The notes beneath the pieces were generated by a model, which saw only the letters and a program-made list of their open reading frames with translations, did not search any database and was not told the DNA's origin. A stretch of DNA of 64,000 nt, from NCBI GenBank assembly GCA_965213625.1, contig CBDBZU010000004.1, positions 1,696,001 through 1,760,000 of the forward strand, given 5' to 3'. Positions 1 to 64,000 of this stretch are shown here, one piece after another. Both the position numbers and the translations under genes were made by a program. Source of the DNA: a bacterium. Its GTDB lineage: Bacteria > UBA8248. Position 1 is the first letter of the stretch. Every line of letters begins with the position of its first letter.

Positions 1-2
1 CC

Positions 3-551
3 GTGGGGGCGTATGGTTATTTTCTCAGCACGACCGACGGCGGCCGCACCTGGAAGCCGCGAACCATCGACAAGGATGATTTCCACCTGAACGCCCTGGT
101 TCCCGCAGGGCCGGGTCGGCTGTTCATCGCCGGTGAGGCGGGCGCGATCTACCGCAGCGACGATGGCGGCGACACCTGGCGCAAGCTCGCCTCGCCCTAC
201 GCCGGCTCGTGGTTCTCCGCACTCGCGCTCGATGTGAACGAGTTGCTGCTCATGGGCCTCCGGGGCAATATGTATCGCTCAGAAGACGGGGGCGAGAGCT
301 GGACCCAGGTACGCACGGGGACGAAGGCGACCCTGACGGGAGCGCTCCTTGTGAAGCCCGAACTCATGCTCGTCACAGGCCTCGAAGGCGCCCTGCTCGT
401 GAGCCGGGACGGCGGGCGCAGCGTATCGACCGACGCCGCCTTCCGGCCGCTGACCTCGCGCCTGGGAGTCTCCAAAGCGCTCGCACTCCCTGATGGGCGG
501 GTGCTGCTGCTCGGAGAGTTCGGGGCCAGACGCCTGCCCCGGGCCGAATAG
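3..551 (+). CDS. YCF48/BNR-repeat beta-propeller protein (5' partial)
   Basis: Repeated S/T-x-D-G-G-x-T/S-W Asp-box motifs; directly upstream of an RND/MMPL gene, the usual pairing. Confidence 0.85.
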   Translation: MGAYGYFLSTTDGGRTWKPRTIDKDDFHLNALVPAGPGRLFIAGEAGAIYRSDDGGDTWRKLASPYAGSWFSALALDVNELLLMGLRGNMYRSEDGGESWTQVRTGTKATLTGALLVKPELMLVTGLEGALLVSRDGGRSVSTDAAFRPLTSRLGVSKALALPDGRVLLLGEFGARRLPRAE

Positions 552-561
552 ACTTTACACC

Positions 562-2910
562 ATGCAGGACGCCTCCTCTCCTCCCAAAACATCCCCGGTT
601 ACGGCCCTGCTCGAGCGCGCGCTGTTCTCACGCCGTTCGTGGGTGCTCGCCGCTTTTCTCATCGTCACGCTGGTGATGGCCTGGCAGGCCACGGGACTGC
701 GCGTCGACGCAGGCTTCACCAAGCTGGTGCCGCTCGAACACGAGTACATGCGAACCTTCGTGAAGCATCGCGCCGCGTTCGGGGGCGCGGACCGCGTGGC
801 GGTGGCGCTCGTGGCGCGGGAGGGCGACATCTTCAGCCCGGAGTTCTTCGCCCTGCTACAGAAGGTGAACGACGCCGTCTTCTTCGTGCCGGGCGTCGAC
901 CGCACACAGGTCTATTCCGTGGTGACGCCGAACGTGCGCTACAACGAGGTGGTCGAGGACGGCATCGTCGCCGGCAACGTGCTGCCGCCTGATTTCAAGC
1001 CGACCAAGGCCGGTTTCGCGCGGGTGCGGGAGAACATCATCAAGGCGGGTATCGTGGGCAGGCTGGTGGCGAACGATTTTTCCGCCGCGCTTGTGAGCGC
1101 GAGGCTCCAGGAGTTTCATCCCGACACCGGTGAGCGGCTCGATTACCTGGAAGTCGCGCGGGCGCTCGAAGCCATCCGAAAAGACGCCGAGGCCGGCGGC
1201 GTGGCGAAAGTCCACATCATCGGGTTCGCGAAAGTCGTGGGCGAGATTGCGGACGGCGCAGCCCAGGTTTTGTTGTTTTTCGGCCTGGCCGTCTTGGTCA
1301 CCGCCCTCTTCGTATACGCCTATACCCGCTCGGTCCGTCTCACGGCGATGCCGCTCGCGTGTTCCCTGGTCGCGGTTGTCTGGCAGCTCGGCGCGCTCAC
1401 GGGTCTTGGCTTCGGCGTCGACCCGATGTCGATCCTGGTGCCGTTTCTGGTCTTCGCCATCGGGGTGAGCCACGGGGTGCAGATGGTGAACGCCGTGCAG
1501 GCCGAAGGGGGCGGCGGCGTTCCCGCCGCGCGGGCGAGCTTCCGCCGCCTGCTGCTGCCGGGCGCCGTGGCGCTTGCGTCCGACGCCATCGGGTTCGTGG
1601 CCATCGCGCTCATACCCGTGCGCGTCATCCAGGAGATAGCCGTCACGGCCAGCCTGGGGGTGGCCGCGATCATCCTGACGAACCTGGGCCTTCTGCCCGT
1701 GGCGCTTTCCTATCTCAAAGCGGAGACGCCGGGGGAGCGCAAGGCTTCGCCCGGACTTCTGGAGGGTCTCTGGAAGCGTGCGGCAAAGGCGGCCAGGCCG
1801 CGACCTGCGATGGTGACGATAGCCGTCGCCGCCGCGCTGCTGGCTCTCGGAGCGCGCTACGCGCCCGAGGTCCGCGTGGGCGACCAGCACCAGGGCGTGC
1901 CGGAGTTGCGCGCAAGCTCCACCTACAACCGCGATACCGCCGCCATCGTCGATCGCTTCAACATCGGCGTGGACGTGCTGACGGTGATCGTGGAGACCAT
2001 ACCGCAAGGATGCGTCGATTACCGCGTGATGCGCCTGATCGACGAGTTCGAGTGGCGCATGCGCAACGTGGAAGGCGTGCGCTCGGTGGTCGCGCTCGCC
2101 GGAATCGTCCGCAAGCTGAACGCCGGCTGGAACGAGGGGAACCTCAAGTGGCGCGCGCTGCCGCGCAACCGACACGCGCTGGCCGAATCGGTCTCCCTCG
2201 TGCCGACGAGCACGGGCCTGCTGAACGGCGACTGTTCGGCGATGCCGGTGCTCATCTACACCGCCGACCACAAGGCGCAGACCATCCGCGGGGTCGTCAC
2301 TGCAGTTAAGGCGTTCAACGAAACAAAGCGCGACGAGCGGGTCGCCTTCCGCCTCGCTGCGGGAAACGTCGGCGTGATGGCGGCGACGAACGAGGAGATA
2401 GAGGCGTCGCAGTTCCCGATTCTGGGCTACGTGTACGCCGCTGTAATCCTGCTCTGCCTGATCTCGTTCCGATCGGTGGCGGCGACCGTCTGCATCGTCG
2501 CGCCCCTGGCGCTCGTCTCCCTCCTCGCCTACGCGCTGATGGCGTTTCTGGAAATTGGCTTAAAGGTCTCCACCCTGCCTGTGGTGGCGCTGGGCGTGGG
2601 CATCGGCGTGGACTACGGGATATACATCTGCGGGCGGCTGCTCTCCTATATGAGAGAGGGGCTCGATTTCGCCGCCGCCTATGAGCGGACGCTCGCCACC
2701 ACCGGGGCGGGCGTGGTGCTCACCGGCCTCACGCTGGCCGTGGGTGTGGCGACCTGGATTCTCGCGGCGCTCAAGCTCCAGGCCGACATGGGCACGGTGC
2801 TCTCGTTCATGTTCCTGGTGAACATGGTGGGCGCCATCGCGCTGCTGCCCGCCCTGGGCGCGTTCTTGATGAAGGGGAAGCGGGCGAGGGGTAAGGGAGT
2901 GGGGGAGTAG
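562..2910 (+). CDS. RND superfamily / MMPL-family transporter
   Basis: Two repeats of TM + large periplasmic loop + 5 TM; GIGVDYGIY motif; start moved to ATG 562. Confidence 0.9.
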   Translation: MQDASSPPKTSPVTALLERALFSRRSWVLAAFLIVTLVMAWQATGLRVDAGFTKLVPLEHEYMRTFVKHRAAFGGADRVAVALVAREGDIFSPEFFALLQKVNDAVFFVPGVDRTQVYSVVTPNVRYNEVVEDGIVAGNVLPPDFKPTKAGFARVRENIIKAGIVGRLVANDFSAALVSARLQEFHPDTGERLDYLEVARALEAIRKDAEAGGVAKVHIIGFAKVVGEIADGAAQVLLFFGLAVLVTALFVYAYTRSVRLTAMPLACSLVAVVWQLGALTGLGFGVDPMSILVPFLVFAIGVSHGVQMVNAVQAEGGGGVPAARASFRRLLLPGAVALASDAIGFVAIALIPVRVIQEIAVTASLGVAAIILTNLGLLPVALSYLKAETPGERKASPGLLEGLWKRAAKAARPRPAMVTIAVAAALLALGARYAPEVRVGDQHQGVPELRASSTYNRDTAAIVDRFNIGVDVLTVIVETIPQGCVDYRVMRLIDEFEWRMRNVEGVRSVVALAGIVRKLNAGWNEGNLKWRALPRNRHALAESVSLVPTSTGLLNGDCSAMPVLIYTADHKAQTIRGVVTAVKAFNETKRDERVAFRLAAGNVGVMAATNEEIEASQFPILGYVYAAVILLCLISFRSVAATVCIVAPLALVSLLAYALMAFLEIGLKVSTLPVVALGVGIGVDYGIYICGRLLSYMREGLDFAAAYERTLATTGAGVVLTGLTLAVGVATWILAALKLQADMGTVLSFMFLVNMVGAIALLPALGAFLMKGKRARGKGVGE

Positions 2911-2985
2911 GGGCAAACACGATAGATGGATGAGTGTTGAAAAACCTCACAAAAAGAGCGCGGTGAATTTCACTCCCCCCTTGAG

Positions 2986-4505
2986 GGGGCTGTTGAAAAA
3001 GCCCCGGCATTGTGATTGGGTGTAATGACACTATCTCGCCCGAGATGGGAGTTCCCTCGATGATAGGCAGCAAGAGGCGCGAGCAGATGGATTTGTTCGT
3101 GGCCGGTTCGCTGGAACGGCTGATCCCCGAGGATCACGTCCTGATGCGCGTGGACCACGTACTGGATTTGAGCTGGCTACGGGAGGAGGTGGCGGATTGC
3201 TATTGCGCGGATAACGGTCGTCCGGGGATCGACCCGGAGGTGGCGCTCCGCTTGATGCTGGCGGGTATGTTGCTGGGCTACGTACACGACCGTCGCCTGC
3301 TTCGCGAGGCGCGTGCGCACCTGGCGATCCGGTGGTTCATCGGGTACGGGCTGCACGAGGAGTTGCCGCATCATTCGAGCCTGACGCGGATACGTCAGCG
3401 CTGGGGGGAGGCACGGTTCAAGGAGATATTCCGTCGCACGGTGCAGGCTTGCCTGGAGGCGAATGTGGCGAAGGGGGAAGTGGTGCACGTGGACGCCTCG
3501 TTGATACGCGCGGACGTGAGCTGGGAGAGCCTGGCGGCGCACCACGCGGAGAAGGTGATTCAGGAGAATCCCGTCGATGATGAGGTCGGGAAGAAGGGAG
3601 GAGGCCGCGGTGGCGGGGGTCCGGTGAGCCGGACGGACCCGGACGCGCGGCTTGCGCGCAAGAGCGCGCGGGCGGGGTTCGAGCCGAGCTACAAGCAGCA
3701 CGCGGCGGTGGACGATGAGCGGGGTGTTGTTCTCGACGTGTCGGTGACGGAGGGGACGCGGAACGAGCGTGAGATGATGGCGTCCCATATAGAGGCGGTA
3801 AGCGAGTTGTCGGGCCGCACGCCGGAGATGGTGACGGCGGATTCGGGGTACGCGTACTCGAAGGTTTACGGCGAATTGGAGCGGCGGGGCGTGGAAGCGC
3901 TGATACCAGCGAAGAAGGAACCCAGCCAGAGCCGTGTTCCGCTGCAGTTGTTCCACTACGACGCGCGCAACGAGGTGGTGAAGTGTCCGGGAGGCAAGAC
4001 GCTGCGCCCCCGGCAGGCGACGGAGCGGGGGCGCTCCTATGTATCGAAGACGCGGGATTGCGCGGGCTGCGCGCTCAGGCCCGATTGTCTGTCGAAGTCG
4101 CGCACGAGCAGGACGGTGTTGATTCCGCACGCGTATCCGGCGCTGTTGCGCGCGCGTCGGCGGCATGCGCGCTGGGGGGAGGAGGAGAAGCGTCTCTATG
4201 GCCGCCACCGTTGGCGCTCGGAGGGCTACCACGGCGAGGCGAAGAGCCGGCACGGACTGGGGCGGGCGGTGCGCCGGGGCCTTGCGAACATGCGGATCCA
4301 GTCCTACCTGACGGCGATAGCGGTGAACCTCAAGCGGCTGGCCGCCGCTTTTGCGGCGCGTATATTCGCCTTGTGGACGGCCTGTGCCGCCCGGAGACGC
4401 CGGCTGCGCGCACATGGCGCCCTCACGCGCCGATTGGGCTGCCTCCCCGCCGCCGCGTGAGCCGCCAAAACGCCCGCTTCCAACACCGGGTTTTTCAACA
4501 GACCC
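2986..4505 (+). mobile_element. IS1182-family insertion sequence
   Basis: Terminal inverted repeats GGGGCTGTTGAAAAA / TTTTTCAACAGACCC; TTGAG duplicated on both sides; encloses the transposase. Confidence 0.9.
3060..4460 (+). CDS. IS1182-family DDE transposase
   Basis: GRPGIDPE, HVDAS, SRTDPDA, ADSGY, CxxCxxRxxC and E..HGEAK motifs typical of IS1182. Confidence 0.92.
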   Translation: MIGSKRREQMDLFVAGSLERLIPEDHVLMRVDHVLDLSWLREEVADCYCADNGRPGIDPEVALRLMLAGMLLGYVHDRRLLREARAHLAIRWFIGYGLHEELPHHSSLTRIRQRWGEARFKEIFRRTVQACLEANVAKGEVVHVDASLIRADVSWESLAAHHAEKVIQENPVDDEVGKKGGGRGGGGPVSRTDPDARLARKSARAGFEPSYKQHAAVDDERGVVLDVSVTEGTRNEREMMASHIEAVSELSGRTPEMVTADSGYAYSKVYGELERRGVEALIPAKKEPSQSRVPLQLFHYDARNEVVKCPGGKTLRPRQATERGRSYVSKTRDCAGCALRPDCLSKSRTSRTVLIPHAYPALLRARRRHARWGEEEKRLYGRHRWRSEGYHGEAKSRHGLGRAVRRGLANMRIQSYLTAIAVNLKRLAAAFAARIFALWTACAARRRRLRAHGALTRRLGCLPAAA

Positions 4506-5360
4506 TTGAGGGGGAGTCGAAGAGTTGAGGGCGTAAGCCCGAAAGCGATTCGGTGGGGGGTATAACTCGGAGTGGCGATAAAACGAGATACACCCCCCAC
4601 CGAATCGGCCTTCGCATAAACCGCTCGGCCTCATCGACTCCCCCTCAAGGGGGGAGTGATTCTTCTCTCTCCTCGGCAGGTAATATACGCCCGGTCTCGA
4701 AACCAGAACTGTTTCAACAACCCCCTCAAGGGGCTGTTGAAAAGGCCTCGTCTGCGACCCTCGCAAACCGTTAACACCTCTTTCCTCACCCTGAGTAGCG
4801 GCGAAGCCGCGTATCGAAGGGCGCTCCCTCGATACGGCGCGCAAGCGCGCCTACTCGGGATGAGGGGGGAGTGATTCCCGAACCGCGCCTTACAGAAACG
4901 ACGTGCGACCGCTCCCTCCTCGGTCGGGCCATATCCTCCCGCATCGGAGTTGTTGAAGAAGATATTGTTTCCCCCCGGTCGGCGACATGATGATCCCGTA
5001 GCGGACAGGCTCAGGGCAGGCCCTTCGGTACAAACGCTCCTTTCTCAGTGGCGTTCTACCTTCGGCGGCTACTCAGGGTGAGGGTGATATGACGGCTGCT
5101 CAAGGTGAGAAAAATAAAAAATTCCCTCATCCCGAGCAGGCCCGCAAGGGCCGTATCGAGGGACGCCGCCATAGGCACAGGGGCCTGTCCCTACCAAAAA
5201 CGGTCTATGCGTTTTCTGGTTCGTCATTCCGGCATGCGCCGGAATGACGGTGAGTAATCTCGATTTGAATTGGAAGGAAGCCCCCGTCAGGACAGGCCCC
5301 CGCGCCGTCTTCATTCCTCGGTCATCATTACCCGCAAGGGCGGTTCGCGAACCGCCCTTG
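4506..5360. repeat. Cluster of REP-like palindromes (several families) and IS-end-like motifs
   Basis: CACTCCCCCCTTGAGGGGGAGTCG in inverted pair; CTCA(C/T)CC(T/C)GAG..GTATCGAAGGG doublets; CGTCATTCCGGCATGCGCCGGAATGACG; no credible ORF. Confidence 0.75.
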
Positions 5361-5392
5361 CAGCCGATGAACCGAAGATGGACTCCTCCGCT

Positions 5393-6217
5393 CTAAAGCG
5401 GCGGGGCGGTCGCCTTGATGGTGACGGACACCTGTTGAAAGGTTTTTACGAACCTCGTGGTGTTCGCCGCGATGGCCTCGAAGATTTTCTCTCCCTTCTC
5501 AGCCGATGCCAGAGTGGCCGCGCCGCCGACCCCCATCGCTTCGCGGTTTTGTCCGTATTCCTCCATCGTCGGCGGAAAGGAGAGTTTTGGATTTTCGACC
5601 CGGTTGACGGCGTGGTCCACGGAGACGAAGCGGTGCTCGAATTCGCCCACCTCGGGTATGGCGTCCACCGCGCGCTCCATCCGCACCTGTTCCCCGTACT
5701 TGTAGAGCATGAAGGAGGTTTCTGATTCGCACCCGTGGCCGACGCCTCCCGGGGGACTCTCGCAAACGTCGCGGATTTCCTTGCCGGCGATGAGGGCCAG
5801 GTCCACGATGGCGACCGCCGCGCCTGTTAAGTTCCTCACCCGCACGACGGCGATCTCTATCGGCGGGAGGTTCGCGACCCGGTGGCCGTTCAAGATAACG
5901 ATATGCTTGAAGCCGTGAACCACGAGGCTGTTGCATACGTCCTCGACGACGCGCGTGAGCGTCTCCGCGGCGATCGATATCGTACCCGGAAACGCGAGAT
6001 GATGCGGCGACCACCCGAACCACAGGGGAGCGGCGATAAGGGCGTCCGCCCGCCCGGCCACTTCTTCCGCGGTCGCGATGGCCTCGGCCGCGTCCGTTCC
6101 CAGCGGGCAGTGCGGCCCGTGCTGCTCCGTGGCGCCGACGGGCACGAGCGCCGTACTCCCGCGCTCCAGGTATTCCGCCACGTCCGGCCAGGTGAGTTCC
6201 TGTATCCAGCGGCTCAT
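5393..6217 (-). CDS. Creatininase family amidohydrolase
   Basis: PVGATEQHGPHCPLGTD, NGH, HGCESETS motifs; start at MSRWIQELTW. Confidence 0.9.
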   Translation of the reverse strand: MSRWIQELTWPDVAEYLERGSTALVPVGATEQHGPHCPLGTDAAEAIATAEEVAGRADALIAAPLWFGWSPHHLAFPGTISIAAETLTRVVEDVCNSLVVHGFKHIVILNGHRVANLPPIEIAVVRVRNLTGAAVAIVDLALIAGKEIRDVCESPPGGVGHGCESETSFMLYKYGEQVRMERAVDAIPEVGEFEHRFVSVDHAVNRVENPKLSFPPTMEEYGQNREAMGVGGAATLASAEKGEKIFEAIAANTTRFVKTFQQVSVTIKATAPPL

Positions 6218-6252
6218 GAATTTTCTCCTCGTTGTCTTCCGGCTCTTTTCAG

Positions 6253-6720
6253 TTACGACGTGGGCTCCACCCACCCCGACCAGCTGCGCCTTAAGGCCTC
6301 GCATTCGGCCACGCGAACCCCCGTGACGAGCGCCACGGATTGATTCCCCATCTCCAGGAGTTTTTCGACGGAATAGTCTCCATAGTCGGTCCGCCCCATT
6401 TCCGCGTGGCGCGCGCCCAGGACGAGCGTCTCGACCTTCGCCAGGACGATGGCCCAGCAGCACATCGGGCAGGGCTCCATCGCCGTGTAGAGCGTCGAGC
6501 CGGGCAGGTCGGGCGCGCCCAGTTCGCGGCATGCGTTCCGGATGGCGTCGGTCTCGCCGTGGCAGGTGGGGTCGTTGTGGGAGACGGCGCGGTTCTGCCC
6601 CCTGCCGATGATTTCTCCGTCCCTCACGATGATGGAGCCGACGGGCGGGTTCCCCGCCTCGAGCGCGAGACGGGACTCCTCGAGCGTCAATCCCATGAAG
6701 TGATGATGATCTTCGGTCAT
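6253..6720 (-). CDS. Nucleoside/tRNA deaminase (cytidine deaminase-like fold)
   Basis: HGE and EPCPMC zinc motifs; PVGSIIV; GGAGG RBS before MTEDHHHF. Confidence 0.88.
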   Translation of the reverse strand: MTEDHHHFMGLTLEESRLALEAGNPPVGSIIVRDGEIIGRGQNRAVSHNDPTCHGETDAIRNACRELGAPDLPGSTLYTAMEPCPMCCWAIVLAKVETLVLGARHAEMGRTDYGDYSVEKLLEMGNQSVALVTGVRVAECEALRRSWSGWVEPTS

Positions 6721-7306
6721 TGAAGTTCCTCCAGGCTTAAGGCGTGATGAACAACGCAGGCGTCTGAGAGCGCGCGCCCGCCGAACCCCGGTGGACGTTC
6801 GCTCGATGCGTACTCCAATCAGGATGCCCGCCCCGAGATTCAGGCGCCCCTCCCGACCCTTGCGCGGGTTCCATGAGACTTGAGGCGTATTTTCCCACCG
6901 ATCGGCCTTCGATGCGAACGGGCGCGGTTCGAAGACTCCTGAACCTGGAGATGCGCCGTGGAGCGCTCTCGAAAATCGCCCCGGATTCATGGAGAGCGCG
7001 GGCGCATTTTCGCGCATTTGCCCTTGGCGGCGAGGTTTCGGGTCGGTTATGGTGGCGCTGCCCAAAGAAGTCGAAACGGAAAATGAATTTCTGAAAAATT
7101 CGATAAATTTGGATAAATTCACGGGGTTATTCGATAAATAACCGTTCATTGATTTCCTGGGAAAGGACGCCGCCAGGTTGCAGCGCAGCGCAGGGGAATT
7201 CTGCCATGGTCCACGTCTTGCGCGATGACGGCAAATGCGCGGAATTGCAGGGCGGAATTTCTCCTGTCGGCCGCGCTTCGCATGCCCATATAAGAGGTTG
7301 TTCTTT

Positions 7307-7783
7307 ATGAGGGTATTCGTGCGATCCATTTCGATAACCGGCTTTGTCTGCGCCGCAGCGCTCGCCTGCGGCCTGATCCCGCCGCCATCCGCCGCCGCCC
7401 GGAGCTTCGAGAAGGGGGTGGTGCGCATCACCCAGGAGGGGCGCGAGGCCGCGGTTTCGGTGGAGATCGCCCGCAACGCCAAATCCCGCGCACAGGGCCT
7501 CATGAACAGGGAGCGGCTGGCCGAAAACGCCGGTATGCTCTTTGTTTACAAGGATGATGCAAGGCGGTTCTTCTGGATGAAGAACACGTTGATTCCCCTC
7601 TCGCTGGCCTTCATCGACTCGAAGGGCGTGATTCTCGAGATCATCCACTTGCAGCCCCACAAGCCGGGGACGCGGATTCCTTCCTACCGCTCGCGCAACA
7701 AGGTTCGCTGGGTGCTGGAGGTGAACCAGGGCTGGTTCTTGAGAAACGGCTTCGGGCTGGGCGCGCGCGTATTTCTGGAGTGA
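7307..7783 (+). CDS. DUF192 family exported protein
   Basis: VEIA..RAQGLM.R..GMLF..FWMKNTLIPL..VLEVN.G signature; signal peptide. Confidence 0.88.
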   Translation: MRVFVRSISITGFVCAAALACGLIPPPSAAARSFEKGVVRITQEGREAAVSVEIARNAKSRAQGLMNRERLAENAGMLFVYKDDARRFFWMKNTLIPLSLAFIDSKGVILEIIHLQPHKPGTRIPSYRSRNKVRWVLEVNQGWFLRNGFGLGARVFLE

Positions 7784-7790
7784 GAGCGGG

Positions 7791-8849
7791 CTATACCTTC
7801 GCCGCCGCAGGCGCTTTCTCGCCCAGGGGCAGGAGGGGCATGACCTGGGATGCGAATCGCTCCATTTCTTCGAACATGGGATGGAACTGGAGCAGGAACA
7901 ATTCCACACCCGCCTCATGAAACGCCATGATGCGCTCGGCGATGGTCTCAGGCGAGCCGACGAGGCCCGTCGCCGTGCCGCCGTTCGAGCCCACGCCGCC
8001 CCCCTTCGCGCTCGTTTTCTTGTGCTGGGCGGCCTTGTCGACCCCTTTGAGCTTGGGCGTTTCGGTGATGAGCGAGAAAAGGCGCGCGAGTTCCGCCCGG
8101 GCCTCCTCGTCAGTGTCGCGGCAAACGATGAACGAACTCATCCCGTGGCGTATGGCTCTCTCATTGGCTCGCGCCTCATGGTTCACGGCGGCCATCAATG
8201 CCTTCGCGTCTTCGAGCGGACGGCCGTTGTACAGGAAAACGTCCGCGGCTTTGCCGGCCAGCTTCACGGCGGCGGTCGATTCGCCCCCGAAATAAAACGT
8301 GGGCCAGGGCTTTCGGACGGGCTTTGGGGCTGTGACGCCGTCTATTATCTCGAAATACTTGCCCTTGTAGCTGAAGCATTCCTTCGTCCAGTAGGATTTG
8401 AGGATGTGCATGACTTCTTCGGATAGATCGTAGCGCTCATCGTGCGGGGGGAAGGGGATGCCCGCCATCTCGTTTTCCTGCCCCCACCAGCCCGAGACGA
8501 TGTTGATGGCGAATCGTCCCCCGCTGATGCAGTCGATGTTCGCCCCCATCTGGGCGACGAGCGAGGGGTGGCGGTAGGCGCTCTTGGCGGCGACGATGAG
8601 TTCGATTTTCTTCGTGATGGGCGCCAGCGCCGCCGCGGTGATCCAGGCCTCCAGAACCGGCGCGCCCAAGCCCTTGATGCTGTTGAGGCTCCTATCCAGT
8701 AAGAGGGTGCTTTCGAAGCCCAACTCTTCCGCCCGTTGAATATAGCGTGCATTGTGGGCGAAGGAGGCCTCTTTCACCGTTTCGGGCTTTTCGATCCGCC
8801 CCAGAAACGTGCCCCACACGGGCGCCCACACACCCATTCTCAGCGTCAT
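7791..8849 (-). CDS. LLM-class flavin-dependent oxidoreductase (SsuD/SfnG-like)
   Basis: AEELGF, GGRFAINIVSGW, YFGGES, LVGSPETIAERI motifs. Confidence 0.88.
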   Translation of the reverse strand: MTLRMGVWAPVWGTFLGRIEKPETVKEASFAHNARYIQRAEELGFESTLLLDRSLNSIKGLGAPVLEAWITAAALAPITKKIELIVAAKSAYRHPSLVAQMGANIDCISGGRFAINIVSGWWGQENEMAGIPFPPHDERYDLSEEVMHILKSYWTKECFSYKGKYFEIIDGVTAPKPVRKPWPTFYFGGESTAAVKLAGKAADVFLYNGRPLEDAKALMAAVNHEARANERAIRHGMSSFIVCRDTDEEARAELARLFSLITETPKLKGVDKAAQHKKTSAKGGGVGSNGGTATGLVGSPETIAERIMAFHEAGVELFLLQFHPMFEEMERFASQVMPLLPLGEKAPAAAKV

Positions 8850-8933
8850 GACGACTCCCATCTACTCGGTTCGATAAGTGGAATTTATCATTAATCGGAT
8901 GCCGAAGTCTTGTGGGGGTTTACGAAACTGGAC

Positions 8934-8970
8934 AAAAAACCCCGCCCGGGTATGGGCCCAGGCGGGGTTT
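8934..8970 (-). terminator. Rho-independent terminator after thiC
   Basis: AAACCCCGCC...GGCGGGGTTT stem followed by a T-run on the minus strand. Confidence 0.7.
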
Positions 8971-8997
8971 GGTGTGATGTGGTCGTTAGAGTTCGGC

Positions 8998-10791
<1,794 letters not shown>

Positions 10792-10899
10792 TCAGATTGG
10801 AATTCACCGGCTTCATACAGGAGAAGGATGAAGCTTTCCCCGCGCGATGAATTCTCTTTATTCACATGTGGCGAAGGGAAAACAGAGGATGTGGAAGAC

Positions 10900-10976
10900 C
10901 TGTCGCTTCCCTACGCCGGCGCTAACCGGTTCAGGTTCGAAGGGTTTGTTCTCAGCCTGCAAGGCACCCCCAGCGA
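10900..10976 (-). ncRNA. TPP riboswitch
   Basis: Minus strand GGGGTGC...GCTGAGA..ACCCTTCGAACCTGAACCGGTTAGCGCCGGCGTAGGGAAG upstream of thiC. Confidence 0.95.
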
Positions 10977-11240
10977 ACTTTCAATCTCGAAGATTAGCAG
11001 TCGTTACGCCGCGAGTCAAAAGGAAAACCATATGAGAAGGACGATTTTATCGACGTTTCCGGTGGCGGGGCGGAAATTTTGTTGTCATGATGGCGGCATG
11101 ATGATTCGGATGTTTATGAAATTACCTGGGCCAGGCCGCAACACCGGGAGCCTTTTCATACGATTACCGTTCTATTCCGGGCGGTTGTCCACGCCTTGGC
11201 GGTAGGCCCGATAGTTCAGGCAACGGATGAGAGAGGACGA

Positions 11241-13136
11241 ATGGGGTCGCTCGTGAAATGGGGTTGGATCTGCGTCGTAGCCAGCGCCGCGTTCTTCATC
11301 TTTGCGGGCACGTTTTCGAACCCGTTTTTACATGACGACATCGCCATAATCGGCGAGAATCCCCTCGTCCGCGAGAGTGGCCGTATCCTGGAAGCCTTTC
11401 AGCACGATTATTGGGCCGTGCTCGAGACGAACGAGAGAAGAGATCGCCTCTATCGGCCCTTCACCATCGTCTCATTCGCGCTGAATCACGCCCTCGGCGG
11501 TCTGAATCCGGTTGGCTACCGAATAATCAACGCCTTGTTTCACGCCTTTGCCTGCCTCGCGCTGTTCTGGCTGTGCGTCCGCTTCGGAGTCTCACGTAAC
11601 GCGGCGGGAGCAGTTTCCCTGCTGTTCGCTCTTCATCCGGTTCATACTGAGGCGGTGAACGCCGTCGTCGCGCGCGCCGACCTGATGGCCGCAGTGGGCG
11701 TGTTTGGGGGGTTGAGCCTCTTGATGAGCGTTGCGCTCCCTGGAATGAGACCCGGCGAAGCGCAGGGAAGTCATGAGATAGCAGCCGGTGGAAGTTTCTC
11801 ATATCGGGACGTGTTCGCACCGGTCGGTCTCACGTGCGCGCTTTGCCTTTTTGCGATGCTGTCCAAGGAAATCGGCGTGGCCCTGCTGTTCAGCGCTCTT
11901 TTGTGGTGGCTCTGGGGTCGGTATGTAATGGGAGAGAAGGAGTGTCCGCCTCTCAGGCATACGCTCACCGCCGTCTGCGCGCTCGCCCTCGTACTCATTA
12001 TATATGTGTGGATGCGATACGCCGCCTTGGGCATGTTGGCGCGCCCCTACCCGCCATCGAAACTCGACAACGTCCTGGCGCTGATGCCGGCGGGTGGACG
12101 GATCTTGGGCGCCATCGGCGTCCTGGGCCGCTATTTCAAGCTCCTGGTATGGCCGTGGCCATTGAGCATGGATTATTCCTTCGCACAGATTCCGTTGGAA
12201 GGTGCGGAAGCGATGCTCTGGGCGGCGGCGGGTATTTTGGGGCTTCTGGCGTGGGGCTACGCCGCATGGCGTCTGAGGAAAGACATGCCGTGGGTCGCCT
12301 TCGGGCTCGTCGTTTTCATCGGTGCCTACCTGCCCGTGAGTAACCTGCTGATTCCCATGGGCACCATCATGGCGGAGCGGGTGCTCTATATCCCCTCGGC
12401 CGGTTTCCTCATCGCCCTGGTGCCTACAGTGGGTGTGTTGCTTAGTGGAAGAGATTGGCGAATCGGCGCGGCGCTACTCGTTATAGTGTGCGTAGTCTTC
12501 GGTGCGCTGACGCTCAAGCGAAACCACGAGTGGGGCGATACGCTCCGTTTCTGGCGGCGGACGGCGGAGGTCTCTCCGAACAGTGCGCGTGCGCTCAGGG
12601 TGTATGGGCAGGCACTGATCGACCGAAACAGGTTCCGCGAAGCCATAGAGCCGCTCAAGAAATCCGTCGAGATTTATCCCGTCTACGATTACGCCTGGGT
12701 GGATTTAGGAATAGCGCAAATGCAAAGCGGCGACGCGGCAGCCGCAGAAATTTCTCTCAAGCGAGCCTTACGGCTCAACGATGAGAACGCCGAGGCGCAT
12801 CTGGCCCTAGGAGCACTGTACATGGGCGCTGAGCGCGGCGATCTAGCGAGGCCCCATTTCGAGCGCGCGATTGGTCTCAATCCCAGGCTGGCGGAGGCGC
12901 GCTTCAATCTGGGCACCCTGTATCTCAAGGCGGGTTCGAGGCGCCTGGCTATAGCGCAGTTCAGGGCGGCGCTGAGAGTCGAACCCGGCCACGGAGGCGT
13001 ACACCACAATCTGGCGCTGGCTTTGTATCTGGAGGGTGATCGCGCAGGCGCTCGAAAACACGCGAGAGGGGCCGAGAAGTTCGGCTCGCCGCTTCACCCA
13101 AAACTAAAAAGAGAGCTGGGTCTCACCCGGCCTTAA
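11241..13136 (+). CDS. TMTC-like GT-C membrane glycosyltransferase with C-terminal TPRs
   Basis: LHDD in first loop, YRP, FALHPVHTEAV, P.PLSMDYS, AERVLYIPS; TPR repeats. Confidence 0.85.
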   Translation: MGSLVKWGWICVVASAAFFIFAGTFSNPFLHDDIAIIGENPLVRESGRILEAFQHDYWAVLETNERRDRLYRPFTIVSFALNHALGGLNPVGYRIINALFHAFACLALFWLCVRFGVSRNAAGAVSLLFALHPVHTEAVNAVVARADLMAAVGVFGGLSLLMSVALPGMRPGEAQGSHEIAAGGSFSYRDVFAPVGLTCALCLFAMLSKEIGVALLFSALLWWLWGRYVMGEKECPPLRHTLTAVCALALVLIIYVWMRYAALGMLARPYPPSKLDNVLALMPAGGRILGAIGVLGRYFKLLVWPWPLSMDYSFAQIPLEGAEAMLWAAAGILGLLAWGYAAWRLRKDMPWVAFGLVVFIGAYLPVSNLLIPMGTIMAERVLYIPSAGFLIALVPTVGVLLSGRDWRIGAALLVIVCVVFGALTLKRNHEWGDTLRFWRRTAEVSPNSARALRVYGQALIDRNRFREAIEPLKKSVEIYPVYDYAWVDLGIAQMQSGDAAAAEISLKRALRLNDENAEAHLALGALYMGAERGDLARPHFERAIGLNPRLAEARFNLGTLYLKAGSRRLAIAQFRAALRVEPGHGGVHHNLALALYLEGDRAGARKHARGAEKFGSPLHPKLKRELGLTRP

Positions 13137-13357
13137 GGCAGAACACGACTTGCACTTGGACGGAGTGGTATTCCGTGATGGGCGGAAGAAACTTGCTTTC
13201 TGTTACTTACGCGGTATATTTGTTGGTGGTTGGGGCTTTCTGACATCGATATCATATAACGGTTGATTAATTTTTCCGGAACCATGCTCCGTTACGGAGC
13301 GGTGTCGGCGTAGCCGACGTTTCTACCTTAAGTATGCTGCCTATGTGAGGTTTTTTC

Positions 13358-15277
13358 ATGTTCTCTAGCCTCGTTCCCAAGGCGTCGGCCCTATTGCTGG
13401 CGCTCATCGTCTTCCTCTGCGCATCTGTTGGTTCAATTCATGCGCAAGAGAACGATTATCGAAATGCACTAGGGCTCATCAGCGAGAAGATGCGCCAGAG
13501 ATTCCCGAATCTGCGCGGCGCAGTGGTCGCTGTTAAGGGGGCGGATCTTTACTTAAGCCTCGGAGAGAAGGATAAGGTGGTCAAGGGCGTCAAGATGGGC
13601 GTCTACCGCGAAGGGGCGCCGTTCCGGCACCCGACGACGGGTGTCGTTCTCGGCAAACTGGAAGAGGAGATTGGCGAAGTCGAAATCGTCGAAGTGCGGG
13701 AGAAATTCTCCATCGCTCGACTGGTCCGCCTGGCGCCGGGCGGGCGACTCTCCCCGCGCGTCAAGGACATTGTGCGCATGTCCGCGGCGAAAATTCGCTT
13801 GGCGTTACTCCCTTTCGTCAACCAGACGAAAGAGGCCGTCAGCATGGAAACACTTACGAGGGAGTTGAGTCGTCAACTCCTGAGAAGCGGACGCTTCGAG
13901 GTTTATGACGTGGACAGGCTGCAGGTATGGCTCCTGGAGACGGGCATTGCTACGGATCAGATACTCAAGGATGAGAATCCCATACGTCTGCGAAACCAGG
14001 TGCGGGGCGACATGGCCTTGGAAAACGAACTGCGTGAAATCAGAGGGAAGAAGATTCTCTCCACCCGGCTTTTGTCTCTCACAACGAAGGAAGAACTCTT
14101 CAAGGCCGTGGCGATTGCGGATGAACTGCCTTTCGATCAGAGCTTGCCGCCCCAAGTGAAGGATCTCAATCGCAGCGAGGGAGGCGGACGCGCAGGACCT
14201 GCGAACGAGAGTTTCGTGCTCGCCCGCGAGGGAGCGCCCGGCAGGGCAGGCGGCGTGAAGAGCTATTCGTTCGATAAAGTCGCCTTCCGGGGGATGTCTG
14301 TCGCGGATGTGGATGGCGACGGAAAAAACGAAGTCGTCCTCATCACGCAGACTCAGGTGATCGTCTACCGATTCGAGAATAACCGGATGCGCGAAATCGC
14401 GCGCTTCGACGAGGGGGCGGCGAACGACTTCCGCTGGCTCGACATCGCCGACATGAACGGAGACGGGACGCCCGAGTTCTACCTCGCCTCTTATCGCTCG
14501 AACGAGTTGTACTCGATAATCCTGCAGTTCAAGGGCGGGAAGTTCACGCCCCTCGTCCGGAACGACAGGACGTTTTACCGCCTCCTCCGGGTGCGGCGGC
14601 ACAAGAAGGGCGCTAATATTCCCGATTCAGAAGCCTACCTGCTCCTGGGCCAGAGCGAGGGACTCGACAAGGCGTTCGATGGCCCCATTCGCAGCTATCG
14701 GTGGTCGGGAGGAAAGCTCGCGCCTGCCGCCCCCTATGCGCTTCCGCCCGATTTGACGATTCTGGGCTTCGGCTTGTGGGATATCAACAAGGATGGCGCG
14801 CTGGAGGTCATCGAGGTGGGGAAGGACGACAGGCTGAAGGTATTTTCGAAAAGCGGCGCGGAGATATACTCGAGTTCTGAAACCTACGGCGCACCCGTCC
14901 ATAAATTCTTCTCCCTTGCCAATACTGAAAATACCAGTGACAGGATACATGTGCCGGATCTCCCGATACGCTCGCGCGTGATGGTCGAAGACGTCGACAG
15001 GGACGGGGTGGACGAGATTCTGGTGATCCGCAACGAATACGCTGTTGGCATCGCACCTGGTCTGGGCGTTTCGAGAGGGCAGGTCGCGAGTCTCATCTGG
15101 GACGGCAGCGGTTTGACCCAGACCTGGCGCTCCAGAAAACTGCGCGGGGGAGTCGTGGATTTCGCCTTTGGCGACGCAGACAACGACGGTTTCGACGATC
15201 TGGTCTTGGTTGCGACGAGTTCGGGCCCGCTGGTCGGCGAGAAAAGCCAGATTTTCTTCTACAAACTCAGGGAATAG
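13358..15277 (+). CDS. Exported FG-GAP/VCBS-repeat protein with FlgT/CsgG-like N-terminal domains
   Basis: Signal peptide; HPTTGVVLG; DVDGDGKNE, DMNGDGTPE, DINKDG, DVDRDG, DADNDG repeats. Confidence 0.8.
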   Translation: MFSSLVPKASALLLALIVFLCASVGSIHAQENDYRNALGLISEKMRQRFPNLRGAVVAVKGADLYLSLGEKDKVVKGVKMGVYREGAPFRHPTTGVVLGKLEEEIGEVEIVEVREKFSIARLVRLAPGGRLSPRVKDIVRMSAAKIRLALLPFVNQTKEAVSMETLTRELSRQLLRSGRFEVYDVDRLQVWLLETGIATDQILKDENPIRLRNQVRGDMALENELREIRGKKILSTRLLSLTTKEELFKAVAIADELPFDQSLPPQVKDLNRSEGGGRAGPANESFVLAREGAPGRAGGVKSYSFDKVAFRGMSVADVDGDGKNEVVLITQTQVIVYRFENNRMREIARFDEGAANDFRWLDIADMNGDGTPEFYLASYRSNELYSIILQFKGGKFTPLVRNDRTFYRLLRVRRHKKGANIPDSEAYLLLGQSEGLDKAFDGPIRSYRWSGGKLAPAAPYALPPDLTILGFGLWDINKDGALEVIEVGKDDRLKVFSKSGAEIYSSSETYGAPVHKFFSLANTENTSDRIHVPDLPIRSRVMVEDVDRDGVDEILVIRNEYAVGIAPGLGVSRGQVASLIWDGSGLTQTWRSRKLRGGVVDFAFGDADNDGFDDLVLVATSSGPLVGEKSQIFFYKLRE

Positions 15278-15548
15278 GTCTTTTCCTTCAATAGCATGAA
15301 GCTTTGCCCGATTTTCTGAGGTGCAGGGCGCATTTGCGGGGCCATGATAACCTGCAAATGAAAATTTTTTTCTTGAATTGAGAGGACCCGGGTGGAGAAA
15401 AGAAAATTCCCTTCGTTTTTCTCTGGAACTGAATATCTGGTAAAAGATTGATTTTGCAATTGCTAAACATTTTTTTCCGGCGCGAGGACCGATGCAGGGT
15501 ACGAATCATGTGGGGACGAATTTTTTGGATATCCACTTGGAATGTTTG

Positions 15549-15577
15549 TTGACAAAGACCATCATCTTCTCTATTCT
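15549..15577 (+). promoter_or_regulatory. Sigma70 promoter P1 (probable original porin promoter, overlapping attL)
   Basis: TTGACA-17 nt-TATTCT; now followed by element DNA rather than a gene. Confidence 0.7.
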
Positions 15578-16604
15578 TTTATCGAACAGACCGTATCTAA
15601 CATTTCCCGGTAAACCAAATATCCCTGCAATACACTGATTTTATATTATATACGGCGAATTATCGTCCTGTTTCAGCGTTTCTGGTTCTTCTCCCTTGAA
15701 ATGAGTAATCAAACCGCAAGCGGGTTCATTACAACCCCTGCGCGTCCCGGCGAGCGCGTGTCGGGGGAAGTGTCCGGCGGCGGGGTGACGGCGTTCGTTG
15801 CAGCGCTCTGGGAATTGCTTCCGGTTAGTCCGGAGCAACCGCTGCCGGACATCCATTGGGGTTTGCCGCATCGTCCGCGTCCCGGGGTGTTCCGGATGCC
15901 TGGAAACCCGGCGTCTTCCAGGCCGGCGCTTCGGCCCGCTCCCCCCGTGCCAAGGTCCCGCTCCCGCAGGAGGGCTCCCGAGCGGAAACGCGCCGACACC
16001 CGCCGGAAATACCCCTGAGAGAGTGTCCCCGCCGGCGCGAAGCAGCGCGTCCACAGCGCTTCGCCCCCCGGCCTTTGGCAGGGACACCCTCCGTGCGGCA
16101 TGGGCCGATATGCCGGTGTTCCGCATCTCTTTTTCATTCCCCGATGAAAGCGCCTGGACCAGAGCGCCGCCCCTCCCGGCAAGCGTGAAATGCCCCATTG
16201 GTCTTTCACGACATTCCCACGAGGAGTCGCCGGGAGGGACGACTTGCCGCTTGAACCCAGGCGGCACAGCACAAGGAGGAAATGCGCGCCTGAAGCGGCT
16301 GGTTCGCGTTTTTCGCGGTACGGTGTTTTCCCTGAATCTGTAGGGGTATCGCGGCAAATATACACCGCCGCCGGGTCTTGCTCAACGGCTCCTGCTCGCG
16401 CAAGGCCCCCTCGTCGTCCACGTCCCTCATCCATCCGCCGATTGACAGGAACCCTCGAGACGGCAGGTCGTGGTGGTCGACGTCATACCGCCGCCCGCCG
16501 GCGAAAGGTGGAGGCAGTGGAGAGTCGCCTGGGACTGAGGGTGCGGGGTGGAGAGAGGCCGCCGCGCCCATCCGCCATCGACCCACGACCCGGGAGGATT
16601 TTCC

Positions 16605-16952
16605 ATGACAAACCGAAAACCATCCGCTGCGGCGCACTTGATCGTTCTCGCTGGCCCCGCTCTCGCGCTGCTCTACACCCTTATCGCCATAAGCGGCGGG
16701 AGGGGCGTCCGCTTCATCTCCGCGGCCTGGCTCCTCGCCGCGCTCTGGACCATCGTCACCGCGCTCTCGGGCGCCCTGTGGCGGGCGTACCGCAGCGACT
16801 GGTCCGCCTTCACCTCCTACACCCTTCCCGAGAGGAACGAAGAACAATTCGACTGGGAGACCCGGACGGGGCGTTACTCCTGGCGGCGTGATTACGAGGA
16901 AGGCGAGATGTACGATGATGATTATCCCTACGGTCACGGCCCCATCGCCTGA
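16605..16952 (+). CDS. Small two-TM hypothetical membrane protein
   Basis: GGGAGG RBS; two hydrophobic segments and an acidic tail. Confidence 0.6.
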   Translation: MTNRKPSAAAHLIVLAGPALALLYTLIAISGGRGVRFISAAWLLAALWTIVTALSGALWRAYRSDWSAFTSYTLPERNEEQFDWETRTGRYSWRRDYEEGEMYDDDYPYGHGPIA

Positions 16953-17341
16953 GCGTCCGGAGGTTTCACTCTCTGCCGCGTAAGCGGCGGCACGCGCCCC
17001 GTACCCCGGCATACCCCCCTGCTTGTTCGCCGCGGCGTCCGGTCCTCTTCACGGACGCCCATATTATCCGAAATCAATCCGCCCGGAAGGGATTTCGATA
17101 GTGGATTTCCTGCACCTTGCCGCCGTATGCGCTCACGTCCACCACCCCCCGCGCCGGGACTTGATAAAAAAATACGCTAAGACAGGCGGCATCCCTCTTT
17201 TCCTCCACAGGCGCGCCCCGCCCCGCCGAGAGACAGAGCCGGGCCGGGAGGGGGCGGCGGAAGGGGTCCGGGAGGGAGCCTCTCCCTCTCCGGTCAATAC
17301 CGGTCGCCGCCATCATCCACCCATTCCAAGGAGGCCGCGCG

Positions 17342-17644
17342 ATGCGAAAACCAAAACCTGAAGCCGACACCTTCCTCACCCATCTCCTGGGCCCTGGCCT
17401 GGCCGATGAGCGATACGAGGTCAGGCGATACAAATCCGATGCCCGGGGCAGCATCAGGCCCGCGCCCTCTCCTGAGAGCGGTAAGCGCAAAAGAAAACGC
17501 GTGACGGCCTCGCGCCGTGTTGTCAGGGAGATGCGTCCCGCCCGGGACGAGCTCATCATTTGTACGGGGATCAAAATCCCCGGGAGCGGCCTGCAGCTGT
17601 GGGGCGAACACCTCGTGTGGGGGCGGATGATGAGCCGGGGATGA
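17342..17644 (+). CDS. Hypothetical protein
   Basis: AAGGAGG RBS before ATG; 100-aa ORF. Confidence 0.45.
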   Translation: MRKPKPEADTFLTHLLGPGLADERYEVRRYKSDARGSIRPAPSPESGKRKRKRVTASRRVVREMRPARDELIICTGIKIPGSGLQLWGEHLVWGRMMSRG

Positions 17645-17710
17645 ACCCGCAAGACGTCTGGCCGCCCCACTGCCGTCTACACGACTTCACCGACACATGA
17701 GGAAAATCCT

Positions 17711-18523
17711 GTGCCACACAAGAATCCGAAAATTCGACGCGAGAGAGAACGCGAACGCCACAGGCGGAGGACCGAATCGCGTAGAGCGCGGAGAGCTTGC
17801 CCGAAGTGCGGCGAATACCCTCCTGCACCCGGGCGAACTCTCTGCGAATCCTGCCTCGGTAAATCCCTGACCGCCGAACGCGCCCGATACGCCAAAGCCC
17901 GGGAAGAGGGGTTCCCATATGGCGGGAGAGACCCCGAAAGCCGCCGCCGCATGGCGCGCGAGAGGGCGAGAAAACGCAGGCGCGAGCGTCTCGAGGCCGG
18001 GCTCTGCACGGCTTGCGGCGAACGGGAACCCGCCGGGGGCGCAGCCGTCTGCGAAATCTGCCGGGAAGCGAGACGCGCGGCGGAAAAGAAGCTTTATGAA
18101 AAAAGGAGATCCTCCGGGCGATGCGGTCGTTGCGGAGGCGCCGTTATCGGCAAGGCTTCGACGTGCGCTTCGTGCGCCGAAAGGGAGGTGAAGCGCCGCC
18201 CAAAGAAGAACGCCGCGAGCAGGAAACGCTATCGCGACAGACGCGCCCTCGGGATCTGCGTGGACTGCCAATCATCCGAAACCAACGGAGCATCAAGGTG
18301 CGCTTCCTGCGCCTTGCGCTCCTGGCACTCCTCGGGCGAGCACAGGGGGATGCCGGTCTTTCCGCCGCGCTACACCGTGGTGGAACTCGAAACGGGCGCA
18401 GAACACGGCCCCCTCGACTCCTGGGAGGAGGTAGCCATGTGCCTCGCCTTCAAGAGGCTCTCCCGCGATGAAATCGAGGTGGTCGAGGACGCGCCCTTGA
18501 TTTCCGGGCTCGCCGGGTGGTGA
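17711..18523 (+). CDS. Basic Cys-rich protein with repeated CxxC zinc-finger-like units
   Basis: Four CxxC..CxxC units separated by Arg-rich helices; GAGGA RBS. Confidence 0.7.
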   Translation: MPHKNPKIRRERERERHRRRTESRRARRACPKCGEYPPAPGRTLCESCLGKSLTAERARYAKAREEGFPYGGRDPESRRRMARERARKRRRERLEAGLCTACGEREPAGGAAVCEICREARRAAEKKLYEKRRSSGRCGRCGGAVIGKASTCASCAEREVKRRPKKNAASRKRYRDRRALGICVDCQSSETNGASRCASCALRSWHSSGEHRGMPVFPPRYTVVELETGAEHGPLDSWEEVAMCLAFKRLSRDEIEVVEDAPLISGLAGW

Positions 18524-18674
18524 GCGTCGCCTGAGCCGGCACGGCGGGGGTACGTACCGCCGGCGGGCCGACGACCGAGGGGGAGGGTTCGCCGCCTCCC
18601 TGCTCCGCAGCCGTCCCGTCGACCTCAGGGCGTCTGCCGGAAGCGGCCTCGCCGGGGGGGAGTCTCCGGTCCGC

Positions 18675-19049
18675 TCAACGCCCGCGCCATTCCCGAGGCA
18701 AAGCGAGTCCCGGGCGGCGGGGCCTTCGCTCGACCCGCCAGGCCGCCACCCATGCCGGGAGAGAGAGCAGGAGCGACTGATCGCCTGTGGGCAGCGTACC
18801 TGAGAAGCCCGCGACTGCGGCGCCGCCGAGCGCGGCCCACGCCACTAGGGCGGGACCCGGATAGCCCGAGCGGGCGAGACGCTTACAGGCGAGCGCCAGC
18901 GGCATGCCGCACGGAGCAACCGCCACCAACTCCACGAGAGAGGCGGGCGCCATCATTCCGGACACGGACCCCACGCGCAGAACCTCTTCCGCCATAATTC
19001 CTCCCGGCAGCCACGACAGCGCCGGAATCCAGAATTTGAGACTGGCCAT
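18675..19049 (-). CDS. Hypothetical membrane protein
   Basis: AGGAGGAGG RBS before MASLKFW; hydrophobic. Confidence 0.45.
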   Translation of the reverse strand: MASLKFWIPALSWLPGGIMAEEVLRVGSVSGMMAPASLVELVAVAPCGMPLALACKRLARSGYPGPALVAWAALGGAAVAGFSGTLPTGDQSLLLSLPAWVAAWRVERRPRRPGLALPREWRGR

Positions 19050-19243
19050 GCCTCCTCCTTCCTCATGTCCGCGCGCCTTCTGACACGAATCCGCGGCAAA
19101 GGCAAGCGCCCTCCGCGAGCGCTCCCCGCCGGGTGAGAACCTCCCCGGGAGAGGTGAAGAGAAGCGGGGAGCCGGGCAAATGCCCGGTAGGGAGAGGGAG
19201 ACGGTCTCCAGTTCCCGCCGCCGGCGACAACCCGAGAGGAGGC

Positions 19244-19384
19244 ATGGCCATGTAGGAGAACGACTACGACGTCGACGTTCCCACCGCGGATGAGTTGCTC
19301 GCAGAACTCGGACTCGACGCGTACACGATCCGCAAGCTGCGCGACGAAGCGCAAGGCGAGGCGGAGGAGTTTTGCAGCGTCTAG
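19244..19384 (+). pseudogene. Small acidic ORF with early amber codon
   Basis: GAGAGGAGG RBS, ATG GCC ATG TAG then open frame ENDYDVDVPTADELLAELGLD... Confidence 0.45.
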
Positions 19385-19462
19385 GACGAACCGGGGGGGC
19401 GGGTGAGAGGATTCCCGGCTCCTCGACTTTATCATCCACACCACACTTCAAGGAGTATCAAA

Positions 19463-19903
19463 ATGGCATTCGGACTGAACCGTGCGGAACTGATCGGGCG
19501 TCTCGGCGCCGACGTTACCATCAACCATCTCGCGAGCGGGGGACGCGTCGCGAATCTATCCATAGCGACCGATGAGGGCTACGTGGACAGGCAGTCCGGC
19601 GATCGGGTGGAGAAAACAGAGTGGCATAGGATCGTGACATTCCAGCCGGGCCTGGTGGACATGCTCGAGAGGCACGCGAAGAAGGGTCGCCTGGTATATG
19701 TCGCGGGCAAGCTCCAGACCCGCCGCTGGAAGAAGGATGAGGAAGACTCGGATCGGTTCTCGACCGAGATCCTCATCGCGCCCGGCGGGGTCGTCCAATT
19801 CTTGGAAAAAATGAACGGGAACAACAACGGCAACGGCGCGCACCCCGAGACGGCCGACGTGGCGCCCACCGCGGGCGTAGTCGGGCAGGAGATTCCATTC
19901 TGA
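19463..19903 (+). CDS. ssb: Single-stranded DNA-binding protein
   Basis: LNRAELIGRLGAD, TEWHRIV, KGRLVYVAGKLQTRRW, C-terminal IPF. Confidence 0.95.
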   Translation: MAFGLNRAELIGRLGADVTINHLASGGRVANLSIATDEGYVDRQSGDRVEKTEWHRIVTFQPGLVDMLERHAKKGRLVYVAGKLQTRRWKKDEEDSDRFSTEILIAPGGVVQFLEKMNGNNNGNGAHPETADVAPTAGVVGQEIPF

Positions 19904-20276
19904 TCACCCCGGGGGGTCGGCGCCACGCGCCGGCTCCCCTTCTTTTTTGCTCCGGATCCCGAGGAGGCCCGGTATGCCCCGAACACCCTCTCCCGCGTCT
20001 TTCCCTCCCTGCCGGCTTCTCTCGTCTACCGGGAACACCCCATAAATCTCCGGTTCCGTGAACGGTAAACCATGTTCCCGGAAGATCGGCTTGCACCTGC
20101 AAGCACTCCATGCTCAAGGCAGTGGCTCAGTCTACCCCCCGCTGCGGAAATTTCGGGCCGAATAACGGCCCGAAATGACCCTTTCCGCAGCATGAGAGAT
20201 TGTTTCCCGATGAGCTTCGCCTTCATCGTGAAACACCAAAAACTCTTGTGTCCCGGTGGCGGTACTAGTGTCTCTC

Positions 20277-20506
20277 TCTTAGCGCCCTCATTTTAGCACG
20301 AACGCCGGGCGAATAAAGGGTGGCCGCAAGCGGCCATCATTTACCGGTGCCCCCCAAAAACGTCGAGCGGCAAAAAACAGGAGCGCCGCTCTATGAACCG
20401 TGTTTTTCGGGAACCCCCCGGAAAATGACAAGCCCTTGATTCGCCCGCCTACGGGCATCGGCAACACCGCCCGATGCCCTTACGTGTTGAAAATGAGGCG
20501 CTAAGA
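20277..20506 (+). promoter_or_regulatory. Long imperfect hairpin, Frpo/ssi-like single-stranded promoter candidate
   Basis: Nested complementary arms over ~230 nt with TTGATT and GAAAAT on the 3' arm, just upstream of DUF4326. Confidence 0.6.
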
Positions 20507-20541
20507 AGCGCATCCGTTAACTCTCTGGAAAGGAGAAAGGC

Positions 20542-20919
20542 ATGGAAACCACCGTGGTGAACCTGAACACATATGTCGATGAACCCGGCAGCGGCCTGCT
20601 GGTGAGGATCGACCGCATGACGAAGTGGGGAAACCCCTTCCGGCTCGGCGCCGACGGCGACAGCGACGCCGTCATCGAGAAATACCGGCGATGGCTGTGG
20701 GAAAAAATCCAGCGCGAGGAGCTCGACCTATACGAACTCGCCGACCTGCAGGGCTGCGAACTCGGCTGCCACTGCCACTGCCATCCCCTCCCGTGCCACG
20801 GCGATGTCCTCGCACGCGCCGCCGAGTGCGCAGCCAGGTATCTCGACGAGATGCCCAAAGAAGTAGGGCGCAACGAGCGTGGCTACGCTCTTCCCGAATT
20901 CAACCATCCCCTCGCTTGA
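20542..20919 (+). CDS. DUF4326 domain protein
   Basis: IDRMTKWGNPF...L.GCELGC.C.P.PCHGDVL signature. Confidence 0.88.
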   Translation: METTVVNLNTYVDEPGSGLLVRIDRMTKWGNPFRLGADGDSDAVIEKYRRWLWEKIQREELDLYELADLQGCELGCHCHCHPLPCHGDVLARAAECAARYLDEMPKEVGRNERGYALPEFNHPLA

Positions 20920-21008
20920 GGACAACCGAACCACCGGCTGAAAAACCCAATCACTGAAAGGAGTGAATGATGACTGCCTCCGCGACTCACGACCGCAAGG
21001 AGAGCACC

Positions 21009-21929
21009 ATGTACGAGAACGATCACAACGATGCCCAGCATGAATCTTTCACCGCCATGGTCTGCGAGCAGGCCGCACTATTCGGCGCGACACCGGGGCC
21101 GGACGAGTTCGACAACCGCCCCGTGTGGGACGAGGGCGAGGCAACCGCCGCCGTCATCAAGGCCTTCGGCGCACTCGCGGAAGCTGCGCCCGACGGCACG
21201 CAACTCGCGGATGAGCGAAGAAACCTCCTGTGGGGGTTCGTCAACACCCTCGACGCGCAGACACAACGCCTCGAGCGCGCCGCCGACAAACTCATCCCCG
21301 GCATCCGCGAACTGCAGCGCGAGCAGGACGGCTCCGAGATCAGGTCGCGCGAACTCGAACTCATGACCGACCGCGCCCAGAACCTGAACGACAGGCGCGA
21401 TGCGTTCGAGGGGCTCAGGGACACGGCCGCAGAGGCCTACCGCATCGAGACCGGCGAGGTATGGCGGCCGAGGCGAGGATCACACGTCTCACAGACCGGC
21501 AAACTGACCTCCGCCGTGATCGAGGCGCGCGACTTCCAGCGCGCCAGAAAGGACCGCGAGAACACCGCACACTTGCCGCAGGGAACTCTCGTCGCCGTCG
21601 CGGGAGGCAAGGAGGCGAGCGATGCGGGTAAAATCATCGCACACCTCGACCGCCTTAAGGCCAAGTACGCCGATGTCGTCCTCGTCCACGGCGGCGGCCC
21701 CGGTGCGGAGAAGATAGCGGCGGGATGGGCCGAGCGGAACGGCGTCAACCAGGTCGTGTGTAAACCGGATTGGGATGCCCACGGACGGGCCGCTCCCTTC
21801 CGCAGGAACGACGAACTCCTGGCACTCCTGCCCAAGGGCGTGATCGCGTTCCCCGGCAGCGGCATCACCGACAACCTCGTCGACAAGGCAAAAACCCTCG
21901 GCATCCCCGTCCAGAAAATCGTCGCCTGA
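21009..21929 (+). CDS. DUF2493 / YspA-cpYpsA SLOG-family protein
   Basis: C-terminal VAVAGG, LVHGG, AAPFRRND, AFPGSGIT; N-terminal coiled coil; AAGGAG RBS. Confidence 0.82.
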   Translation: MYENDHNDAQHESFTAMVCEQAALFGATPGPDEFDNRPVWDEGEATAAVIKAFGALAEAAPDGTQLADERRNLLWGFVNTLDAQTQRLERAADKLIPGIRELQREQDGSEIRSRELELMTDRAQNLNDRRDAFEGLRDTAAEAYRIETGEVWRPRRGSHVSQTGKLTSAVIEARDFQRARKDRENTAHLPQGTLVAVAGGKEASDAGKIIAHLDRLKAKYADVVLVHGGGPGAEKIAAGWAERNGVNQVVCKPDWDAHGRAAPFRRNDELLALLPKGVIAFPGSGITDNLVDKAKTLGIPVQKIVA

Positions 21930-22598
21930 TGCGGGAGCTCAACGGGTCGCGTCGCCCGGCGGCGCGGCCCGTTCTTCTCCTCCTTCATTTGCCGCTGTAC
22001 TTGCCTCCCCGTATTACTCTCCTCCTCTCCTCTCGCTCAGTCGCCGCGGCGGCTCCCGTTCGCCATCTTCTCCGGCGTCGATTCCCCTGTCGCTTGTCCC
22101 ACGGATTCGACCATCTGACGCCCTTCGGCGCTTCGGGTTACACACCGGAACGCAGCAGGCTGCGAAGTTCCGGCATACGACGACCGGGCTACTCTCCCGT
22201 CTCATGTCGGCGACACAGGGCGCCAGGCGCATTGCGGATCGAGCGTATGCTCAGAGCATACACAATCTTTCTCATCCCTGACGGCGCATGGCTGCGCAAG
22301 TCGCGCATGGATACCGGATCCGTCGCAATCGGTGGCGTTCCGTAATACAATGTGTTACGGCCCGCATTACGTTAGTATGCTTCCGATTCTGGCCGTTTCG
22401 CGGTGCGCCGGGGCCGCCACCTGTGCGGAGCGCTCTCTCGCAGATGGCCGCAAGCCCCTGAATACGGGACGTTGAATCGAGCGTAGACGGTCCCGGATAC
22501 GCCCTGATTTTCGCCCCGAACCAAGCCGTCGGAACCCGGAAAGGGCGAGCGATGCGGTCCGTATCGCCACCCGATCTTGTCCTGAGGAAGAGAAAAAG

Positions 22599-22985
22599 AT
22601 GACGCGAAACGACCCGAATCAGCCCGAAAAGAGCAAAAAATCAGCGGAAAAACCGGGCGAACCGAGAGCGCCGCACTCGGTTCGCTTCACCGGTTCGGAA
22701 TGGAAATTGATTAAACGAGCCGCCGAACTGCACGGTATTGCGGCCGGTGAACTCGTCCGCAACGGCGCGATGGCCGCTGTCGAGGAGCTGCTCGACGAGC
22801 CTCCAGAGGCCACCCTGTCGCATGGTCATGCCGCCCTCATCGAGTCCGTCTACCGCATGGTCTACGTGATGGCGACCCTGGATCGGGGACGATTGATCGA
22901 CGCCGGGCGCGGGAAAGAGCTCGAGGACCTCATCGCCGCGGCGCACAGAACGATGGCCGAGACCATGGACGAAGGCACAGGGTGA
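22599..22985 (+). CDS. Ribbon-helix-helix-like DNA-binding protein
   Basis: HSVRFTGSEWKLIKRAAELHGI..GELVR pattern resembles RHH/MobC-type regulators. Confidence 0.55.
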   Translation: MTRNDPNQPEKSKKSAEKPGEPRAPHSVRFTGSEWKLIKRAAELHGIAAGELVRNGAMAAVEELLDEPPEATLSHGHAALIESVYRMVYVMATLDRGRLIDAGRGKELEDLIAAAHRTMAETMDEGTG

Positions 22986-23298
22986 ATGCAGAGGGCGGCG
23001 CGATGCGTGCGTAAGCCGGTTTATCGGTTGCAAATTTGTTGCAAGAACCCGCGAATCGGGCCCGGTCGGACCGCGTTCAGAGCCCCAGGTCCATCTCGAT
23101 CCGCTTCCCGGGGCCGGGTTCGGGTGTCTTCGCGTGCGGCGTTTCCCGTCCGTTTTTCATGCCCGGGGAAGAGGAATCGGAGAGTCCATTCGGGTAAAGT
23201 CCAGATTGCACGGCAACCTTTCGGCCAAAGACACTTGAACACGGAACATTCCGAAGCCCGCTTCAAGAATGTCTCCAACTTGTGTTGCCGGCTTCTGT

Positions 23299-23318
23299 GT
23301 ATTATATTTATATATAAC
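23299..23318 (+). promoter_or_regulatory. Probable pemIK operator palindrome
   Basis: AT-rich dyad TTATAT-TTAT-ATATAA immediately before the antitoxin RBS. Confidence 0.55.
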
Positions 23319-23330
23319 TTGGAGGATTTC

Positions 23331-23588
23331 ATGCACACGACAAATCTGCGCAAAGTCGGTGGTTCCATCATGCTAGCCGTTCCACCTGCCCTTCTTGACC
23401 TCCTGAAACTCGGGGTCGGCGCGAAGGTGGAAATAGACGTGGAGGACGGTCGCCTGATCGTCGAGCCCAAAGCACGTCCCGTCTATTCACTCGATGAGCT
23501 TCTCGCGCAATGCGTAGAGACCTCTACGCAGCCCGCCGAGGACCGCGCCTGGATTGAGGCCAGACCAGTTGGCAAAGAGTTGTTGTAG
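23331..23588 (+). CDS. pemI: PemI/MazE-family antitoxin
   Basis: MHTTNLRKVGGSIMLAVPP AbrB fold; YSLDELLAQC; ends GKELL. Confidence 0.9.
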   Translation: MHTTNLRKVGGSIMLAVPPALLDLLKLGVGAKVEIDVEDGRLIVEPKARPVYSLDELLAQCVETSTQPAEDRAWIEARPVGKELL

Positions 23589-23920
23589 TGAAGCGGGGTG
23601 AAATCTGGCTCGTCAGCCTCGACCCCACCGCAGGCCATGAACAACAGGGTACCCGTCCGGTACTGATCGTATCCCCAGACCCGTTCAATAGACTCACCGG
23701 GACGCCCGTGGTCTTGCCGATCACATCGGGCGGCGACTTTGCGCGCAGGGCAGGTTTCGCAGTTTCTCTCTCGGGCGCGGGTACCCGAACAACCGGTGTC
23801 GTCCGTTGCGACCAGCCGAGGTCCCTTGATCTCGCTGCCCGCAACTGGGCGCGTCTCGAAACCGTTCCTGAACTTATTATGGACGAAGTGCTTGCCCGAA
23901 TCGCCACCATCCTCGAATAA
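23588..23920 (+). CDS. pemK: PemK/MazF-family endoribonuclease toxin
   Basis: RGEIWLVSLDPTAGHEQQGTRPVLIVS, PITSGG, CDQPR. Confidence 0.92.
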   Translation: MKRGEIWLVSLDPTAGHEQQGTRPVLIVSPDPFNRLTGTPVVLPITSGGDFARRAGFAVSLSGAGTRTTGVVRCDQPRSLDLAARNWARLETVPELIMDEVLARIATILE

Positions 23921-24354
23921 AAAGTGATTGTTCGTCTTCAAGGCCGGACGGCACTTATCAGTGATTTCCCGTTTCGGGTCCCAGTTCTTGCGAATAACGC
24001 TAATTTGCCAATGCAATAGAGGGAGCGGCACCGATTGGCTTAATCGGTCCTGGTTCAGGGAGAGGTGAGGAGCGAAATTTCGTGCCTTGGAGCGTCAGGT
24101 GGGAAGATCGGTAAACGTAATGAATGTGATCGTACGTCAGCTTCATTTTTTTCTCCTGTTGGGTATGGATGAAAAAATTGGGGAATTGTAACCCAAAGTT
24201 GACAAGATTTTTAGGATAAATATCTACCCCGCTATTGGACTATTTCTACAGAGCGCCTGGCCTTTTTGTACTCGACATTCAAACGATGTACCGTCTTAAT
24301 CAACTCGGAAGACTTGCCGAAAACTACGAACATCAACTTATTTTTCCAATGGAT

Positions 24355-24729
24355 TGCAGTTGAAAAACTTCCATGAGGAAGCCTTTTTTGATCCGTTCGA
24401 TGCACCACCATGATAAGAGCTTCAAATTCTTCGGCGGGTAGATTCTGGATTTCATCAATCAAGATGATGATCGAAGATTTGCGCGCCTTCGCTGCCTCGC
24501 CCGCGGCGACAAACACCTCGGCAAAATCACGGGCTAGCGTGCCGCTGTCGGCAACTCCTGGTTCACCATCTATGTCTAAGAAAAATTCAATATCCTCAAC
24601 CTTGATCTTGACCGCACCAACAAAACTCTTTAGAACGCGCAAACTCCTTTTTACATGTTCACTAACCCCCTTGATTCGATCAAGCTTCAGCAAGATCGAG
24701 CGCAAAGTGGCAATAATCGTTTTCGACAA
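24355..24729 (-). pseudogene. Internal fragment of an AAA+ ATPase
   Basis: Walker B IILIDEIQ but no Walker A or start; runs into an IS-end-like TTTTTCAAC motif. Confidence 0.6.
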
Positions 24730-25218
24730 AATTCGTTCGTGCTGATTTCGATAAAGTCTGTGAGTGCGTATTCTTTAGATTTTGTTTGGAGGTGTAGCTA
24801 TTGAACTCAAGAGGAATTGAGAAGGGCTATAAGTCTTAGTGAATCAGAATCAATGCCTACTTGGTTGCCGGTTTCAGATACAGCATAACGTGCTCACCGC
24901 TCAATACAAGATATTGATTTCACTTCGTCATGTGTATAATCACGGATAAAATCGCGGAGTCTACTGGTGATGGGGTTCAATACGAGCGTCGGCGCCTTCG
25001 TATACTTGATCGAATACCATCACCTGAAAGCCGGAGTTTCTATTGATTTATTGGTCAGGCTCGGAAGTGAAGCGGTGAAATTGAAGTTCCTGGTGCACAC
25101 AGCTATCGATGCTCGAGGACGTTAAATGTATGACCCGAGTCGTCCAATACGGCGTGTTAATTCGCAAGTCGTCTGGTGGTACTAGAGAAACACGAGCAAC
25201 TGACGAGGAGGTGACTTC

Positions 25219-25518
25219 ATGAACCCCAAAATAACCATACCGAAACCCGCGCTTTCCGCCTTCTGTCGGGAGAACGGTATCCGCCGGCTTTCCGTCTTCG
25301 GCTCGGCCTTGGGTGAGGATTTTGGACCCGGGAGCGATATAGACCTTCTCGTCGAATTCGAGCCGGAAGCTAGAATCGGCTTCATGAAACTGGCCAGGAT
25401 GCAAAGGGAGTTGGCGGCCATCATTCACCGCAAGGTGGATCTGGTTCCCCAAGATGGATTGAAGCCGAAAATACGAACGGAGGCGCTTTCGGGCGCGGAA
25501 GTGATCTATGCGGCGTGA
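25219..25518 (+). CDS. MntA-type minimal nucleotidyltransferase antitoxin
   Basis: VFGS.....F..GSDIDLLVEF, RKVDLV; GGAGGTGA RBS. Confidence 0.9.
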   Translation: MNPKITIPKPALSAFCRENGIRRLSVFGSALGEDFGPGSDIDLLVEFEPEARIGFMKLARMQRELAAIIHRKVDLVPQDGLKPKIRTEALSGAEVIYAA

Positions 25519-25864
25519 GGAACTCTACCTCGCCGACATGCTGGAGGCTGCGGACGCCATCGGCCGATTCCTTCTGGAAACCGAGCAACATTCGTTCATC
25601 GCGGACGACCTGCTGCGTAGCGCCGTCCTGCATAAATTGGCGGTCATCGGCGAAGGAGCAACCCGGTTGTCCGATGCGTTTCAGGCGCGCCATCCCCAAA
25701 TCGAATGGGGAGACATCGTGGCGTTTCGCAACATCATCGTTCACGCCTACTTTTCTGTGGATTGGCCTATCGTCTGGGTGACGGCGACACAGGACGTTCC
25801 GGAACTTCGGCGCGGAATCGCCCGGATACTTGCGGAAGAATACCCCGACTGGGAAGCACGGTAA
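25508..25864 (+). CDS. HepT-like HEPN (DUF86) ribonuclease toxin
   Basis: IGE, FRNIIVHAY (RX4HXY); overlaps the MNT gene. Confidence 0.9.
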   Translation: MRREELYLADMLEAADAIGRFLLETEQHSFIADDLLRSAVLHKLAVIGEGATRLSDAFQARHPQIEWGDIVAFRNIIVHAYFSVDWPIVWVTATQDVPELRRGIARILAEEYPDWEAR

Positions 25865-26196
25865 CCTTCCTCGAGCCGCGCAGAAACAATAAACGGCATG
25901 GAACCAGATGGGCGCGAAGGGGAGAACAATCTAGTCAGGCGGATATGTCGTCCCGCCCCTGAACTCTCAAACGCCCTTGTCCGCAGGTGTGGTGACTCCG
26001 ATTTCTCCGCGCAGGAGGCGCCTGAAGGTGGCCCGTCGCCACCCGTTCCTGCACCGGGCGATCCTGCGTCCGACGCGGTTCCGCCTGCCGGCGGGCATCG
26101 AAGCCGAGCGCCCGTCGATCCAAGAGGTATATTCCGCTTGGCGCTGCTCGATGAGCGAAACCCGGCCGTCCCGTTGATGCGGCGTTTCGAGGAGAA

Positions 26197-27035
26197 TTGA
26201 CACGCGAACAGCGCGCTGCCACAGATTCCCTGTTCGCGCACGAGACCGGCGTAAGTGCCGCCGCGTCCGGGTTCGGCAAGACGGTCGTCGCAGCATTGAT
26301 GATAGCTGAGCGCGGCGTGAAGACGCTCATCCTCGTTCATCGCCGCCAGCTGATGATGCAGTGGATTGCGCGGCTTGGTGTTTTTCTCGATCTTACTACT
26401 TCCGCCATCGGACGGGCCGGGGGCAGGAAACGCAAGCTTAGCGGGGTCATAGACGTCGCCACGCTCCAGAGTCTGGAGCGCAAAAACGTGGTGGACGACC
26501 TCGTCGCCGACTACAGGCACCTCGTGGTCGACGAGTGCCACCACTTATCTGCGGTGAGCTTCGAGGTGGTGGCGCGCCGCGCCAGGGCGAGGTACGTGCT
26601 CGGGTTGTCTGCGACCATCATGCGCAAGGAGCACGCCGGGGAACTCGCCGGGAAGATCGGGCGCTTCGCGCGAAACGTCCTGCTCTTCAGAGGCGGCATG
26701 GAAGAGAGAGCGCCGCGAGATCATGCAGCGCCTGGAAGACATACCCGACGGCGAGGAGCGGGTACTGGTCGTGACCGGCCGCTATATCGGAGAGAGATTC
26801 GACGATGTCCGCCTCGACATGCTGTTCCTCGCGATGCCCGTGTCGTGGCGGGGAACGCTGGCCCAGCACTTCGGCCGCCTGCACCGGCTCCATTCAAAAA
26901 AACGCGAAGGTGCTAGTCTACGAATATATCGACGACGCGGTGCCGGCGCTCAGGCGTTATGGGCGGCAGTCGCGTCAAGGGCTACGAGAGCCTCGGCTAC
27001 ACAGTCGAGTGGCCCGGCGTCCCAAGCGGAACGTG
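26197..27035 (+). pseudogene. SF2 DEAD/DEAH (ResIII-like) helicase remnant
   Basis: GFGKT, DECHH, LSAT in one frame; TGRYIGE.FD..LD.LFL and GRLHR in a second; VYEYID in a third; internal deletion after LSAT. Confidence 0.8.
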
Positions 27036-27449
27036 AACTTACAGGCCCGGGCGAGTATGGCGCTGACGTTATTACGGTCGCGTGATCCGGACAAGGTGAA
27101 GATATAGGCCTGCCTGACGGCGGCAGGCGATCTCAAACGGTTCAGTGCCGCTCATTTTTCTAGGTTATGTACCCCTTGGAGGGCTCTTGCATCAACTGGA
27201 ATCGCCGTACGAATATCCATGAAGCTTACAAACCCCACGGTCTCGATCTACCTGAACCCAAGTAATACAAACCGTTCCGAACCCAATTCCTCACCTTATT
27301 TCATAAAGCAGGTGGTTTATGTACGTGGGGCAGTCCTTGGGAGGAGCTGCCACCTGCGAATCAATCATTCTCTTTGGGCCTACTCCCCCACCCCTGCATA
27401 AATATATCCTTGTCCTGAGGCGAGGAATGCTTCAAAGAACTCCACACAC

Positions 27450-27478
27450 AAAAAACCGGGGGGCCGAAGCCCCCCGGT
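27450..27478 (-). terminator. Rho-independent terminator of the element porin
   Basis: ACCGGGGGGC-TTCG-GCCCCCCGGT plus T-run; same hairpin as at 33355. Confidence 0.88.
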
Positions 27479-27519
27479 CGTCATCGCGTCAGGTAAGGAC
27501 TCGAGCGTCCTTCATGCTG

Positions 27520-28746
27520 CTAGAATGAATGCCTCAACCGCCAGCTGACCACCCACCCGTCATCGGGCTCAGTCGCGTTGGCCGCTCTGCCGTAGTCGCC
27601 GCGCAGGATGACGGCGCCAACAGCGCGAAGCTCGGTACGCGGATGTATTTTCCACTTGAAGCCGGCGTTGAGCTCGGTGCCGAATTCCTTGGAAGTATCC
27701 ATATTATCTCCGGGATGACTTTCTGCGGAGTTGTAAACGGATACGCCACCACCCAGCGAAAATGTTTTGCTGATCTTGTACTCGCCTATTCCCTCGAGCA
27801 CAACCGCGCCGTTCAAATTTTTCAAAGTAACGTCTTTCAGATCGTTATTGATACTATCCCAGCGGCGCGAACTCATGATGTGAGAACCGTGGAGCCAACC
27901 GGAACCATTGTTTTGAGGGAAATGGAATTTACCCGTTTCGCCGTCTTTGCCTTCGTCATCGCCGGAGAGCATCGTGAGGTTGCCCTCGAGTTTCAGCTTG
28001 CCCAGGCTTGCGGAAGTCCTCACCAAGACGGCCCATCCCGAAAGATCCGTCCCTCCATCGAGCTCACCATCCTGGCCGACGACCGAGGCGTTCAAGTTGA
28101 AGATGCCTACCTTGCCCTTGGCGTGGAGACCGAAGAAGCTGTAGTCATAACCGTTATTCGCTCCGTTTCTGGAATTGGCCAGCCAAGGAGAGAGCGTGAG
28201 AGTGGGCGACACTTTGACGCCCACGCTGGCATAGTAATCCTCTTTATCGGCGTTGGCTTCGCTCTTGTCTTCACTAGCCTTGACATAAAACATGCTGAGC
28301 GACATGTTCTTGCTGAGCTTGCCATAGACCCCGACGCCCGGCTCGCGAGTCCGTCCGCCGCTGTCGTAGATTTCCTTATCTGGCGAGAAGCGATCCCAAC
28401 GGCCCCAACGCATGCGGAGCGTGCTGCCCGGGATCGCGAAGTCGATCGCCCAGCGGTTCACACCTAGGGTCTGACGACTGGCATTGGTGAAACCGCCGTG
28501 CGGGCTTTGAAATTCGGGCTCCCACACGGTTGTGACTGCGCCGCTCTTCACCGTGAATCGCGGGCGGATGAGCGCTTCGAGGTAATTATCCTTGTCGTCT
28601 GCGTCATCGTCCCCGTCTTTGTTGGCGTTATTGCTGGTGCCGCGCACCTGATAGAGACCGGTCATCTTGAAGTCGGCCGCATACGAGGGCAAGGTGAATG
28701 ACAAGACGAGCGCCATCGCAAATAGAGCTAACAGAATTTTCCTCAT
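27520..28746 (-). CDS. Outer-membrane beta-barrel porin, element-borne allele
   Basis: Signal peptide ending SYA, amphipathic beta strands, C-terminal W.LRHSF; colinear homolog of 32084-33313. Confidence 0.82.
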   Translation of the reverse strand: MRKILLALFAMALVLSFTLPSYAADFKMTGLYQVRGTSNNANKDGDDDADDKDNYLEALIRPRFTVKSGAVTTVWEPEFQSPHGGFTNASRQTLGVNRWAIDFAIPGSTLRMRWGRWDRFSPDKEIYDSGGRTREPGVGVYGKLSKNMSLSMFYVKASEDKSEANADKEDYYASVGVKVSPTLTLSPWLANSRNGANNGYDYSFFGLHAKGKVGIFNLNASVVGQDGELDGGTDLSGWAVLVRTSASLGKLKLEGNLTMLSGDDEGKDGETGKFHFPQNNGSGWLHGSHIMSSRRWDSINNDLKDVTLKNLNGAVVLEGIGEYKISKTFSLGGGVSVYNSAESHPGDNMDTSKEFGTELNAGFKWKIHPRTELRAVGAVILRGDYGRAANATEPDDGWVVSWRLRHSF

Positions 28747-29001
28747 GTGTATTTCTCCTCATCGAGGTTTCAAAAAAATGTTGCCGCCTTCCTTCGTTTT
28801 AATGTCCTGATTGTTCGATGCTTCTGAATCTGTGCTTCGTCGCCTGAAACAGGGCTTCCCGCTCTCACATCACCCCCTCTCTTCAATACTGCCCCGTACG
28901 TCGACAAGGTTCTATCGAGCGATCTGATAATTGCCGCTTATGTAGACACTATCCCATTAGTAAAAATAGTCATTCCATTCTTCATTTCTCAAAAGAATAG
29001 A
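28720..29001 (-). repeat. 282-bp inverted repeat, copy 1 (core site, -10 box, leader, first porin codons)
   Basis: Reverse complement of 31829-32110 with no mismatch seen by eye. Confidence 0.93.
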
Positions 29002-29278
29002 AAAGATATGATTTAAAAGCTAAAACGCCGACAATCATGCGCATGGATGCGCTCATGCATGATAAATACATGTTTTTAATTTATTTATAATTACACTTTC
29101 TTCCGCGTTGCCTCTTGCGCCATCGCCAGATTTGTGCTGGAATGCGCTCTCAGTTGATGCGGGACGTATGCGTTATGATGACGTATTTTGACGGGAGCGC
29201 CGCACCGGAGCATGCGGATGGGCGTTCCCGCAGACCGCCGCAGGCATGCGGTTTGATGACACACCGGAGGGAGGAACC

Positions 29279-30463
29279 ATGCCGAGGAGAAGCGAATTCA
29301 GGCTCACCAAGCGCGCCGTCGACGCGCTCGAAACCGAACGCCGCGACGCCCTGTTCTGGGACCGGGATCTGGCCGGATTCGGGGTGCGCGTCCACGCCAC
29401 GGGACGGAAGGTTTTTGTCGCGCAATCGAGAGGCCCCAGGGGGATAAAACGCGTGACCCTGGGCCGTGACGGGGAGATGTCGTGCGAGGAGGCGAGGAGG
29501 CAGGCCGCCATCGTCATCGACCGCATTAAAAGCGGCGAGGACCCCGTCCCGAAGCCGCCTGAGGCGGAACCCACCCTGGGGGAGATCGCCGAACGCTTCA
29601 TGAGCACATACGTGGAGAGGCGCCTCAAGCCGGGCAGCGTCGTGGAGTACCGCACCATGCTGGACAAATACATCCTGCCAGCCCTGGGCGGGATGGCGCT
29701 GTCCGAGGTCAGGCGGGCGCAAATCTCCGCGTTTCATCACGGCATGCGCGGCATGCCGAGCCGGGCGAACACGTCGCTCCACGTCCTCTCCCGGATGCTC
29801 AGCCTGGCCGAGGCGTGGGACCTCATCCCGCCCGGACGGAACCCGTGCAGGGGAGTGCCGCTCTACAAGACGCGCTCGCGCGAGCGGTTCCTGACGACGG
29901 AGGAATACCGCCGCCTGGGCCGGACGTTAAAAGAAGCCGAGGCGGACGGCTCGATCTGGTCGCCCGCGATCAAGGCGATCCGGCTGCTCATGCTGACCGG
30001 ATGCCGGAGGAACGAGATACTGAACCTTAAGTGGGACGATGTGGACCGCACGGCGGGCGTTCTGAGGCTCAGGGACGCCAAGGCGGGCCCCCGCATGGTT
30101 CCCCTGACGAATCCCGTGCTGAGGGTTCTCGAGACGCTCCCCCGGAAGCGGGGCGAGCCATGGGTGATCCCCGGGCAGAACCCGGGCCAGAACCTGCGGA
30201 GCCTTCACTACTACTGGCGGCGCATACGGGAGCGGGCGGGTCTCTCCGACGTGCGGATCCATGACCTGCGCCATTCGTTCGCTTCGCGTGCGCTTGCGCT
30301 GGGCGAGAGCCTCTACACGATCGGCAAGCTTCTGGGACACGCGACGGTGCCGACGACGGCGCGCTACACGCACCTGATGCTCCGGGCCGAGAAGGATGCG
30401 GCCTCCCGTGTGGGGGGAAGCATCGGCGTTCACCTGACGAACGAGAAGGAGGAACTTGAATGA
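29279..30463 (+). CDS. Tyrosine recombinase/integrase 1 with arm-binding domain
   Basis: WD..LAGFGVRV N-terminus; TGCRRNE, DAKAG, HDLRH, LLGH, TTARY catalytic set intact. Confidence 0.95.
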   Translation: MPRRSEFRLTKRAVDALETERRDALFWDRDLAGFGVRVHATGRKVFVAQSRGPRGIKRVTLGRDGEMSCEEARRQAAIVIDRIKSGEDPVPKPPEAEPTLGEIAERFMSTYVERRLKPGSVVEYRTMLDKYILPALGGMALSEVRRAQISAFHHGMRGMPSRANTSLHVLSRMLSLAEAWDLIPPGRNPCRGVPLYKTRSRERFLTTEEYRRLGRTLKEAEADGSIWSPAIKAIRLLMLTGCRRNEILNLKWDDVDRTAGVLRLRDAKAGPRMVPLTNPVLRVLETLPRKRGEPWVIPGQNPGQNLRSLHYYWRRIRERAGLSDVRIHDLRHSFASRALALGESLYTIGKLLGHATVPTTARYTHLMLRAEKDAASRVGGSIGVHLTNEKEELE

Positions 30464-31629
30464 AGAAGCCGGGCACGATGGTGCTGTCGAGCCGGATGGT
30501 GGAGAAGTTTGCCGTGGAAAAAGACACGGTGTACTGGGATAGTTACGTCACCGGCTTCGGCGTCAGGGTGTATCCGAGCGGGAGCAAGGTCTACATCGCC
30601 CAGGCGCGGGGGCCCGGGGGGCCGAAGCGCGTGACGATAGGCCGCCACGGGGTGATCAACGCGGATGAGGCGAGAAGGCGCGCGGCGCTCGTCATCAATC
30701 GCATCAAGTCGGGCGAGGAGGGGGTTCCAAAACAGACGAAGCCCGTGCCCGGTCCCACGGTGGCCGAAGCCGCCGCGCGGTATCTCGCCGAATACGTGGA
30801 GGTGCGCTGTAAGCCGCACACCGCCGCCATGACCCGGTCGCTACTCGGAAGACGCATCTTGCCCGCCCTGGGCGGGACGCCGCTCGCGGTGGTGGAGCGC
30901 GCGCAGGTGGCGGAACTGCACCAGAGCATGCACGAGACGCCCCCGACGGCGAACAGGACAGTCGGCATCCTCTCCGCGCTATACCGGTATGCCGAGAGGT
31001 GGGGCCTCATTCCCGAGGGAGCGCCGAACCCCTGCCGCGCCGTCGTCAAATTCCCCAAGCGACAGGGGGAGCGTTTTTTGACGGATGAAGAGTTCATCCG
31101 CCTGGGACGCACACTCGATGAGGTGGAGAAAAGCAAGCCGAAGTACGCGAACGCGGTGGCGGCGATCAGACTTCTGGCCCTGACGGGGTGCCGGAAGTCG
31201 GAAATCCTCACCCTGCGCTGGGAGAACGTGGCGCTGGAAGAGGGGGAATTGAGACTGCCCGATTCCAAGACGGGCGCCCGCGTGATATCGCTCCCGCCGC
31301 AGGCGGTCGCTCTCCTGGCCGCCCTGCCCCGGGAGGAAGGGAATCCCTGGGTGATTCGCGGCAGGAAGCCGGGCGTTCGCCTGATGAATATCTATGGCGT
31401 TTGGCACTACGTCCGAGCGCGGGCGGGTCTCGATGACGTGCGCCTCCACGACCTCCGCCACTCGTTCGCGTCCAGAGCGCTCGCGCTGGGCGAGAGCCTT
31501 CCGATGATCGGCAGGCTCCTGGGGCACAGCCGCATTGAGACCACGGCGCGCTACGCGCACCTAGCGCGCGATACCGCGTACGAAGCGGCCGAGCGGGTTG
31601 CGGCGAGCATCGAGAAAGACATACTATGA
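30460..31629 (+). CDS. Tyrosine recombinase/integrase 2 with arm-binding domain
   Basis: TGCRKSE, DSKTG, HDLRH, LLGH, TTARY; ATGA overlap with integrase 1. Confidence 0.95.
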   Translation: MKKPGTMVLSSRMVEKFAVEKDTVYWDSYVTGFGVRVYPSGSKVYIAQARGPGGPKRVTIGRHGVINADEARRRAALVINRIKSGEEGVPKQTKPVPGPTVAEAAARYLAEYVEVRCKPHTAAMTRSLLGRRILPALGGTPLAVVERAQVAELHQSMHETPPTANRTVGILSALYRYAERWGLIPEGAPNPCRAVVKFPKRQGERFLTDEEFIRLGRTLDEVEKSKPKYANAVAAIRLLALTGCRKSEILTLRWENVALEEGELRLPDSKTGARVISLPPQAVALLAALPREEGNPWVIRGRKPGVRLMNIYGVWHYVRARAGLDDVRLHDLRHSFASRALALGESLPMIGRLLGHSRIETTARYAHLARDTAYEAAERVAASIEKDIL

Positions 31630-31806
31630 GAGGCAATCGACGGGGTGGACGAAAAGAACCGGACTGGCCGGGTTCGTGTGCTCGTTTTTTTGAAATTTTC
31701 AGATTCGGGGTTTGACGAATCAGTCTATCTTCGCTAATACTATGTCTATGTGGAATAGGGTGACTGATTCCGAAAGATTTCTTTTCGGATTCAGGTGGGA
31801 AGTTTG

Positions 31807-31836
31807 TTGACAAAATATAAATTTTCGATCTATTCT
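31807..31836 (+). promoter_or_regulatory. Hybrid sigma70 promoter P2 driving the resident porin (overlaps attR)
   Basis: TTGACA-18 nt-TATTCT; GTTTGTTGACAAA shared with P1. Confidence 0.72.
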
Positions 31837-32110
31837 TTTGAGAAATGAAGAATGGAATGACTATTTTTACTAATGGGATAGTGTCTACATAAGCGGCAAT
31901 TATCAGATCGCTCGATAGAACCTTGTCGACGTACGGGGCAGTATTGAAGAGAGGGGGTGATGTGAGAGCGGGAAGCCCTGTTTCAGGCGACGAAGCACAG
32001 ATTCAGAAGCATCGAACAATCAGGACATTAAAACGAAGGAAGGCGGCAACATTTTTTTGAAACCTCGATGAGGAGAAATACACATGAGGAAAATTCTGTT
32101 AGCTCTATTT
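31829..32110 (+). repeat. 282-bp inverted repeat, copy 2
   Basis: Matches reverse complement of 28720-29001. Confidence 0.93.
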
Positions 32111-33313
32111 ACGATGGCGCTCGTCTTGTCGTTCACCTTGCCCTCGTATGCAGCCGACTTGAAATTCAGCGGCTTCTTCCGGGTACGTGGTTCCAGTGAA
32201 AACGTCAACAAAGACGGTGACGATGACAGGGATGACAAAGCAAACTACCTGGACGCGCTCATCCGCCCGCGCTTCACGGCGAAAAGCGGCGCAGTCACGG
32301 CCGTGTGGGAGCCCGAGTTCGTAAGCGCGAACGGTGGCTTCGCCATCGGCCCCGGCCGGCAGACCGTCGGCGTCAACCGCTGGGTGATCGACTTCGCCGT
32401 TCCGGGCAGCGCGCTCCGCATCCGCATGGGCCGGACGGACTACTTCTCGCCGGACAAGGAAATCTATGACAGCGGCGGTCGTCATCGTGAGCCTGGCATT
32501 GCACTTTACGGCAAGCTCAGCAAGAACATGTCGCTCAGCGCGTTTATGACCAAGGCGAACGAAGACGCTGGCCCAGATAACAACGATAAGACGGATTACT
32601 ACATCGGCGTGGGTGTCAAGGTGACCCCCAATCTCACGCTCTCGCCGTGGGCGGCCAACTCCAGGGACGCTGCGGAAGGCGGTTATGACTACAGCTTCCT
32701 CGGTATCAACGCCAAGACCAAGGTGGGCATCCTGAACGTGAACGGTTCTGTCGTCATCCAGGAAGGTGACCTCTCGAGCGGTGATGAGCTCTCGGGTTGG
32801 GCCGTTCTGCTGAGGACTTCCACGACTCTCGGCAAGCTGAAGCTCAGCGGCAACCTCACGATGCTCTCCGGCAACGACGGCACCAAAGCTGGCGAAGACG
32901 GACGCTTCAGGACGCCTCAGGAAGGCGGTTCCGGCTGGTTTGTCGGCGGCCACATCATGACTTCGCGCCGCTGGACGACTCTTAACAACGGTATCAGAAG
33001 CGTGCACCTGGGCGCCTTGAACGGCGCGACTGTGCTCGAGGGGCTGGCCGATTTCAAAGTCAGCAAGACCTTGACGCTGGGCGGCGGCGTATCCCTTTAC
33101 AATTCCGCCGAACCTTCCCTCGCAGCGAACACGATGGACGCGAAGGAATTCGGCACCGAGCTCAACGCCGGCTTCAAGTGGAAGATCCACTCGAACCTCG
33201 AGCTTCGCGGTGTGGGCGCCGTTATTCTGCGCGGCGATTACGGCAGAGAGATCGGCGGTTCCGAGACGGATGACGGCTGGGCGGTCGGCTGGACGCTGCG
33301 CCACATCTTCTAG
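32084..33313 (+). CDS. Outer-membrane beta-barrel porin, resident allele
   Basis: Signal peptide, beta-strand periodicity, C-terminal W.LRHIF; GAGGAG RBS, strong terminator. Confidence 0.82.
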   Translation: MRKILLALFTMALVLSFTLPSYAADLKFSGFFRVRGSSENVNKDGDDDRDDKANYLDALIRPRFTAKSGAVTAVWEPEFVSANGGFAIGPGRQTVGVNRWVIDFAVPGSALRIRMGRTDYFSPDKEIYDSGGRHREPGIALYGKLSKNMSLSAFMTKANEDAGPDNNDKTDYYIGVGVKVTPNLTLSPWAANSRDAAEGGYDYSFLGINAKTKVGILNVNGSVVIQEGDLSSGDELSGWAVLLRTSTTLGKLKLSGNLTMLSGNDGTKAGEDGRFRTPQEGGSGWFVGGHIMTSRRWTTLNNGIRSVHLGALNGATVLEGLADFKVSKTLTLGGGVSLYNSAEPSLAANTMDAKEFGTELNAGFKWKIHSNLELRGVGAVILRGDYGREIGGSETDDGWAVGWTLRHIF

Positions 33314-33354
33314 CAATATGACGGACCTTCGCGTTCTCACTTGACGCGACGACG

Positions 33355-33385
33355 ACCGGGGGGCTTCGGCCCCCCGGTTTTTTTT
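33355..33385 (+). terminator. Rho-independent terminator
   Basis: ACCGGGGGGC-TTCG-GCCCCCCGGT-TTTTTTT. Confidence 0.9.
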
Positions 33386-33581
33386 GTATGGAAATATTTG
33401 CGACGGCATTACGCTGCAGGGACAGGCCTACGTGCCTGTCTTGATGAAGGCCTTCTTGCCGATGAAAGCGAAGGACAACCACTGAATGTTGTCCCTAAAG
33501 GACCGGACCAGGAATCACGAAGGGCAGGACAGCCCGAAAGGGTTATCCCTACGCCTGCCTTCTGGCGCTGGTTGCATATTT

Positions 33582-33857
33582 GGGGTTGTTGGAAAACACT
33601 GTTTAGAGAACCCCGAAGAAGGGAGAGTTTATCGGTTCGCTCACCGCTCTAAATAGGGCGCCTTTCCCTCACCCCGAGTAGGCGCCGAAGGTAAAACTCG
33701 ACTGAGGAAGGAGCGTTTGTATCGAAGGGCGGAGGGGAGTCGAACGCCTTGCGTTGGGGCGAGAATGCAATTCCTCTTTCATTAGTCGGAATTGACCTTC
33801 GATACGCGGTTTCACCGCTACTCAGGATGAGACGGAGAGGACTTTTTCAACAGCCCC
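33582..33857. mobile_element. MITE-like element with IS1182-type ends enclosing a REP doublet
   Basis: GGGGTTGTTGGAAAA ... TTTTCAACAGCCCC ends; internal CTCACCCCGAGTAG..GTATCGAAGGG and its inverse. Confidence 0.65.
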
Positions 33858-33979
33858 ATATGCCCACTCCGCCCGCATTTCAGACGATATCGCTTGAGGG
33901 GTTTGGCGGGGGATGGTATATCCTTGGTGCGTAGCCGCGCGTTCGTCCGAAACGACACACATCAGGGAAAGAGCGAGAA

Positions 33980-35119
33980 ATGAACAAGCACCACCTCATG
34001 GCCCCCGGTCCCACGCCGGTTCCTCACCGGGTGCTCGAAGCGATGGCGCGGCCCCTGATCCACCACCGGACGCGAGAGTTCGAGGCGCACTTCGAAGGAG
34101 CGCGGCGCGATCTGGAATGGCTCTTCCAGACGAGCGGCGACGTCATCACCCTCGCCGCTTCTGGTTCGGGCGGCATGGAGGCGGCGGTGGCGAACCTGCT
34201 CTCTCCGGGCGATTCCGCGCTCGTCATCGAGGGCGGCAAGTTCGGCGAGCGCTGGACGGAGCTTTGCGCGGCGTACGGGGTCGAGGCGGACGTCCTGGAG
34301 GTGGAATGGGGCCGTTCGGTCGACTTGAATGTTCTGGAGGCGCGCCTCGAGCGTGGAGGGCACAAGGCCCTGCTGATGCAGGCGAGCGAGACCTCCACGG
34401 GCGCCAAGCACGACGTCCATGCCGTCGCGAGGGTCGTGCGCGAGCGATCGCCAGAGACGCTCGTGGTGTTGGACGCCATCACGGCTCTTGGCGTTTATGA
34501 TCTCAAGACCGAGGATTGGGACCTGGACGTGGTGATCACGGGGAGCCAGAAAGCGCTCATGCTCCCGCCGGGACTGGCCTTCGTCTGGCTGAGCGAGCGG
34601 GCCTGGCGCGCCACGGCGGATTCGACTTCGCCCAGGTATTATTTCGACCTCGCCATCGAGCGTAAAAGCCAGATGAAGAACACCACCGCCTGGACGCCGG
34701 CGATTTCCCTTCTGGCGGGTCTGGCGGTCGCGCTCGACATGATGCGCGAGGAGGGGCTGGAAAATATCTTCGCGCGGCATGCGCAGCTTGCGCGGGCGAC
34801 GGGGGCGGCCGTCGAGGCTCTTGGTCTCGCCATATTCCCCCGCGATTTGAGGAGCGAGGCCGTTACCGCGGTCTGCGTGCCCGATGCAGTGGACGGGAAG
34901 GCGATTCCCCTGAGGATGCAGGATGCGCACGGCGTGACCATCGCCGGAGGACAAAACGGCTTGAGCGGCAAGATTTTCCGAATCGGGCATCTGGGGTATG
35001 TGGATTCCTCAGACGTGCTGGCAACAGTCGGCGCGCTGGAATCGACTCTCGCCGAGCTGGGCTATTCACTCCAAAGAGGATGCGGTCTCGCAGCGGCGCA
35101 GGAGGTGTTCAACGAATGA
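33980..35119 (+). CDS. Class V PLP aminotransferase (alanine-glyoxylate/serine-pyruvate family, likely SerC role)
   Basis: PGPTPV, ETSTG, GSQKALMLPPG, FRIGHLG; coupled to serA. Confidence 0.9.
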   Translation: MNKHHLMAPGPTPVPHRVLEAMARPLIHHRTREFEAHFEGARRDLEWLFQTSGDVITLAASGSGGMEAAVANLLSPGDSALVIEGGKFGERWTELCAAYGVEADVLEVEWGRSVDLNVLEARLERGGHKALLMQASETSTGAKHDVHAVARVVRERSPETLVVLDAITALGVYDLKTEDWDLDVVITGSQKALMLPPGLAFVWLSERAWRATADSTSPRYYFDLAIERKSQMKNTTAWTPAISLLAGLAVALDMMREEGLENIFARHAQLARATGAAVEALGLAIFPRDLRSEAVTAVCVPDAVDGKAIPLRMQDAHGVTIAGGQNGLSGKIFRIGHLGYVDSSDVLATVGALESTLAELGYSLQRGCGLAAAQEVFNE

Positions 35120-36716
35120 ACCAGTCGTTTCGCGTATTGATTGCCGAGCCGCTCTCGCTGAGGGCGCATGAGATACTTAAAGACCAGCAGGGCTTTGAAG
35201 TCATCGACCTCACCTCCTCCTCGCGTGAGGAAATACTCGAAGCGGTCAAGACCGCCGACGCGCTCATCGTCAGGAGCGGCACGCGGGTGGATGATGAGCT
35301 TCTGGGCGTAGGCGAGACGCTCAAGGTGGTCGCGCGCGCAGGCATCGGGGTGGACAACGTGGACCTCGAGGCCGCCAGTATGCGCGGCATTCTGGTGGCG
35401 AACGCGCCCGACGGCAACGTCATCACCACGGCGGAGCACACCATCGCCATGATGTTCTCGCTGGCGCGAAAGATTCCCTCGGCGGTCTCCTCCCTCAAGG
35501 GAGGGAAATGGGAGCGCAGCCGTTTCGTGGGGAGCGAGCTTACCTCAAAAACACTGGGCGTCGTGGGCATGGGGCGCGTGGGTTCGCAGACGGCGACGTT
35601 CGCCCGCAGCCTGGGTATGAACGTACTCGCCTACGATCCCTACATCTCCGCAGAAGTGCTCTCCCAGCGCGGGGTGAACCCGGTGGACTTCGAGGAACTG
35701 CTGGCCAAATCCGACTACATCACACTGCACGTGCCCAAGAACACCGAGACGGGAAACCTGATCGGCGCTGCGGAAATCGACCTGATGCGCGACGGCGTTC
35801 GCATTATCAACTGCGCGCGCGGGGGGCTGATAAACGAGGAGGCGCTGGCCGAGGCGCTCGACAGCGGAAAGGTCGGAGGCGCGGCGGTGGACGTATACCA
35901 ACAGGAGCCTCCCGACCCGGACGACCCGCTCATCGGACGGGACGACGTCGTCTGCACGCCGCATCTGGGCGCCTCGACCACCGAGGCGCAAGAGAACGTG
36001 GCTGTCAGCGTGGCGAAGCAGGTCGTGGAATATCTTACCGAAGGCGTGGTCGGCCACGCGGTGAATCTACCCTCTCTGAGTCCCGAGGTGCTCGAGCAAA
36101 TCGGCCCCCATCTGGATCTGGCCGATCGCCTGGGTGATTTCCTGGCCCAACTCGCCGGCGGGGGATTGCAAACGCTCGAAGTGGTATACGGCGGCTCCGT
36201 CGACATACCCATGAAGGCGCTGGCCGCTTCCGCCATCAAGGGGATGCTGGGCCGGTTCCTCTCCAGCGTCCGCGTGAATATGGTGAACGGCCTCCTGCTC
36301 GCGAAAGAACGCGGCATCGAGGTGAGGACGACGACTCGTACGGAGAATCTGCTCTATACGGATTTGATCGAACTTCGCGTGAAGACCGACTCGGGCGAGC
36401 GCTCCGTGGCGGGGACTTTTCTCCGCAAGAACGACCCCAGAATCGTTCGGATAGACGACTATTCGGTCGACGTGGCGCTCCGCGGCTATCTCCTCATATT
36501 CCGAAACGAAGACCGGCCCGGCATGATCGGCAAGATGGGCACCCTGCTGGGGAATCACAACATCAACATCGCCGGCATGCAGCTGGGGCGCGTATGGCAG
36601 CATGACATGGCCGTCGCCGTCCTGATACTCGACGATCCGGTGCCCGAACCCGTCATGGAAGAGGTTCGCGCCATTCCCCACGTCTATGACGCCTGCCTCG
36701 TCAGGTTGGGTTTTTC

Positions 36717-36720
<4 letters not shown>
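35116..36720 (+). CDS. serA: D-3-phosphoglycerate dehydrogenase
   Basis: RAGIGVDNVD, GMGRVG, NCARGG, TPHLGAST, C-terminal ASB/ACT. Confidence 0.96.
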
Positions 36721-39325
<2,605 letters not shown>

Positions 39326-39451
39326 TCGGATTTCTTCAACCCGGCGACTTTGTCCCGTACGGTGTTTTCCTGTGATAAAATAATTCGTTTGGATTCGGTA
39401 TAATAGACCGAATCGCACGCTTGGCCGCCAGGATTTTGGTAGGGAAAAACA

Positions 39452-40348
39452 ATGGCCCCTGAAAATGTGTCTTTAAGCTTGGCTTTCGCGGCGGGGGTGC
39501 TCAGTTTCGCCTCCCCGTGCATCCTCCCGCTGGTTCCCAGTTATCTTTCCTATTTGACGGGTTTGTCCTATGAGGAAATAAGAGAGAGCGGCGAGGCCGC
39601 CCGCGTGAGAAGCGTTATCCTGATAAATTCCCTGTTCTTCGTGGCGGGGTTTTCTATCGTCTTCATCATGTTGGGCGCCAGCGTGTCCTATGTGGGAAAT
39701 ATACTCTTTCAATATCAGGATCACGTCAGACTGCTGGGCGGCATCTTGATAACCATGTTCGGTCTTTATGTCGGCGACAGGGCCTTTGATTTCCGGCTCC
39801 AGATGTTTTTCTCGGGAAAACCGACCGGCGTGAGCGGCGCTTTCGCCGCCCTGGTATTCCTGGCGGGGCTGATGGGTCTACAATTGGGCTACCCCACACT
39901 CGGTGGCGTGCTCACGGCCGTCGCCCTATATGTCTTCATGGCCGTTTTCGCGCCAGTGCTCTCGTCTGAAAACCGTATCATGCTGAAAAGCAAGCCTGCC
40001 GGCTGGCTCGGCAGTATGCTGGTCGGTATCACGTTCGCCGCCGGCTGGACGCCTTGCGTCGGCCCGATTCTGGGCAGCATTCTATTGTTCGCCGGAACGC
40101 ATCAAACGGCGGGACAGGGCGTCGTTCTGCTGGCGAGCTATTCCGCGGGCCTGGGTGTCCCGTTCCTCTTGAGCGGTCTGGGCGTTGGTTATTTCTTCCG
40201 GTTCTATCAATCGTTCCGGCGCTATTTCCGTGGGGTCGAAATCGCGAGCAGCGCCATGCTTCTGCTGGTGGGCGTTTTGCTGATCTCGAACTACCTGAAC
40301 GCCATTTCCTCTTATCTCATCTTCTGGACGGGATTCGCGGGCATCTAG
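39452..40348 (+). CDS. ccdA: Cytochrome c biogenesis protein CcdA
   Basis: SFASPCILPL and GWTPCVGPILG. Confidence 0.88.
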   Translation: MAPENVSLSLAFAAGVLSFASPCILPLVPSYLSYLTGLSYEEIRESGEAARVRSVILINSLFFVAGFSIVFIMLGASVSYVGNILFQYQDHVRLLGGILITMFGLYVGDRAFDFRLQMFFSGKPTGVSGAFAALVFLAGLMGLQLGYPTLGGVLTAVALYVFMAVFAPVLSSENRIMLKSKPAGWLGSMLVGITFAAGWTPCVGPILGSILLFAGTHQTAGQGVVLLASYSAGLGVPFLLSGLGVGYFFRFYQSFRRYFRGVEIASSAMLLLVGVLLISNYLNAISSYLIFWTGFAGI

Positions 40349-40352
40349 CGTT

Positions 40353-40634
40353 TCAGCGCACCTCGAACGTGGCCGGCGCCCCGCTAGGTGTTATCTCCTC
40401 TTCAAGGATGTCATAGACGTTCGCCAGCGGCGGCCCCTCCCTGCACCATGCAATGAGGGCCTCGAGCGCTGAACTCTCGCCTTCGGCGACCAACTCCACG
40501 CTCCCGTCGCCTAAGTTTCTCACCCACCCGGTGAGGCCGAGTTCCCGGGCGATTTCCTGGGCGCTGCCCCGGTACCATACGCCCTGCACACGGCCCCTGA
40601 TGATGAGGCGAATCCGCCGCGTCTTCTCTTGCAT
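40353..40634 (-). CDS. acyP: Acylphosphatase
   Basis: [14 protein letters not shown]. Confidence 0.93.
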
Positions 40635-40813
40635 ATTGAGGCGGCGCTCACCCGGATTGCGCGCAGGTTTCGGGCAGTCTGGGTACGTCCAGCGCGCTGA
40701 TGATTCTACCGGCGAGGGTTGAATGGGCGCAGGAGTCCGGGGAATTCAAAAGGTCTTCCTCATACGCGTCCGGGGACGTAATTCGTCATGATTGGCGGGG
40801 CGCTCGTAAGGGA

Positions 40814-41581
40814 CTAATCCGAATCATCGTCATCGTCGTCTTCCCATTCCTTCTCCCTTTCTTCCTCGCGCTTTTTCTTTCGCTTCATGATGATTTTCGA
40901 GACGATGATGCTGATCTCGAACAACACGATGACGGGGCCTGCGAGAAATACCTGCGTCACCACGTCGGGCGGCGTGAGCAAAGCGGAGAGGACGAATGCG
41001 CCGACGAAGACGTACCCGCGGTTTTTCGAGAGGAATTCGGGTGTGATGACGCCGATCTGCACAAGCAGGATAGTGACGATCGGCACCTCGAACACCAGAC
41101 CGAACGTAAAGATAAGCTTGAAGGCGAAGGAGATGTAAAAACCTATCGAAATCTGGGGCGTCAGGTTTTCGGTGGCGAAGCTCAACAGAAATGCGAGACC
41201 GTAAGGAAGAATGAGGAAGTAACAGAAAAGAGCGCCGACGATGAAGCTCAGCGTCGAGAAAAACACGAAGGGCACGATGTAGCGTTTCTCCCTGTGCAGC
41301 AGCCCCGGGGCGCAGAAGCGCCAAATCTGAAACAGGATGATGGGAAGGCTGATGAACACCGAGCCGAAAAACGAGACCTTGATATGCGCGAAAAACGCTT
41401 CCGTCGGCGAGAGGAAAACGAGTTTCTGTCCGGCGATGGGACGCTGCATGAAATTAAGCAGTTCGGCAGAAAAAAAATAGGCGCCCAGAAACACGACGAG
41501 AATCGTGCCCAGGATGTAGAGTATTCTGTTGCGCAACTCTGTCAGGTGCCCGGTGAGGGGCATGGATGATTCGCCGCTCAC
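40814..41581 (-). CDS. tatC: Twin-arginine translocase subunit TatC
   Basis: HLTELRNR, QIWRF.APGL, FEVP, TPPD. Confidence 0.95.
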   Translation of the reverse strand: MSGESSMPLTGHLTELRNRILYILGTILVVFLGAYFFSAELLNFMQRPIAGQKLVFLSPTEAFFAHIKVSFFGSVFISLPIILFQIWRFCAPGLLHREKRYIVPFVFFSTLSFIVGALFCYFLILPYGLAFLLSFATENLTPQISIGFYISFAFKLIFTFGLVFEVPIVTILLVQIGVITPEFLSKNRGYVFVGAFVLSALLTPPDVVTQVFLAGPVIVLFEISIIVSKIIMKRKKKREEEREKEWEDDDDDDSD

Positions 41582-42033
41582 GTCTGCTTGTCGTCCTCTC
41601 GCGCGGGTTCGGTCTTATCCTCGGCCGCTTCGTTCTCCGTGGCGGCGGCCTCGATCTCTTGCTCGGCATCGCCTGCCTCTGGCGTGGGTTCGTCCGTTTC
41701 TGTCCGGATAGGATCTGCGGTCTGCTCCGCCGTGTCGTTTTCTTCTTCTTTATCTTCTTCCTGATCGCCTGCGTCGTTGTCGTCGTCTTTTTCGTCGTCT
41801 GATTCCTCGTCGCTTGTTTTTTTCTCTTTTTCCTTGCCTTCCTCATCCAGCACGTCGAGATCGTAATCGTCTTCCATGCTGAAGCTGCTCTGGAAGTCCG
41901 ACGTTGCGCGCTTGAAGTCGCCCAGGGCCTTTCCGAGCGTACGGGCCAACTCCGGTAGACGCTTGGGTCCGATGACGACCAGGGCGACCACCATAATTAC
42001 GATTAACTCCGTCATTCCGATGCTTCCGAACAA
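41578..42033 (-). CDS. tatB: Twin-arginine translocase subunit TatB/TatA
   Basis: TTG start after AGGAG; FGSIGMTELIVI..VALVVIGPKRLPELAR; acidic tail. Confidence 0.85.
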   Translation of the reverse strand: MFGSIGMTELIVIMVVALVVIGPKRLPELARTLGKALGDFKRATSDFQSSFSMEDDYDLDVLDEEGKEKEKKTSDEESDDEKDDDNDAGDQEEDKEEENDTAEQTADPIRTETDEPTPEAGDAEQEIEAAATENEAAEDKTEPAREDDKQT

Positions 42034-42151
42034 GGCTGCTCTCCTCAGGAATAGACCACGTATTTGGGTTATACCAAAACACACGCGCATGGTGAACGAG
42101 CTTACCGGTAAAGGGCTATGATCCTCATGCGCTTTCTGCTACATTTGGTGA

Positions 42152-44074
42152 ATGTCCAGCGACCGACGGCTCATGTCTTCTCAAAAACGCAGGCTTAAAG
42201 TTCAGGAAGCGGCGCGAGAGAAAAGGGTGGTGATTCAAGAATCAGCCGCATTTCAATATGTCCGTAATGCCTTGAACCTCAAAGAGATAGACGACTCGAC
42301 AGCGTTCGATATTCTTGGCCCCCTTTTTGAAAATATCGCCGTGAACGGATCGAACGGCCTCATGAGCGAGAAAGAGGCCGCCCGTTTACTCTCCCGCCCG
42401 CATCTTCCCGATACCACATTCGCCATCGTCGATATCGAGACCACTGGCGGGCGTCCTCCCCAGCACCGGATTACGGAGTTGGCCGCCGTCAAGGTTCGCG
42501 CCGGCGAAGTGGTGGATTCCTGGGACGCCCTGGTCAATCCGGGCAGGGAGATTCCCTGGAACGTCGTTCGCCTGACGGGCATCACCGACGCCATGGTGGC
42601 TGACAAACCGGGGCTGATGGAAGTGCTGCCCGGATTTCTGGATTTCATCGATGGGTGCGTGTTTGTCGCCCATTGTGCGAATTTCGACCTCCATTTTCTT
42701 CAGTATTACGCAAAAGAGTTCCTGAAGCGCGATTTCTCGCCTCAGGTACTTTGCACGTTCGAATTGGCGAATCAGTTGCTGCCGGGCCAAAAACGCTTCA
42801 ACCTCGGGGAATTGAGCGCGTCCCTAGGTCTTCTCGATTCGAAGGAGGGAAGACACCGCGCTTTGAGCGATGCGCAGGCGACGGCGCATATATTCATCCG
42901 CTTTACGCAGATGTGCCGGCTGCTGGGGCTGGACAGCCTCGAATCCATGATCGAGTTTCAACAACCAGACGAGGGAATTCTTCCACCGATGGCGGAGGGG
43001 GTTCGGATCGACCCGGCGAAGATTGAGTCTCTCCCGCGTGATCGCGGCGTTTTTCGCCTCTATGACAAGGACGAAAGACTCGTGTTCGCGGGCAAGGCCA
43101 ACGACATGCAGCGGGCGGTGCGGGATATGTTCTTTCCAAAAAATCGCTCCGCCGGCCGGTTTGCACTCAGACTCAAGAGCGTGCGCCATGTGGAGGCGAA
43201 GAGCCTCCTGAGCGAATTGGCCATGAACGTCGAGGCTTTCCGCGCTATGCGAAAATCCAGCCTCATGAACGGGAACCACGCCGTAGCGGGCGGGGGGTTT
43301 TTGAGGCTCTCGTCCGATGGCGACCGGCCCGGGGTATCCTTTGTATCCCGTCTCGCTCTCGACGGCGCCAGCTACTATGGCCCGTTTCGGAAAAAAGCGC
43401 AGCTCGCCGAATTGCTGGAGGCCATTTGCGCGGCCTTTCCGCTCCCCTACGAAGCGCCGGAATCGCACCGCGACGCCAAGAAGCGCGGGGCATTCCCTCG
43501 CGGGAGAAAACGGCCCCGGCTACCGGATGCACATGATGCGGTATTGTTCGAAGCGTTGCGGGATATCCTGGAGGGCCGTCTCCCGAAAGAGGATGAGAGC
43601 GTGTTTTCCCTTCTGCAGAAGGCCTGGGGCGAAGAAGGGCCATCGCCGGGCAGGTTGAGACGCCATATCGCCCGTCTTCATCATCTCGCGCGTATGTACG
43701 CCCTCTCGGGGCCGTCCGTCGAGAAGAGAAGGCTCATCATCGTCGAACCCGGCCAGACGCGTGAGGAGAGATATTGCTATTTCATCAAGGATGGGCTCCT
43801 TGCGCATGAGATATCCTTCGAGAAAAACGAGCCGCCCGTTCGCGCCCTGGCAGAGAAGATAGAAGAGATATTTCTTGACGAGCGCTTCGCTGGACCCAAA
43901 GCGGCACCGGAGGAATTGGACGAGGCTGCGGTGTTCGCGGGCTGGATGAGGCGCGAGTTGATGGATGGCTTCATGCTGAATCTCGAGGACCGCGCCGCCT
44001 CGGCAGATGTGATGGAGGCGCTCCTCGGCGCGCTCGACGACCCGCAGGCGGCGGGAACGACGATAACCTTTTGA
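42152..44074 (+). CDS. DEDDh 3'-5' exonuclease fused to a degenerate GIY-YIG/UvrC-like region
   Basis: DIETTG, AHCANFD, HRALSDA; later RGVF..VFAGKA and YYGPF. Confidence 0.8.
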   Translation: MSSDRRLMSSQKRRLKVQEAAREKRVVIQESAAFQYVRNALNLKEIDDSTAFDILGPLFENIAVNGSNGLMSEKEAARLLSRPHLPDTTFAIVDIETTGGRPPQHRITELAAVKVRAGEVVDSWDALVNPGREIPWNVVRLTGITDAMVADKPGLMEVLPGFLDFIDGCVFVAHCANFDLHFLQYYAKEFLKRDFSPQVLCTFELANQLLPGQKRFNLGELSASLGLLDSKEGRHRALSDAQATAHIFIRFTQMCRLLGLDSLESMIEFQQPDEGILPPMAEGVRIDPAKIESLPRDRGVFRLYDKDERLVFAGKANDMQRAVRDMFFPKNRSAGRFALRLKSVRHVEAKSLLSELAMNVEAFRAMRKSSLMNGNHAVAGGGFLRLSSDGDRPGVSFVSRLALDGASYYGPFRKKAQLAELLEAICAAFPLPYEAPESHRDAKKRGAFPRGRKRPRLPDAHDAVLFEALRDILEGRLPKEDESVFSLLQKAWGEEGPSPGRLRRHIARLHHLARMYALSGPSVEKRRLIIVEPGQTREERYCYFIKDGLLAHEISFEKNEPPVRALAEKIEEIFLDERFAGPKAAPEELDEAAVFAGWMRRELMDGFMLNLEDRAASADVMEALLGALDDPQAAGTTITF

Positions 44075-44263
44075 TTTGTCTTTTCTGCGTTGCTCGGCGC
44101 GGAATTTCGAGCATTCCAGGAAATAGTTTTCTTGCGCGCCACTCTTCGGTGTGCTATTTTTTTTAACGTCTCTTTCCGAGATTTTCGTCTGTAAATTGAA
44201 TACGGGTTGTGGGGTGCGGGACGGGTTTGCTCGCTTTATTCTCTACAAGAAGGTTCCGCGACC

Positions 44264-45592
44264 ATGGTGGGCAACGGTGATTTTTGGGATCAGCGCATCG
44301 AGCGCATGACGCGAGATGAACTCGCTTCCATGCAACTCGAACGCCTCAAGTGGCAGGTCCGCCGCTGCTATCAAGAATCCGAATTCTATCGGGAACGCCT
44401 CGACGCAGCGGGCGTGGGGCCCGATTCGATCCGCACGCTCGACGATCTGCGGAAAATTCCTTTCGTCACCAAGCAGGAACTCAGAGACGAGCAGCAAAAG
44501 CATCCGCCATTCGGGAGATACACGGTCGCCGAGCCTTCGGCATGGGGGGAGCTTCACCCCTCCACGGGGACGACCGGGGTGCCCGTGAGCACGATATGGA
44601 GCAAGCAAGACGTCGAGAACATCGCGGATTTCACGGCGCGCACGATGTGGAGCTTCGGGGTGCGCCCGGGCGACGTCGTCCAGAACGCTTTCAGCTACGG
44701 TCTGTGGGTCGCCGGAATGAGCGTGCACTACGCCACCCAGAAGATCGGTTGCTTCGTGATTCCCATCGGCGCCGCGATGACGGAACGCCAGATTCTCTAC
44801 CTCACCACCATCGGCTCGACGGTGCTCCTGAGCACGCCTAGCTATGGCTTGTATATCGGCGAGAAACTCACCGAAAGCGGCGTGGCCCCCGGTGATATCC
44901 CACTCAAAATCGGTTCCTTCGGCGGGGAGGCGGGCGCGCAGAACCCATCCACGCGCTCCCGAATCGAGGCCGCCCTCGGCGTCGACGCCTATGATTATTA
45001 CGGGCTGGGCGAGATCGGCCCGACCTTCGCGAGTGAATCGGTGGCGAAGTCGGGACTCATCTGGGCGGAGGATCACCACATTATCGAGGTGGTCGACCCC
45101 CAGACGAAAGAGCCGACGCCCGAAGGCGATGTGGGCATTCTCGTGATTACGCATCTCACGCGCGAGGCCACGCCCATGCTGCGCTACTGGACGAACGATT
45201 TCGCGCGCGTGGACAGCTCTCCCAGCCCATGCGGCAGAACGCACCTGCGCTCGCCGGGAGGCATTCTCGGACGCCATGATGACCTCGTCATCTACAAGGG
45301 GGCGAAATTCTACCCGATTCAGGTGGAAGAAGTGGTGCGGAGTTTCTCCGGTCTCAGCAACGAGTTTCGCGTAGAACTACACCCGGATGATTCGACGGGG
45401 CGGGACCGCTGCGTCGTCGTGGCCGAAGCGGCCGAAGGGGAGGCGAACTTGGGTCTGGGCGATAAGTTGCGCGATAAACTGGGGTCGGAACTCCTGGTGA
45501 CGCCCGAGGTGGAGGTTTTGCCCGCGGGCTCTTTCGAGCGAACGACGTTCAAGGCGAAAAGGTTCGTGGATCTGCGCGAATCGCGCGTATGA
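44264..45592 (+). CDS. Phenylacetate-CoA ligase family protein
   Basis: STGTTG, YGLGE, LRYWTND, GRHDD. Confidence 0.9.
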   Translation: MVGNGDFWDQRIERMTRDELASMQLERLKWQVRRCYQESEFYRERLDAAGVGPDSIRTLDDLRKIPFVTKQELRDEQQKHPPFGRYTVAEPSAWGELHPSTGTTGVPVSTIWSKQDVENIADFTARTMWSFGVRPGDVVQNAFSYGLWVAGMSVHYATQKIGCFVIPIGAAMTERQILYLTTIGSTVLLSTPSYGLYIGEKLTESGVAPGDIPLKIGSFGGEAGAQNPSTRSRIEAALGVDAYDYYGLGEIGPTFASESVAKSGLIWAEDHHIIEVVDPQTKEPTPEGDVGILVITHLTREATPMLRYWTNDFARVDSSPSPCGRTHLRSPGGILGRHDDLVIYKGAKFYPIQVEEVVRSFSGLSNEFRVELHPDDSTGRDRCVVVAEAAEGEANLGLGDKLRDKLGSELLVTPEVEVLPAGSFERTTFKAKRFVDLRESRV

Positions 45593-45612
45593 ATACAGCG
45601 AGGGGGTGAGAC

Positions 45613-46773
45613 GTGCGCGGCGTATCGATTATCGGAGTGGGCATCACGCCCTTCGGGGTGCGGGAGGAGAGCCTCGTCGCCCTGGGGGCTATCGCTTGCA
45701 GGAGTGCGCTTGAGGACGCCGGTCTCGCGCCAGAACAAATCGACGCGTTTTTTCTGGGGAATTTCGCGGGCCAGGCCTTCGTCGGCCAGAACCACATCGC
45801 GCCCATGGTGGCGCACGCGGCGGGGCTGGGCGCGGTGCCCTGCACCCGTCTCGAGGGCGCTTGCGCCTCGGGCGGACTCGCCATGCGCCAGGGGGTGCTG
45901 GCGGTGGCTTCGGGCCAGGTGGATTTCGCGCTCATCGCAGGGGTGGAGAAGATGACCTCGGCGGAGACGGACGAGACGGCCTCCATCCTCGCCGCCGCCG
46001 GGGACGTGGCGGTGGAGGCGAGCGTCGGCTCCACGTTTCCCGCCCTTTTCGGCCTCATCGCCAGACGCCACATGCACGAGCACGGGACGACGCGCGAGGA
46101 GATCGCCCACGTGGCGGTGAAAAATCACGCCCACGGCAAACTGAACCCGAACGCGCACATGCAAAAAGACGTAACGCTCCCCCAGGTCATGGACGCCAAG
46201 CCCGTAGCCGAGCCGCTCGGGCTTTTTGATTGCTCGCTCATCAGCGACGGCGCGGCGGCCGTAGTGCTGTGTCCGACCGAATCGGCTTCTTCGCATCACG
46301 AAAAACCCGTCGAGATTCTCGCGTCGGCGCAGGCATCGGATTCACCCGCACTATCCGACAAGCGCGACATCACGTCGTTTTACGCCACGCAAAAAGCGGG
46401 AGAGGAGGCCTTCTCCCAGGCGGGGCTGAGCCGCGAGGACGTCGACCTGGCCGAGATTCACGATTGCTTCACAGTCGCCGAGATCATCGCGCTCGAGGAT
46501 TTGGGATTCTTCGCCAAAGGCGAGGGGGGCCGCGGCGCGCTCGAGGGAATGACGAAGCTCGGCGGCGCGATGCCGGTGAATACCAGCGGCGGCCTGAAAT
46601 CGAAAGGCCATCCGGTGGGGGCGACGGGCGTGGCCCAGATTCATGAACTCACGCTTCAGTTGCGCGGAGAGGCGGGCGCGCGCCAGGTTCCGGGCGCCGA
46701 AGTGGCCCTGGCCCACAATCTGGGGGGCTCTGGCGCCACGTGCGCCGTGCACATCCTGGGGTCGACCTCCTGA
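45613..46773 (+). CDS. SCP-x/archaeal-type thiolase family protein
   Basis: EGACASG, EIHDCF, NTSGGLKSKGHPVGATG. Confidence 0.92.
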   Translation: MRGVSIIGVGITPFGVREESLVALGAIACRSALEDAGLAPEQIDAFFLGNFAGQAFVGQNHIAPMVAHAAGLGAVPCTRLEGACASGGLAMRQGVLAVASGQVDFALIAGVEKMTSAETDETASILAAAGDVAVEASVGSTFPALFGLIARRHMHEHGTTREEIAHVAVKNHAHGKLNPNAHMQKDVTLPQVMDAKPVAEPLGLFDCSLISDGAAAVVLCPTESASSHHEKPVEILASAQASDSPALSDKRDITSFYATQKAGEEAFSQAGLSREDVDLAEIHDCFTVAEIIALEDLGFFAKGEGGRGALEGMTKLGGAMPVNTSGGLKSKGHPVGATGVAQIHELTLQLRGEAGARQVPGAEVALAHNLGGSGATCAVHILGSTS

Positions 46774-46817
46774 ACGAAGGTCGACCGGCTGAGCGCAGAA
46801 AGGTTGGATGATTGCGC

Positions 46818-47123
46818 ATGGAGACGTATGTTTGCGCCGGATGCCGCCGGATTTATCTGGAGAAGTCGAAGCGTTGCGGGCATTGCGACGCAGAGATGGA
46901 GGAGAGGCAAGCCTCGGGGCGGGGAGTCGTCTACAGCTTTTCATCGGTACACATGGGCGCCCAGGGGCTGCCGACGCCCTACCTGCTCGCTCTGGTGGAA
47001 TTGGAAGAGGGGGGGCGTATTCTCGCCCGTCTGGCGGATGACGATGAACCTGAGCCGTCCATCGGCGATTCAGTGGTTTTTTCCGGCCTTTCGGATACCG
47101 GACCGGTCTTTCGGAAGCTTTGA
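46818..47123 (+). CDS. DUF35 Zn-ribbon/OB-fold protein
   Basis: CxxC..CxxC, GVVYSFS, PY.LALVELEEG; follows the thiolase. Confidence 0.88.
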   Translation: METYVCAGCRRIYLEKSKRCGHCDAEMEERQASGRGVVYSFSSVHMGAQGLPTPYLLALVELEEGGRILARLADDDEPEPSIGDSVVFSGLSDTGPVFRKL

Positions 47124-47129
47124 GGGTTT

Positions 47130-48521
47130 GTGCAGGTGAGTGCAATCGATAAGGAAGCGACACGCGCCAAGGCGCTATTCGTGGGCCACATTACGCCGGG
47201 TAGAGAGGGTTTGCTCGGCGGCTTGCGGAACATCGGCATGGAGACGCTTTATTTCGATTCGCCGCATAAGGCGCGCGCGCGCACGAATTGGTGCGATTTC
47301 ATTCTTTACGGGGCGGCCGACCCCGCCGAGGCGGCTCCGATGCGAAGGATTGCGGAGACCGGCAAACCTTTCGCCGCAGTGCTGCGCCCCGAGGACAAGG
47401 GGTTCACGCCCTTGAGCATCCGCGCGGGCGCGCGGAGCGTTTTCGTCGACGAAGTGCATCCCGAAGAAGTGTTTCAGTTCTCCCGAACGTTGAGTGAGGA
47501 GGGGAATCTTCGCAGGGAGCTCAGGTGGCTTCGCACCGAGGCGAGGGAAGAGCATGGTGGATGGCGGTTCGTGGGAACGAGCGCAGCGGCCGAGAGGCTC
47601 AGGCGTTCGATTCAGCGCGCGGGGCAGAAATACAGCTCTATTCTTCTCGAGGGGGAGAAAGGGCTGAATTTTCAGCTCGTCGCCCGCGCACTGCATTCCC
47701 AGCATCCGGGGGCGCGGCAACCGTTTTTGCATTGGGGGCCGAAAATGAAGCGCGCCTCGATACTGGACAAGGCCATCAAGCGTATGGAGGACAAGCGCGG
47801 TGAAGAGGGTGACATCGTCGAAAAGGGGGGGACGCTCTTCATCGAAGACGCTCAGTTCATCGGCAGGGATCTCCAGAAGGCGCTGGCCAGGGTTTTGCGG
47901 AAAAAAAGTCTCTCGAGGGAGTTTCGCGTGATATTCGGCTGCACGCACGACCCCGAAAGACTGATACAGGACAAAATCCTCAAGCGTCTGTACAGCGAGG
48001 AAACGACTTGTTTCATCAAGATTCCTCCGCTGCGTGACAGGAAAAAGGACATTGCACTCGTGGCCCAGGGGGTTCTGGATGAATTCTCGAGCCGCATCGG
48101 GCAGCCGAGAAGGCGGATTACGCCCGCGGCGATGGATTGGTTCTCCGGACAGGAGTGGTGGGGAAATGAATCCGAACTCGAGATGGCCGTGTGCCGCGCC
48201 TTTCTCGTGAGCGAGGGTAACTCGATTTCACTCGATGACTTGAGTTCCTCTCCCCGAAGGAATAGCGGTGGCGGCGACATCGAGGGCTTTTTCCGAGAAA
48301 GGCTCTCCTCGGTGGTCACCGCCCTGGGTGACGGGGAGAGCAGCGACTTCTATGATCACACCATCCGCAGCGTTGAAAAACCCCTCCTCGAACTGGTGCT
48401 CCGCGAAGCGGGCGGAAACCAGGTGCAGGCGTCGCGTCTGCTGGGCATGAACCGCAACACGCTGAGAAGAAAACTCCTGGAATTCGGACTCACCAAGTCC
48501 TCCCCCTCTCGCCGGAGATAA
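47130..48521 (+). CDS. Degenerate NtrC-family regulator with Fis-type HTH
   Basis: IPPLRDR.KDI, W.GN..EL, GNQVQASRLLGMNRNTLRRK; ATPase motifs decayed. Confidence 0.8.
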   Translation: MQVSAIDKEATRAKALFVGHITPGREGLLGGLRNIGMETLYFDSPHKARARTNWCDFILYGAADPAEAAPMRRIAETGKPFAAVLRPEDKGFTPLSIRAGARSVFVDEVHPEEVFQFSRTLSEEGNLRRELRWLRTEAREEHGGWRFVGTSAAAERLRRSIQRAGQKYSSILLEGEKGLNFQLVARALHSQHPGARQPFLHWGPKMKRASILDKAIKRMEDKRGEEGDIVEKGGTLFIEDAQFIGRDLQKALARVLRKKSLSREFRVIFGCTHDPERLIQDKILKRLYSEETTCFIKIPPLRDRKKDIALVAQGVLDEFSSRIGQPRRRITPAAMDWFSGQEWWGNESELEMAVCRAFLVSEGNSISLDDLSSSPRRNSGGGDIEGFFRERLSSVVTALGDGESSDFYDHTIRSVEKPLLELVLREAGGNQVQASRLLGMNRNTLRRKLLEFGLTKSSPSRRR

Positions 48522-48526
48522 ATTTT

Positions 48527-49288
48527 TTGGCGCATCGAGGCGATGGGTTCGCCGCCGTGATCCTTGCCGCCGGCCAGGGCAAGCGCATGGAATCCCCGCT
48601 GGCGAAAGTGCTGCATCCCGTGGGTGGACAGCCCATGATCCGCCACGTCGTGAACACCGTGAGAGAGGCGGGCGCCCGGCCCGTCGTCATCGTCGTGGGT
48701 CATCAGGCCGGCGGCGTTCGCGAGGTGTTTTCGGGAGATGATGCGGATATCGTATTTGCCGTTCAGGAGGAGCAACACGGCACGGGCCATGCCGCCGAGG
48801 TCGGCTTGTCCGTCCTGTCGGCCGAGGCGAAACATCTATATCTCCTGTGCGGCGATGCGCCCCTGATACGGACCGCCACCTTGAGGCAGCTGGCCCGCTT
48901 CCATGAAGAGGCGGGCGTGGCGGCCACCATGCTCACGGCCACCGCGGGGGAGCCGTACGGGTATGGCCGCGTGGTGCGCGAGGGGGCGGAACTCATCGGC
49001 GTGGTGGAAGAAGCGGACGCGACGGATGCGCAGAAGAAAATTACCGAGATCAACACGGGCGCCTACGCCTTCGAAGCTGCTTTCCTGCGAGCCGCCCTGC
49101 CGAGAATCAGGGCCGAGAACAACCAGGGGGAGTTCTATCTGCCAGATGTTTTCCCCATTGCGCGCGCCGAGGGCCGCGCCATCCTGGGACTTGACCTGGT
49201 GACGCCCGAAGAAGCGCTGGGTGTGAATACGAAAGCGGATTTGCGCCGCGCGCAGGAGTTCTACGAGAAGCGCCGACTCAATACCTGA
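48527..49288 (+). CDS. glmU: GlmU-like uridyltransferase, N-terminal domain only
   Basis: ILAAGQGKRM.S..KVLH, GTGHA, GDAP, YGRVVR, EINTG, QGEFYLPD; no beta-helix. Confidence 0.8.
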   Translation: MAHRGDGFAAVILAAGQGKRMESPLAKVLHPVGGQPMIRHVVNTVREAGARPVVIVVGHQAGGVREVFSGDDADIVFAVQEEQHGTGHAAEVGLSVLSAEAKHLYLLCGDAPLIRTATLRQLARFHEEAGVAATMLTATAGEPYGYGRVVREGAELIGVVEEADATDAQKKITEINTGAYAFEAAFLRAALPRIRAENNQGEFYLPDVFPIARAEGRAILGLDLVTPEEALGVNTKADLRRAQEFYEKRRLNT

Positions 49289-49395
49289 TGCGCGCATCGC
49301 CGCCCGATTTGCTATAATTTCCCGCGCAAGATAGAAAAAACGAGAGGAATCGCCCGTTTCGGGGCAATTTTGAGCGAATTTCAGAAAGGTGTCTC

Positions 49396-50601
49396 GTGAG
49401 AGCATTGATTCTGGCGGCCGGCCGCGGGGCCGGTTTATACCCGTTTACGAATACCCGGCCGAAGGCGATGCTGCCGATGGCGGGTGAGATGCTCCTGCAT
49501 TCGGCGCTCAAGAAAATACGCGCCGCAGGCGTAAGCGATCTGGTCGTCGTCGTGGGGCACCGCGCCGACAGGATCATCAACGAATTCGGGCAGGGTTCGC
49601 GCTACGGGATGACGATTCAGTACATCCGCCAGGAAGAGCCCACGGGAATCTGCGACGCCATCAGCCTCGCGAAAGGGCATTTCCAGGAAGATGAGTCGTT
49701 TTTGCTCGTCTATGCGGACGTGCTGGCGTCCGAGAACATGTACCGTCAGGTCGTGCAGGCGTTCGGCACGTTTCAACAGCCCGTGGCGGCGATTTGCCAC
49801 ACGCCCCACGCACAGAACTACGGGACGGTCTATCTCGGCAAGGATATGCAGATAGAGCGCCTGGTGGAAAAGCCCGTGGAGCGCGAGGTGGGCAACTACG
49901 TTCTGGCCGGCGTGTTCGTCATGCCCTACCGGCTGTTCGATCTGCTGGAGCGCCTTCAGATGGACGAGGCGTTCAACGAATTGTGCGCGGGCGAGGGAAT
50001 CCGTTCCTCGATTTGGGAGGAACCCTGGCTGGACGCCCAGCACCCCTGGGACCTGCTCAAGGGCAACCAGATGGTCATGGACACCTGGAGCGAAGCCCGC
50101 GTGGACGGAAGCGTGCGGCTCCGGGGCGCGGTGCAGTTTCGCGGGCCTGTGATGATCGAAAAGAACGTGGTGATCGAGTCGGGCGCCTCCATCTTCGGCC
50201 CTTGCTTCATCGGGGAGAACACGTTTCTAGGGAACGGGGTTCTGGTGCGCCCCTATACGGCCATTGGAGCGAACGCGACCATCGGCTTCGGCGTGGAGCT
50301 TAAGAACTGCATCCTGTTCAACGGCGTTCGCGTGGGACGCCTCTCCTTCGTGGGCGACAGCGTCGTCGGCGAGGACGCCGTGGTGGGTTCGGGGACGATA
50401 ACGCTGACCCAGGAACTGGACCCGGCCCCCGTCGTTGTGCGCATGCCGGAGGGAGAGGTCGATTCGGGCCTCGAGAAGGTGGGCTCGTTCCTGGGAGACG
50501 GGGCGCAGGTGGGCGCTTCGAATACGCTGGCCTCGGGCACCGTCGTCCCGCCCGGCGAGGTCGTTCCGCATCACTACACCTACCCGCGGGGAGAGAACTA
50601 G
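49396..50601 (+). CDS. Sugar-1-phosphate nucleotidyltransferase with hexapeptide beta-helix (archaeal GlmU-like)
   Basis: LAAGRG..L.PFT.TRPK, EKP, C-terminal hexapeptide repeats. Confidence 0.85.
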   Translation: MRALILAAGRGAGLYPFTNTRPKAMLPMAGEMLLHSALKKIRAAGVSDLVVVVGHRADRIINEFGQGSRYGMTIQYIRQEEPTGICDAISLAKGHFQEDESFLLVYADVLASENMYRQVVQAFGTFQQPVAAICHTPHAQNYGTVYLGKDMQIERLVEKPVEREVGNYVLAGVFVMPYRLFDLLERLQMDEAFNELCAGEGIRSSIWEEPWLDAQHPWDLLKGNQMVMDTWSEARVDGSVRLRGAVQFRGPVMIEKNVVIESGASIFGPCFIGENTFLGNGVLVRPYTAIGANATIGFGVELKNCILFNGVRVGRLSFVGDSVVGEDAVVGSGTITLTQELDPAPVVVRMPEGEVDSGLEKVGSFLGDGAQVGASNTLASGTVVPPGEVVPHHYTYPRGEN

Positions 50602-50602
50602 C

Positions 50603-52426
50603 ATGTGCGGCATCGCGGGCATGGCGGCGAGCGCGAACGTCTCGCAAAAGCTTCTGCGCTCCATCGCGTCCCTGGAGTACCGGGGTTACGACTCCTGCGG
50701 CATGGCCGTTCAAAGAAACGGCGCGATAGACATCCGCAAGAACGTGGGCACCGTGGAGACGGTGAACGCCCTCGAGCGCTTCACCGACATGAAGGGCCTC
50801 GTGGGCATCGCGCATACGCGCTGGGCGACGCACGGAGGGGTGACGCAGGCGAACGCGCACCCTCACGCGGACAACGAAAGCCGTCTGGCCGTGGTCCACA
50901 ACGGCATCATCTCGAACTACAAGGAACTGAGAGAGAGGCTTTCGCGCGAGGGCGCCGCGTTCCGCTCCGAGACGGATTCCGAGGTTATCGCGCATCTGGT
51001 GGCGCAGAAAATCGCGCGAAACGGACAGGACGTGGAGGAGGGATTCGTCGAGGCGATAGACGAGCTAGAGGGCACCTTCGCCCTGGCGGTCATATCGGTC
51101 GACGCGCCGGGGCGGATTCTCTGCGTGAAGCGCGAATCGCCCCTCATCATCGGACTGGGGGACGACGCCAACTACGTGGGGTCGGATTTCAGCGCGTTCT
51201 TCGAGTACACCCGACGGGCGATCATCATGGAAGACGGCGAATACGCGCTCATCACCCCGGAGAGCTACGCGGTCAAGAGCCTGCTCACCAGAGAACGCGT
51301 CGACAAGGAAGTCACCGAGATCGAATGGGACGCGGAAAAAGCCCGCCGGGGCGGCTACCCCCATTTCATGCTCAAGGAGATTTACGACCAGCCTACCACC
51401 GTCCAGGCCGCCCTCCAGATTCCAAGGGAAGATTTAAAGTCTCTGGCGGCGATGATTCACGAATCGCGGCAATGTTTTCTGGGCGGCGTGGGGACGACCT
51501 TCTACATCGCGTCGATGGGGCAGTATTTCTTCAGCCGTCTGGGGGGGCGATATCTGCCCGTCGTCAGCACGGACGAGTTCGCCCACATCGCGGAAATGGG
51601 CCCCGAAGACGGATTTTGCGCCATCAGCCAGTCGGGGGAGACCTACGATACACTGAGCGCGCTGCGCCATGCGAAAGCGAGCGGGGCCAGGACGGCGGGC
51701 ATCGTGAACGTGATGGGCTCCACCCTGGTGCGATCGGTGGACGTGCCGATTCTCCAGGGCGCGGGACCCGAAAAATGCGTCATCAGCACCAAGACGGCCC
51801 TGAGCCAGGCGGTCGTATTGCTGCTCGCCTCGCTGGAACTGGGACTGCTTGCGGGGCGCATGAGCGAGGCGGAGGTCGCTGCGCTCCGGGAGGAGGTCGC
51901 CACCTTGTCCGACCTCGTGCTGGAGACGCTCAACGAGCGCTCGGGCTATTTCCACACGGCAGCGTACGCGCACCAGCACATGAAGAACTGGCTCTACCTG
52001 GGCCGCGGCATCTATTATCCCGCGGCGCTCGAATGCGCGCTCAAGATGAAGGAAGTCACCTACCTCCACGCGGAGGGGATGAGTGCGGGCTTCCTCAAGC
52101 ACGGCACCATCTCCCTCATCGACGAGAACATGTACACCATCGTCCTGATGCCCACGCCCGAAGAGGCCGAACTGCACGCGCTCACCAGGAGCAGTGCGGA
52201 AGAAGTCCGCGCGCGCGGCGGCTTCGTGCTGGGCTACCGCTTCGAGGGAGACGAGGTGGTGGAGGGGCTGTTCAGCGAAGAAATTGTGCTTCCGAGGGTA
52301 TCCCCCCTGCTTGCGCCCTTCCTGCACCTGGTCTCGGGACAGTTGCTCGCCTACTTCCTCGCGGTGGCCTTGAAGCGCGACGTCGACAGGCCGCGCGCCC
52401 TGGCGAAATCCGTCACCGTCGCCTAA
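50603..52426 (+). CDS. glmS: Glutamine-fructose-6-phosphate aminotransferase
   Basis: MCGI, LEYRGYDS, HTRWATHG, SQSGET, LAKSVTV. Confidence 0.96.
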   Translation: MCGIAGMAASANVSQKLLRSIASLEYRGYDSCGMAVQRNGAIDIRKNVGTVETVNALERFTDMKGLVGIAHTRWATHGGVTQANAHPHADNESRLAVVHNGIISNYKELRERLSREGAAFRSETDSEVIAHLVAQKIARNGQDVEEGFVEAIDELEGTFALAVISVDAPGRILCVKRESPLIIGLGDDANYVGSDFSAFFEYTRRAIIMEDGEYALITPESYAVKSLLTRERVDKEVTEIEWDAEKARRGGYPHFMLKEIYDQPTTVQAALQIPREDLKSLAAMIHESRQCFLGGVGTTFYIASMGQYFFSRLGGRYLPVVSTDEFAHIAEMGPEDGFCAISQSGETYDTLSALRHAKASGARTAGIVNVMGSTLVRSVDVPILQGAGPEKCVISTKTALSQAVVLLLASLELGLLAGRMSEAEVAALREEVATLSDLVLETLNERSGYFHTAAYAHQHMKNWLYLGRGIYYPAALECALKMKEVTYLHAEGMSAGFLKHGTISLIDENMYTIVLMPTPEEAELHALTRSSAEEVRARGGFVLGYRFEGDEVVEGLFSEEIVLPRVSPLLAPFLHLVSGQLLAYFLAVALKRDVDRPRALAKSVTVA

Positions 52427-52443
52427 GGACGCGTACTCCCAAA

Positions 52444-54375
52444 ATGCCGAACGCGAAGTTTCAGGGAACGGACGGGGTTCGCGGCCTCGCCGTGGATGAA
52501 CAGCACCCGCAGGCGGTGGGGGTCGACCCACGCGCGGCGTATCTGGAAAACGGGGTCCTGACGCCCCGGTTCATCGAGCACTACGTCTTTGAAGCGGGTA
52601 AATGGCTACTGGAGCGAGCTTCCGAAGGGCTCATTTCTCCCACGGCGGTCGCGCTGGCCTGGGACCCGAGGGACGTGGAGGGAGAATTATCCGCTGCTTG
52701 CGTGAATGGTCTCCTGCGGGCAGGCGCGCACGTGCTCTCGTTGGGCGTGATGCCCACACCTGTGGCGGCGGCCTATCTGGCGGGCGTGGGCGGAGCGGGC
52801 GCGGTGGTCCTCACCGCCTCTCATAACCCCGCGGAACAAAACGGCGTAAAAATCCTGTCGGCTCCCGACTCGATGAAGCCCTTGCCGGATGAGGATGCGG
52901 CGTTAAGCGCCCGCGTCTGGGCGAGTGAATGGAGCGCGGTTGCACAAACGCCCGAGAGCGGACACGGGGTGGAAGCAGCCGCCGAGGCGCGCGCGTTTTA
53001 TGTGGACTACGTCACCCGGCTTCCCAACGCCTGGCTGCGCGAGGGCGACCTCGCCCGGTGGAGCCTCGTGGTGGACCCGGCGGCAGGGGCCTGGAGCGGT
53101 GTGGCCGCACAGGTGCTGGAGGAGTCAGGCCCTCTGAACGTGTGTGAGGTGAACGGTTTGAGTGAGGGCCGCGTGAATGAGAACGGCGGCGTGGTCGCGC
53201 TCGAGGGCAGGCGCATCATCGAAGGAGAGGATGCCTGTTTCATCGCCGGTCACGCGGGCGCGGGCGCGCTTTTTGAGGTTGGCCGTGCGCGGCGCGAGGA
53301 GCTTAAAAGAGGCGATGGGCTGGCGGCTGCCTGTGTCCTGGACGCAGACGGCGACAGGGGCTACACCCTCGTCTACAATCCGTTTCGGGACGCGCTCCAT
53401 ATCCTGGACGGGGACGACGCGCTCGTCCTACAGGCCCGTTTTCTGCAAGGAGAGGGCGAATTGCCCGGTGGGGGCGTGGCCGCCATCACGATAGAGAGTG
53501 ATTCGGGCGCGGCGGCGGCTCTGGCCGAGACGGGGCTTCGGGTCGTCTTCACCCCCGTGGGGGATAAGTGGATATTGAACGAGGCGCGCAGATGGGGCGA
53601 CCGATTCGCGCTCGGCGGTGAGGAATCCGGCCACACGGTTGCGCCGGGGCTGCTCGTGAACGCGGTGGGCGAGGGGCGCAGGATCGCGGTGGGAGACGGT
53701 CTCAAGAGTTTCCTGAACACCTGCGCTGCGGTGCGTAGCCTTTTCGATGAGGTGAGCGCCGAAGAATCGTATGCCGCCATCGCCGCGCCGTTTCCCCGGG
53801 GGTTCAAGAGGTCTTATTATGCCTACCATGTGGAGCGGAGCCGTTTTTCGCCGGGTACGGAGGCGTGGGAGGCCATTGCCAAGAAACTGATGGAAGGCGC
53901 TGCAAAAGTATTCTCGGGCGCAGCCGCCCCGCGCTTTGCGCCTTTGGAGGATGACGCGGGCGTCATGTATCTCGCCCTGGTAGACGAGGCGGGCGGGCCG
54001 CTGGGTTCGATTTATGTGAGAAACTCAGGGACCGAGAGCAGGACGGGCGTAGTGATGAGAGGCCCCGCCGAATGGGAAGAAATGCTCTGCGCAGTGGGGG
54101 AAGAGGTGCTGCGCGAGATTCTGGTGCGTATGAAGGACAATGACGCTCCCGGCGCGCGGGCGGAGGCGTGTCTGCTGGAGGCCTTGCGCGAGCGCGAGAT
54201 GGACGCTGTGGCGGCGGATACGCTTTTGGAATCGGACGCCGAGACACGCTTCGGCGCTCCCCTCAGCCCGCCCGACATACGAAAAGAGGTTCTGCGCGGC
54301 GGCTTGGCGCAAGAAGAGGCCGGAACATTCAGCATCACGCCGCTGGGCGAGTGGTATCTGGAGCAGAAAAAATGA
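52444..54375 (+). CDS. glmM: Phosphoglucosamine mutase-like phosphohexomutase
   Basis: FQGTDGVRG, TASHNP, DADGDR, GGEESGH, RNSGTE. Confidence 0.8.
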   Translation: MPNAKFQGTDGVRGLAVDEQHPQAVGVDPRAAYLENGVLTPRFIEHYVFEAGKWLLERASEGLISPTAVALAWDPRDVEGELSAACVNGLLRAGAHVLSLGVMPTPVAAAYLAGVGGAGAVVLTASHNPAEQNGVKILSAPDSMKPLPDEDAALSARVWASEWSAVAQTPESGHGVEAAAEARAFYVDYVTRLPNAWLREGDLARWSLVVDPAAGAWSGVAAQVLEESGPLNVCEVNGLSEGRVNENGGVVALEGRRIIEGEDACFIAGHAGAGALFEVGRARREELKRGDGLAAACVLDADGDRGYTLVYNPFRDALHILDGDDALVLQARFLQGEGELPGGGVAAITIESDSGAAAALAETGLRVVFTPVGDKWILNEARRWGDRFALGGEESGHTVAPGLLVNAVGEGRRIAVGDGLKSFLNTCAAVRSLFDEVSAEESYAAIAAPFPRGFKRSYYAYHVERSRFSPGTEAWEAIAKKLMEGAAKVFSGAAAPRFAPLEDDAGVMYLALVDEAGGPLGSIYVRNSGTESRTGVVMRGPAEWEEMLCAVGEEVLREILVRMKDNDAPGARAEACLLEALREREMDAVAADTLLESDAETRFGAPLSPPDIRKEVLRGGLAQEEAGTFSITPLGEWYLEQKK

Positions 54376-55148
54376 GTGCGACGACGCCGGAAACCTATTT
54401 CCGAAAGCTCGGCGAGTTTCCCCACGCCGCTTTCCTCAAAAGCGTGACGCACACCTGGGAGGCGGTCGGGCGCCTTACGGATTTCGTCCAAAAACTGGTG
54501 GATGAAGCCGACGCGCCTGCAAGCGAAGCTCCCGCCCTTCGGGTGGAGGAGGGCCTCGTGGTGAGCGAGGGGCTGCTCGTAACAGGAGAGAGCCTGAAAA
54601 TCGCCTCCGCCGGCCTGCTCATCGAGGCGGGCGTGCGGGTGGAGCCGGGCGTCGTCATCAAGGGGCCGACGGTGCTTTGTTCAGGCGCGGAAGTAAGGCA
54701 CGGGGCGTATCTCCGGGGCGGCTGCCTCATCGGGCCGGACGCCGTCGTGGGCCATGCGACCGAAGTCAAGAACAGCGCCTTTCTGAACGGCGCGCACGCG
54801 GGGCATTTCGCCTACGTGGGGGACAGCATTCTGGGCGCCGAGGCGAACCTGGGCGCGGGCGTGAAGCTCGCGAACCTCGAACTCAGGACGGAAGAAGAAA
54901 AAAGAACGGGCGTGGTGAAAAACATCGTCCTTCGCGCAGCGGGAGAGCGAATCGATACCGGACTCACGAAACTCGGCGCCGTGATTGGCGATGACGTCGA
55001 GATCGGGTGCAACACGGTGACATCTCCGGGCGTATTGCTGGGTCCCGGCTCCTGGATAGCGCCGAACGTAACCGTCTCCAAGGGAGTATATCCCGAAGGA
55101 ACGCTCATCCGCGCTCCCAAGCCGAGCGTGGGCCGACGCAGGTTTTAA
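54372..55148 (+). CDS. Stand-alone hexapeptide acetyltransferase (GlmU C-terminal-like)
   Basis: RHGAYLRG, GHATEVKNS, HFAYVGDSILG, KLGAVIGD. Confidence 0.85.
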   Translation: MSATTPETYFRKLGEFPHAAFLKSVTHTWEAVGRLTDFVQKLVDEADAPASEAPALRVEEGLVVSEGLLVTGESLKIASAGLLIEAGVRVEPGVVIKGPTVLCSGAEVRHGAYLRGGCLIGPDAVVGHATEVKNSAFLNGAHAGHFAYVGDSILGAEANLGAGVKLANLELRTEEEKRTGVVKNIVLRAAGERIDTGLTKLGAVIGDDVEIGCNTVTSPGVLLGPGSWIAPNVTVSKGVYPEGTLIRAPKPSVGRRRF

Positions 55149-55165
55149 CTCGAAAATATAGATCC

Positions 55166-57475
55166 GTGGACTATCTGAAAGACTTGAATCCCCAACAGAA
55201 AGAGGCGGTACTTGCGCCGCCGGGCGCGAATCTCGTGCTGGCGGGCGCGGGTTCGGGCAAGACGCGCGTGATCGTCCACCGCATACAGCGCCTGCTCGAA
55301 GAAGGTCTCGCTCCACACGGTATTCTCGCCATCACGTTCACGAACAAGGCGGCGGGCGAGATGCGGGCGCGCCTGTTCGCCTCGTTGGGCGCGGGCGCGC
55401 GGGGCATCTGGGTGGGCACCTTTCACGCCGTGTGCGCAAGGATTCTGAGAGCCGAAGCCGAAGCGGCGGGTTTGTCGCCCAGCTTCACCATTTTCTCGCG
55501 CGGGGAATGCCTAACACTCATCAAAAGGTGCCTGTCGGCGGCGAACATCAGTGAGGAGCGCTACGCGCCCCGATCGGTTCTGGAGCAGATTGGACGCCGC
55601 AAGACCTCTTTTGTAGAAGCGGATGATTCGGAATCGCCTCCGTTCAGCATCGAAGCCACGGCACGGAAAGTCGCCCCTGCCTATGAGCGCGCCCTCGGCG
55701 AGGCGGGCGCGGTGGATTTCGATGATCTGCTGGCGCGCCCCCTGCAAATGTTCCGGCGGCATCCCGACGTTCTACGGAAATACCAGGAACGCTTCGAGGA
55801 AATCCTCGTCGACGAATACCAGGACACCAACCCCGTGCAGGACGAGCTCGTGGCCCTGCTCTCGCGCGCTCACGGGCGCGTGTTCGCCGTGGGGGATGAC
55901 GATCAGGGCATCTACGGCTGGCGGGGCGCGCGGGTGGAGAACATCCTGCAATTCGAGCGCAGGTTCCCAGGCGCGCAGGTGTTTCGTCTGGAGGAGAACT
56001 ACCGCTCGAGCGGCGCGATACTCGGCGTCGCCTCGCGCATCGTGGGTGAAGCGGCGGCGCGTCACGAGAAGCGCCTTTTCACCCGGAATCCTGCGGGGGA
56101 GGCCGTCCACTATCTGGCGGCGCCGAACGCGGAAGATGAGGCGGAAGCCGTTATCAAACTCCTCATGGATGCAGGGGCGGGTGGTGCGATTCCCTGGGGA
56201 GAGGCCGCCGTCTTCTACCGCATCAACACGCAATCACGCCCCCTGGAGCAAGCGGCCCGAAGACAGGGGATTCCCTACCAGGTGGTGAAGGGTCAGCGGT
56301 TTTTCGACCGCGCCGAGGTTCAGGACCTGGCCGCTTATTTACGGCTGCTCATCCGGCCCGAGGACGGCGAGGCATTCTCGCGCATTATCAACCGCCCCCC
56401 ACGGGGGCTGGGCCCCGAGCGCCTGAGGGCGATAGCGGGCGAAGAGGCGCAGGGCGTCACGATAGCCGATGCGCGGGCCGCCCTGGACCAGGGCCGCATC
56501 CGGGGAAACGCCGCCCAAAACCTCGGGGATTTGCTCAAGTTGCTTGAGTCTCTCGCTGCCCTGAAAGCGGGACCCGCGCGCCTGATCGAAGAGATTCTCG
56601 AGCGGACGGGCTACCGCGCCTGGCTTGCGGGCGCTGCGCAGAGGAGCACGTCGCCGGAGCGCCGCCGCGCCGCCGCGCGCGCGATGGAGGGCGCCGAGGA
56701 GTTCGTCTCCGCCGCCCGCGCGTTCGAGGAGCGGGTTCAGGAGGAAGAAGGCGCATCGTCCGAATCGGATGAGTCCAAGACATTGTTCTTAGAGGAGTTG
56801 GCCTTGATGGGCGAGGCGGATGAGATGTCCGATGAAAGCGGCGCGCTCTCCTTGATGACGCTTCATGCGGCGAAGGGTCTCGAGTTCGCCGCGGTTGGAA
56901 TCGTGGGTGTGCAGGAGGGTCTGGTTCCGCACAGCCGATCCCGCGACGAGCCGGGCACGCTCGATGAGGAGAGAAGGCTCCTCTACGTGGGCGTCACGCG
57001 GGCGAAGGAGTTTTTAAGTCTCTCCTGGGCCAAGGAGCGCCGGCCCGACGGGGCGAAGGAAAGCTGGGTGTCGCACCCGAGCCGCTTTTTAAAAGGACTG
57101 GGGCCTGAACTCATAAAACGCGTGGGCGATCACGCGCCTGCGCAACGGCGCGCCCCGCGCGATTTCAGAGCGCCGCGCGATTCCACCGACTCGCGCTATG
57201 CGGAAATTTTATCCGAAGCGAAGACCGGAAATCGTCCCAAGACAAAGAGCGCGCCCGTCGTTCCCGCCGAGGCGCTCGGCCCCTTTGCGCCCGGCGCGCG
57301 CGTCAAGCACAAGAAATTCGGCATGGGCGTCATCCGCGAGCGTGAAGGAACGGGAGACCGCACCGTGGTGAGCGTGGAGTTCGAAAAGGTGGGACCCAAG
57401 AAGCTGGTTTTGAAGTACGCGCCGCTCACCCCTGCGGATGAGGACGTTGACGGGGGCGAGAACCGGGCGGTATAA
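55166..57475 (+). CDS. uvrD: UvrD/PcrA ATP-dependent DNA helicase
   Basis: AGAGSGKT, DEYQD, VGDDDQ, ENYRS, HAAKGLEF, EERRLLYVG; C-terminal Tudor-like domain. Confidence 0.93.
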   Translation: MDYLKDLNPQQKEAVLAPPGANLVLAGAGSGKTRVIVHRIQRLLEEGLAPHGILAITFTNKAAGEMRARLFASLGAGARGIWVGTFHAVCARILRAEAEAAGLSPSFTIFSRGECLTLIKRCLSAANISEERYAPRSVLEQIGRRKTSFVEADDSESPPFSIEATARKVAPAYERALGEAGAVDFDDLLARPLQMFRRHPDVLRKYQERFEEILVDEYQDTNPVQDELVALLSRAHGRVFAVGDDDQGIYGWRGARVENILQFERRFPGAQVFRLEENYRSSGAILGVASRIVGEAAARHEKRLFTRNPAGEAVHYLAAPNAEDEAEAVIKLLMDAGAGGAIPWGEAAVFYRINTQSRPLEQAARRQGIPYQVVKGQRFFDRAEVQDLAAYLRLLIRPEDGEAFSRIINRPPRGLGPERLRAIAGEEAQGVTIADARAALDQGRIRGNAAQNLGDLLKLLESLAALKAGPARLIEEILERTGYRAWLAGAAQRSTSPERRRAAARAMEGAEEFVSAARAFEERVQEEEGASSESDESKTLFLEELALMGEADEMSDESGALSLMTLHAAKGLEFAAVGIVGVQEGLVPHSRSRDEPGTLDEERRLLYVGVTRAKEFLSLSWAKERRPDGAKESWVSHPSRFLKGLGPELIKRVGDHAPAQRRAPRDFRAPRDSTDSRYAEILSEAKTGNRPKTKSAPVVPAEALGPFAPGARVKHKKFGMGVIREREGTGDRTVVSVEFEKVGPKKLVLKYAPLTPADEDVDGGENRAV

Positions 57476-57495
57476 GAGCGCAAAGGGGGAAAGAG

Positions 57496-57780
57496 ATGTC
57501 GATTTCGCGGGAAGAGGTGATTCACGTGGCCAGGCTGGCGCGGCTGAATCTCAGCGAGGATGAGATCGGGAAATTCACCGAACAACTCAGCGCCATTCTC
57601 GAACACATCGCCAAGCTGAACGAGGTGGATACCGAGGGTGTGGAGCCCACCTCGCACGTGCTCGACATCACGAACGTGTTCCGCGAGGACGAGGTAACCG
57701 AATCCCCCATCGAGAACATGGAAAAAATGGCGCCTGATTTCGCTAAGGGCCATTTCCGCGTCCCCAAGGTCATCGAGTAG
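57496..57780 (+). CDS. gatC: Asp/Glu-tRNA amidotransferase subunit C
   Basis: HVARLARL, VDTEGVEPT, FRVPKVI. Confidence 0.95.
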   Translation: MSISREEVIHVARLARLNLSEDEIGKFTEQLSAILEHIAKLNEVDTEGVEPTSHVLDITNVFREDEVTESPIENMEKMAPDFAKGHFRVPKVIE

Positions 57781-57795
57781 TTTCCCCCGAATATC

Positions 57796-59259
57796 ATGGC
57801 GTACGCCTCCCTTAAAGAATTCGTCGACGCTTTAGAGCGCGCAGGCGAGTTGCGCCGCGTCAAGGTTCCTGTGGACGTGGAACTCGAAATTACCGAGATC
57901 GCCGACCGCTCGGTGAAGAGCGGCGGCCCCGCGCTGTTGTTTGAAAAACCGGTCACCCCCGACGGGCATGAGTATGACGTTCCCGTACTCATCAACGCCT
58001 ACGCTTCCGAGGAACGGATGAAGCTGGCGCTCGGCGTCGAGAGCATGGACGCGGTGGCGGACGAGGTGGCCGAGCTTCTGGAGATCAAACCGCCCGAGGG
58101 CATCATCGAGAAGGTGAAGATGCTGCCCAAGCTCGCGCGGCTCGCGTCTTTCTCGCCCAAGTCGGTGAGCGCGGCCCCGTGCCAGGAAATCGTCGAGACC
58201 GAAAACCCGAACCTCTTCTCTATTCCCGCCATCAAGTGCTGGCCCGAGGACGCGGGACGCTACATCACATTCGGGCACATCTACTCGCGAAACCCCCGGA
58301 CGGGCAGGCGGAACGTGGGCCTCTACCGCGTGCAGTTTTTCGACGAGAAGACCGCCGGCATGCACATGCACTTACACCACGACGGGGCGCAGAACTTTCA
58401 GGAAAGCTCGAAGATGGGCGCGCGCATGGAGATGGCGATTGCGTTAGGGGGCGACCCCGTCTACGTCTACGCGGCGAGCGCGCCGCTGCCCCCCGCGATA
58501 GACGAGTTGAACCTCGCCGGTTTCCTGAGGCGAAAGAGCGCCGAGCTGGTCAAGTGCAAGACGGTGGACGTGGAGGTTCCCGCGGATTCTGACATCGTGG
58601 TGGAGGGCTACCTGAACCCCGGCGAGTTGCGCGAAGAAGGACCCTTCGGCGATCACACGGGCTGGTATTCCCTGGCGGACGATTATCCCGTCTTTCACGT
58701 CACGGCCATCACGAGGAAGCGCGCGGCCATATACCCCACCACCATTGTGGGCCGCCCGCCGATGGAGGACTACTGGCTCGGCGGGGCCACAGGGCGCATA
58801 TTCCTGCCGCTCATGAAGATGCAGCTGCCGGAAATCGTGGACGTACACATGCCGGCCGAGGGCGTGTTCCACAACATGGTGATCGTCTCGATACGCAAGT
58901 CCTACCCCTACCACGCGCGGAAGGTGATGTACGCCCTGTGGGGGATGGGGCAGATGGCGCTGGCGAAGGTGATCGTCATCGTGGATGAGGACGTGAACGT
59001 GCACGACATCAGCGAGGTCTCCTGGAAGGTGCTCGGCAGCATCGACCCGAGGCGCGACATGGTGTTCGTCGACGGCCCCGTGGATGCGCTCGAACACGCG
59101 GCGCCGCGCCTCCACGTGGGCAGCAAGGTGGGCGTGGACGGCACGCGGAAGTGGGCGTCCGAGGGTTTCGAGCGCGAATGGCCGCCCGAGATCGTGATGA
59201 CGGATGAGATTAAGGAGCGCGTCACGAGGCGTTGGGAGGAGTACGGCCTTGGCGGCTGA
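57796..59259 (+). CDS. mqnL: UbiD-family menaquinone biosynthesis decarboxylase
   Basis: EGPFGDHTG, GRPPMED; linked to UbiA-like and MenG genes. Confidence 0.85.
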   Translation: MAYASLKEFVDALERAGELRRVKVPVDVELEITEIADRSVKSGGPALLFEKPVTPDGHEYDVPVLINAYASEERMKLALGVESMDAVADEVAELLEIKPPEGIIEKVKMLPKLARLASFSPKSVSAAPCQEIVETENPNLFSIPAIKCWPEDAGRYITFGHIYSRNPRTGRRNVGLYRVQFFDEKTAGMHMHLHHDGAQNFQESSKMGARMEMAIALGGDPVYVYAASAPLPPAIDELNLAGFLRRKSAELVKCKTVDVEVPADSDIVVEGYLNPGELREEGPFGDHTGWYSLADDYPVFHVTAITRKRAAIYPTTIVGRPPMEDYWLGGATGRIFLPLMKMQLPEIVDVHMPAEGVFHNMVIVSIRKSYPYHARKVMYALWGMGQMALAKVIVIVDEDVNVHDISEVSWKVLGSIDPRRDMVFVDGPVDALEHAAPRLHVGSKVGVDGTRKWASEGFEREWPPEIVMTDEIKERVTRRWEEYGLGG

Positions 59260-59266
59260 GGCGTCG

Positions 59267-60127
59267 ATGGCGAGAAGTTTCCGGCAGTTCCTGCGCATGG
59301 TGAAATTCGAGCACACCATCTTCGGCCTCCCCTTCGTGCTGATGGGCGGGGTAATGGCGGCAGGCGGGATTCCCTCCGCCTGGGTCTTGTTCTGGATGGT
59401 GATGGCGGCGGTGGGCGCGCGGAATTTCGCCATGTCGCTCAACCGCTTCGCCGACAGGGACATCGACCCCAAAAACCCGAGGACGAAAGACCGCGCCGAG
59501 TTTCAGGCGCTTCTCCACTCGAAATCCATCCTCGCGATGCTGGCGGGCTTTCTGGCGCTCTTCGTACTCTCTGCCTGGATGCTGAATCCGCTCGCGTTCG
59601 CGCTTTCTTTCGCGGTGACGGCGTGCATCGTTTTTTATAGCTATTCCAAGCGCTTCACCTCCTGGACGCACCTGTTCCTGGGCTTCGTTCTGGGCGCTGC
59701 GCCTGCGGGCGCATGGGTGGCCGTGCGCGGCGATCTGGACCCGGTGGCCGTTCTGCTTTTTCTGGGCGTCACCCTCTGGGTGGGCGGGTTCGACCTCATC
59801 TACGCCTGTCTGGACGTGGATTTCGACAGTGAGGAGGACATCCACTCCCTGCCGCGTCTATTAGGCATTAAAGGCGCGCTCATTGTATCGGCGCTCGCCC
59901 ATCTGGGGACGATGGCCTGTTTCTTCGCGGCGGGTCTGGCGTTCGGATTGGGCGCGCTTTACTGGGTCGCGCTCGTGGCGGCGGGGTGTCTTCTATTCTG
60001 GGAGCACTGGATCGTGCGGCCGGACGACCTGAGCCGCGTGGATATATCGTTCTTTAATCTCAACGCCTGGGTGTCCGTGGTCATCGCATCGGGCGCGGTC
60101 GCCGACGTGCTCATCGGCGCGGGCTGA
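59267..60127 (+). CDS. mqnP: UbiA-family prenyltransferase (MqnP-like)
   Basis: KFEHTIFGLPF, NRFADRDID..NPRT, YSYSKRFT, DLIYACLD. Confidence 0.85.
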   Translation: MARSFRQFLRMVKFEHTIFGLPFVLMGGVMAAGGIPSAWVLFWMVMAAVGARNFAMSLNRFADRDIDPKNPRTKDRAEFQALLHSKSILAMLAGFLALFVLSAWMLNPLAFALSFAVTACIVFYSYSKRFTSWTHLFLGFVLGAAPAGAWVAVRGDLDPVAVLLFLGVTLWVGGFDLIYACLDVDFDSEEDIHSLPRLLGIKGALIVSALAHLGTMACFFAAGLAFGLGALYWVALVAAGCLLFWEHWIVRPDDLSRVDISFFNLNAWVSVVIASGAVADVLIGAG

Positions 60128-60135
60128 GCGCACGC

Positions 60136-60846
60136 GTGCCGACCCGCATTGAAAAAAAAGAAGTACAGGCGATGTTCTCGGACATCGCGCCCACCTACGA
60201 CCTCTTAAACCGTCTTTTAAGTTTCGGCGTGGACCGCCTCTGGCGCAAGCGCGCCGTGGCGAACCTCCTGCAAGGTTCGGGTGGGAAAGAGGCGCGGTTC
60301 CTCGACCTGGCAACTGGCACGGCGGACGTCGCCCTGGAGGTCCACAGGCAGGCCGATAGCGGCGCGCGCATATTCGGCGTTGATTTCGCATACCCCATGC
60401 TCGCGCGCGGCAAGACGAAGGCGGCGGCGGGGGGCGCTGCGCTTTCTCTCATCCAGGGAGACGGCTTAAGTCTGCCCTTCGGGGAGGGCGCGTTCGACGG
60501 GGTGATTATCGCGTTCGGCCTGCGCAATTTCGAAGATCGCGAGGCGGGCCTGGCGGAAATGGGGCGCGTTCTGAAAGCGGGCGGCAGGATTGTGGTGCTG
60601 GAATTCGGGCATCCAGTGGGTATATTCGGGCTTTTGTACGCCTTTTACTTCCGGGTGCTCCTCCCGGTCATGGGGCGGCTCGTCTCCGCGCACCGAAGCG
60701 CGTATAATTACCTTCCAAACACGGTATACGAATTTCCCGAAGCCGAGAGGCTCTCGGCGATGATGCGCGAGGCGGGCTTTCGCGATGTGAGCCATCGCCC
60801 GATGACGGGCGGCATCGCCGAGCTTCACACCGGGGTGCGTGGATAA
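60136..60846 (+). CDS. menG: Demethylmenaquinone methyltransferase
   Basis: MFSDIAPTYDLLN, LDLATGT, FGLRN. Confidence 0.9.
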   Translation: MPTRIEKKEVQAMFSDIAPTYDLLNRLLSFGVDRLWRKRAVANLLQGSGGKEARFLDLATGTADVALEVHRQADSGARIFGVDFAYPMLARGKTKAAAGGAALSLIQGDGLSLPFGEGAFDGVIIAFGLRNFEDREAGLAEMGRVLKAGGRIVVLEFGHPVGIFGLLYAFYFRVLLPVMGRLVSAHRSAYNYLPNTVYEFPEAERLSAMMREAGFRDVSHRPMTGGIAELHTGVRG

Positions 60847-60881
60847 CCCGCGAACCCCGCGCTCCCGAGGGAGGGAAGGGC

Positions 60882-63257
60882 GTGACCCCTCCGCCAAAGA
60901 CGAACGCCATCGAGCAGGACGAAGCCGACATTCTGCGGCGCATCGAGAAGCGGCTCCTGTGGCTTTCCACCTACAGCGTCCATTACGCGAACAACCTGCG
61001 CGAAGGCTCCGAGAGCATAAAGATAGGCGGCCACCAGGCGAGTTCTTCCTCCATCGTGAGCCTGATGACGGCCATGTTCTTCCGCTGGCTCAAGACGGGA
61101 GACAGGCTGGCCATCAAGCCCCACGCCTCGCCCGTGCTGCACGCGGCCCACGCGCTCCGGGGTGATCTGCCGATGGAGCGCCTGCGGGACCTGCGCGCCT
61201 TCGGCGGCCTCCAGGCGTATCCCAGCCGTTCGAAAGATGAATTCCCCGTCGATTTCTCCACCGGCTCGCTCGGGCTTCCCTCGGTGGCCGCTTCGTTCGC
61301 GGCGCTCATGCAGTCCTACATCGACGGTCATTTCGGCGTTGGTCCGAGGCAGCGCTTCATCTCCCTGGTGGGGGACGCGGAACTCGATGAGGGGAACATC
61401 TGGGAGGCGCTGGCGGAGGAATACGTGGCGCATCTGGGCAACGTGATCTGGGTGGTGGACCTGAACCGACAGAGCCTCGACCGCGTCGTGCCCGACGGCA
61501 AGGCGCAGCAGATTCGCGATCAGTTCCGGCTGCACGGCTGGCACGTGGTGGAGCTCAAGTACGGAAAGCGCCTGCAAACCGCGTTCGCACTCAGGAACGG
61601 CGAGTCGCTGAGGCGGCGCATCGACGACATGTCGAACAGCGAGTACCAGATGCTCATCGGGAGAAGCGGGGGCGAGATAAGAGAGGGTCTCATGCGCGGT
61701 GAGGCGGGCGATTACAAGGGCCTGGCAGGGATTCTGGACCGCTACCCGGACGAGGAACTGCCCGCGCTCTTATCCGACTTAGGGGGCCACGACATCGAGT
61801 GCATCCTCGAAGCGTTAGAGGAGGCGGACGGCGTTCGTGACAAGCCCGTGATGATCCTCGCCTACACCATCAAGGGCTGGGGGCTTCCCATCGCGGGCGA
61901 CCCGATGAACCACTCCCAACTCCTGACCGAGGAGCAGATCGCGGAACTGCGCGATTCCGCAGGCCTGGGGGAGGGCGAGGAACTGGCGGCCCTGGCGGGA
62001 GAAAGCGCAGAGGCCCGCGCGGTCGAACGAGCGGTGGCGCGCTATGACGCCAGGGCCACCCTCGAAAGAGAAGAGGTCGTCCCCGGTTCCATACCAGAGG
62101 AAGTGGGTGCGAGCTTCGCCACAAAGTCTTCCACGCAGGAGGCTTTCGGCGCCATCATGACGCGACTTGCGCGCGAGGACGCGCTCGCGCGCCACATCGT
62201 CACCACCTCGCCCGACGTGGCGGTGAGCACGAACCTGGGCGGCTGGATCAACCGGCGCGGCGTGTATCACCCCGAGGGCAAGGCGGATTTCTTCTCTTTA
62301 CAGCAGGTGCAGCGGCTCCTCAAGTGGGAGGAGTCGCCTGCGGGCCAGCACATCGAGCTGGGAATCTCGGAGAACAATTTAATGCTCCTGCTCGCCGCCT
62401 TCGGCGTCTCGAAAGAGCTATGCGGGGTGCGCGTCTGCCCCATCGGCACGGTGTATGACACCTTCATCAGCCGCTGCTTGGACGCGCTCCGCTACGCTGT
62501 CTATAACGGCGGGCGCTTCATCGTGGTCGCGACGCCGAGCGGCACGAGCCTATCGCCAGAAGGCGGCGCGCACCAGAGCATCCTGACGCCGGCTATTTCG
62601 CTTGAGATGCCGGGGCTGGAAGCCTATGAGCCGACTTTCGCCGTCGAGGTGGAGTGGCTGCTTCTCTCGGCAATCGGCCGCGTTCTCGGGGATGCCGATT
62701 GCCCGGCGTTTTACCTTCGCCTGAGCACGAAAGCCGTCGATCAGAATCTCCTGCCCGCAGACTGGCTCGCAGACCCCTTGAAGCGCGAGGTGTTGAGAGG
62801 GAACGTACTGGGCGGCGGCTACCTGCTCCACTCGGCAAAGAACACCCCCGGCTACCGCGCGGGCGTGAACGCGGTGAACCTCTTCGTGAGCGGGGTAATG
62901 ACGCCCGAGGTCCTAGCCGCCGCACGCGCGCTTGCGGGCGAGGGCGTATACGCGAACGTGTTCGTCCTCACGAGCGCGGACAGGATATATGCGGAGCACA
63001 AAATGGCGAAAAAAGCGGGCCGCCCCTCGCGCCTCGAGATGATGGTGGGCGATGCGCACCGCGACAACCCGGTCGTCTCCGTTCTGGACGGCCACTCGCT
63101 GGCGCTCTCCTTCCTCGGCGGCGCGCTGGGCGCCGACCAGAGATGCCTGGGCACGGACCAGTTCGGCCAGAGCGGCCTTCCGCACGAGGTCTACGACGCC
63201 TTACAAATCGGACAAGCGCACATCGAGGCGGCGTGCAGGGAGGTTTTGGGGGGTTAG
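60882..63257 (+). CDS. TPP-dependent transketolase-like / AceE-type pyruvate dehydrogenase E1
   Basis: GGHQAS, KPHASP, GDAELDEG, NRQSLD, EGGAHQS. Confidence 0.85.
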   Translation: MTPPPKTNAIEQDEADILRRIEKRLLWLSTYSVHYANNLREGSESIKIGGHQASSSSIVSLMTAMFFRWLKTGDRLAIKPHASPVLHAAHALRGDLPMERLRDLRAFGGLQAYPSRSKDEFPVDFSTGSLGLPSVAASFAALMQSYIDGHFGVGPRQRFISLVGDAELDEGNIWEALAEEYVAHLGNVIWVVDLNRQSLDRVVPDGKAQQIRDQFRLHGWHVVELKYGKRLQTAFALRNGESLRRRIDDMSNSEYQMLIGRSGGEIREGLMRGEAGDYKGLAGILDRYPDEELPALLSDLGGHDIECILEALEEADGVRDKPVMILAYTIKGWGLPIAGDPMNHSQLLTEEQIAELRDSAGLGEGEELAALAGESAEARAVERAVARYDARATLEREEVVPGSIPEEVGASFATKSSTQEAFGAIMTRLAREDALARHIVTTSPDVAVSTNLGGWINRRGVYHPEGKADFFSLQQVQRLLKWEESPAGQHIELGISENNLMLLLAAFGVSKELCGVRVCPIGTVYDTFISRCLDALRYAVYNGGRFIVVATPSGTSLSPEGGAHQSILTPAISLEMPGLEAYEPTFAVEVEWLLLSAIGRVLGDADCPAFYLRLSTKAVDQNLLPADWLADPLKREVLRGNVLGGGYLLHSAKNTPGYRAGVNAVNLFVSGVMTPEVLAAARALAGEGVYANVFVLTSADRIYAEHKMAKKAGRPSRLEMMVGDAHRDNPVVSVLDGHSLALSFLGGALGADQRCLGTDQFGQSGLPHEVYDALQIGQAHIEAACREVLGG

Positions 63258-63399
63258 AAACTCTTCACCTTTTTTGGTCTTAAGTACGACATCCATCAGA
63301 CAATCAAAAATGACGCATCCTCCACGAGCGTGGTATTCTCGCGGACTGCAAGTGTTGAAAATGGGTTTTGTAGGGGCGGCTCGTGAGCCGTCCCTACGA

Positions 63400-63656
63400 G
63401 GGATTCTTGAAAAGCCCCCTCATCGGAGTGCATCGCATCCCCCCACTGATGCGGGATGGATTGCCGGGCGACGGAGAAGAGACGGTCTTTCCGCATCAAT
63501 CGGGCTTTCACCTGTAGGGGCCGCATATATGCGGCCCATGGCGGGCGGCCCAAAAGGCCGGGTCGCATTTATGCGACCCCTACAACAGAAATGACAATGA
63601 CGCCGGAATGACGGCGGTGGTGAATTCCGAGCGAGAAGGGGATTTTCAACAACCCC
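63400..63656. mobile_element. MITE-like element with IS1182-type ends enclosing REP sequences
   Basis: GGGATTCTTGAAAAGCCCC ... GGGGATTTTCAACAACCCC; flanks TACGA/TACAA; adjacent to a GTAGGGGCG..CCCTAC REP. Confidence 0.6.
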
Positions 63657-63704
63657 TACAAGGTCGTAATTTGTCGTATCGATCAGCCTTTGGGAAAAAC
63701 AGAC

Positions 63705-64000
63705 ATGAAGCCGAACATTGCTGAACGTATCAGGAAGTATCCAATGTGGTGCGGAGCAAGCTGGATTGTTTTACTCGGTATTTTGGCTTGGCTTTTTCAT
63801 AGTTGGCCGGGAGGGTTTTGGGATTGGCTGCGAGAGACGCCGAATGGTTATGAATCGGGATCGACGACGTTCCGGAATCTTGGCCTTATTGTTGCGGGAA
63901 TGATTGCTCTTCCGCTCACCCTATGGCGCATCAGGGTGGCGGATCAGCAGGCGAAGGCGGCACAGGAACAGGTGGGGACGTCGCAACAAAGTTTGCTGAA
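63705..64000 (+). CDS. Membrane-anchored protein, probable pentapeptide-repeat family (3' partial)
   Basis: Frame MKPNIAER...ESGSTTFRNLGLIVAGMIALPLTLWR...QQSLL open to the window end; N-terminus recalled from such proteins, repeats not visible here. Confidence 0.55.
   Translation, partial: MKPNIAERIRKYPMWCGASWIVLLGILAWLFHSWPGGFWDWLRETPNGYESGSTTFRNLGLIVAGMIALPLTLWRIRVADQQAKAAQEQVGTSQQSLL

Follow-up and report, generated by a model that had tools for sequence, protein, structure and literature searches.

Organisation of the locus

The locus lies within a 64,000-nucleotide stretch of a bacterial contig, which was analysed as a whole (hereafter the window, with coordinates counted from its first letter). 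On the left chromosomal flank, an FG-GAP/VCBS-repeat gene (13358–15277, plus strand; Pfam FG-GAP_3, E 2.3e-19) that is syntenic in relatives is followed by the ancestral upstream region of a porin promoter, termed U (15278–15548, plus strand), which aligns with relatives lacking the insert. The resident promoter P1 (15549–15577, plus strand; −35 TTGACA, 17-nt spacer, −10 TATTCT) comes next and now faces a mobile element. Matches to Pfam and PHROGs characterise its cargo (15581–27432, plus strand), which includes a palindromic repeat (from 15705), a Zn-ribbon-repeat open reading frame (17711–18523), SSB (19403–19903), DUF4326 (20542–20919), YAcAr/SLOG (20967–21929), MazE/MazF (22986–23920), MNT/HepT (25219–25864) and a helicase fragment (26197–26916).

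Beyond the cargo lie two opposed porin genes, one on each arm of an inverted repeat. The left arm (27433–29001, minus strand; repeat pairs I1–I5) comprises a terminator found by terminator scan (27454–27479), porin A (27520–28746, minus strand) and the porin A leader (28747–28990, minus strand), which joins an inverted copy of a short core sequence (core copy 2, 28991–29001, minus strand). The right arm (31829–33400, plus strand) opens with core copy 3 (31829–31839, plus strand) and continues through the resident leader (31840–32083, plus strand) and resident porin B (32084–33313, plus strand) to a terminator found by terminator scan (33354–33379). Porin A, which lies inside the element and was overlooked in the initial annotation of this DNA, shares 69% amino-acid identity with porin B. 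The inverted repeat stops exactly at the core, and its first 281–282 nt are identical between the arms.

The inverted cores enclose a putative invertible segment of 2,827 bp (29002–31828, plus strand), which carries the int1 upstream region (29002–29245, abutting core copy 2), the integrase genes int1 (29246–30463, plus strand; Phage_integrase, E 7.6e-24; Arm-DNA-bind_3, E 2e-11) and int2 (30460–31629, plus strand; Phage_integrase, E 4.1e-21; Arm-DNA-bind_3, E 1.4e-07), a terminator-like site (31669–31684) and the only −35 box nearby (31807–31812, plus strand).

Integrases, element family and porins

Both integrases match the tyrosine recombinase family (PF00589) and carry Arm-DNA-bind_3 together with Phage_int_SAM_3 and Phage_int_M matches, as expected of P4-type integrases. 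The active-site motifs GCRRNE/GCRKSE, HDLRH, GH and RYTHL/RYAHL were assigned by eye in int1/int2, so that the two are predicted from their motifs to be catalytically complete, tandem P4-type enzymes. They are about 390–405 aa long and about 50% identical to each other; their closest solved relatives are XerD, XerC and XerA.

The initial annotation had proposed that the stretch between the repeats is a mobile element, and this is borne out by its kinship with a family of elements that is present in several copies and carries integrases in tandem. Elsewhere in the genome lie at least eight related integrase pairs that have a cargo module in common, and the cargo shows 75–86% nucleotide identity to at least eight other element copies, with a codon-phase pattern of substitution. 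Among eight pairs in the genome, this pair alone has flanking inverted repeats; around the other seven we found no convincing att repeats, direct or inverted. The usual attP of the family might lie upstream of int1, an idea drawn from gene order and the conserved int1 upstream region.

The porins have a signal-peptide-like N-terminus and a C-terminal F. A structure model of porin B forms a barrel of 18 long strands (pLDDT 77, pTM 0.75), within the 16–18 strands expected of an outer-membrane porin, and its top Foldseek matches were AlgE, the Campylobacter jejuni MOMP and OprD/Occ channels (TM about 0.6–0.7); at the sequence level, porin B matched no solved structure. The NCBIfam model NF033939 (DESULF_POR1) matched the N-terminal half only, at 49–50 bits against a cut-off of 250 (E about 1e-13), which places the protein as a distant relative of the DESULF_POR1 homotrimeric porins rather than a member.

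Core repeats and promoter halves

The 13-mer GTTTGTTGACAAA followed by the 11-mer TCTATTCTTTT occurs at 15544/15570 and again at 31802/31829. The initial annotation had reported this direct repeat at promoter spacing, and its coordinates proved correct: the 13-mer occupies 15544–15556 and 31802–31814, its only two occurrences in the 4.15-Mb genome, and the 11-mer occupies 15570–15580 and 31829–31839 on the plus strand. It had overlooked that the 11-mer is present a third time, inverted (28991–29001, minus strand); the genome holds four copies, three at this locus and one elsewhere. Chance can be set aside, given that in 100 shuffles of the window the 11-mer appeared 0.05 times on average (0 shuffles with three or more) and the 13-mer 0.00 times.

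TTGACA and TATTCT are separated by 17 nt at the first site and by 18 nt at the second, and a genome-wide search for TTGACA-N16-19-TATTCT returned these two sites only. The second constitutes P2 (31807–31836, plus strand), a promoter with an element-borne −35; P1 and P2 each scored 10/12 in the promoter scan. The same scan called no promoter at the inverted core (28991–29001), which lacks a −35 and is joined to the int1 upstream region. A weaker promoter-like site in both porin leaders (TTGAGA-18-TATTTT, 9/12) could allow expression of both porins irrespective of the −35, which counts against the explanation favoured below.

An alignment of 19 porin upstream regions showed the −10 box and leader to be conserved in every one. 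Pairing between the −10 box and leader bases was considered as a recombinase site and rejected: in the RNA consensus fold, the apparent helix is placed upstream of where a transcript is likely to start and, on DNA, true complementarity in most species is limited to ATTC/GAAT.

Empty sites and related insertions

Eight of 17 related loci (G002, G004, G008, G014, G022, L027, L029 and L031) lack the insert and show the order FG-GAP gene, U, promoter, leader and porin, an arrangement that the initial annotation had suggested seeking in relatives. The window remains homologous to G008 as far as 15580 and to G002 as far as 15579, and homology resumes at 31802, in the P2 promoter. The promoter is therefore the duplicated part, and 15570–15580 (core copy 1, plus strand) and 31829–31839 behave as attL and attR, the latter also forming the right-hand site for inversion. 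This is the assignment made in the initial annotation, and none of the eight empty sites joined at other coordinates. The P1 spacer belongs to the chromosomal type found at empty sites; the P2 spacer differs from that type and resembles the spacer in G020, a sister species with the same left-hand junction. Together with the duplicated promoter, the spacers locate the crossover within the 11-mer. The integrated stretch spans 15570–31839, the element measuring 16,259 bp from repeat to repeat. With end repeats and an empty site joined at the 11-mer in 8/17 loci, it has the hallmarks of a site-specifically integrated genomic island.

The dyad symmetry noted in the initial annotation at the predicted chromosomal and circle junctions was also recovered, with 5-nt arms in the hybrid attB-like junction and 6-nt arms in the attP-like one, compared to arms of 2–3 nt at the actual integrated junctions. 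Random flanks with flexible spacing gave arms of at least 5 nt in 6.5% of 20,000 trials, at least 6 nt in 2.0% and both in 0.24%. Dyads confined to the hybrid junctions thus support the attL/attR reading without deciding it.

A related lineage of integrase pairs occupies the same locus in G011, G012, G013 and G016, inserted at the 3′ end of the FG-GAP gene and, in the G011-type element, flanked by an imperfect repeat of about 36–38 nt of that 3′ end rather than by the core. The proposal that the element targets a −10 box accordingly holds for the lineage in the window and not for the whole family. As the flanking repeat differs from the core, the core beside int1 is not the integration site in those genomes, which again counts against the favoured explanation. 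At all seven junctions observed between a porin and an int1 upstream region (the window, G020, G011, G012, G013, G016 and a second locus in G014), homology breaks at TCTATTCTTT. The porin bodies of G016 and G013 (70–85%) are too diverged for judging whether they have swapped places by double inversion.

A flipped copy in a sister species

G020 carries an orthologous insertion: window positions 8936–18562 align contiguously across the P1 junction at 87.6% identity. Its segment between the cores (2,831 bp) is 94.2% identical to that of the window as the reverse complement and 50% identical in the same orientation, so that porin B adjoins the int1 upstream region and the −35 adjoins the other porin. 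Both orientations of an orthologous element are thus known between sister species; within a population, the contigs of the four runs that contain the stretch stop at the repeats. In all, one of nine integrase-bearing porin loci (that of G020) has the orientation opposite to the window, which may mean that flipping is rare or reflects a single old event; this counts against the favoured explanation, as does a 1-nt insertion in the attL core of G020, which could indicate an element that is decaying rather than mobile.

Integration in a −10 box and a proposed half-promoter switch

Taken with the flipped segment of G020, the inverted cores would connect integration in a −10 box with switching of half a promoter at one locus. 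We consider it probable that the locus represents a mobile element integrated in the −10 box which also acts, by inversion of a segment, to switch half a promoter from one porin to the other. The element would have entered by site-specific exchange inside TCTATTCTTTT, which holds the −10 hexamer of the resident porin promoter, leaving the chromosomal −35 (P1) facing element DNA and the −35 at the element end (P2) facing the leader and porin B. Exchange between the inverted cores would then flip the segment bearing int1, int2 and the −35, whereupon the −35 would lie before porin A and the int1 upstream region before porin B.

The initial annotation had described a replacement −35 at the porin-side end of the element, at promoter spacing. 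That box is present at 31807–31812, and the account built on it was incomplete, omitting the third, inverted core and the second porin gene fused to it. With this core, the −35 comes to lie on a 2.8-kb segment that has an inverted core at either end and is flipped in G020. We infer that the integrases catalyse both integration and inversion at the core and that the porin copy lacking a −35 is silent; switching is presumably ongoing, and the element would keep the resident porin expressed, as the initial annotation proposed.

Going further, one −10 site of 10–11 bp might do three jobs, serving for entry into the chromosome, setting a strong host −35 before element DNA and flipping a cassette of −35 and integrases between the host porin and an imported one. 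Such a ‘half-promoter shufflon’ could alter the main outer-membrane channel, for instance in the exclusion of phages or rival elements or in recognition by an animal host, with the two integrases splitting integration and inversion between them. We put this forward tentatively, as less likely than not.

Rather unlikely, in our judgement, is that integration in the −10 box is real and the switch absent, porin A being passive cargo and the difference in G020 one accidental homologous inversion across the leader repeat. A perfect inverted repeat of 282 nt is sufficient for RecA-dependent inversion without an integrase, a point that weighs against the favoured reading, and inversion in the similarly built sap locus of Campylobacter fetus depends on RecA. 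The flipped state in only 1/9 integrase-bearing loci fits an accident, as does the lack of heterogeneity among contigs of four runs, which end at the repeats. An accident across the leader does not, however, account for homology that ends at the same 10–11 bp in every lineage, nor for the use of that same sequence as the attL/attR crossover, where flanking homology is absent. Sequence right of P1 (15581 onward) bears no likeness to the leader, so homologous exchange through the porin repeat cannot have produced the P1 junction. Moreover, the arms in G020 share only 9 identical bases beside the core, and the design of silent porin, core and int1 upstream region is conserved over integrase lineages about 25–30% apart.

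It is highly improbable that the three 11-mers are simply the conserved −10 box of paralogous promoters, brought together by duplication and unrelated insertions with no recombination at the 11-mer. Conservation of the −10 box and leader throughout the aligned porin upstream regions and the additional 11-mer elsewhere in the genome are what this would predict; yet neither porin nor leader follows P1, insert-free relatives join exactly at the 11-mer (8/8 empty sites), the insert belongs to a mobile-element family with integrases at its end and the flipped segment of G020 ends at cores. An assembly artefact, in which the repeated leader led to a wrong join or orientation, has almost no claim on us: the leader repeat exceeds short-read words in length and run contigs break at 28972 and 31858, but each of the three junctions lies on its own contig in 4/4 runs (14800–16600, 28972–30613 and 30645–31858), whose source may be that of the assembly, and six other genomes, assembled independently, show the same architecture.

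Against the favoured reading, we found no attB, attP or inversion joints among the contigs of the four runs. These contigs stop at repeats and drop rare forms, so that their lack of joints says nothing on activity, and the identical 281-nt leader masks orientation in short sequences. Three small extra contigs of the assembly, considered as alternative forms of the locus, were unrelated to it.

Relation to known systems

In the sap system of C. fetus, the whole promoter lies on an invertible segment between opposed S-layer paralogues. Site-specific inversion also switches surface antigens in the vsa and vpma systems of Mycoplasma, and fimS and hin are invertible promoters with inverted repeats, a nearby recombinase and ON/OFF logic. 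Like sap, the present locus has promoter DNA on a segment between opposed surface-protein paralogues with a conserved 5′ region, such that a flip would change the paralogue expressed; unlike sap, the −35 half alone would change place, the −10 box marks the end of the repeat and the segment carries recombinase genes. With fimS, hin and the invertons of Bacteroides and Clostridioides it shares inverted repeats, a nearby recombinase and ON/OFF logic. Classical invertons have an entire promoter on a segment of a few hundred bp and switch one operon on or off, whereas here a 2.8-kb segment, with the inverted repeats, promoter element and recombinase of an inverton and the −35 half only, would swap a −35 between two genes. 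Inversion of the mba type in Mycoplasma and Ureaplasma acts at short repeats near gene 5′ ends to alternate the expression of neighbouring surface proteins, with more than two sites possible (PMC3047005). The vsa, vpma and mba systems are chromosomal, with sites downstream of the promoter or inside genes; here the site falls within the promoter and belongs to a mobile element that it also serves to integrate.

As in P4-type integrase islands, an Arm-DNA-bind_3 integrase stands at the element end, short direct repeats mark the ends, relatives have an empty site and the element restores what it disrupts. The target, however, is a promoter −10 hexamer rather than a tRNA or gene 3′ end, the restored part is a −35 box, and a tandem integrase pair and a third, inverted site lie inside the element. 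Adjacent tyrosine recombinase genes on one element are shared with Tn554 (two recombinases), RIT elements (three) and GInts (three plus GinD). Both recombinases of Tn554 are reported as required (PMC3414803), as are all four gin genes of GInts, which are defined by ginABCD, that is, three integrases and a small helix-loop-helix protein (PMC5385486). Unlike Tn554-type pairs, the recombinases here are two similar P4-like proteins without a long N-terminal extension. Unlike RIT elements and GInts, the locus has no third recombinase and no recognised ginD-like gene: two integrase genes, not three, lie between the cores, 31630–31828 shows no further open reading frame match and the segment has no fourth gene.

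Integration sites and invertible promoters are each well known; a crossover in the −10 box makes the halves of a promoter exchangeable modules. Our search of the open literature (titles, abstracts and full text) found no description of a crossover between the −35 and the transcript start. If active, the system would put transcription of a host surface protein under the control of a mobile element, which would leave the protein unsilenced and could exchange it for an allele of its own. For uncultured organisms it would be a rare instance of surface variation that lends itself to direct testing. A 10-bp core and two integrases also make a compact, portable experimental substrate. Among relatives, the porin bodies at the locus share 42–91% amino-acid identity, compared to 88–96% for the flanking genes, a divergence that fits strong diversifying pressure on the porin.

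An inserted element at a porin promoter

The composite repeats reported in the initial annotation were borne out by their coordinates and by genome-wide counts. A 13-mer, GTTTGTTGACAAA, at 15544 and 31802 precedes an 11-mer core, TCTATTCTTTT, at 15570 and 31829, with 17 nt between TTGACA and TATTCT at the first site (P1, the resident promoter, facing the element) and 18 nt at the second (P2, with an element-borne −35, facing the resident porin gene); each scored 10/12 in a promoter scan. Across the 4.15-Mb genome, the 13-mer occurs only at these two sites and TTGACA-N16-19-TATTCT is confined to them, while three of the four copies of the 11-mer lie inside the window (copies expected from window shuffles: 0.00 for the 13-mer and 0.05 for the 11-mer); the composite pair does not represent a promoter consensus used across the genome. 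The dyads seen on excising between the repeats by hand are also real, with arms of 5 nt in the attB-like and 6 nt in the attP-like hybrid junction against 2–3 nt in the actual junctions, and the joint chance of both is 0.24%, spacing freedom allowed.

Cargo, family copies, gene order, empty sites, break points, the position of the crossover and the lack of driving homology together indicate that the 16-kb stretch is an inserted element. Its cargo (15581–27432) comprises SSB, DUF4326, a YAcAr/SLOG protein, MazEF, MNT/HepT, a helicase fragment and a conserved zinc-ribbon-repeat ORF. At least eight other places in the genome hold further copies of this module and of the integrase pair, with nucleotide identities among family copies of 75–86% for the module and 70–74% for the integrases. 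The other copies run int1, int2, then module, an order that arises here only by joining 31839 to 15581 and so would exist only in the predicted excision circle.

Seventeen related loci were examined, drawn from 41 searched genomes and two collection scans. Eight are empty sites (G002, G004, G008, G014, G022, L027, L029, L031), running FG-GAP gene, upstream region U, promoter, leader, porin, aminotransferase; the integrase pair lies just upstream of U and the promoter in seven (G011, G012, G013, G016, L025, L028, L034) and is reversed in one (the sister species, G020), and the remaining locus, L035, begins within U and is uninformative. Unbroken homology to the window ends at 15579 (G002) or 15580 (G008) and restarts at 31802, so that the promoter is the sole part present twice. 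The P1 spacer is of the empty-site type and the P2 spacer of another type common only to G020, placing the exchange inside the 11-mer rather than the 13-mer. Sequence to the right of P1 does not resemble the leader, so homologous exchange cannot have made that junction. The proposal that the two direct 11-mers are the element's ends is thus supported by empty sites, break points and spacer types.

An inverted third core and two porins

That reading was right as far as it went but incomplete, missing a third core, a second porin and the segment bracketed by inverted cores. The third copy of the 11-mer, so that one core occurs three times at the locus, lies on the minus strand at 28991–29001. 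The leader behind it is identical over 281–282 nt to that behind 31839 and serves porin A (27520–28746, minus strand), which shares 69% protein identity with the resident porin B (32084–33313). The arms 27433–29001 and 31829–33400 constitute an inverted repeat with the 11-mer as its exact boundary, and a strong terminator lies in each. Leader identity is perfect compared with ~75% in the gene bodies, a pattern also seen in G014, which reveals recent gene conversion and is no proof of site-specific exchange. In run X5 (one of two samples), a contig carries a variant, one extra base exactly at 29001/29002, where the inverted core meets the int1 upstream region and where exchange is presumed to occur.

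The 2,827 bp separating the arms hold a tandem pair of genes, int1 (29246–30463) and int2 (30460–31629), both with Phage_integrase, Arm-DNA-bind_3 and SAM-like domains and, by eye, catalytic motifs in translation. This segment also carries, at its int2 end, the sole −35 close to either porin; at the int1-upstream end the promoter scan found no −35 and called no promoter. Per locus, promoter geometry is complete at one porin only. Both leaders hold a weaker internal promoter-like site, which could blur the ON/OFF logic.

Inversion between sister species

Among 40 other genomes, the first 900 bp of the element (15581–16480) had one full-length match, in G020, where ThiC, a TPR gene, the FG-GAP gene (89.5% amino-acid identity to the window's), U, P1 and the core are followed by the same element DNA. 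Window positions 8936–18562 align to G020 in one piece at 87.6% across the P1 junction (its core there has a 1-nt insertion), which indicates that the insertion is orthologous and predates the split of the two species. The G020 element (L013, L046, L047) is longer (~35 kb) and differs in cargo: its second porin is a different one, and it also contains an IS remnant and an additional FG-GAP copy that is more diverged. That FG-GAP copy has 78.7% amino-acid identity to the window's and is followed by part of U; together with the remnant, which is IS110-like, it suggests that flanking DNA was picked up from another lineage.

The far end of the G020 element runs second porin, core, −35, int2, int1, int1 upstream region, core, leader, porin B. 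When the flanks are used to orient the two loci, the 2,831-bp inter-core segment of G020 matches the window's at 94.2% as the reverse complement and at 50% in the same orientation. One lineage or the other has therefore undergone inversion of the whole segment, with the inverted cores as its limits.

With one of the nine integrase-bearing porin loci flipped, a single old event would fit the data. RecA-dependent inversion through the 282-nt perfect leader repeat could also produce it. That the 11-mers are a mere conserved −10 box is disfavoured by the empty sites and break points and by the flipped orthologous element of G020. Assembly artefact is likewise disfavoured, each junction standing on a separate contig and the insertion evidence from relatives and the G020 architecture agreeing.

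A lineage with another entry site

Integrases 69–78% identical to the window's occur in G011, G012, G013 and G016, in a block of spacer, second porin (opposite strand), leader, core, int1 upstream region, int1 and int2. It sits after the FG-GAP stop codon and before U, bordered on both sides by an imperfect 36–38-nt direct repeat of the FG-GAP gene's 3′ end. Targeting of the −10 box by the element thus holds for the lineage of the window and G020, to which it is special, and not for this one. Both lineages and a second G014 locus share a porin that is joined to the int1 upstream region at TCTATTCTTT, with homology breaking at the same bases in all seven such junctions; a porin so placed would be silent. 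In the G011-type species the chromosomal −35 and U lie within the segment between inverted cores, and inversion there would act in the same way.

In G014 (L021/L022), the second porin lies ~21 kb away, beyond thiC, with a leader ~99% identical to the resident's; here too the core is the point of fusion with an int1 upstream region, and a 3.6-kb insert with two large ORFs stands between this porin and the integrase pair. Recombination between the two inverted cores would carry thiC, the TPR gene and the FG-GAP gene along in the inversion.

Proposed mechanism and known systems

The locus, with insertion at the core and one flip between inverted copies of it, is best read as an integrative element combined with a half-promoter inversion switch. 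Strand exchange within the core would be carried out by int1, int2 or both, bound around it. The porin that lacks a −35 would be expressed weakly or not at all. Inversion would be reversible and may still be occurring, and two direct cores with one inverted would make further states reachable, such as porin A behind P1. Identity between the two entry-site lineages (74–78% for int1, 69–72% for int2) gives a faint hint of a division of labour between the two integrases, one acting in entry and the other in flipping. No excision or inversion joints were seen in the public data, which consisted of contigs.

Systems for comparison are C. fetus sap, the Mycoplasma systems, fimS and hin. The new features are that the crossover falls inside the −10 hexamer, that the −35 is what moves or is replaced, and that a single site would be used in entry as well as in switching. 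The parts are familiar, namely P4-type integrase islands, multi-recombinase elements and promoter inversion between paralogous surface-protein genes (sources: PMC3414803, PMC5385486 and PMC3047005). In the open literature we found no description of such a system and nothing on this locus in Nitrospinota MAGs.

Porins and leader RNA

Both porins have a signal-peptide-like start and a C-terminal F, and match the NCBIfam homotrimeric porin model far below its cut-off. An AlphaFold model built from 18 homologues gave an 18-strand barrel (pLDDT 77), the nearest solved folds being AlgE, C. jejuni MOMP and OprD/Occ channels. No further paralogue was found in the source genome at E < 1e-3. Between species, porin bodies share 42–91% amino-acid identity with porin B, and the flanking aminotransferase and PGDH genes are far less diverged (88–96%); the resident allele is A-like, B-like or of a third type, depending on the locus.

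The ~250-nt leader (31840–32083, 28747–28990) is strongly conserved across the genus (19 related leaders), with conspicuous blocks GAGAGGGGGTGATG.GAGAG and CGGCAACATTTTTT and a predicted long-range helix, GTCGACGTACGGGGC...GCCCTG..GACGAC. Compensatory changes affect only two of 37 predicted pairs and no Rfam family matched; the leader may be a cis-regulatory RNA.

Other features of the window and genome

An ordinary TPP riboswitch (10891–10981, minus strand; Rfam RF00059, 72 bits) lies upstream of thiC (8998–10761, minus strand). Within the element, 15581–17300, the ~1.7 kb downstream of P1, has no convincing coding signal, and from 16476 onward the sequence is 83% identical to another element copy (c1977k). 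A ~60-nt motif at 15705–15767, 125 nt inside the left end, contains an imperfect 26-nt palindrome around CCGCAAGCGG and occurs at six other places in the source genome (G000 C4: 76790–76964, 211631, 219694, 316880, 3248319, 3427205) and up to 11 in related genomes; a protein start was rejected, and candidate roles are an origin of transfer or of replication, or a REP-like repeat. The ORF at 17711–18523 (plus strand) encodes 270 aa of CxxC-rich, repeated zinc-ribbon-like units, conserved in element copies with substitutions mostly at third codon positions; it had no Pfam match above cut-off and none in NCBIfam or PHROG. Adjoining two element copies, at 15717–18314 and 4111802–4114399 of G000 C4, tblastn found three tandem recombinase-like reading frames, possibly RIT-like.

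Follow-up and report, generated by a model that had tools for sequence, protein, structure and literature searches.

A candidate invertible promoter module between two porin alleles, at the end of an apparent integrative element in an uncultivated bacterium

The locus described here, from a bacterium of the lineage UBA8248, is probably a module whose invertible promoter selects one of two major-porin alleles, and the module would belong to, or descend from, an integrative element in the porin promoter; we put the probability of this reading at about 60%. The window analyzed, to which all coordinates refer, is the whole stretch of 64,000 nucleotides between positions 1,696,001 and 1,760,000 of contig CBDBZU010000004.1 (GenBank assembly GCA_965213625.1). 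Two porin genes, porL and porR, diverge here from a segment coding for two integrases, and the 5′ ends of both lie in the arms of a long inverted repeat.

27454-27479 (-): terminator hairpin and T-run of porL
27520-28746 (-): porL, porin allele inside the inserted segment, 408 aa, without a -35 in the reference orientation
28720-29001 (-): left repeat arm, with the first 9 codons, the 255-nt leader and the -10; inverted junction sequence at 28991-29001
29168-29182 and 29246-29260 (+): two 15-bp direct repeats upstream of int1
29279-30463 (+): int1, tyrosine integrase with arm-binding domain; start placed after GGAGG, as in its paralogues (the ORF opens at 29246)
30460-31629 (+): int2, tyrosine integrase with arm-binding domain; start overlapping the int1 stop by 4 nt
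31807-31836 (+): promoter before porR, with the -35 TTGACA (31807-31812) on the putatively invertible segment and the -10 TATTCT (31831-31836) within the repeat
31829-32110 (+): right repeat arm; junction sequence 31829-31839 is the attR-like copy
32084-33313 (+): porR, porin at the native position beside aminotransferase and serA genes, 409 aa
33354-33379 (+): terminator hairpin and T-run of porR, the same as that of porL

The porin pair and the inverted repeat

The initial annotation had described two divergent porin genes, about two-thirds identical and with the same terminator, and this was borne out: 281 of 409 residues are common to both products (69% identity) and the hairpins match. 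The identity was 58% in the predicted outer loops and 73% in the strands and turns. The product of porL was also 82.5% identical to the sole porin of a congener, G008. All Pfam and NCBIfam matches of the two proteins stayed below the family cut-offs. The AlphaFold2 model (pLDDT 80) had 18 strands, and a fold search with it gave AlgE as the top PDB match (TM 0.64-0.67), followed by the MOMP of C. jejuni and the OprD family, with E values of 6e-16 and weaker. Outer-membrane porins are marked by a signal peptide and a beta-barrel of 16-18 strands, and the predicted protein fits this class. The neighbours of the porin in the protein atlas belong mainly to Thermodesulfobacteriota and Nitrospirota.

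A base-by-base comparison reproduced exactly the mismatch-free inverted repeat of 282 nt that had been reported between 28720-29001 and 31829-32110. The similarity continues at 91% to 517 nt and at 80% across the whole genes (27441-29001 and 31829-33392). An Rfam scan of 26500-34500 gave no family matching the 255-nt leader. The genome is a metagenome-assembled genome in four contigs, and a perfect repeat in such an assembly could be suspected of being an artefact of assembly or polishing, the layout included. We consider this hardly credible. The public read data (four runs from one sample, stored as k=31 contigs, which break at the repeat) provided independent k-mer contigs in which the repeat bin had approximately twice the depth of its flanks. 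The left-arm bin stood at 127 against 61 in run X1, 92 against 46 in X2 and 38 against 21 in X3, while in X4 the contig was placed on the other arm and the right-arm bin had 117 against 52-62. In addition, the unique contigs end 30 nt inside the inner edges of the repeat (28972 and 31858). The double depth and the ends of the unique contigs within the repeat indicate that it is no artefact of the assembly, and the same layout was found in six other assemblies. Three small contigs (C1 to C3) were compared as possible other versions of the locus, and they are not.

A promoter divided between segment and repeat

The site TTGACA(31807)-18-TATTCT(31836), with 10 of 12 matches, is the top promoter-like site in 27300-33500. 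At a spacing of 16-18 nt, the -35 candidates of the left arm reach 3/6 at best, in agreement with the earlier statement that the region between the repeats has a single TTGACA, placed for porR, and that the left copy lacks a good -35. Judged by sequence, the segment would carry a promoter element reading outward, with the -35 on the segment itself and the -10 in the repeat. The block GTTTGTTGACAAA at the porR promoter was invariant in all six aligned cassettes, and in the seven complete cassettes described below the -35 was invariably on the int2 side and never on the int1 side. The same promoter, at an equal distance from the porin, is present in the single-porin congeners G002, G022, G008, G007 and G001, and was also found at six of nine further porin loci scanned. 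Judging from the single-porin congeners, TTGACA-N17/18-TATTCT is the ancestral porin promoter. Each repeat arm also has a weak promoter-like site (TTGAGA-18-TATTTT, 9 of 12 matches), so that expression of the two alleles may not be exclusive; these sites had been overlooked in the initial annotation.

The integrases

The 2.8 kb between the repeats had been said to hold only two tyrosine recombinases, and we found there two intact tandem ORFs, both with integrase domains. The two proteins are full length, 51% identical to each other, and above the cut-offs for PF00589 (Phage_integrase, E values of 7.6e-24 and 4.1e-21) and PF13356 (Arm-DNA-bind_3). Both have the motifs HDLRH, LGH and ARY, which we take to be the catalytic residues. 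A conserved Arg, His-x-x-Arg, His and Tyr mark the catalytic domain of this class, and arm-type members have an arm-binding domain at the N-terminus. Their nearest relative of solved structure is XerD, and on these grounds they can be classed as tyrosine recombinases with an arm-type (P4-like) domain. Bounding inverted repeats, together with two Phage_integrase proteins as the putative site-specific recombinases of the locus, give the segment the composition of an inverton. The 15-bp direct repeats upstream of int1 were conserved in the six cassette genomes aligned, and one copy is found upstream of other int pairs as well; they are candidate arm-type or operator sites.

Purifying selection on the integrases is indicated by dN/dS values of 0.14-0.39 in all 14 pairs computed. 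The dS of the int block was below that of its flanks. The integrases belong to a family that is multicopy and mobile (17 matches in this genome, 20-23 in some relatives), a membership that had not been recognized before. None of six other int copies of the same genus had flanking inverted repeats and, given also the mobile and multicopy nature of the family, the integrases may be passengers. No shared end sequence, nor any likeness to the 11-bp junction sequence described below, was recognized at the other int-pair copies of this genome. In the phylogenetic tree the int2 proteins of the cassettes formed two well-supported clades on long stems, excluding all 22 other copies of the genus included in the tree, and a single origin of these two clades was unsupported (value 5).

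A probable integrative element in the porin promoter

An integrative element appears to have been inserted in the porin promoter, bringing a spare porin allele, and the putative switch would form one end of it. The features to the left of the porin pair are the following.

13358-15277 (+): FG-GAP / LpoB-like gene (Pfam), 639 aa, with which the conserved left flank ends
15549-15580 (+): orphaned native porin promoter, TTGACA (15549-15554), 17-nt spacer, TATTCT (15572-15577); attL-like junction copy at 15570-15580
15581-27440 (no strand): element cargo, approximately 11.9 kb, absent from the single-porin genomes G002, G022 and G008
19403-19903: cargo, SSB (Pfam)
20967-21929: cargo, YAcAr/SLOG protein (Pfam)
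22986-23588: cargo, MazE-like protein (Pfam)
25219-25864: cargo, MNT/HepT (Pfam)
26197-26916: cargo, helicase fragment (Pfam)

The 11-bp sequence TCTATTCTTTT, which contains the -10, forms the inner edge of both repeat arms and has a third copy at 15570-15580. It is found four times in the 4.13 Mb of the genome, against 0.45 expected, and three of the four copies are at this locus. For the copy at 15580 the similarity, here to the porin leader, ends at its right edge, and for the copies at 29001 and 31829 the break is on the left. The left flank is colinear with the single-porin relatives to about 15292, and the region upstream of the orphaned promoter matches the DNA that precedes the porin promoter in G002, G022 and G008. 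These three genomes pass directly from the equivalent of 15579 to 31829 onward, with 16.2 kb missing, and since there is no gap between the two equivalents they look like the empty site. It is this absence, together with the third junction copy, that places the apparent switch at the end of an integrative element. Presence and absence among relatives, 11-bp repeats at both ends (15570 and 31829) and int1/int2 at the right end are, in this genome only, what would be expected of such an element. The third promoter copy was found here only, so that the interpretation of the 11-bp sequence as an att core rests on one genome; a single full promoter was found in each of five other cassette genomes, and the four G011-type cassettes among them have native upstream DNA on the -35 side. 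The third junction copy, the orphaned promoter and the 16.2-kb insertion had all escaped the initial annotation. The integrated element contains a second full promoter, at 15549-15577, which we have counted against the main reading. The usual target of this type of integrase is a tRNA gene; some of the other int-pair copies are in the vicinity of tRNA genes, and there is none within 15000-45000 of the window, i.e., the element is not beside a tRNA.

Comparison within the genus and beyond

A cassette with the order porin-int1-int2-porin beside the aminotransferase and serA genes was found in seven of 23 genomes of the genus (G000, which is the genome described here, G011, G012, G013, G014, G016 and G020), and two more contigs (G005 and G021) have an int2 leading into a porin. 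None of seven single-porin loci had an integrase within the approximately 18 kb examined per locus. All seven cassettes have inverted repeats, and in all seven the porin gene lacking a -35 is intact, full length and provided with a terminator. The arms, perfect in this genome, are 98.9% identical in G014 and 72-88% in the other five cassettes; in G011, G012, G013 and G016 the range is 76-88%. The inverted layout is found without cargo in G011, G012 and G020. The last of these is the closest relative (integrases 95-96% identical to those of the window) and is the one species of the seven in which the int segment is inverted relative to its flanks, with the -35 toward the distal porin, so that the resident-side porin is the one without a -35. 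A comparison of G013 with G016 showed a swap of the porin bodies, whereas the leaders had remained with the int block. For such a swap the crossovers must have fallen inside the genes and away from the 11-bp sequence, which suggests homologous recombination.

The proposal that flipping 29002-31828 would hand the promoter over to the other allele is supported in part by these data. The ancestral -35/-10 pair, the position of the -35 at the int2 end in all cassettes and the inverted segment in the closest relative argue for a hand-over borne by inversion; that switching takes place within a population, and that the integrases catalyze it, is what we infer from the arrangement of the locus.

A scan of genome collections with int2 found an int pair between inverted paralogous genes in two of 24 loci, L048 (the locus of G020) and L053, and flanking inverted paralogues were found at none of 25 loci screened (11 from the metagenome scan and 14 from genome searches). 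A second kind of cassette was found in an alphaproteobacterial metagenome-assembled genome: two divergent operons, each with genes for a lipoprotein and a Slam protein, enclose a related int pair, and a 91-nt inverted repeat covers the 5′ ends of both operons. This case is thin, because among the relatives of that genome there was one orthologue, at a contig end, and the further locus found in the genome itself amounts to half a cassette. The top relative in a scan of metagenome contigs with int2 was 61% identical, leaving no near-identical strains for comparison.

Proposed mechanism and alternative explanations

We propose that the ancestral promoter (TTGACA, 17-18 nt, TATTCT, 255-nt leader) was split at TCTATTCTTTT, in such a way that each porin would retain its own copy of the -10, leader and start codon, the two copies being oppositely oriented, and the 2.8-kb segment would hold int1, int2 and the only -35. 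Recombination of the two inverted copies would flip the segment, and the -35 now in front of porR would come to stand before porL, which would gain the strong promoter that porR loses. Int1 and Int2 would most likely make the crossover, at the 11-bp sequence, which marks the insertion of 16.2 kb at its two ends (15570-15580 and 31829-31839) like an att core. If the two direct copies recombined, the element would be excised and the native promoter restored, and homologous recombination between the long repeats would also act over evolutionary time, keeping the arms of this genome identical. The benefit may be an altered surface receptor for phages or other porin-docking agents. A fuller version, which we hold as tentative, at somewhat less than even odds, is that the element enters the -10 box of the major-porin promoter with a spare allele and a substitute -35, and that its own integrases, acting on three att cores, either flip its integrase and promoter module (receptor swap) or excise the element (native state).

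The same hand-over of the promoter could result from inversion by RecA homologous recombination, the int pair serving the element for its integration and excision and nothing else. The perfect 282-bp repeat and the 98.9% arms of G014 give RecA sufficient substrate and suggest gene conversion, the G013/G016 swap of porin bodies with unchanged leaders needs crossovers within the genes, and the integrase family is mobile and multicopy. However, the 72-88% arms of five of the seven cassettes are a poor substrate, yet the cassette is retained there and its intact integrases are under purifying selection. Besides, the breaks of similarity coincide with the 11-bp sequence that also bounds the insertion, and the cassette integrases form clades of their own on long stems. 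We regard this explanation as a serious rival, though a clearly less likely one.

We are more doubtful still about the absence of any programmed switch. An island would have landed in the porin promoter and its own -35 would keep the resident porin expressed, with porL silent in reserve or supplying sequence for gene conversion, and the inversion in G020 would be a rare accident. A 16.2-kb insertion with mobile-type cargo and 11-bp direct repeats at its bounds fits such a history, as do the single orientation common to six of the seven species and the exchange of porin alleles among species (porL with the porin of G008), the int block having a lower dS than its flanks. Yet porins without a -35 have been kept intact and with their terminators in every cassette, the cargo-free inverted layout recurs in three genomes, and in G020 it is the resident-side porin that is left without the -35.

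Relation to known systems

The invertible module that we favor would be a variant of systems already known to invert promoters or switch alleles (fim, hin, C. fetus sap and Mycoplasma vpma), and the statement in the initial annotation that no described system has this layout was too strong. In C. fetus sap, oppositely oriented surface-protein homologues with conserved 5′ ends flank an invertible segment with a single promoter; the segment has secretion genes and no recombinases, and its inversion is largely RecA-dependent. There too, inversion of a promoter segment picks which of the divergent homologues is expressed, but here two integrases are on the segment, the cargo is a porin, and the break falls between the -35 and the -10. 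The fimS element of E. coli (314 bp, with 9-bp repeats) works as an ON/OFF switch whose recombinases FimB and FimE are encoded outside and have no arm-binding domain. Like in fim, the recombinases of our locus are adjacent paralogues, about half identical, by an invertible promoter for a surface structure, but they are inside a 2.8-kb element, have Arm-DNA-bind_3 domains and would choose between two alleles. Salmonella hin has recombinase gene and promoter together on the invertible segment, as here, although Hin is a serine invertase and one orientation drives fljBA while the other drives nothing; our locus has tyrosine integrases. Integrative islands and prophages may restore their target or bring a porin, e.g., the Lc porin of phage PA-2. 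Like the present element, they have short direct repeats at their ends and integrase genes at one of the two, and they bring a replacement for the displaced part and a porin gene. However, the present insertion is in the -10 region of a promoter and not in a tRNA or coding sequence, and a third, inverted junction copy would make the integrase module of the element itself invertible.

In the vpma system of M. agalactiae, site-specific inversion joins one expression site to alternative surface-protein gene bodies through conserved 5′ regions (PMC2268961). SusC/RagA outer-membrane proteins are among the families enriched as inversion targets, and no occurrence of the word porin was found in that article (PMC9881135). 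Mycoplasma vpma and vsa and Bacteroides SusC/SusD share with our locus an inversion within conserved 5′ regions that swaps surface-protein bodies at one expression site, but they work with a single recombinase on short sites and have several copies that are silent. A literature search within one library of articles found no report of porin alleles switched by inversion or of tandem arm-type integrases acting as invertases.

Biological significance

Phages commonly dock on porins, through which solutes also pass. If the proposed switch is real, this uncultivated lineage would have a heritable and reversible choice of its main porin allele, i.e., a bet-hedging device. Arm-type integrases, normally taken as markers of integration, would act as invertases within the very segment that they flip, and a mobile element would target the -10 box of a promoter and control the receptor displayed by its host. 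Dividing the promoter between the mobile part, which has the -35, and the repeat, which has the -10, would be a compact design, directly testable by a reporter. The alphaproteobacterial cassette with Slam and lipoprotein genes would then point to a wider class of element-borne surface switches.

The divergent porins and their inverted repeat

The initial annotation had described two divergent porin alleles, about two-thirds identical and with a common terminator hairpin, enclosing two tyrosine recombinases behind a mismatch-free 282-bp inverted repeat, with a single good -35 (TTGACA, 31807) placed for the right-hand porin. All of these features were recovered:

27520-28746, minus strand, left-hand porin (porL), 408 aa
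32084-33313, plus strand, right-hand porin (porR), 409 aa
28720-29001 and 31829-32110, the two arms of the inverted repeat

The two porins share 281 of 409 residues, and the same hairpin and T-run terminates both. Their matches in Pfam and NCBIfam all fell below the cut-offs. With 21 relatives as input, AlphaFold2 modelled porR with 18 strands (pLDDT 80), and the best solved matches of the model are AlgE (TM 0.64–0.67), the C. jejuni MOMP and OprD/Occ porins. Identity between porL and porR is 58% in the predicted outer loops and 73% in strands and turns, and length variation in the family is found mostly in loops. The genome of the window (G000) has only these two copies, while each of the 22 other genomes of the genus has at least one. 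Several porin-like stretches lie in tandem at two loci of the congener G019 (G019:C1 2441330-2444637 and 2848518-2851936; 14 matches in all), a different route to multiplying the same gene.

The ORF listing, the repeat search and a base-by-base comparison agreed on a repeat of 282 nt with zero mismatches, of which 27 nt are coding and the other 255 nt lie upstream. Its inner end is abrupt and its outer end gradual, with identity of 91% over 517 nt and 80% across the whole genes. The repeat is real rather than an assembly artefact, because in independent k-mer contigs (four runs of one sample) its depth was about twice that of the flanks and the unique contigs stopped 30 nt within its inner edges. 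Another, short repeat lies downstream of porR (33660-33860), with some 20–38 copies in the genome and a summed metagenome-contig depth of about 2000 vs about 100. It probably belongs to the REP- or MITE-like elements, and similar repeats of ca. 90 nt are scattered over the porin locus of G014.

A split promoter

The top sigma-70-like site in 27300-33500 was the TTGACA at 31807, followed by an 18-nt spacer and TATTCT (10 of 12 matches), with the -35 outside the repeat and the -10 within it. In five congeners with a single porin (G002, G022, G008, G007 and G001), TTGACA and a -10 of T(C/T)TATTC form, or a variant of this, are separated by 17–18 nt and stand as far from the porin as in the window; the same site was present on six of nine further porin loci scanned. 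This comparison marks it as the ancestral porin promoter, split in the cassette. On the int2 side, all six aligned cassettes share the block GTTTGTTGACAAA without change, amid otherwise poorly conserved DNA, and nothing comparable was found on their int1 side; G014 has the same asymmetry of the promoter. Exclusive expression of the porins is uncertain, since each arm also holds a weak promoter-like site (9/12 matches). The 255-nt leader (31829-32083), without a match in Rfam, is conserved across the genus, single-porin genomes included, with long invariant blocks, and may be a regulatory leader.

The tandem integrases

Both ORFs between the arms, int1 and int2, have Phage_integrase, Arm-DNA-bind_3 and SAM-like domains. 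They are 51% identical, and the stop of int1 overlaps the start of int2. The usual catalytic motifs can be read in both sequences. Upstream of int1 lie two direct repeats of 15 bp, conserved in six of six cassettes, which may be arm-type sites or operators. Int1 and Int2 come from a family of tandem pairs with multiple copies in genomes of the genus (17 matches in G000, 20–23 in G002, G013 and G020), and further pairs, some of them close to tRNA genes, were seen in MAGs with the labels Binatia, Thermodesulfobacteriota, Alpha- and Gammaproteobacteria. Flanking inverted repeats were found at none of six other copies from the same genus. Another pair in G000 is present twice (G000:C4 5721-8082 and 190478-192839) as part of a duplicated 11-kb stretch whose copies are 99.8% identical. 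When 38 Int2 proteins were placed in a tree, the eight porin-locus copies formed two starred clades with long stems and no other copy within, the union of which was unsupported. Within the G011 group, the integrase block had a lower dS than its flanking genes, and between this group and the window a higher one; the cassette therefore has an exchange history of its own.

Orientation of the segment and mechanism of inversion

The order porin, int1, int2, porin beside aminotransferase and serA genes was found in seven of 23 genomes (G000, G011, G012, G013, G014, G016 and G020), and int2 runs into a porin on two more contigs (G005, G021). No integrase was found at seven single-porin loci within the ca. 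18 kb fetched. Relative to both flanks, the integrase segment is oriented alike in six genomes and is reversed in G020, the closest relative (integrases 95–96% identical to those of the window), where the -35 points at the distal porin, leaving the porin on the serA side without one. No other result speaks as strongly for the occurrence of the inversion proposed in the initial annotation, in which flipping 29002-31828 hands the promoter to the other allele. A porin switch by segment inversion is well supported by such comparison between genomes, as distinct from the population level.

Regardless of the enzyme responsible, inversion would place the -35 in front of the other porin. Int1 and Int2 are the more likely candidates, and purifying selection has preserved them in every cassette (dN/dS 0.14–0.39 in all 14 pairs computed, a set that leaves out two int1 pairs owing to an in-frame stop in the extracted G016 gene). 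A junction sequence common to the insertion ends also speaks for them, as do arms that are just 72–88% identical in five of the seven cassettes. Homologous recombination between the arms could also make the inversion, and it is favored by the perfect arms of G000 and the 98.9% identical ones of G014. Moreover, between G013 and G016 the porin bodies have been exchanged while both leaders stayed with the integrase block, therefore crossovers inside the genes are needed.

Insertion in the porin promoter

Colinearity with the window extends to about 15292-15579 in three genomes (G002, G022 and G008) and resumes from about 31802-31831. A third copy of the promoter lies at 15549-15580, with native-type upstream DNA, TTGACA, a native-type spacer of 17 nt and TCTATTCTTTT, followed by unrelated AT-rich DNA. 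This 11-mer occurs four times in the 4.13-Mb chromosome (0.45 expected), three of them at the locus:

15570, plus strand, 11-mer, similarity ends at its right edge
28991, inverted, 11-mer, similarity ends at its left edge
31829, plus strand, 11-mer, similarity ends at its left edge

Breaks at these edges are what one would expect after exchange within the 11-mer. Between the direct copies, 16.2 kb of DNA encode an SSB, a SLOG-family protein, MazE-like (22986-23588) and MNT/HepT toxin-antitoxin (25219-25864) genes and helicase fragments, and then porL, int1 and int2. We read this segment as a putative integrative element in the porin promoter, with the integrases at one end, which would supply a substitute -35 and bring a spare porin preceded by the element's own junction sequence in inverted orientation. 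The third promoter copy was found only in G000, so that part of the evidence comes from a single genome. In both G011 and G012 the module lacks cargo, having the left-flank gene on one side and native upstream DNA on the other.

Comparison with known systems and related cassettes

The layout works like that of C. fetus sap and like the expression-site switching described for Mycoplasma (PMC2268961) and Bacteroides SusC/SusD (PMC9881135), while the two paralogous tyrosine recombinases recall fimB/fimE. It differs in its porin cargo, the split promoter, the arm-type integrases on the flipped segment and the link to a putative integrative element. A search of one literature collection, limited to the papers themselves, turned up no account of a system of this kind.

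An alphaproteobacterial MAG (L053 1350-12709; see also L121 6500-15100) has a related integrase pair flanked by two divergent operons. Both operons encode a Slam protein (68% identical between operons) and a large lipobox-bearing lipoprotein, and a 91-nt inverted repeat covers the ribosome-binding site and signal peptide. Two direct repeats of ca. 16 nt are found upstream of int1 here too. The same genome has half a cassette at a second locus 118 kb away, and one relative has an orthologue at a contig end. This thin evidence hints at a wider class of such switches. Within the genus, the segment between the junction sequences measures 2827–3095 nt in six of the seven cassettes and 20.8 kb in G014 (loci L039/L040), where the near-identical arms enclose ThiC, luciferase-like oxidoreductase, TPR and FG-GAP genes together with the integrase pair, so that inversion would turn over housekeeping-like genes.

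Follow-up and report, generated by a model that had tools for sequence, protein, structure and literature searches.

In the 64,000-nucleotide window analysed here (the whole stretch of DNA, from the genome that we call G000), two opposed porin genes flank a pair of integrase genes, and integrase-mediated inversion at short core sites probably passes the -35 box of a split promoter between the two, porin A and porin B. In the model that we propose from the sequence, one of three copies of the core, site 2, would be the left recombination site of an invertible promoter cassette (29002-31828). In the orientation as assembled, the full promoter (TTGACA, 18 nt, TATTCT) would read into porin B, and exchange by the integrases within the inverted cores would turn the cassette around, so that porin A received the -35 box instead. 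The -10 half would stay in the core, in front of each opposed porin gene, with only the -35 half moving, and the same cassette would also be what integrates a 16.2-kb island, which has this core as its insertion point. The model supposes that the integrases catalyse the exchange, that this takes place at appreciable frequency within the population and that expression follows the -35 box. It builds on features observed directly, namely the anatomy of the locus, the insertion relative to related genomes, the occurrence of both orientations among species, the conservation of the module, the foreign porin A and a conversion tract. The core sites and the repeat arms that carry them are these:

15570-15580, forward strand: site 1, core TCTATTCTTTT, where the island has its attL-like left junction
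28991-29001, reverse strand: site 2, inverted core with a cassette-side flank lacking a -35 box
31829-31839, forward strand: site 3, core, where the island has its attR-like right junction and the putative invertible cassette its right end
27433-29001, reverse strand: left arm, with a terminator (27454-27479), the porin A gene (27520-28746, 408 aa), a 244-nt leader and the core
31829-33400, forward strand: right arm, with a 255-nt leader, the porin B gene (32084-33313, 409 aa) and a terminator (33354-33379)

An earlier note on the window had placed sites at 15570(+), 29001(-) and 31829(+); the strings that it quoted are present, and all three sites are real. The 11-nt core TCTATTCTTTT has three exact copies in the window (15570-15580(+), 28991-29001(-) and 31829-31839(+)), and when up to one mismatch was allowed the count became four (the three exact copies and one unrelated one-mismatch site) against 0.42 expected, a count reached in 0 of 100 shuffles. 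The 10-mer CTATTCTTTT occurs in the window solely at 15571(+), 31830(+) and 28991(-), and three of its 10 occurrences across the 4.13-Mb genome fall at the porin/integrase locus. A chance likeness of a short AT-rich motif, which the brevity of the core (just 11 nt), its AT-rich composition and the AT-rich intergenic DNA around it would favour, has virtually no probability and is in effect already refuted, given three exact copies against the 0.42 expected even with one mismatch and the location of all three cores at structural breakpoints.

On the minus strand (28980-29015), site 2 reads ...ATCATATCTTTTC-TATTCTTTT-GAGAAATG..., which had been likened to the empty site reconstructed from the outer flanks of the island. 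The likeness holds for the core. The GAGAAATG side, however, goes well beyond a short resemblance, since a 1.57-kb inverted repeat starts there. The flank ATCATATCTTTTC agrees with the left flank of site 1, ATCATCTTCTC, for about 13 nt, but not beyond (by our reading about 4 of 17 positions further upstream agree, and TTGACA is absent). The reconstructed empty site itself corresponds to real ones, GATCATCTTTTC-TATTCTTT-GGGAAATGG in the relative G018 and AATCATCTTTTC-TATTCTTT-GAGATATGG in G017. The earlier note had missed that sites 2 and 3 end the 1.57-kb repeat, that the core is the predicted -10 box of the porin promoter and that modules free of site 1 exist elsewhere.

Sites 2 and 3 are the inner ends of the inverted repeat that the two opposed porin genes form (27433-29001 against 31829-33400, 1.57 kb, about 80% identical); its segments are 517 nt at 91%, then 545 nt at 76%, then 258 nt at 80%, and its first 282 nt are 100% identical. 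Porins A and B share 69% amino acid identity, and porin B is 81-91% identical to six serC-side porins of relatives. As judged from the predicted structure and sequence features, the proteins fit the definition of a porin: they have a signal peptide, a modelled beta-barrel fold and a C-terminal aromatic residue (both terminate in F). The structure model, derived from a 35-sequence alignment, has 18 strands (pLDDT 83, pTM 0.79), and Foldseek matched it to AlgE, C. jejuni MOMP and OprD/Occ, all 18-stranded channels (TM 0.55-0.67). The NCBIfam model NF033939 ('outer membrane homotrimeric porin') matches the N-terminal half at 1e-13, under the model's cut-off. The family has 146 members at E <= 1e-5, and the few that carry a source name are Nitrospinae hypothetical proteins. 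Differences between A and B are somewhat commoner outside the predicted strands (39%) than in them (28%). The porin leader (244-255 nt; 28747-28990 and 31840-32083) is conserved genus-wide, for example in the block TCGCTCGATAGAA, and may be a regulatory 5' UTR; Rfam, searched with 27300-33500, returned no family for it and one weak sub-threshold match, on the terminator.

Two promoter-like sequences at the cores bear on how the porin genes might be transcribed:

15549-15577, forward strand: P1, the predicted native porin promoter at the island's left junction (TTGACA, 17 nt, TATTCT; 10/12 in the promoter scan)
31807-31836, forward strand: P3, a predicted promoter (TTGACA, 18 nt, TATTCT) with its -35 box (31807-31812) in the cassette and its -10 box (31831-31836) in the core

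The core is predicted to hold the -10 box (TATTCT) of a genus-wide porin promoter, so that recombination there would split the promoter. TTGACA-spacer-TATTCTTT precedes the porin leader at seven of the eight uninterrupted sites that were fetched from relatives (G002, G004, G008, G014, G017, G018 and G022), the exception being G010, which is without TATTCTTT. P3 is the best promoter-like match in 27300-33500 (10/12 by consensus), and it is 72% similar to the upstream region of P1. At site 2, the same scan of 27300-33500 found no promoter-like match spanning the core, and the cassette-side flank is without a -35 box. As assembled, porin B appears to have a complete promoter and porin A appears to be without one. 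A weaker promoter-like match (TTGAGA, 18 nt, TATTTT; 9/12) lies inside both arms, and porin A may therefore not be fully silent. This internal match could be a promoter that works in either orientation, but by our reading of the sites it is not conserved in G011. The orphaned P1, predicted to be strong, may transcribe into the island: no terminator-like site follows it within 15200-16300, and the first 1.4 kb of the island (15581-17012) has no clear coding signal, its substitutions relative to G020 showing no clear third-position bias.

The DNA between sites 1 and 3 is a 16.2-kb island, at the place of which relatives have an uninterrupted site. Its cargo is

15581-27432, no strand assigned: genes for SSB, DUF4326, YAcAr/SLOG, RelB/NikA-like and MazE/MazF proteins, a nucleotidyltransferase, a helicase fragment and several unknown ORFs

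The left flank of the island consists of an FG-GAP protein gene (13358-15277) and intergenic DNA, and porin B, then serC-like and serA-like genes, make up the right flank. These two flanks are adjacent in G002, G017 and G022, where their matches share about 37 nt, at the promoter and core; homology of site 1 to the uninterrupted-site relatives stops at the core (query 3-980), and G020 has the same junction. The order FG-GAP, P1, core, porin, serC recurs in the fetched loci L035 to L040, and L041, a stretch too short to reach serC, has FG-GAP, P1 and porin. The cargo is absent between FG-GAP and porin in the fetched uninterrupted-site relatives, is colinear with that of G020 at 84-87%, and yielded no phage structural genes in Pfam, NCBIfam or PHROGs. 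Joining the island ends reconstructs an attP, ...TTCGAT-C-TATTCTTTT-ATCGAA..., with inverted half-sites TTCGAT/ATCGAA, and joining the outer flanks reconstructs an attB, ...TTCTC-TATTCTTTT-GAGAA..., with inverted half-sites TTCTC/GAGAA; inverted half-sites around a core are the usual layout of a tyrosine-recombinase site. The locus thus combines tyrosine recombinase motifs, a direct core repeat at 15570 and 31829 (both (+)) and uninterrupted relatives, as an integrative island does. The excision between sites 1 and 3 that had been put forward earlier gains comparative backing from G002, G017 and G022, in which flank and porin are adjacent and overlap at the core. Having integrated at this same core, the island left the native P1 at site 1, hence the three sites.

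Within the cargo, the SSB/DUF4326/YAcAr part (18938-22107) reaches a summed contig depth of about 400-2100 in all four sequencing runs of the sample, where the flanks have about 100; it shows many variant letters and seems to be a module common to many elements or organisms in that sample. The MazE-like/MazF genes (22986-23920) and the nucleotidyltransferase with a small downstream ORF (25219-25781) are possible toxin-antitoxin pairs; they lie in a portion of the island that is not shared with G020, around a stretch of 44% GC (24001-25000).

The putative cassette between the repeat arms encodes two integrases:

29002-31828, forward strand: predicted invertible cassette, 2827 nt of unique sequence comprising the left end (L2), int1, int2, terminator-like hairpins and the -35 box
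29246-30463, forward strand: int1, a tyrosine integrase with an arm-binding N-terminal domain (PF13356, PF14659 and PF00589)
30460-31629, forward strand: int2, a paralogue of int1, 51% identical to it and overlapping it by 4 nt

Pfam gives both integrases arm-binding, SAM-like and catalytic domains (PF00589 at E 7.6e-24 and 4.1e-21). Aligned to each other and to XerD (1a0p), which is the best solved match of Int1 (E 1.1e-12), both keep the R, HxxR, H and Y motifs. The NCBIfam Xer models scored them at 64-66 bits, against cut-offs of 330-335. A search for arm-type integrase repeats, as 8-mers shared by the flanks of the three sites, found none beyond the promoter block. The pair resembles XerC/XerD in consisting of two paralogous tyrosine recombinases, and two enzymes on two unlike half-sites would be a possible analogy, although Xer proteins have no arm-binding domain; that Int1 and Int2 act as a heteromer on unlike half-sites is speculation.

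Contig C4 of G000 carries seven further tandem int1-int2 pairs (at about 5.7k, 190k, 334k, 488k, 955k, 1975k and 4072k; 61-74% amino acid identity to the window pair), all of which share a conserved AT-rich stretch before int1. Those at 5.7k and 190k match the window integrases with equal lengths and identities and have near-identical flanks, and in those at 334k, 488k and 955k one integrase is fragmented or truncated. No flanking inverted repeats were found within 6 kb of the seven pairs, no TTGACA lies within 450 nt downstream of their int2 genes, and no core was seen in 330 nt there, so the promoter-carrying layout is special to the porin locus. The seven pairs without an inverted repeat also suggest that this integrase family usually just integrates. 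They therefore speak for a different account, in which the locus is a passive relic: an island that brought a foreign porin with its upstream region, the repeat being a by-product and the orientation having changed once, as a rare occurrence. We regard this account as unlikely, for reasons that come from the relatives.

The closest relative is G020, which has integrases 95-96% identical to those in the window, the same left junction (P1, core, ATCGAACAG...), colinear cargo and a colinear serC flank. The stretch 27441-32548 of the window aligns to G020 in reverse, with both outer flanks colinear. In G000 the L2 flank upstream of int1 (...TTTTAAATCATATC...) lies next to porin A and the TTGACA flank next to porin B; in G020 the L2 flank lies next to the serC-side porin and the TTGACA flank next to the distal porin. 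This reversal of the integrase/promoter segment provides comparative backing for inversion between sites 2 and 3, which the earlier note had listed among its outcomes. Nothing backs the 13.4-kb inversion between sites 1 and 2 that it expected to put the element porin under P1, which is possible in geometry only. Against a switch stands the count of orientations, the -35 end pointing toward the serC-side porin in six of the seven modules of readable orientation and the other way in G020. The G011-type orientation could be the ancestral, never-inverted state, and the difference between G000 and G020 could be a single evolutionary event, a rare accident; an alternative orientation in just one of seven modules is likewise what a passive relic would leave. 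The G020 island is about 35 kb long and has, beside its distal porin, a second, more divergent full-length FG-GAP copy (79%, against 88-92% for the native one; L030-L032, about 31060-33353 in oriented coordinates). The arrangement is that of a G011-type left half within an island and suggests the capture of flanking host genes.

Based on a genus set of 23 genomes (G000, the source of the window, and 22 others), we found two opposed porins with int1-int2 between them in nine (G000, G011, G012, G013, G016, G020, G014, G005 and G021), in three structural contexts. The repeat starts exactly at the core (TCTATTCTTT) in all seven complete modules (G000, G011, G012, G013, G014, G016 and G020), and the fragmented genomes G005 and G021 have the same junctions of flank, core and leader. 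Island cargo is missing from the modules of G011, G012, G013 and G016, in which the native intergenic region with P1 forms the cassette's right end; the insertion in these G011-type modules lies about 300 nt upstream of the core, not at the core. Since the two-site module is present without site 1 elsewhere, the porin toggle would be the primary unit, to which the third site was added in the G000/G020 lineage. Distal porins are intact ORFs in all eight cases. A passive relic accounts poorly for this distribution, that is, for a module in nine of 23 genomes and three contexts with the repeat always ending at the core, and for distal porins that are all intact; the absence of cargo from the G011-type modules further argues that the unit of opposed porins and integrases is kept for its own sake.

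A tree of 22 porins from the loci fetched by then, with N-terminal over-calls trimmed and no rows dropped, placed porin A as sister to the native porin of G008 (100/100) and porin B among native porins; porin A is thus a foreign allele. The tree thereby supports what had been offered earlier as an alternative to a recombination network, a porin captured from a previous host, and does not exclude the network. A foreign porin is also part of what a passive relic would contain. The distal porins are scattered on the tree (six changes, no better than shuffled labels) and do not form one clade, so the porin at the cassette's left end has been swapped repeatedly, with the junction staying at the core.

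Next to the core, the porin A gene carries a tract of a different affinity:

28720-29001, reverse strand: gene-conversion tract, 282 nt, 100% identical to 31829-32110, starting at the core and running 27 nt into the CDS

This tract is 100% identical to porin B, 91% to the G020 porin B leader and 80% to G008, whereas the rest of porin A is 74% identical to porin B and 82% to the native G008 porin. The porin A leader has been converted to the resident type from the core onward. Such a start at the core is compatible with intermediates of recombination forming between sites 2 and 3 in the G000 lineage. A core-start tract is also found in G014 (99% over 300 nt) and is absent from G011, G012, G016 and G020.

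The same observations raise the question of homologous recombination, namely a programmed, RecA-dependent inversion between the conserved porin 5' regions, with the integrases serving for integration only. The perfect identity over 282 nt in G000, the 99% over 300 nt in G014 and the conversion mosaicism are hallmarks of homologous exchange, and the perfect 282-nt repeat in G000 would permit RecA-dependent inversion. We nevertheless consider such a mechanism quite improbable. The arms start exactly at the integrase core in seven of seven modules, and intact integrases are retained inside modules that have no cargo. Moreover, in G011 and G012 (68%) and in G020 (46%) the arms are least alike in the 100 nt beside the core, yet the flanks join at the core; with arms just 46% identical over these 100 nt, the G020 junctions are unlike the product of a homologous exchange. 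We therefore retain inversion by the integrases at the cores as the preferred reading.

Four sequencing runs from one sample, which contain 0.97 of the words, were analysed as contigs over 14500-33500; none of the runs listed was from RNA. One contig bridges site 1, and contigs end 30 nt inside the repeat, at 28972 and 31858. Among the joints listed for the contigs of these four runs, which drop rare variants, there is none at any of the three cores, and neither the excision joint 15580>31840 nor an assembled variant with sites 1 and 2 recombined is present. The lack of junction variants among these joints agrees with a passive relic; given the 282 nt of identity between the arms, an inversion that joins sites 2 and 3 yields no new 31-mer, and the contig joints are silent on it. 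Exact patterns for the cassette left end and for P1 with the core gave 0 matches in metagenome contigs.

Programmed inversions are well studied in gut and pathogenic bacteria, and E. coli fimS with FimB/FimE and the promoters of Bacteroides surface structures are invertible promoter switches. In invertons, promoter segments bounded by inverted repeats, together with tyrosine recombinase genes, control surface structures (PMC9881135). The porin locus resembles them in that its segment is bounded by inverted repeats (the arms and the inverted cores) and contains site-specific recombinase genes (int1 and int2), with a predicted surface protein as the target; by consensus match, its promoter-like sequence has the -35 box inside the segment and the -10 box in the repeat core. 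The locus differs in that the promoter would be split, with only the -35 box moving and the -10 box being the crossover core that stays with each gene. It would also toggle between two alleles in place of ON and OFF, has two tandem integrases with an arm-binding domain inside the segment, and has repeats that reach into 1.6 kb of gene sequence.

Another comparable system is Campylobacter fetus sapA, which reportedly has one promoter, located on an invertible segment that is flanked by opposed homologues of an S-layer gene; inversion at sap reportedly depends on RecA and has no known dedicated recombinase. Both loci have one promoter, an invertible or putatively invertible segment and opposed paralogous surface-protein genes with conserved 5' regions, but the porin locus has two integrase genes within the segment and a repeat whose end is the att core of these integrases. 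In the Mycoplasma vsa, vsp and vpma systems and in the inversion loci of Bacteroides SusC/SusD-type outer membrane proteins beside integrases, a site-specific tyrosine recombinase lies beside surface-protein gene families with one expression site. These systems swap coding segments or move genes to a fixed promoter and are not in an integrating island; the present locus, by contrast, belongs to the phylum Nitrospinota and involves an 18-strand porin-like barrel. In the shufflon of R64 type, the 3' coding ends of a single gene are rearranged by way of several inverted sites, and we rejected it as a model for the porin locus, where the sites lie upstream of complete genes, one inverted pair surrounds the recombinase genes and no coding segments are swapped.

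Islands with PF13356 arm-binding tyrosine integrases are ones that we take to be P4-like. The present island is like them in integrase domain architecture, 11-nt direct end repeats and uninterrupted sites in relatives. It is unlike them in that its target is a predicted promoter -10 box and not a tRNA gene, it has two tandem integrases, and it brings in a -35 box as a replacement, together with a porin allele at an additional, inverted attB-like site. Programmed inversions have been found enriched for TonB-linked outer membrane proteins and for neighbours annotated 'site-specific integrase' (PMC9881135). Our full-text searches returned general inverton papers but no combination of Nitrospinota with phase variation or programmed inversion and none for such porins; look-ups in PMC11602134 and PMC9881135 met neither Nitrospin* nor porin, and searches of the literature with tandem-integrase wording returned Xer papers.

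Beyond inversion itself, we tentatively entertain a wider reading, which is possible though doubtful: that the locus is a mobile porin toggle, in which the island splits the promoter of the host's major porin at its -10 box and brings a surrogate -35 box, on an invertible integrase cassette, and a foreign porin, placed behind an inverted copy of the site, one integrase pair serves for integration, excision and phase-variable hand-over of the promoter between the host and island porins, and the module spreads and swaps porin alleles within a Nitrospinota genus. With the -10 box as the crossover site, the promoter would be assembled by recombination, and the same sites would serve both mobility and gene switching, by means of a conserved tandem integrase pair whose other copies in this genome only accompany islands. 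An uncultured lineage would, if the switch is active, gain a heritable and reversible change of its most exposed outer-membrane channel, and the locus would illustrate how a new host can acquire phase variation from a mobile element in one step. A possible use of such a toggle would be to vary a major surface antigen or phage receptor.

Three relatives show further arrangements of the same genes. In G014 (L033/L052/L034), the arms are 20.8 kb apart and 79% identical over 1570 nt, with 99% over the first 300 nt; they enclose int1 and int2, 3.6 kb of additional DNA, a further 11 kb with other genes, and the FG-GAP gene with P1, and inversion there would flip 20.8 kb. G013 has, in addition to its complete serC-side module and 1.6 Mb from it, an FG-GAP gene with an opposed porin, a core and a flank like the cassette left end, without integrases (L027, L028), which may reflect a large rearrangement or be an orphan silent porin site. 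In G019, direct tandem porin duplicates occur at two places, giving four copies (L061; C1:2441-2445k), with no integrase match in L061; these duplicates are a different route to porin multiplicity.
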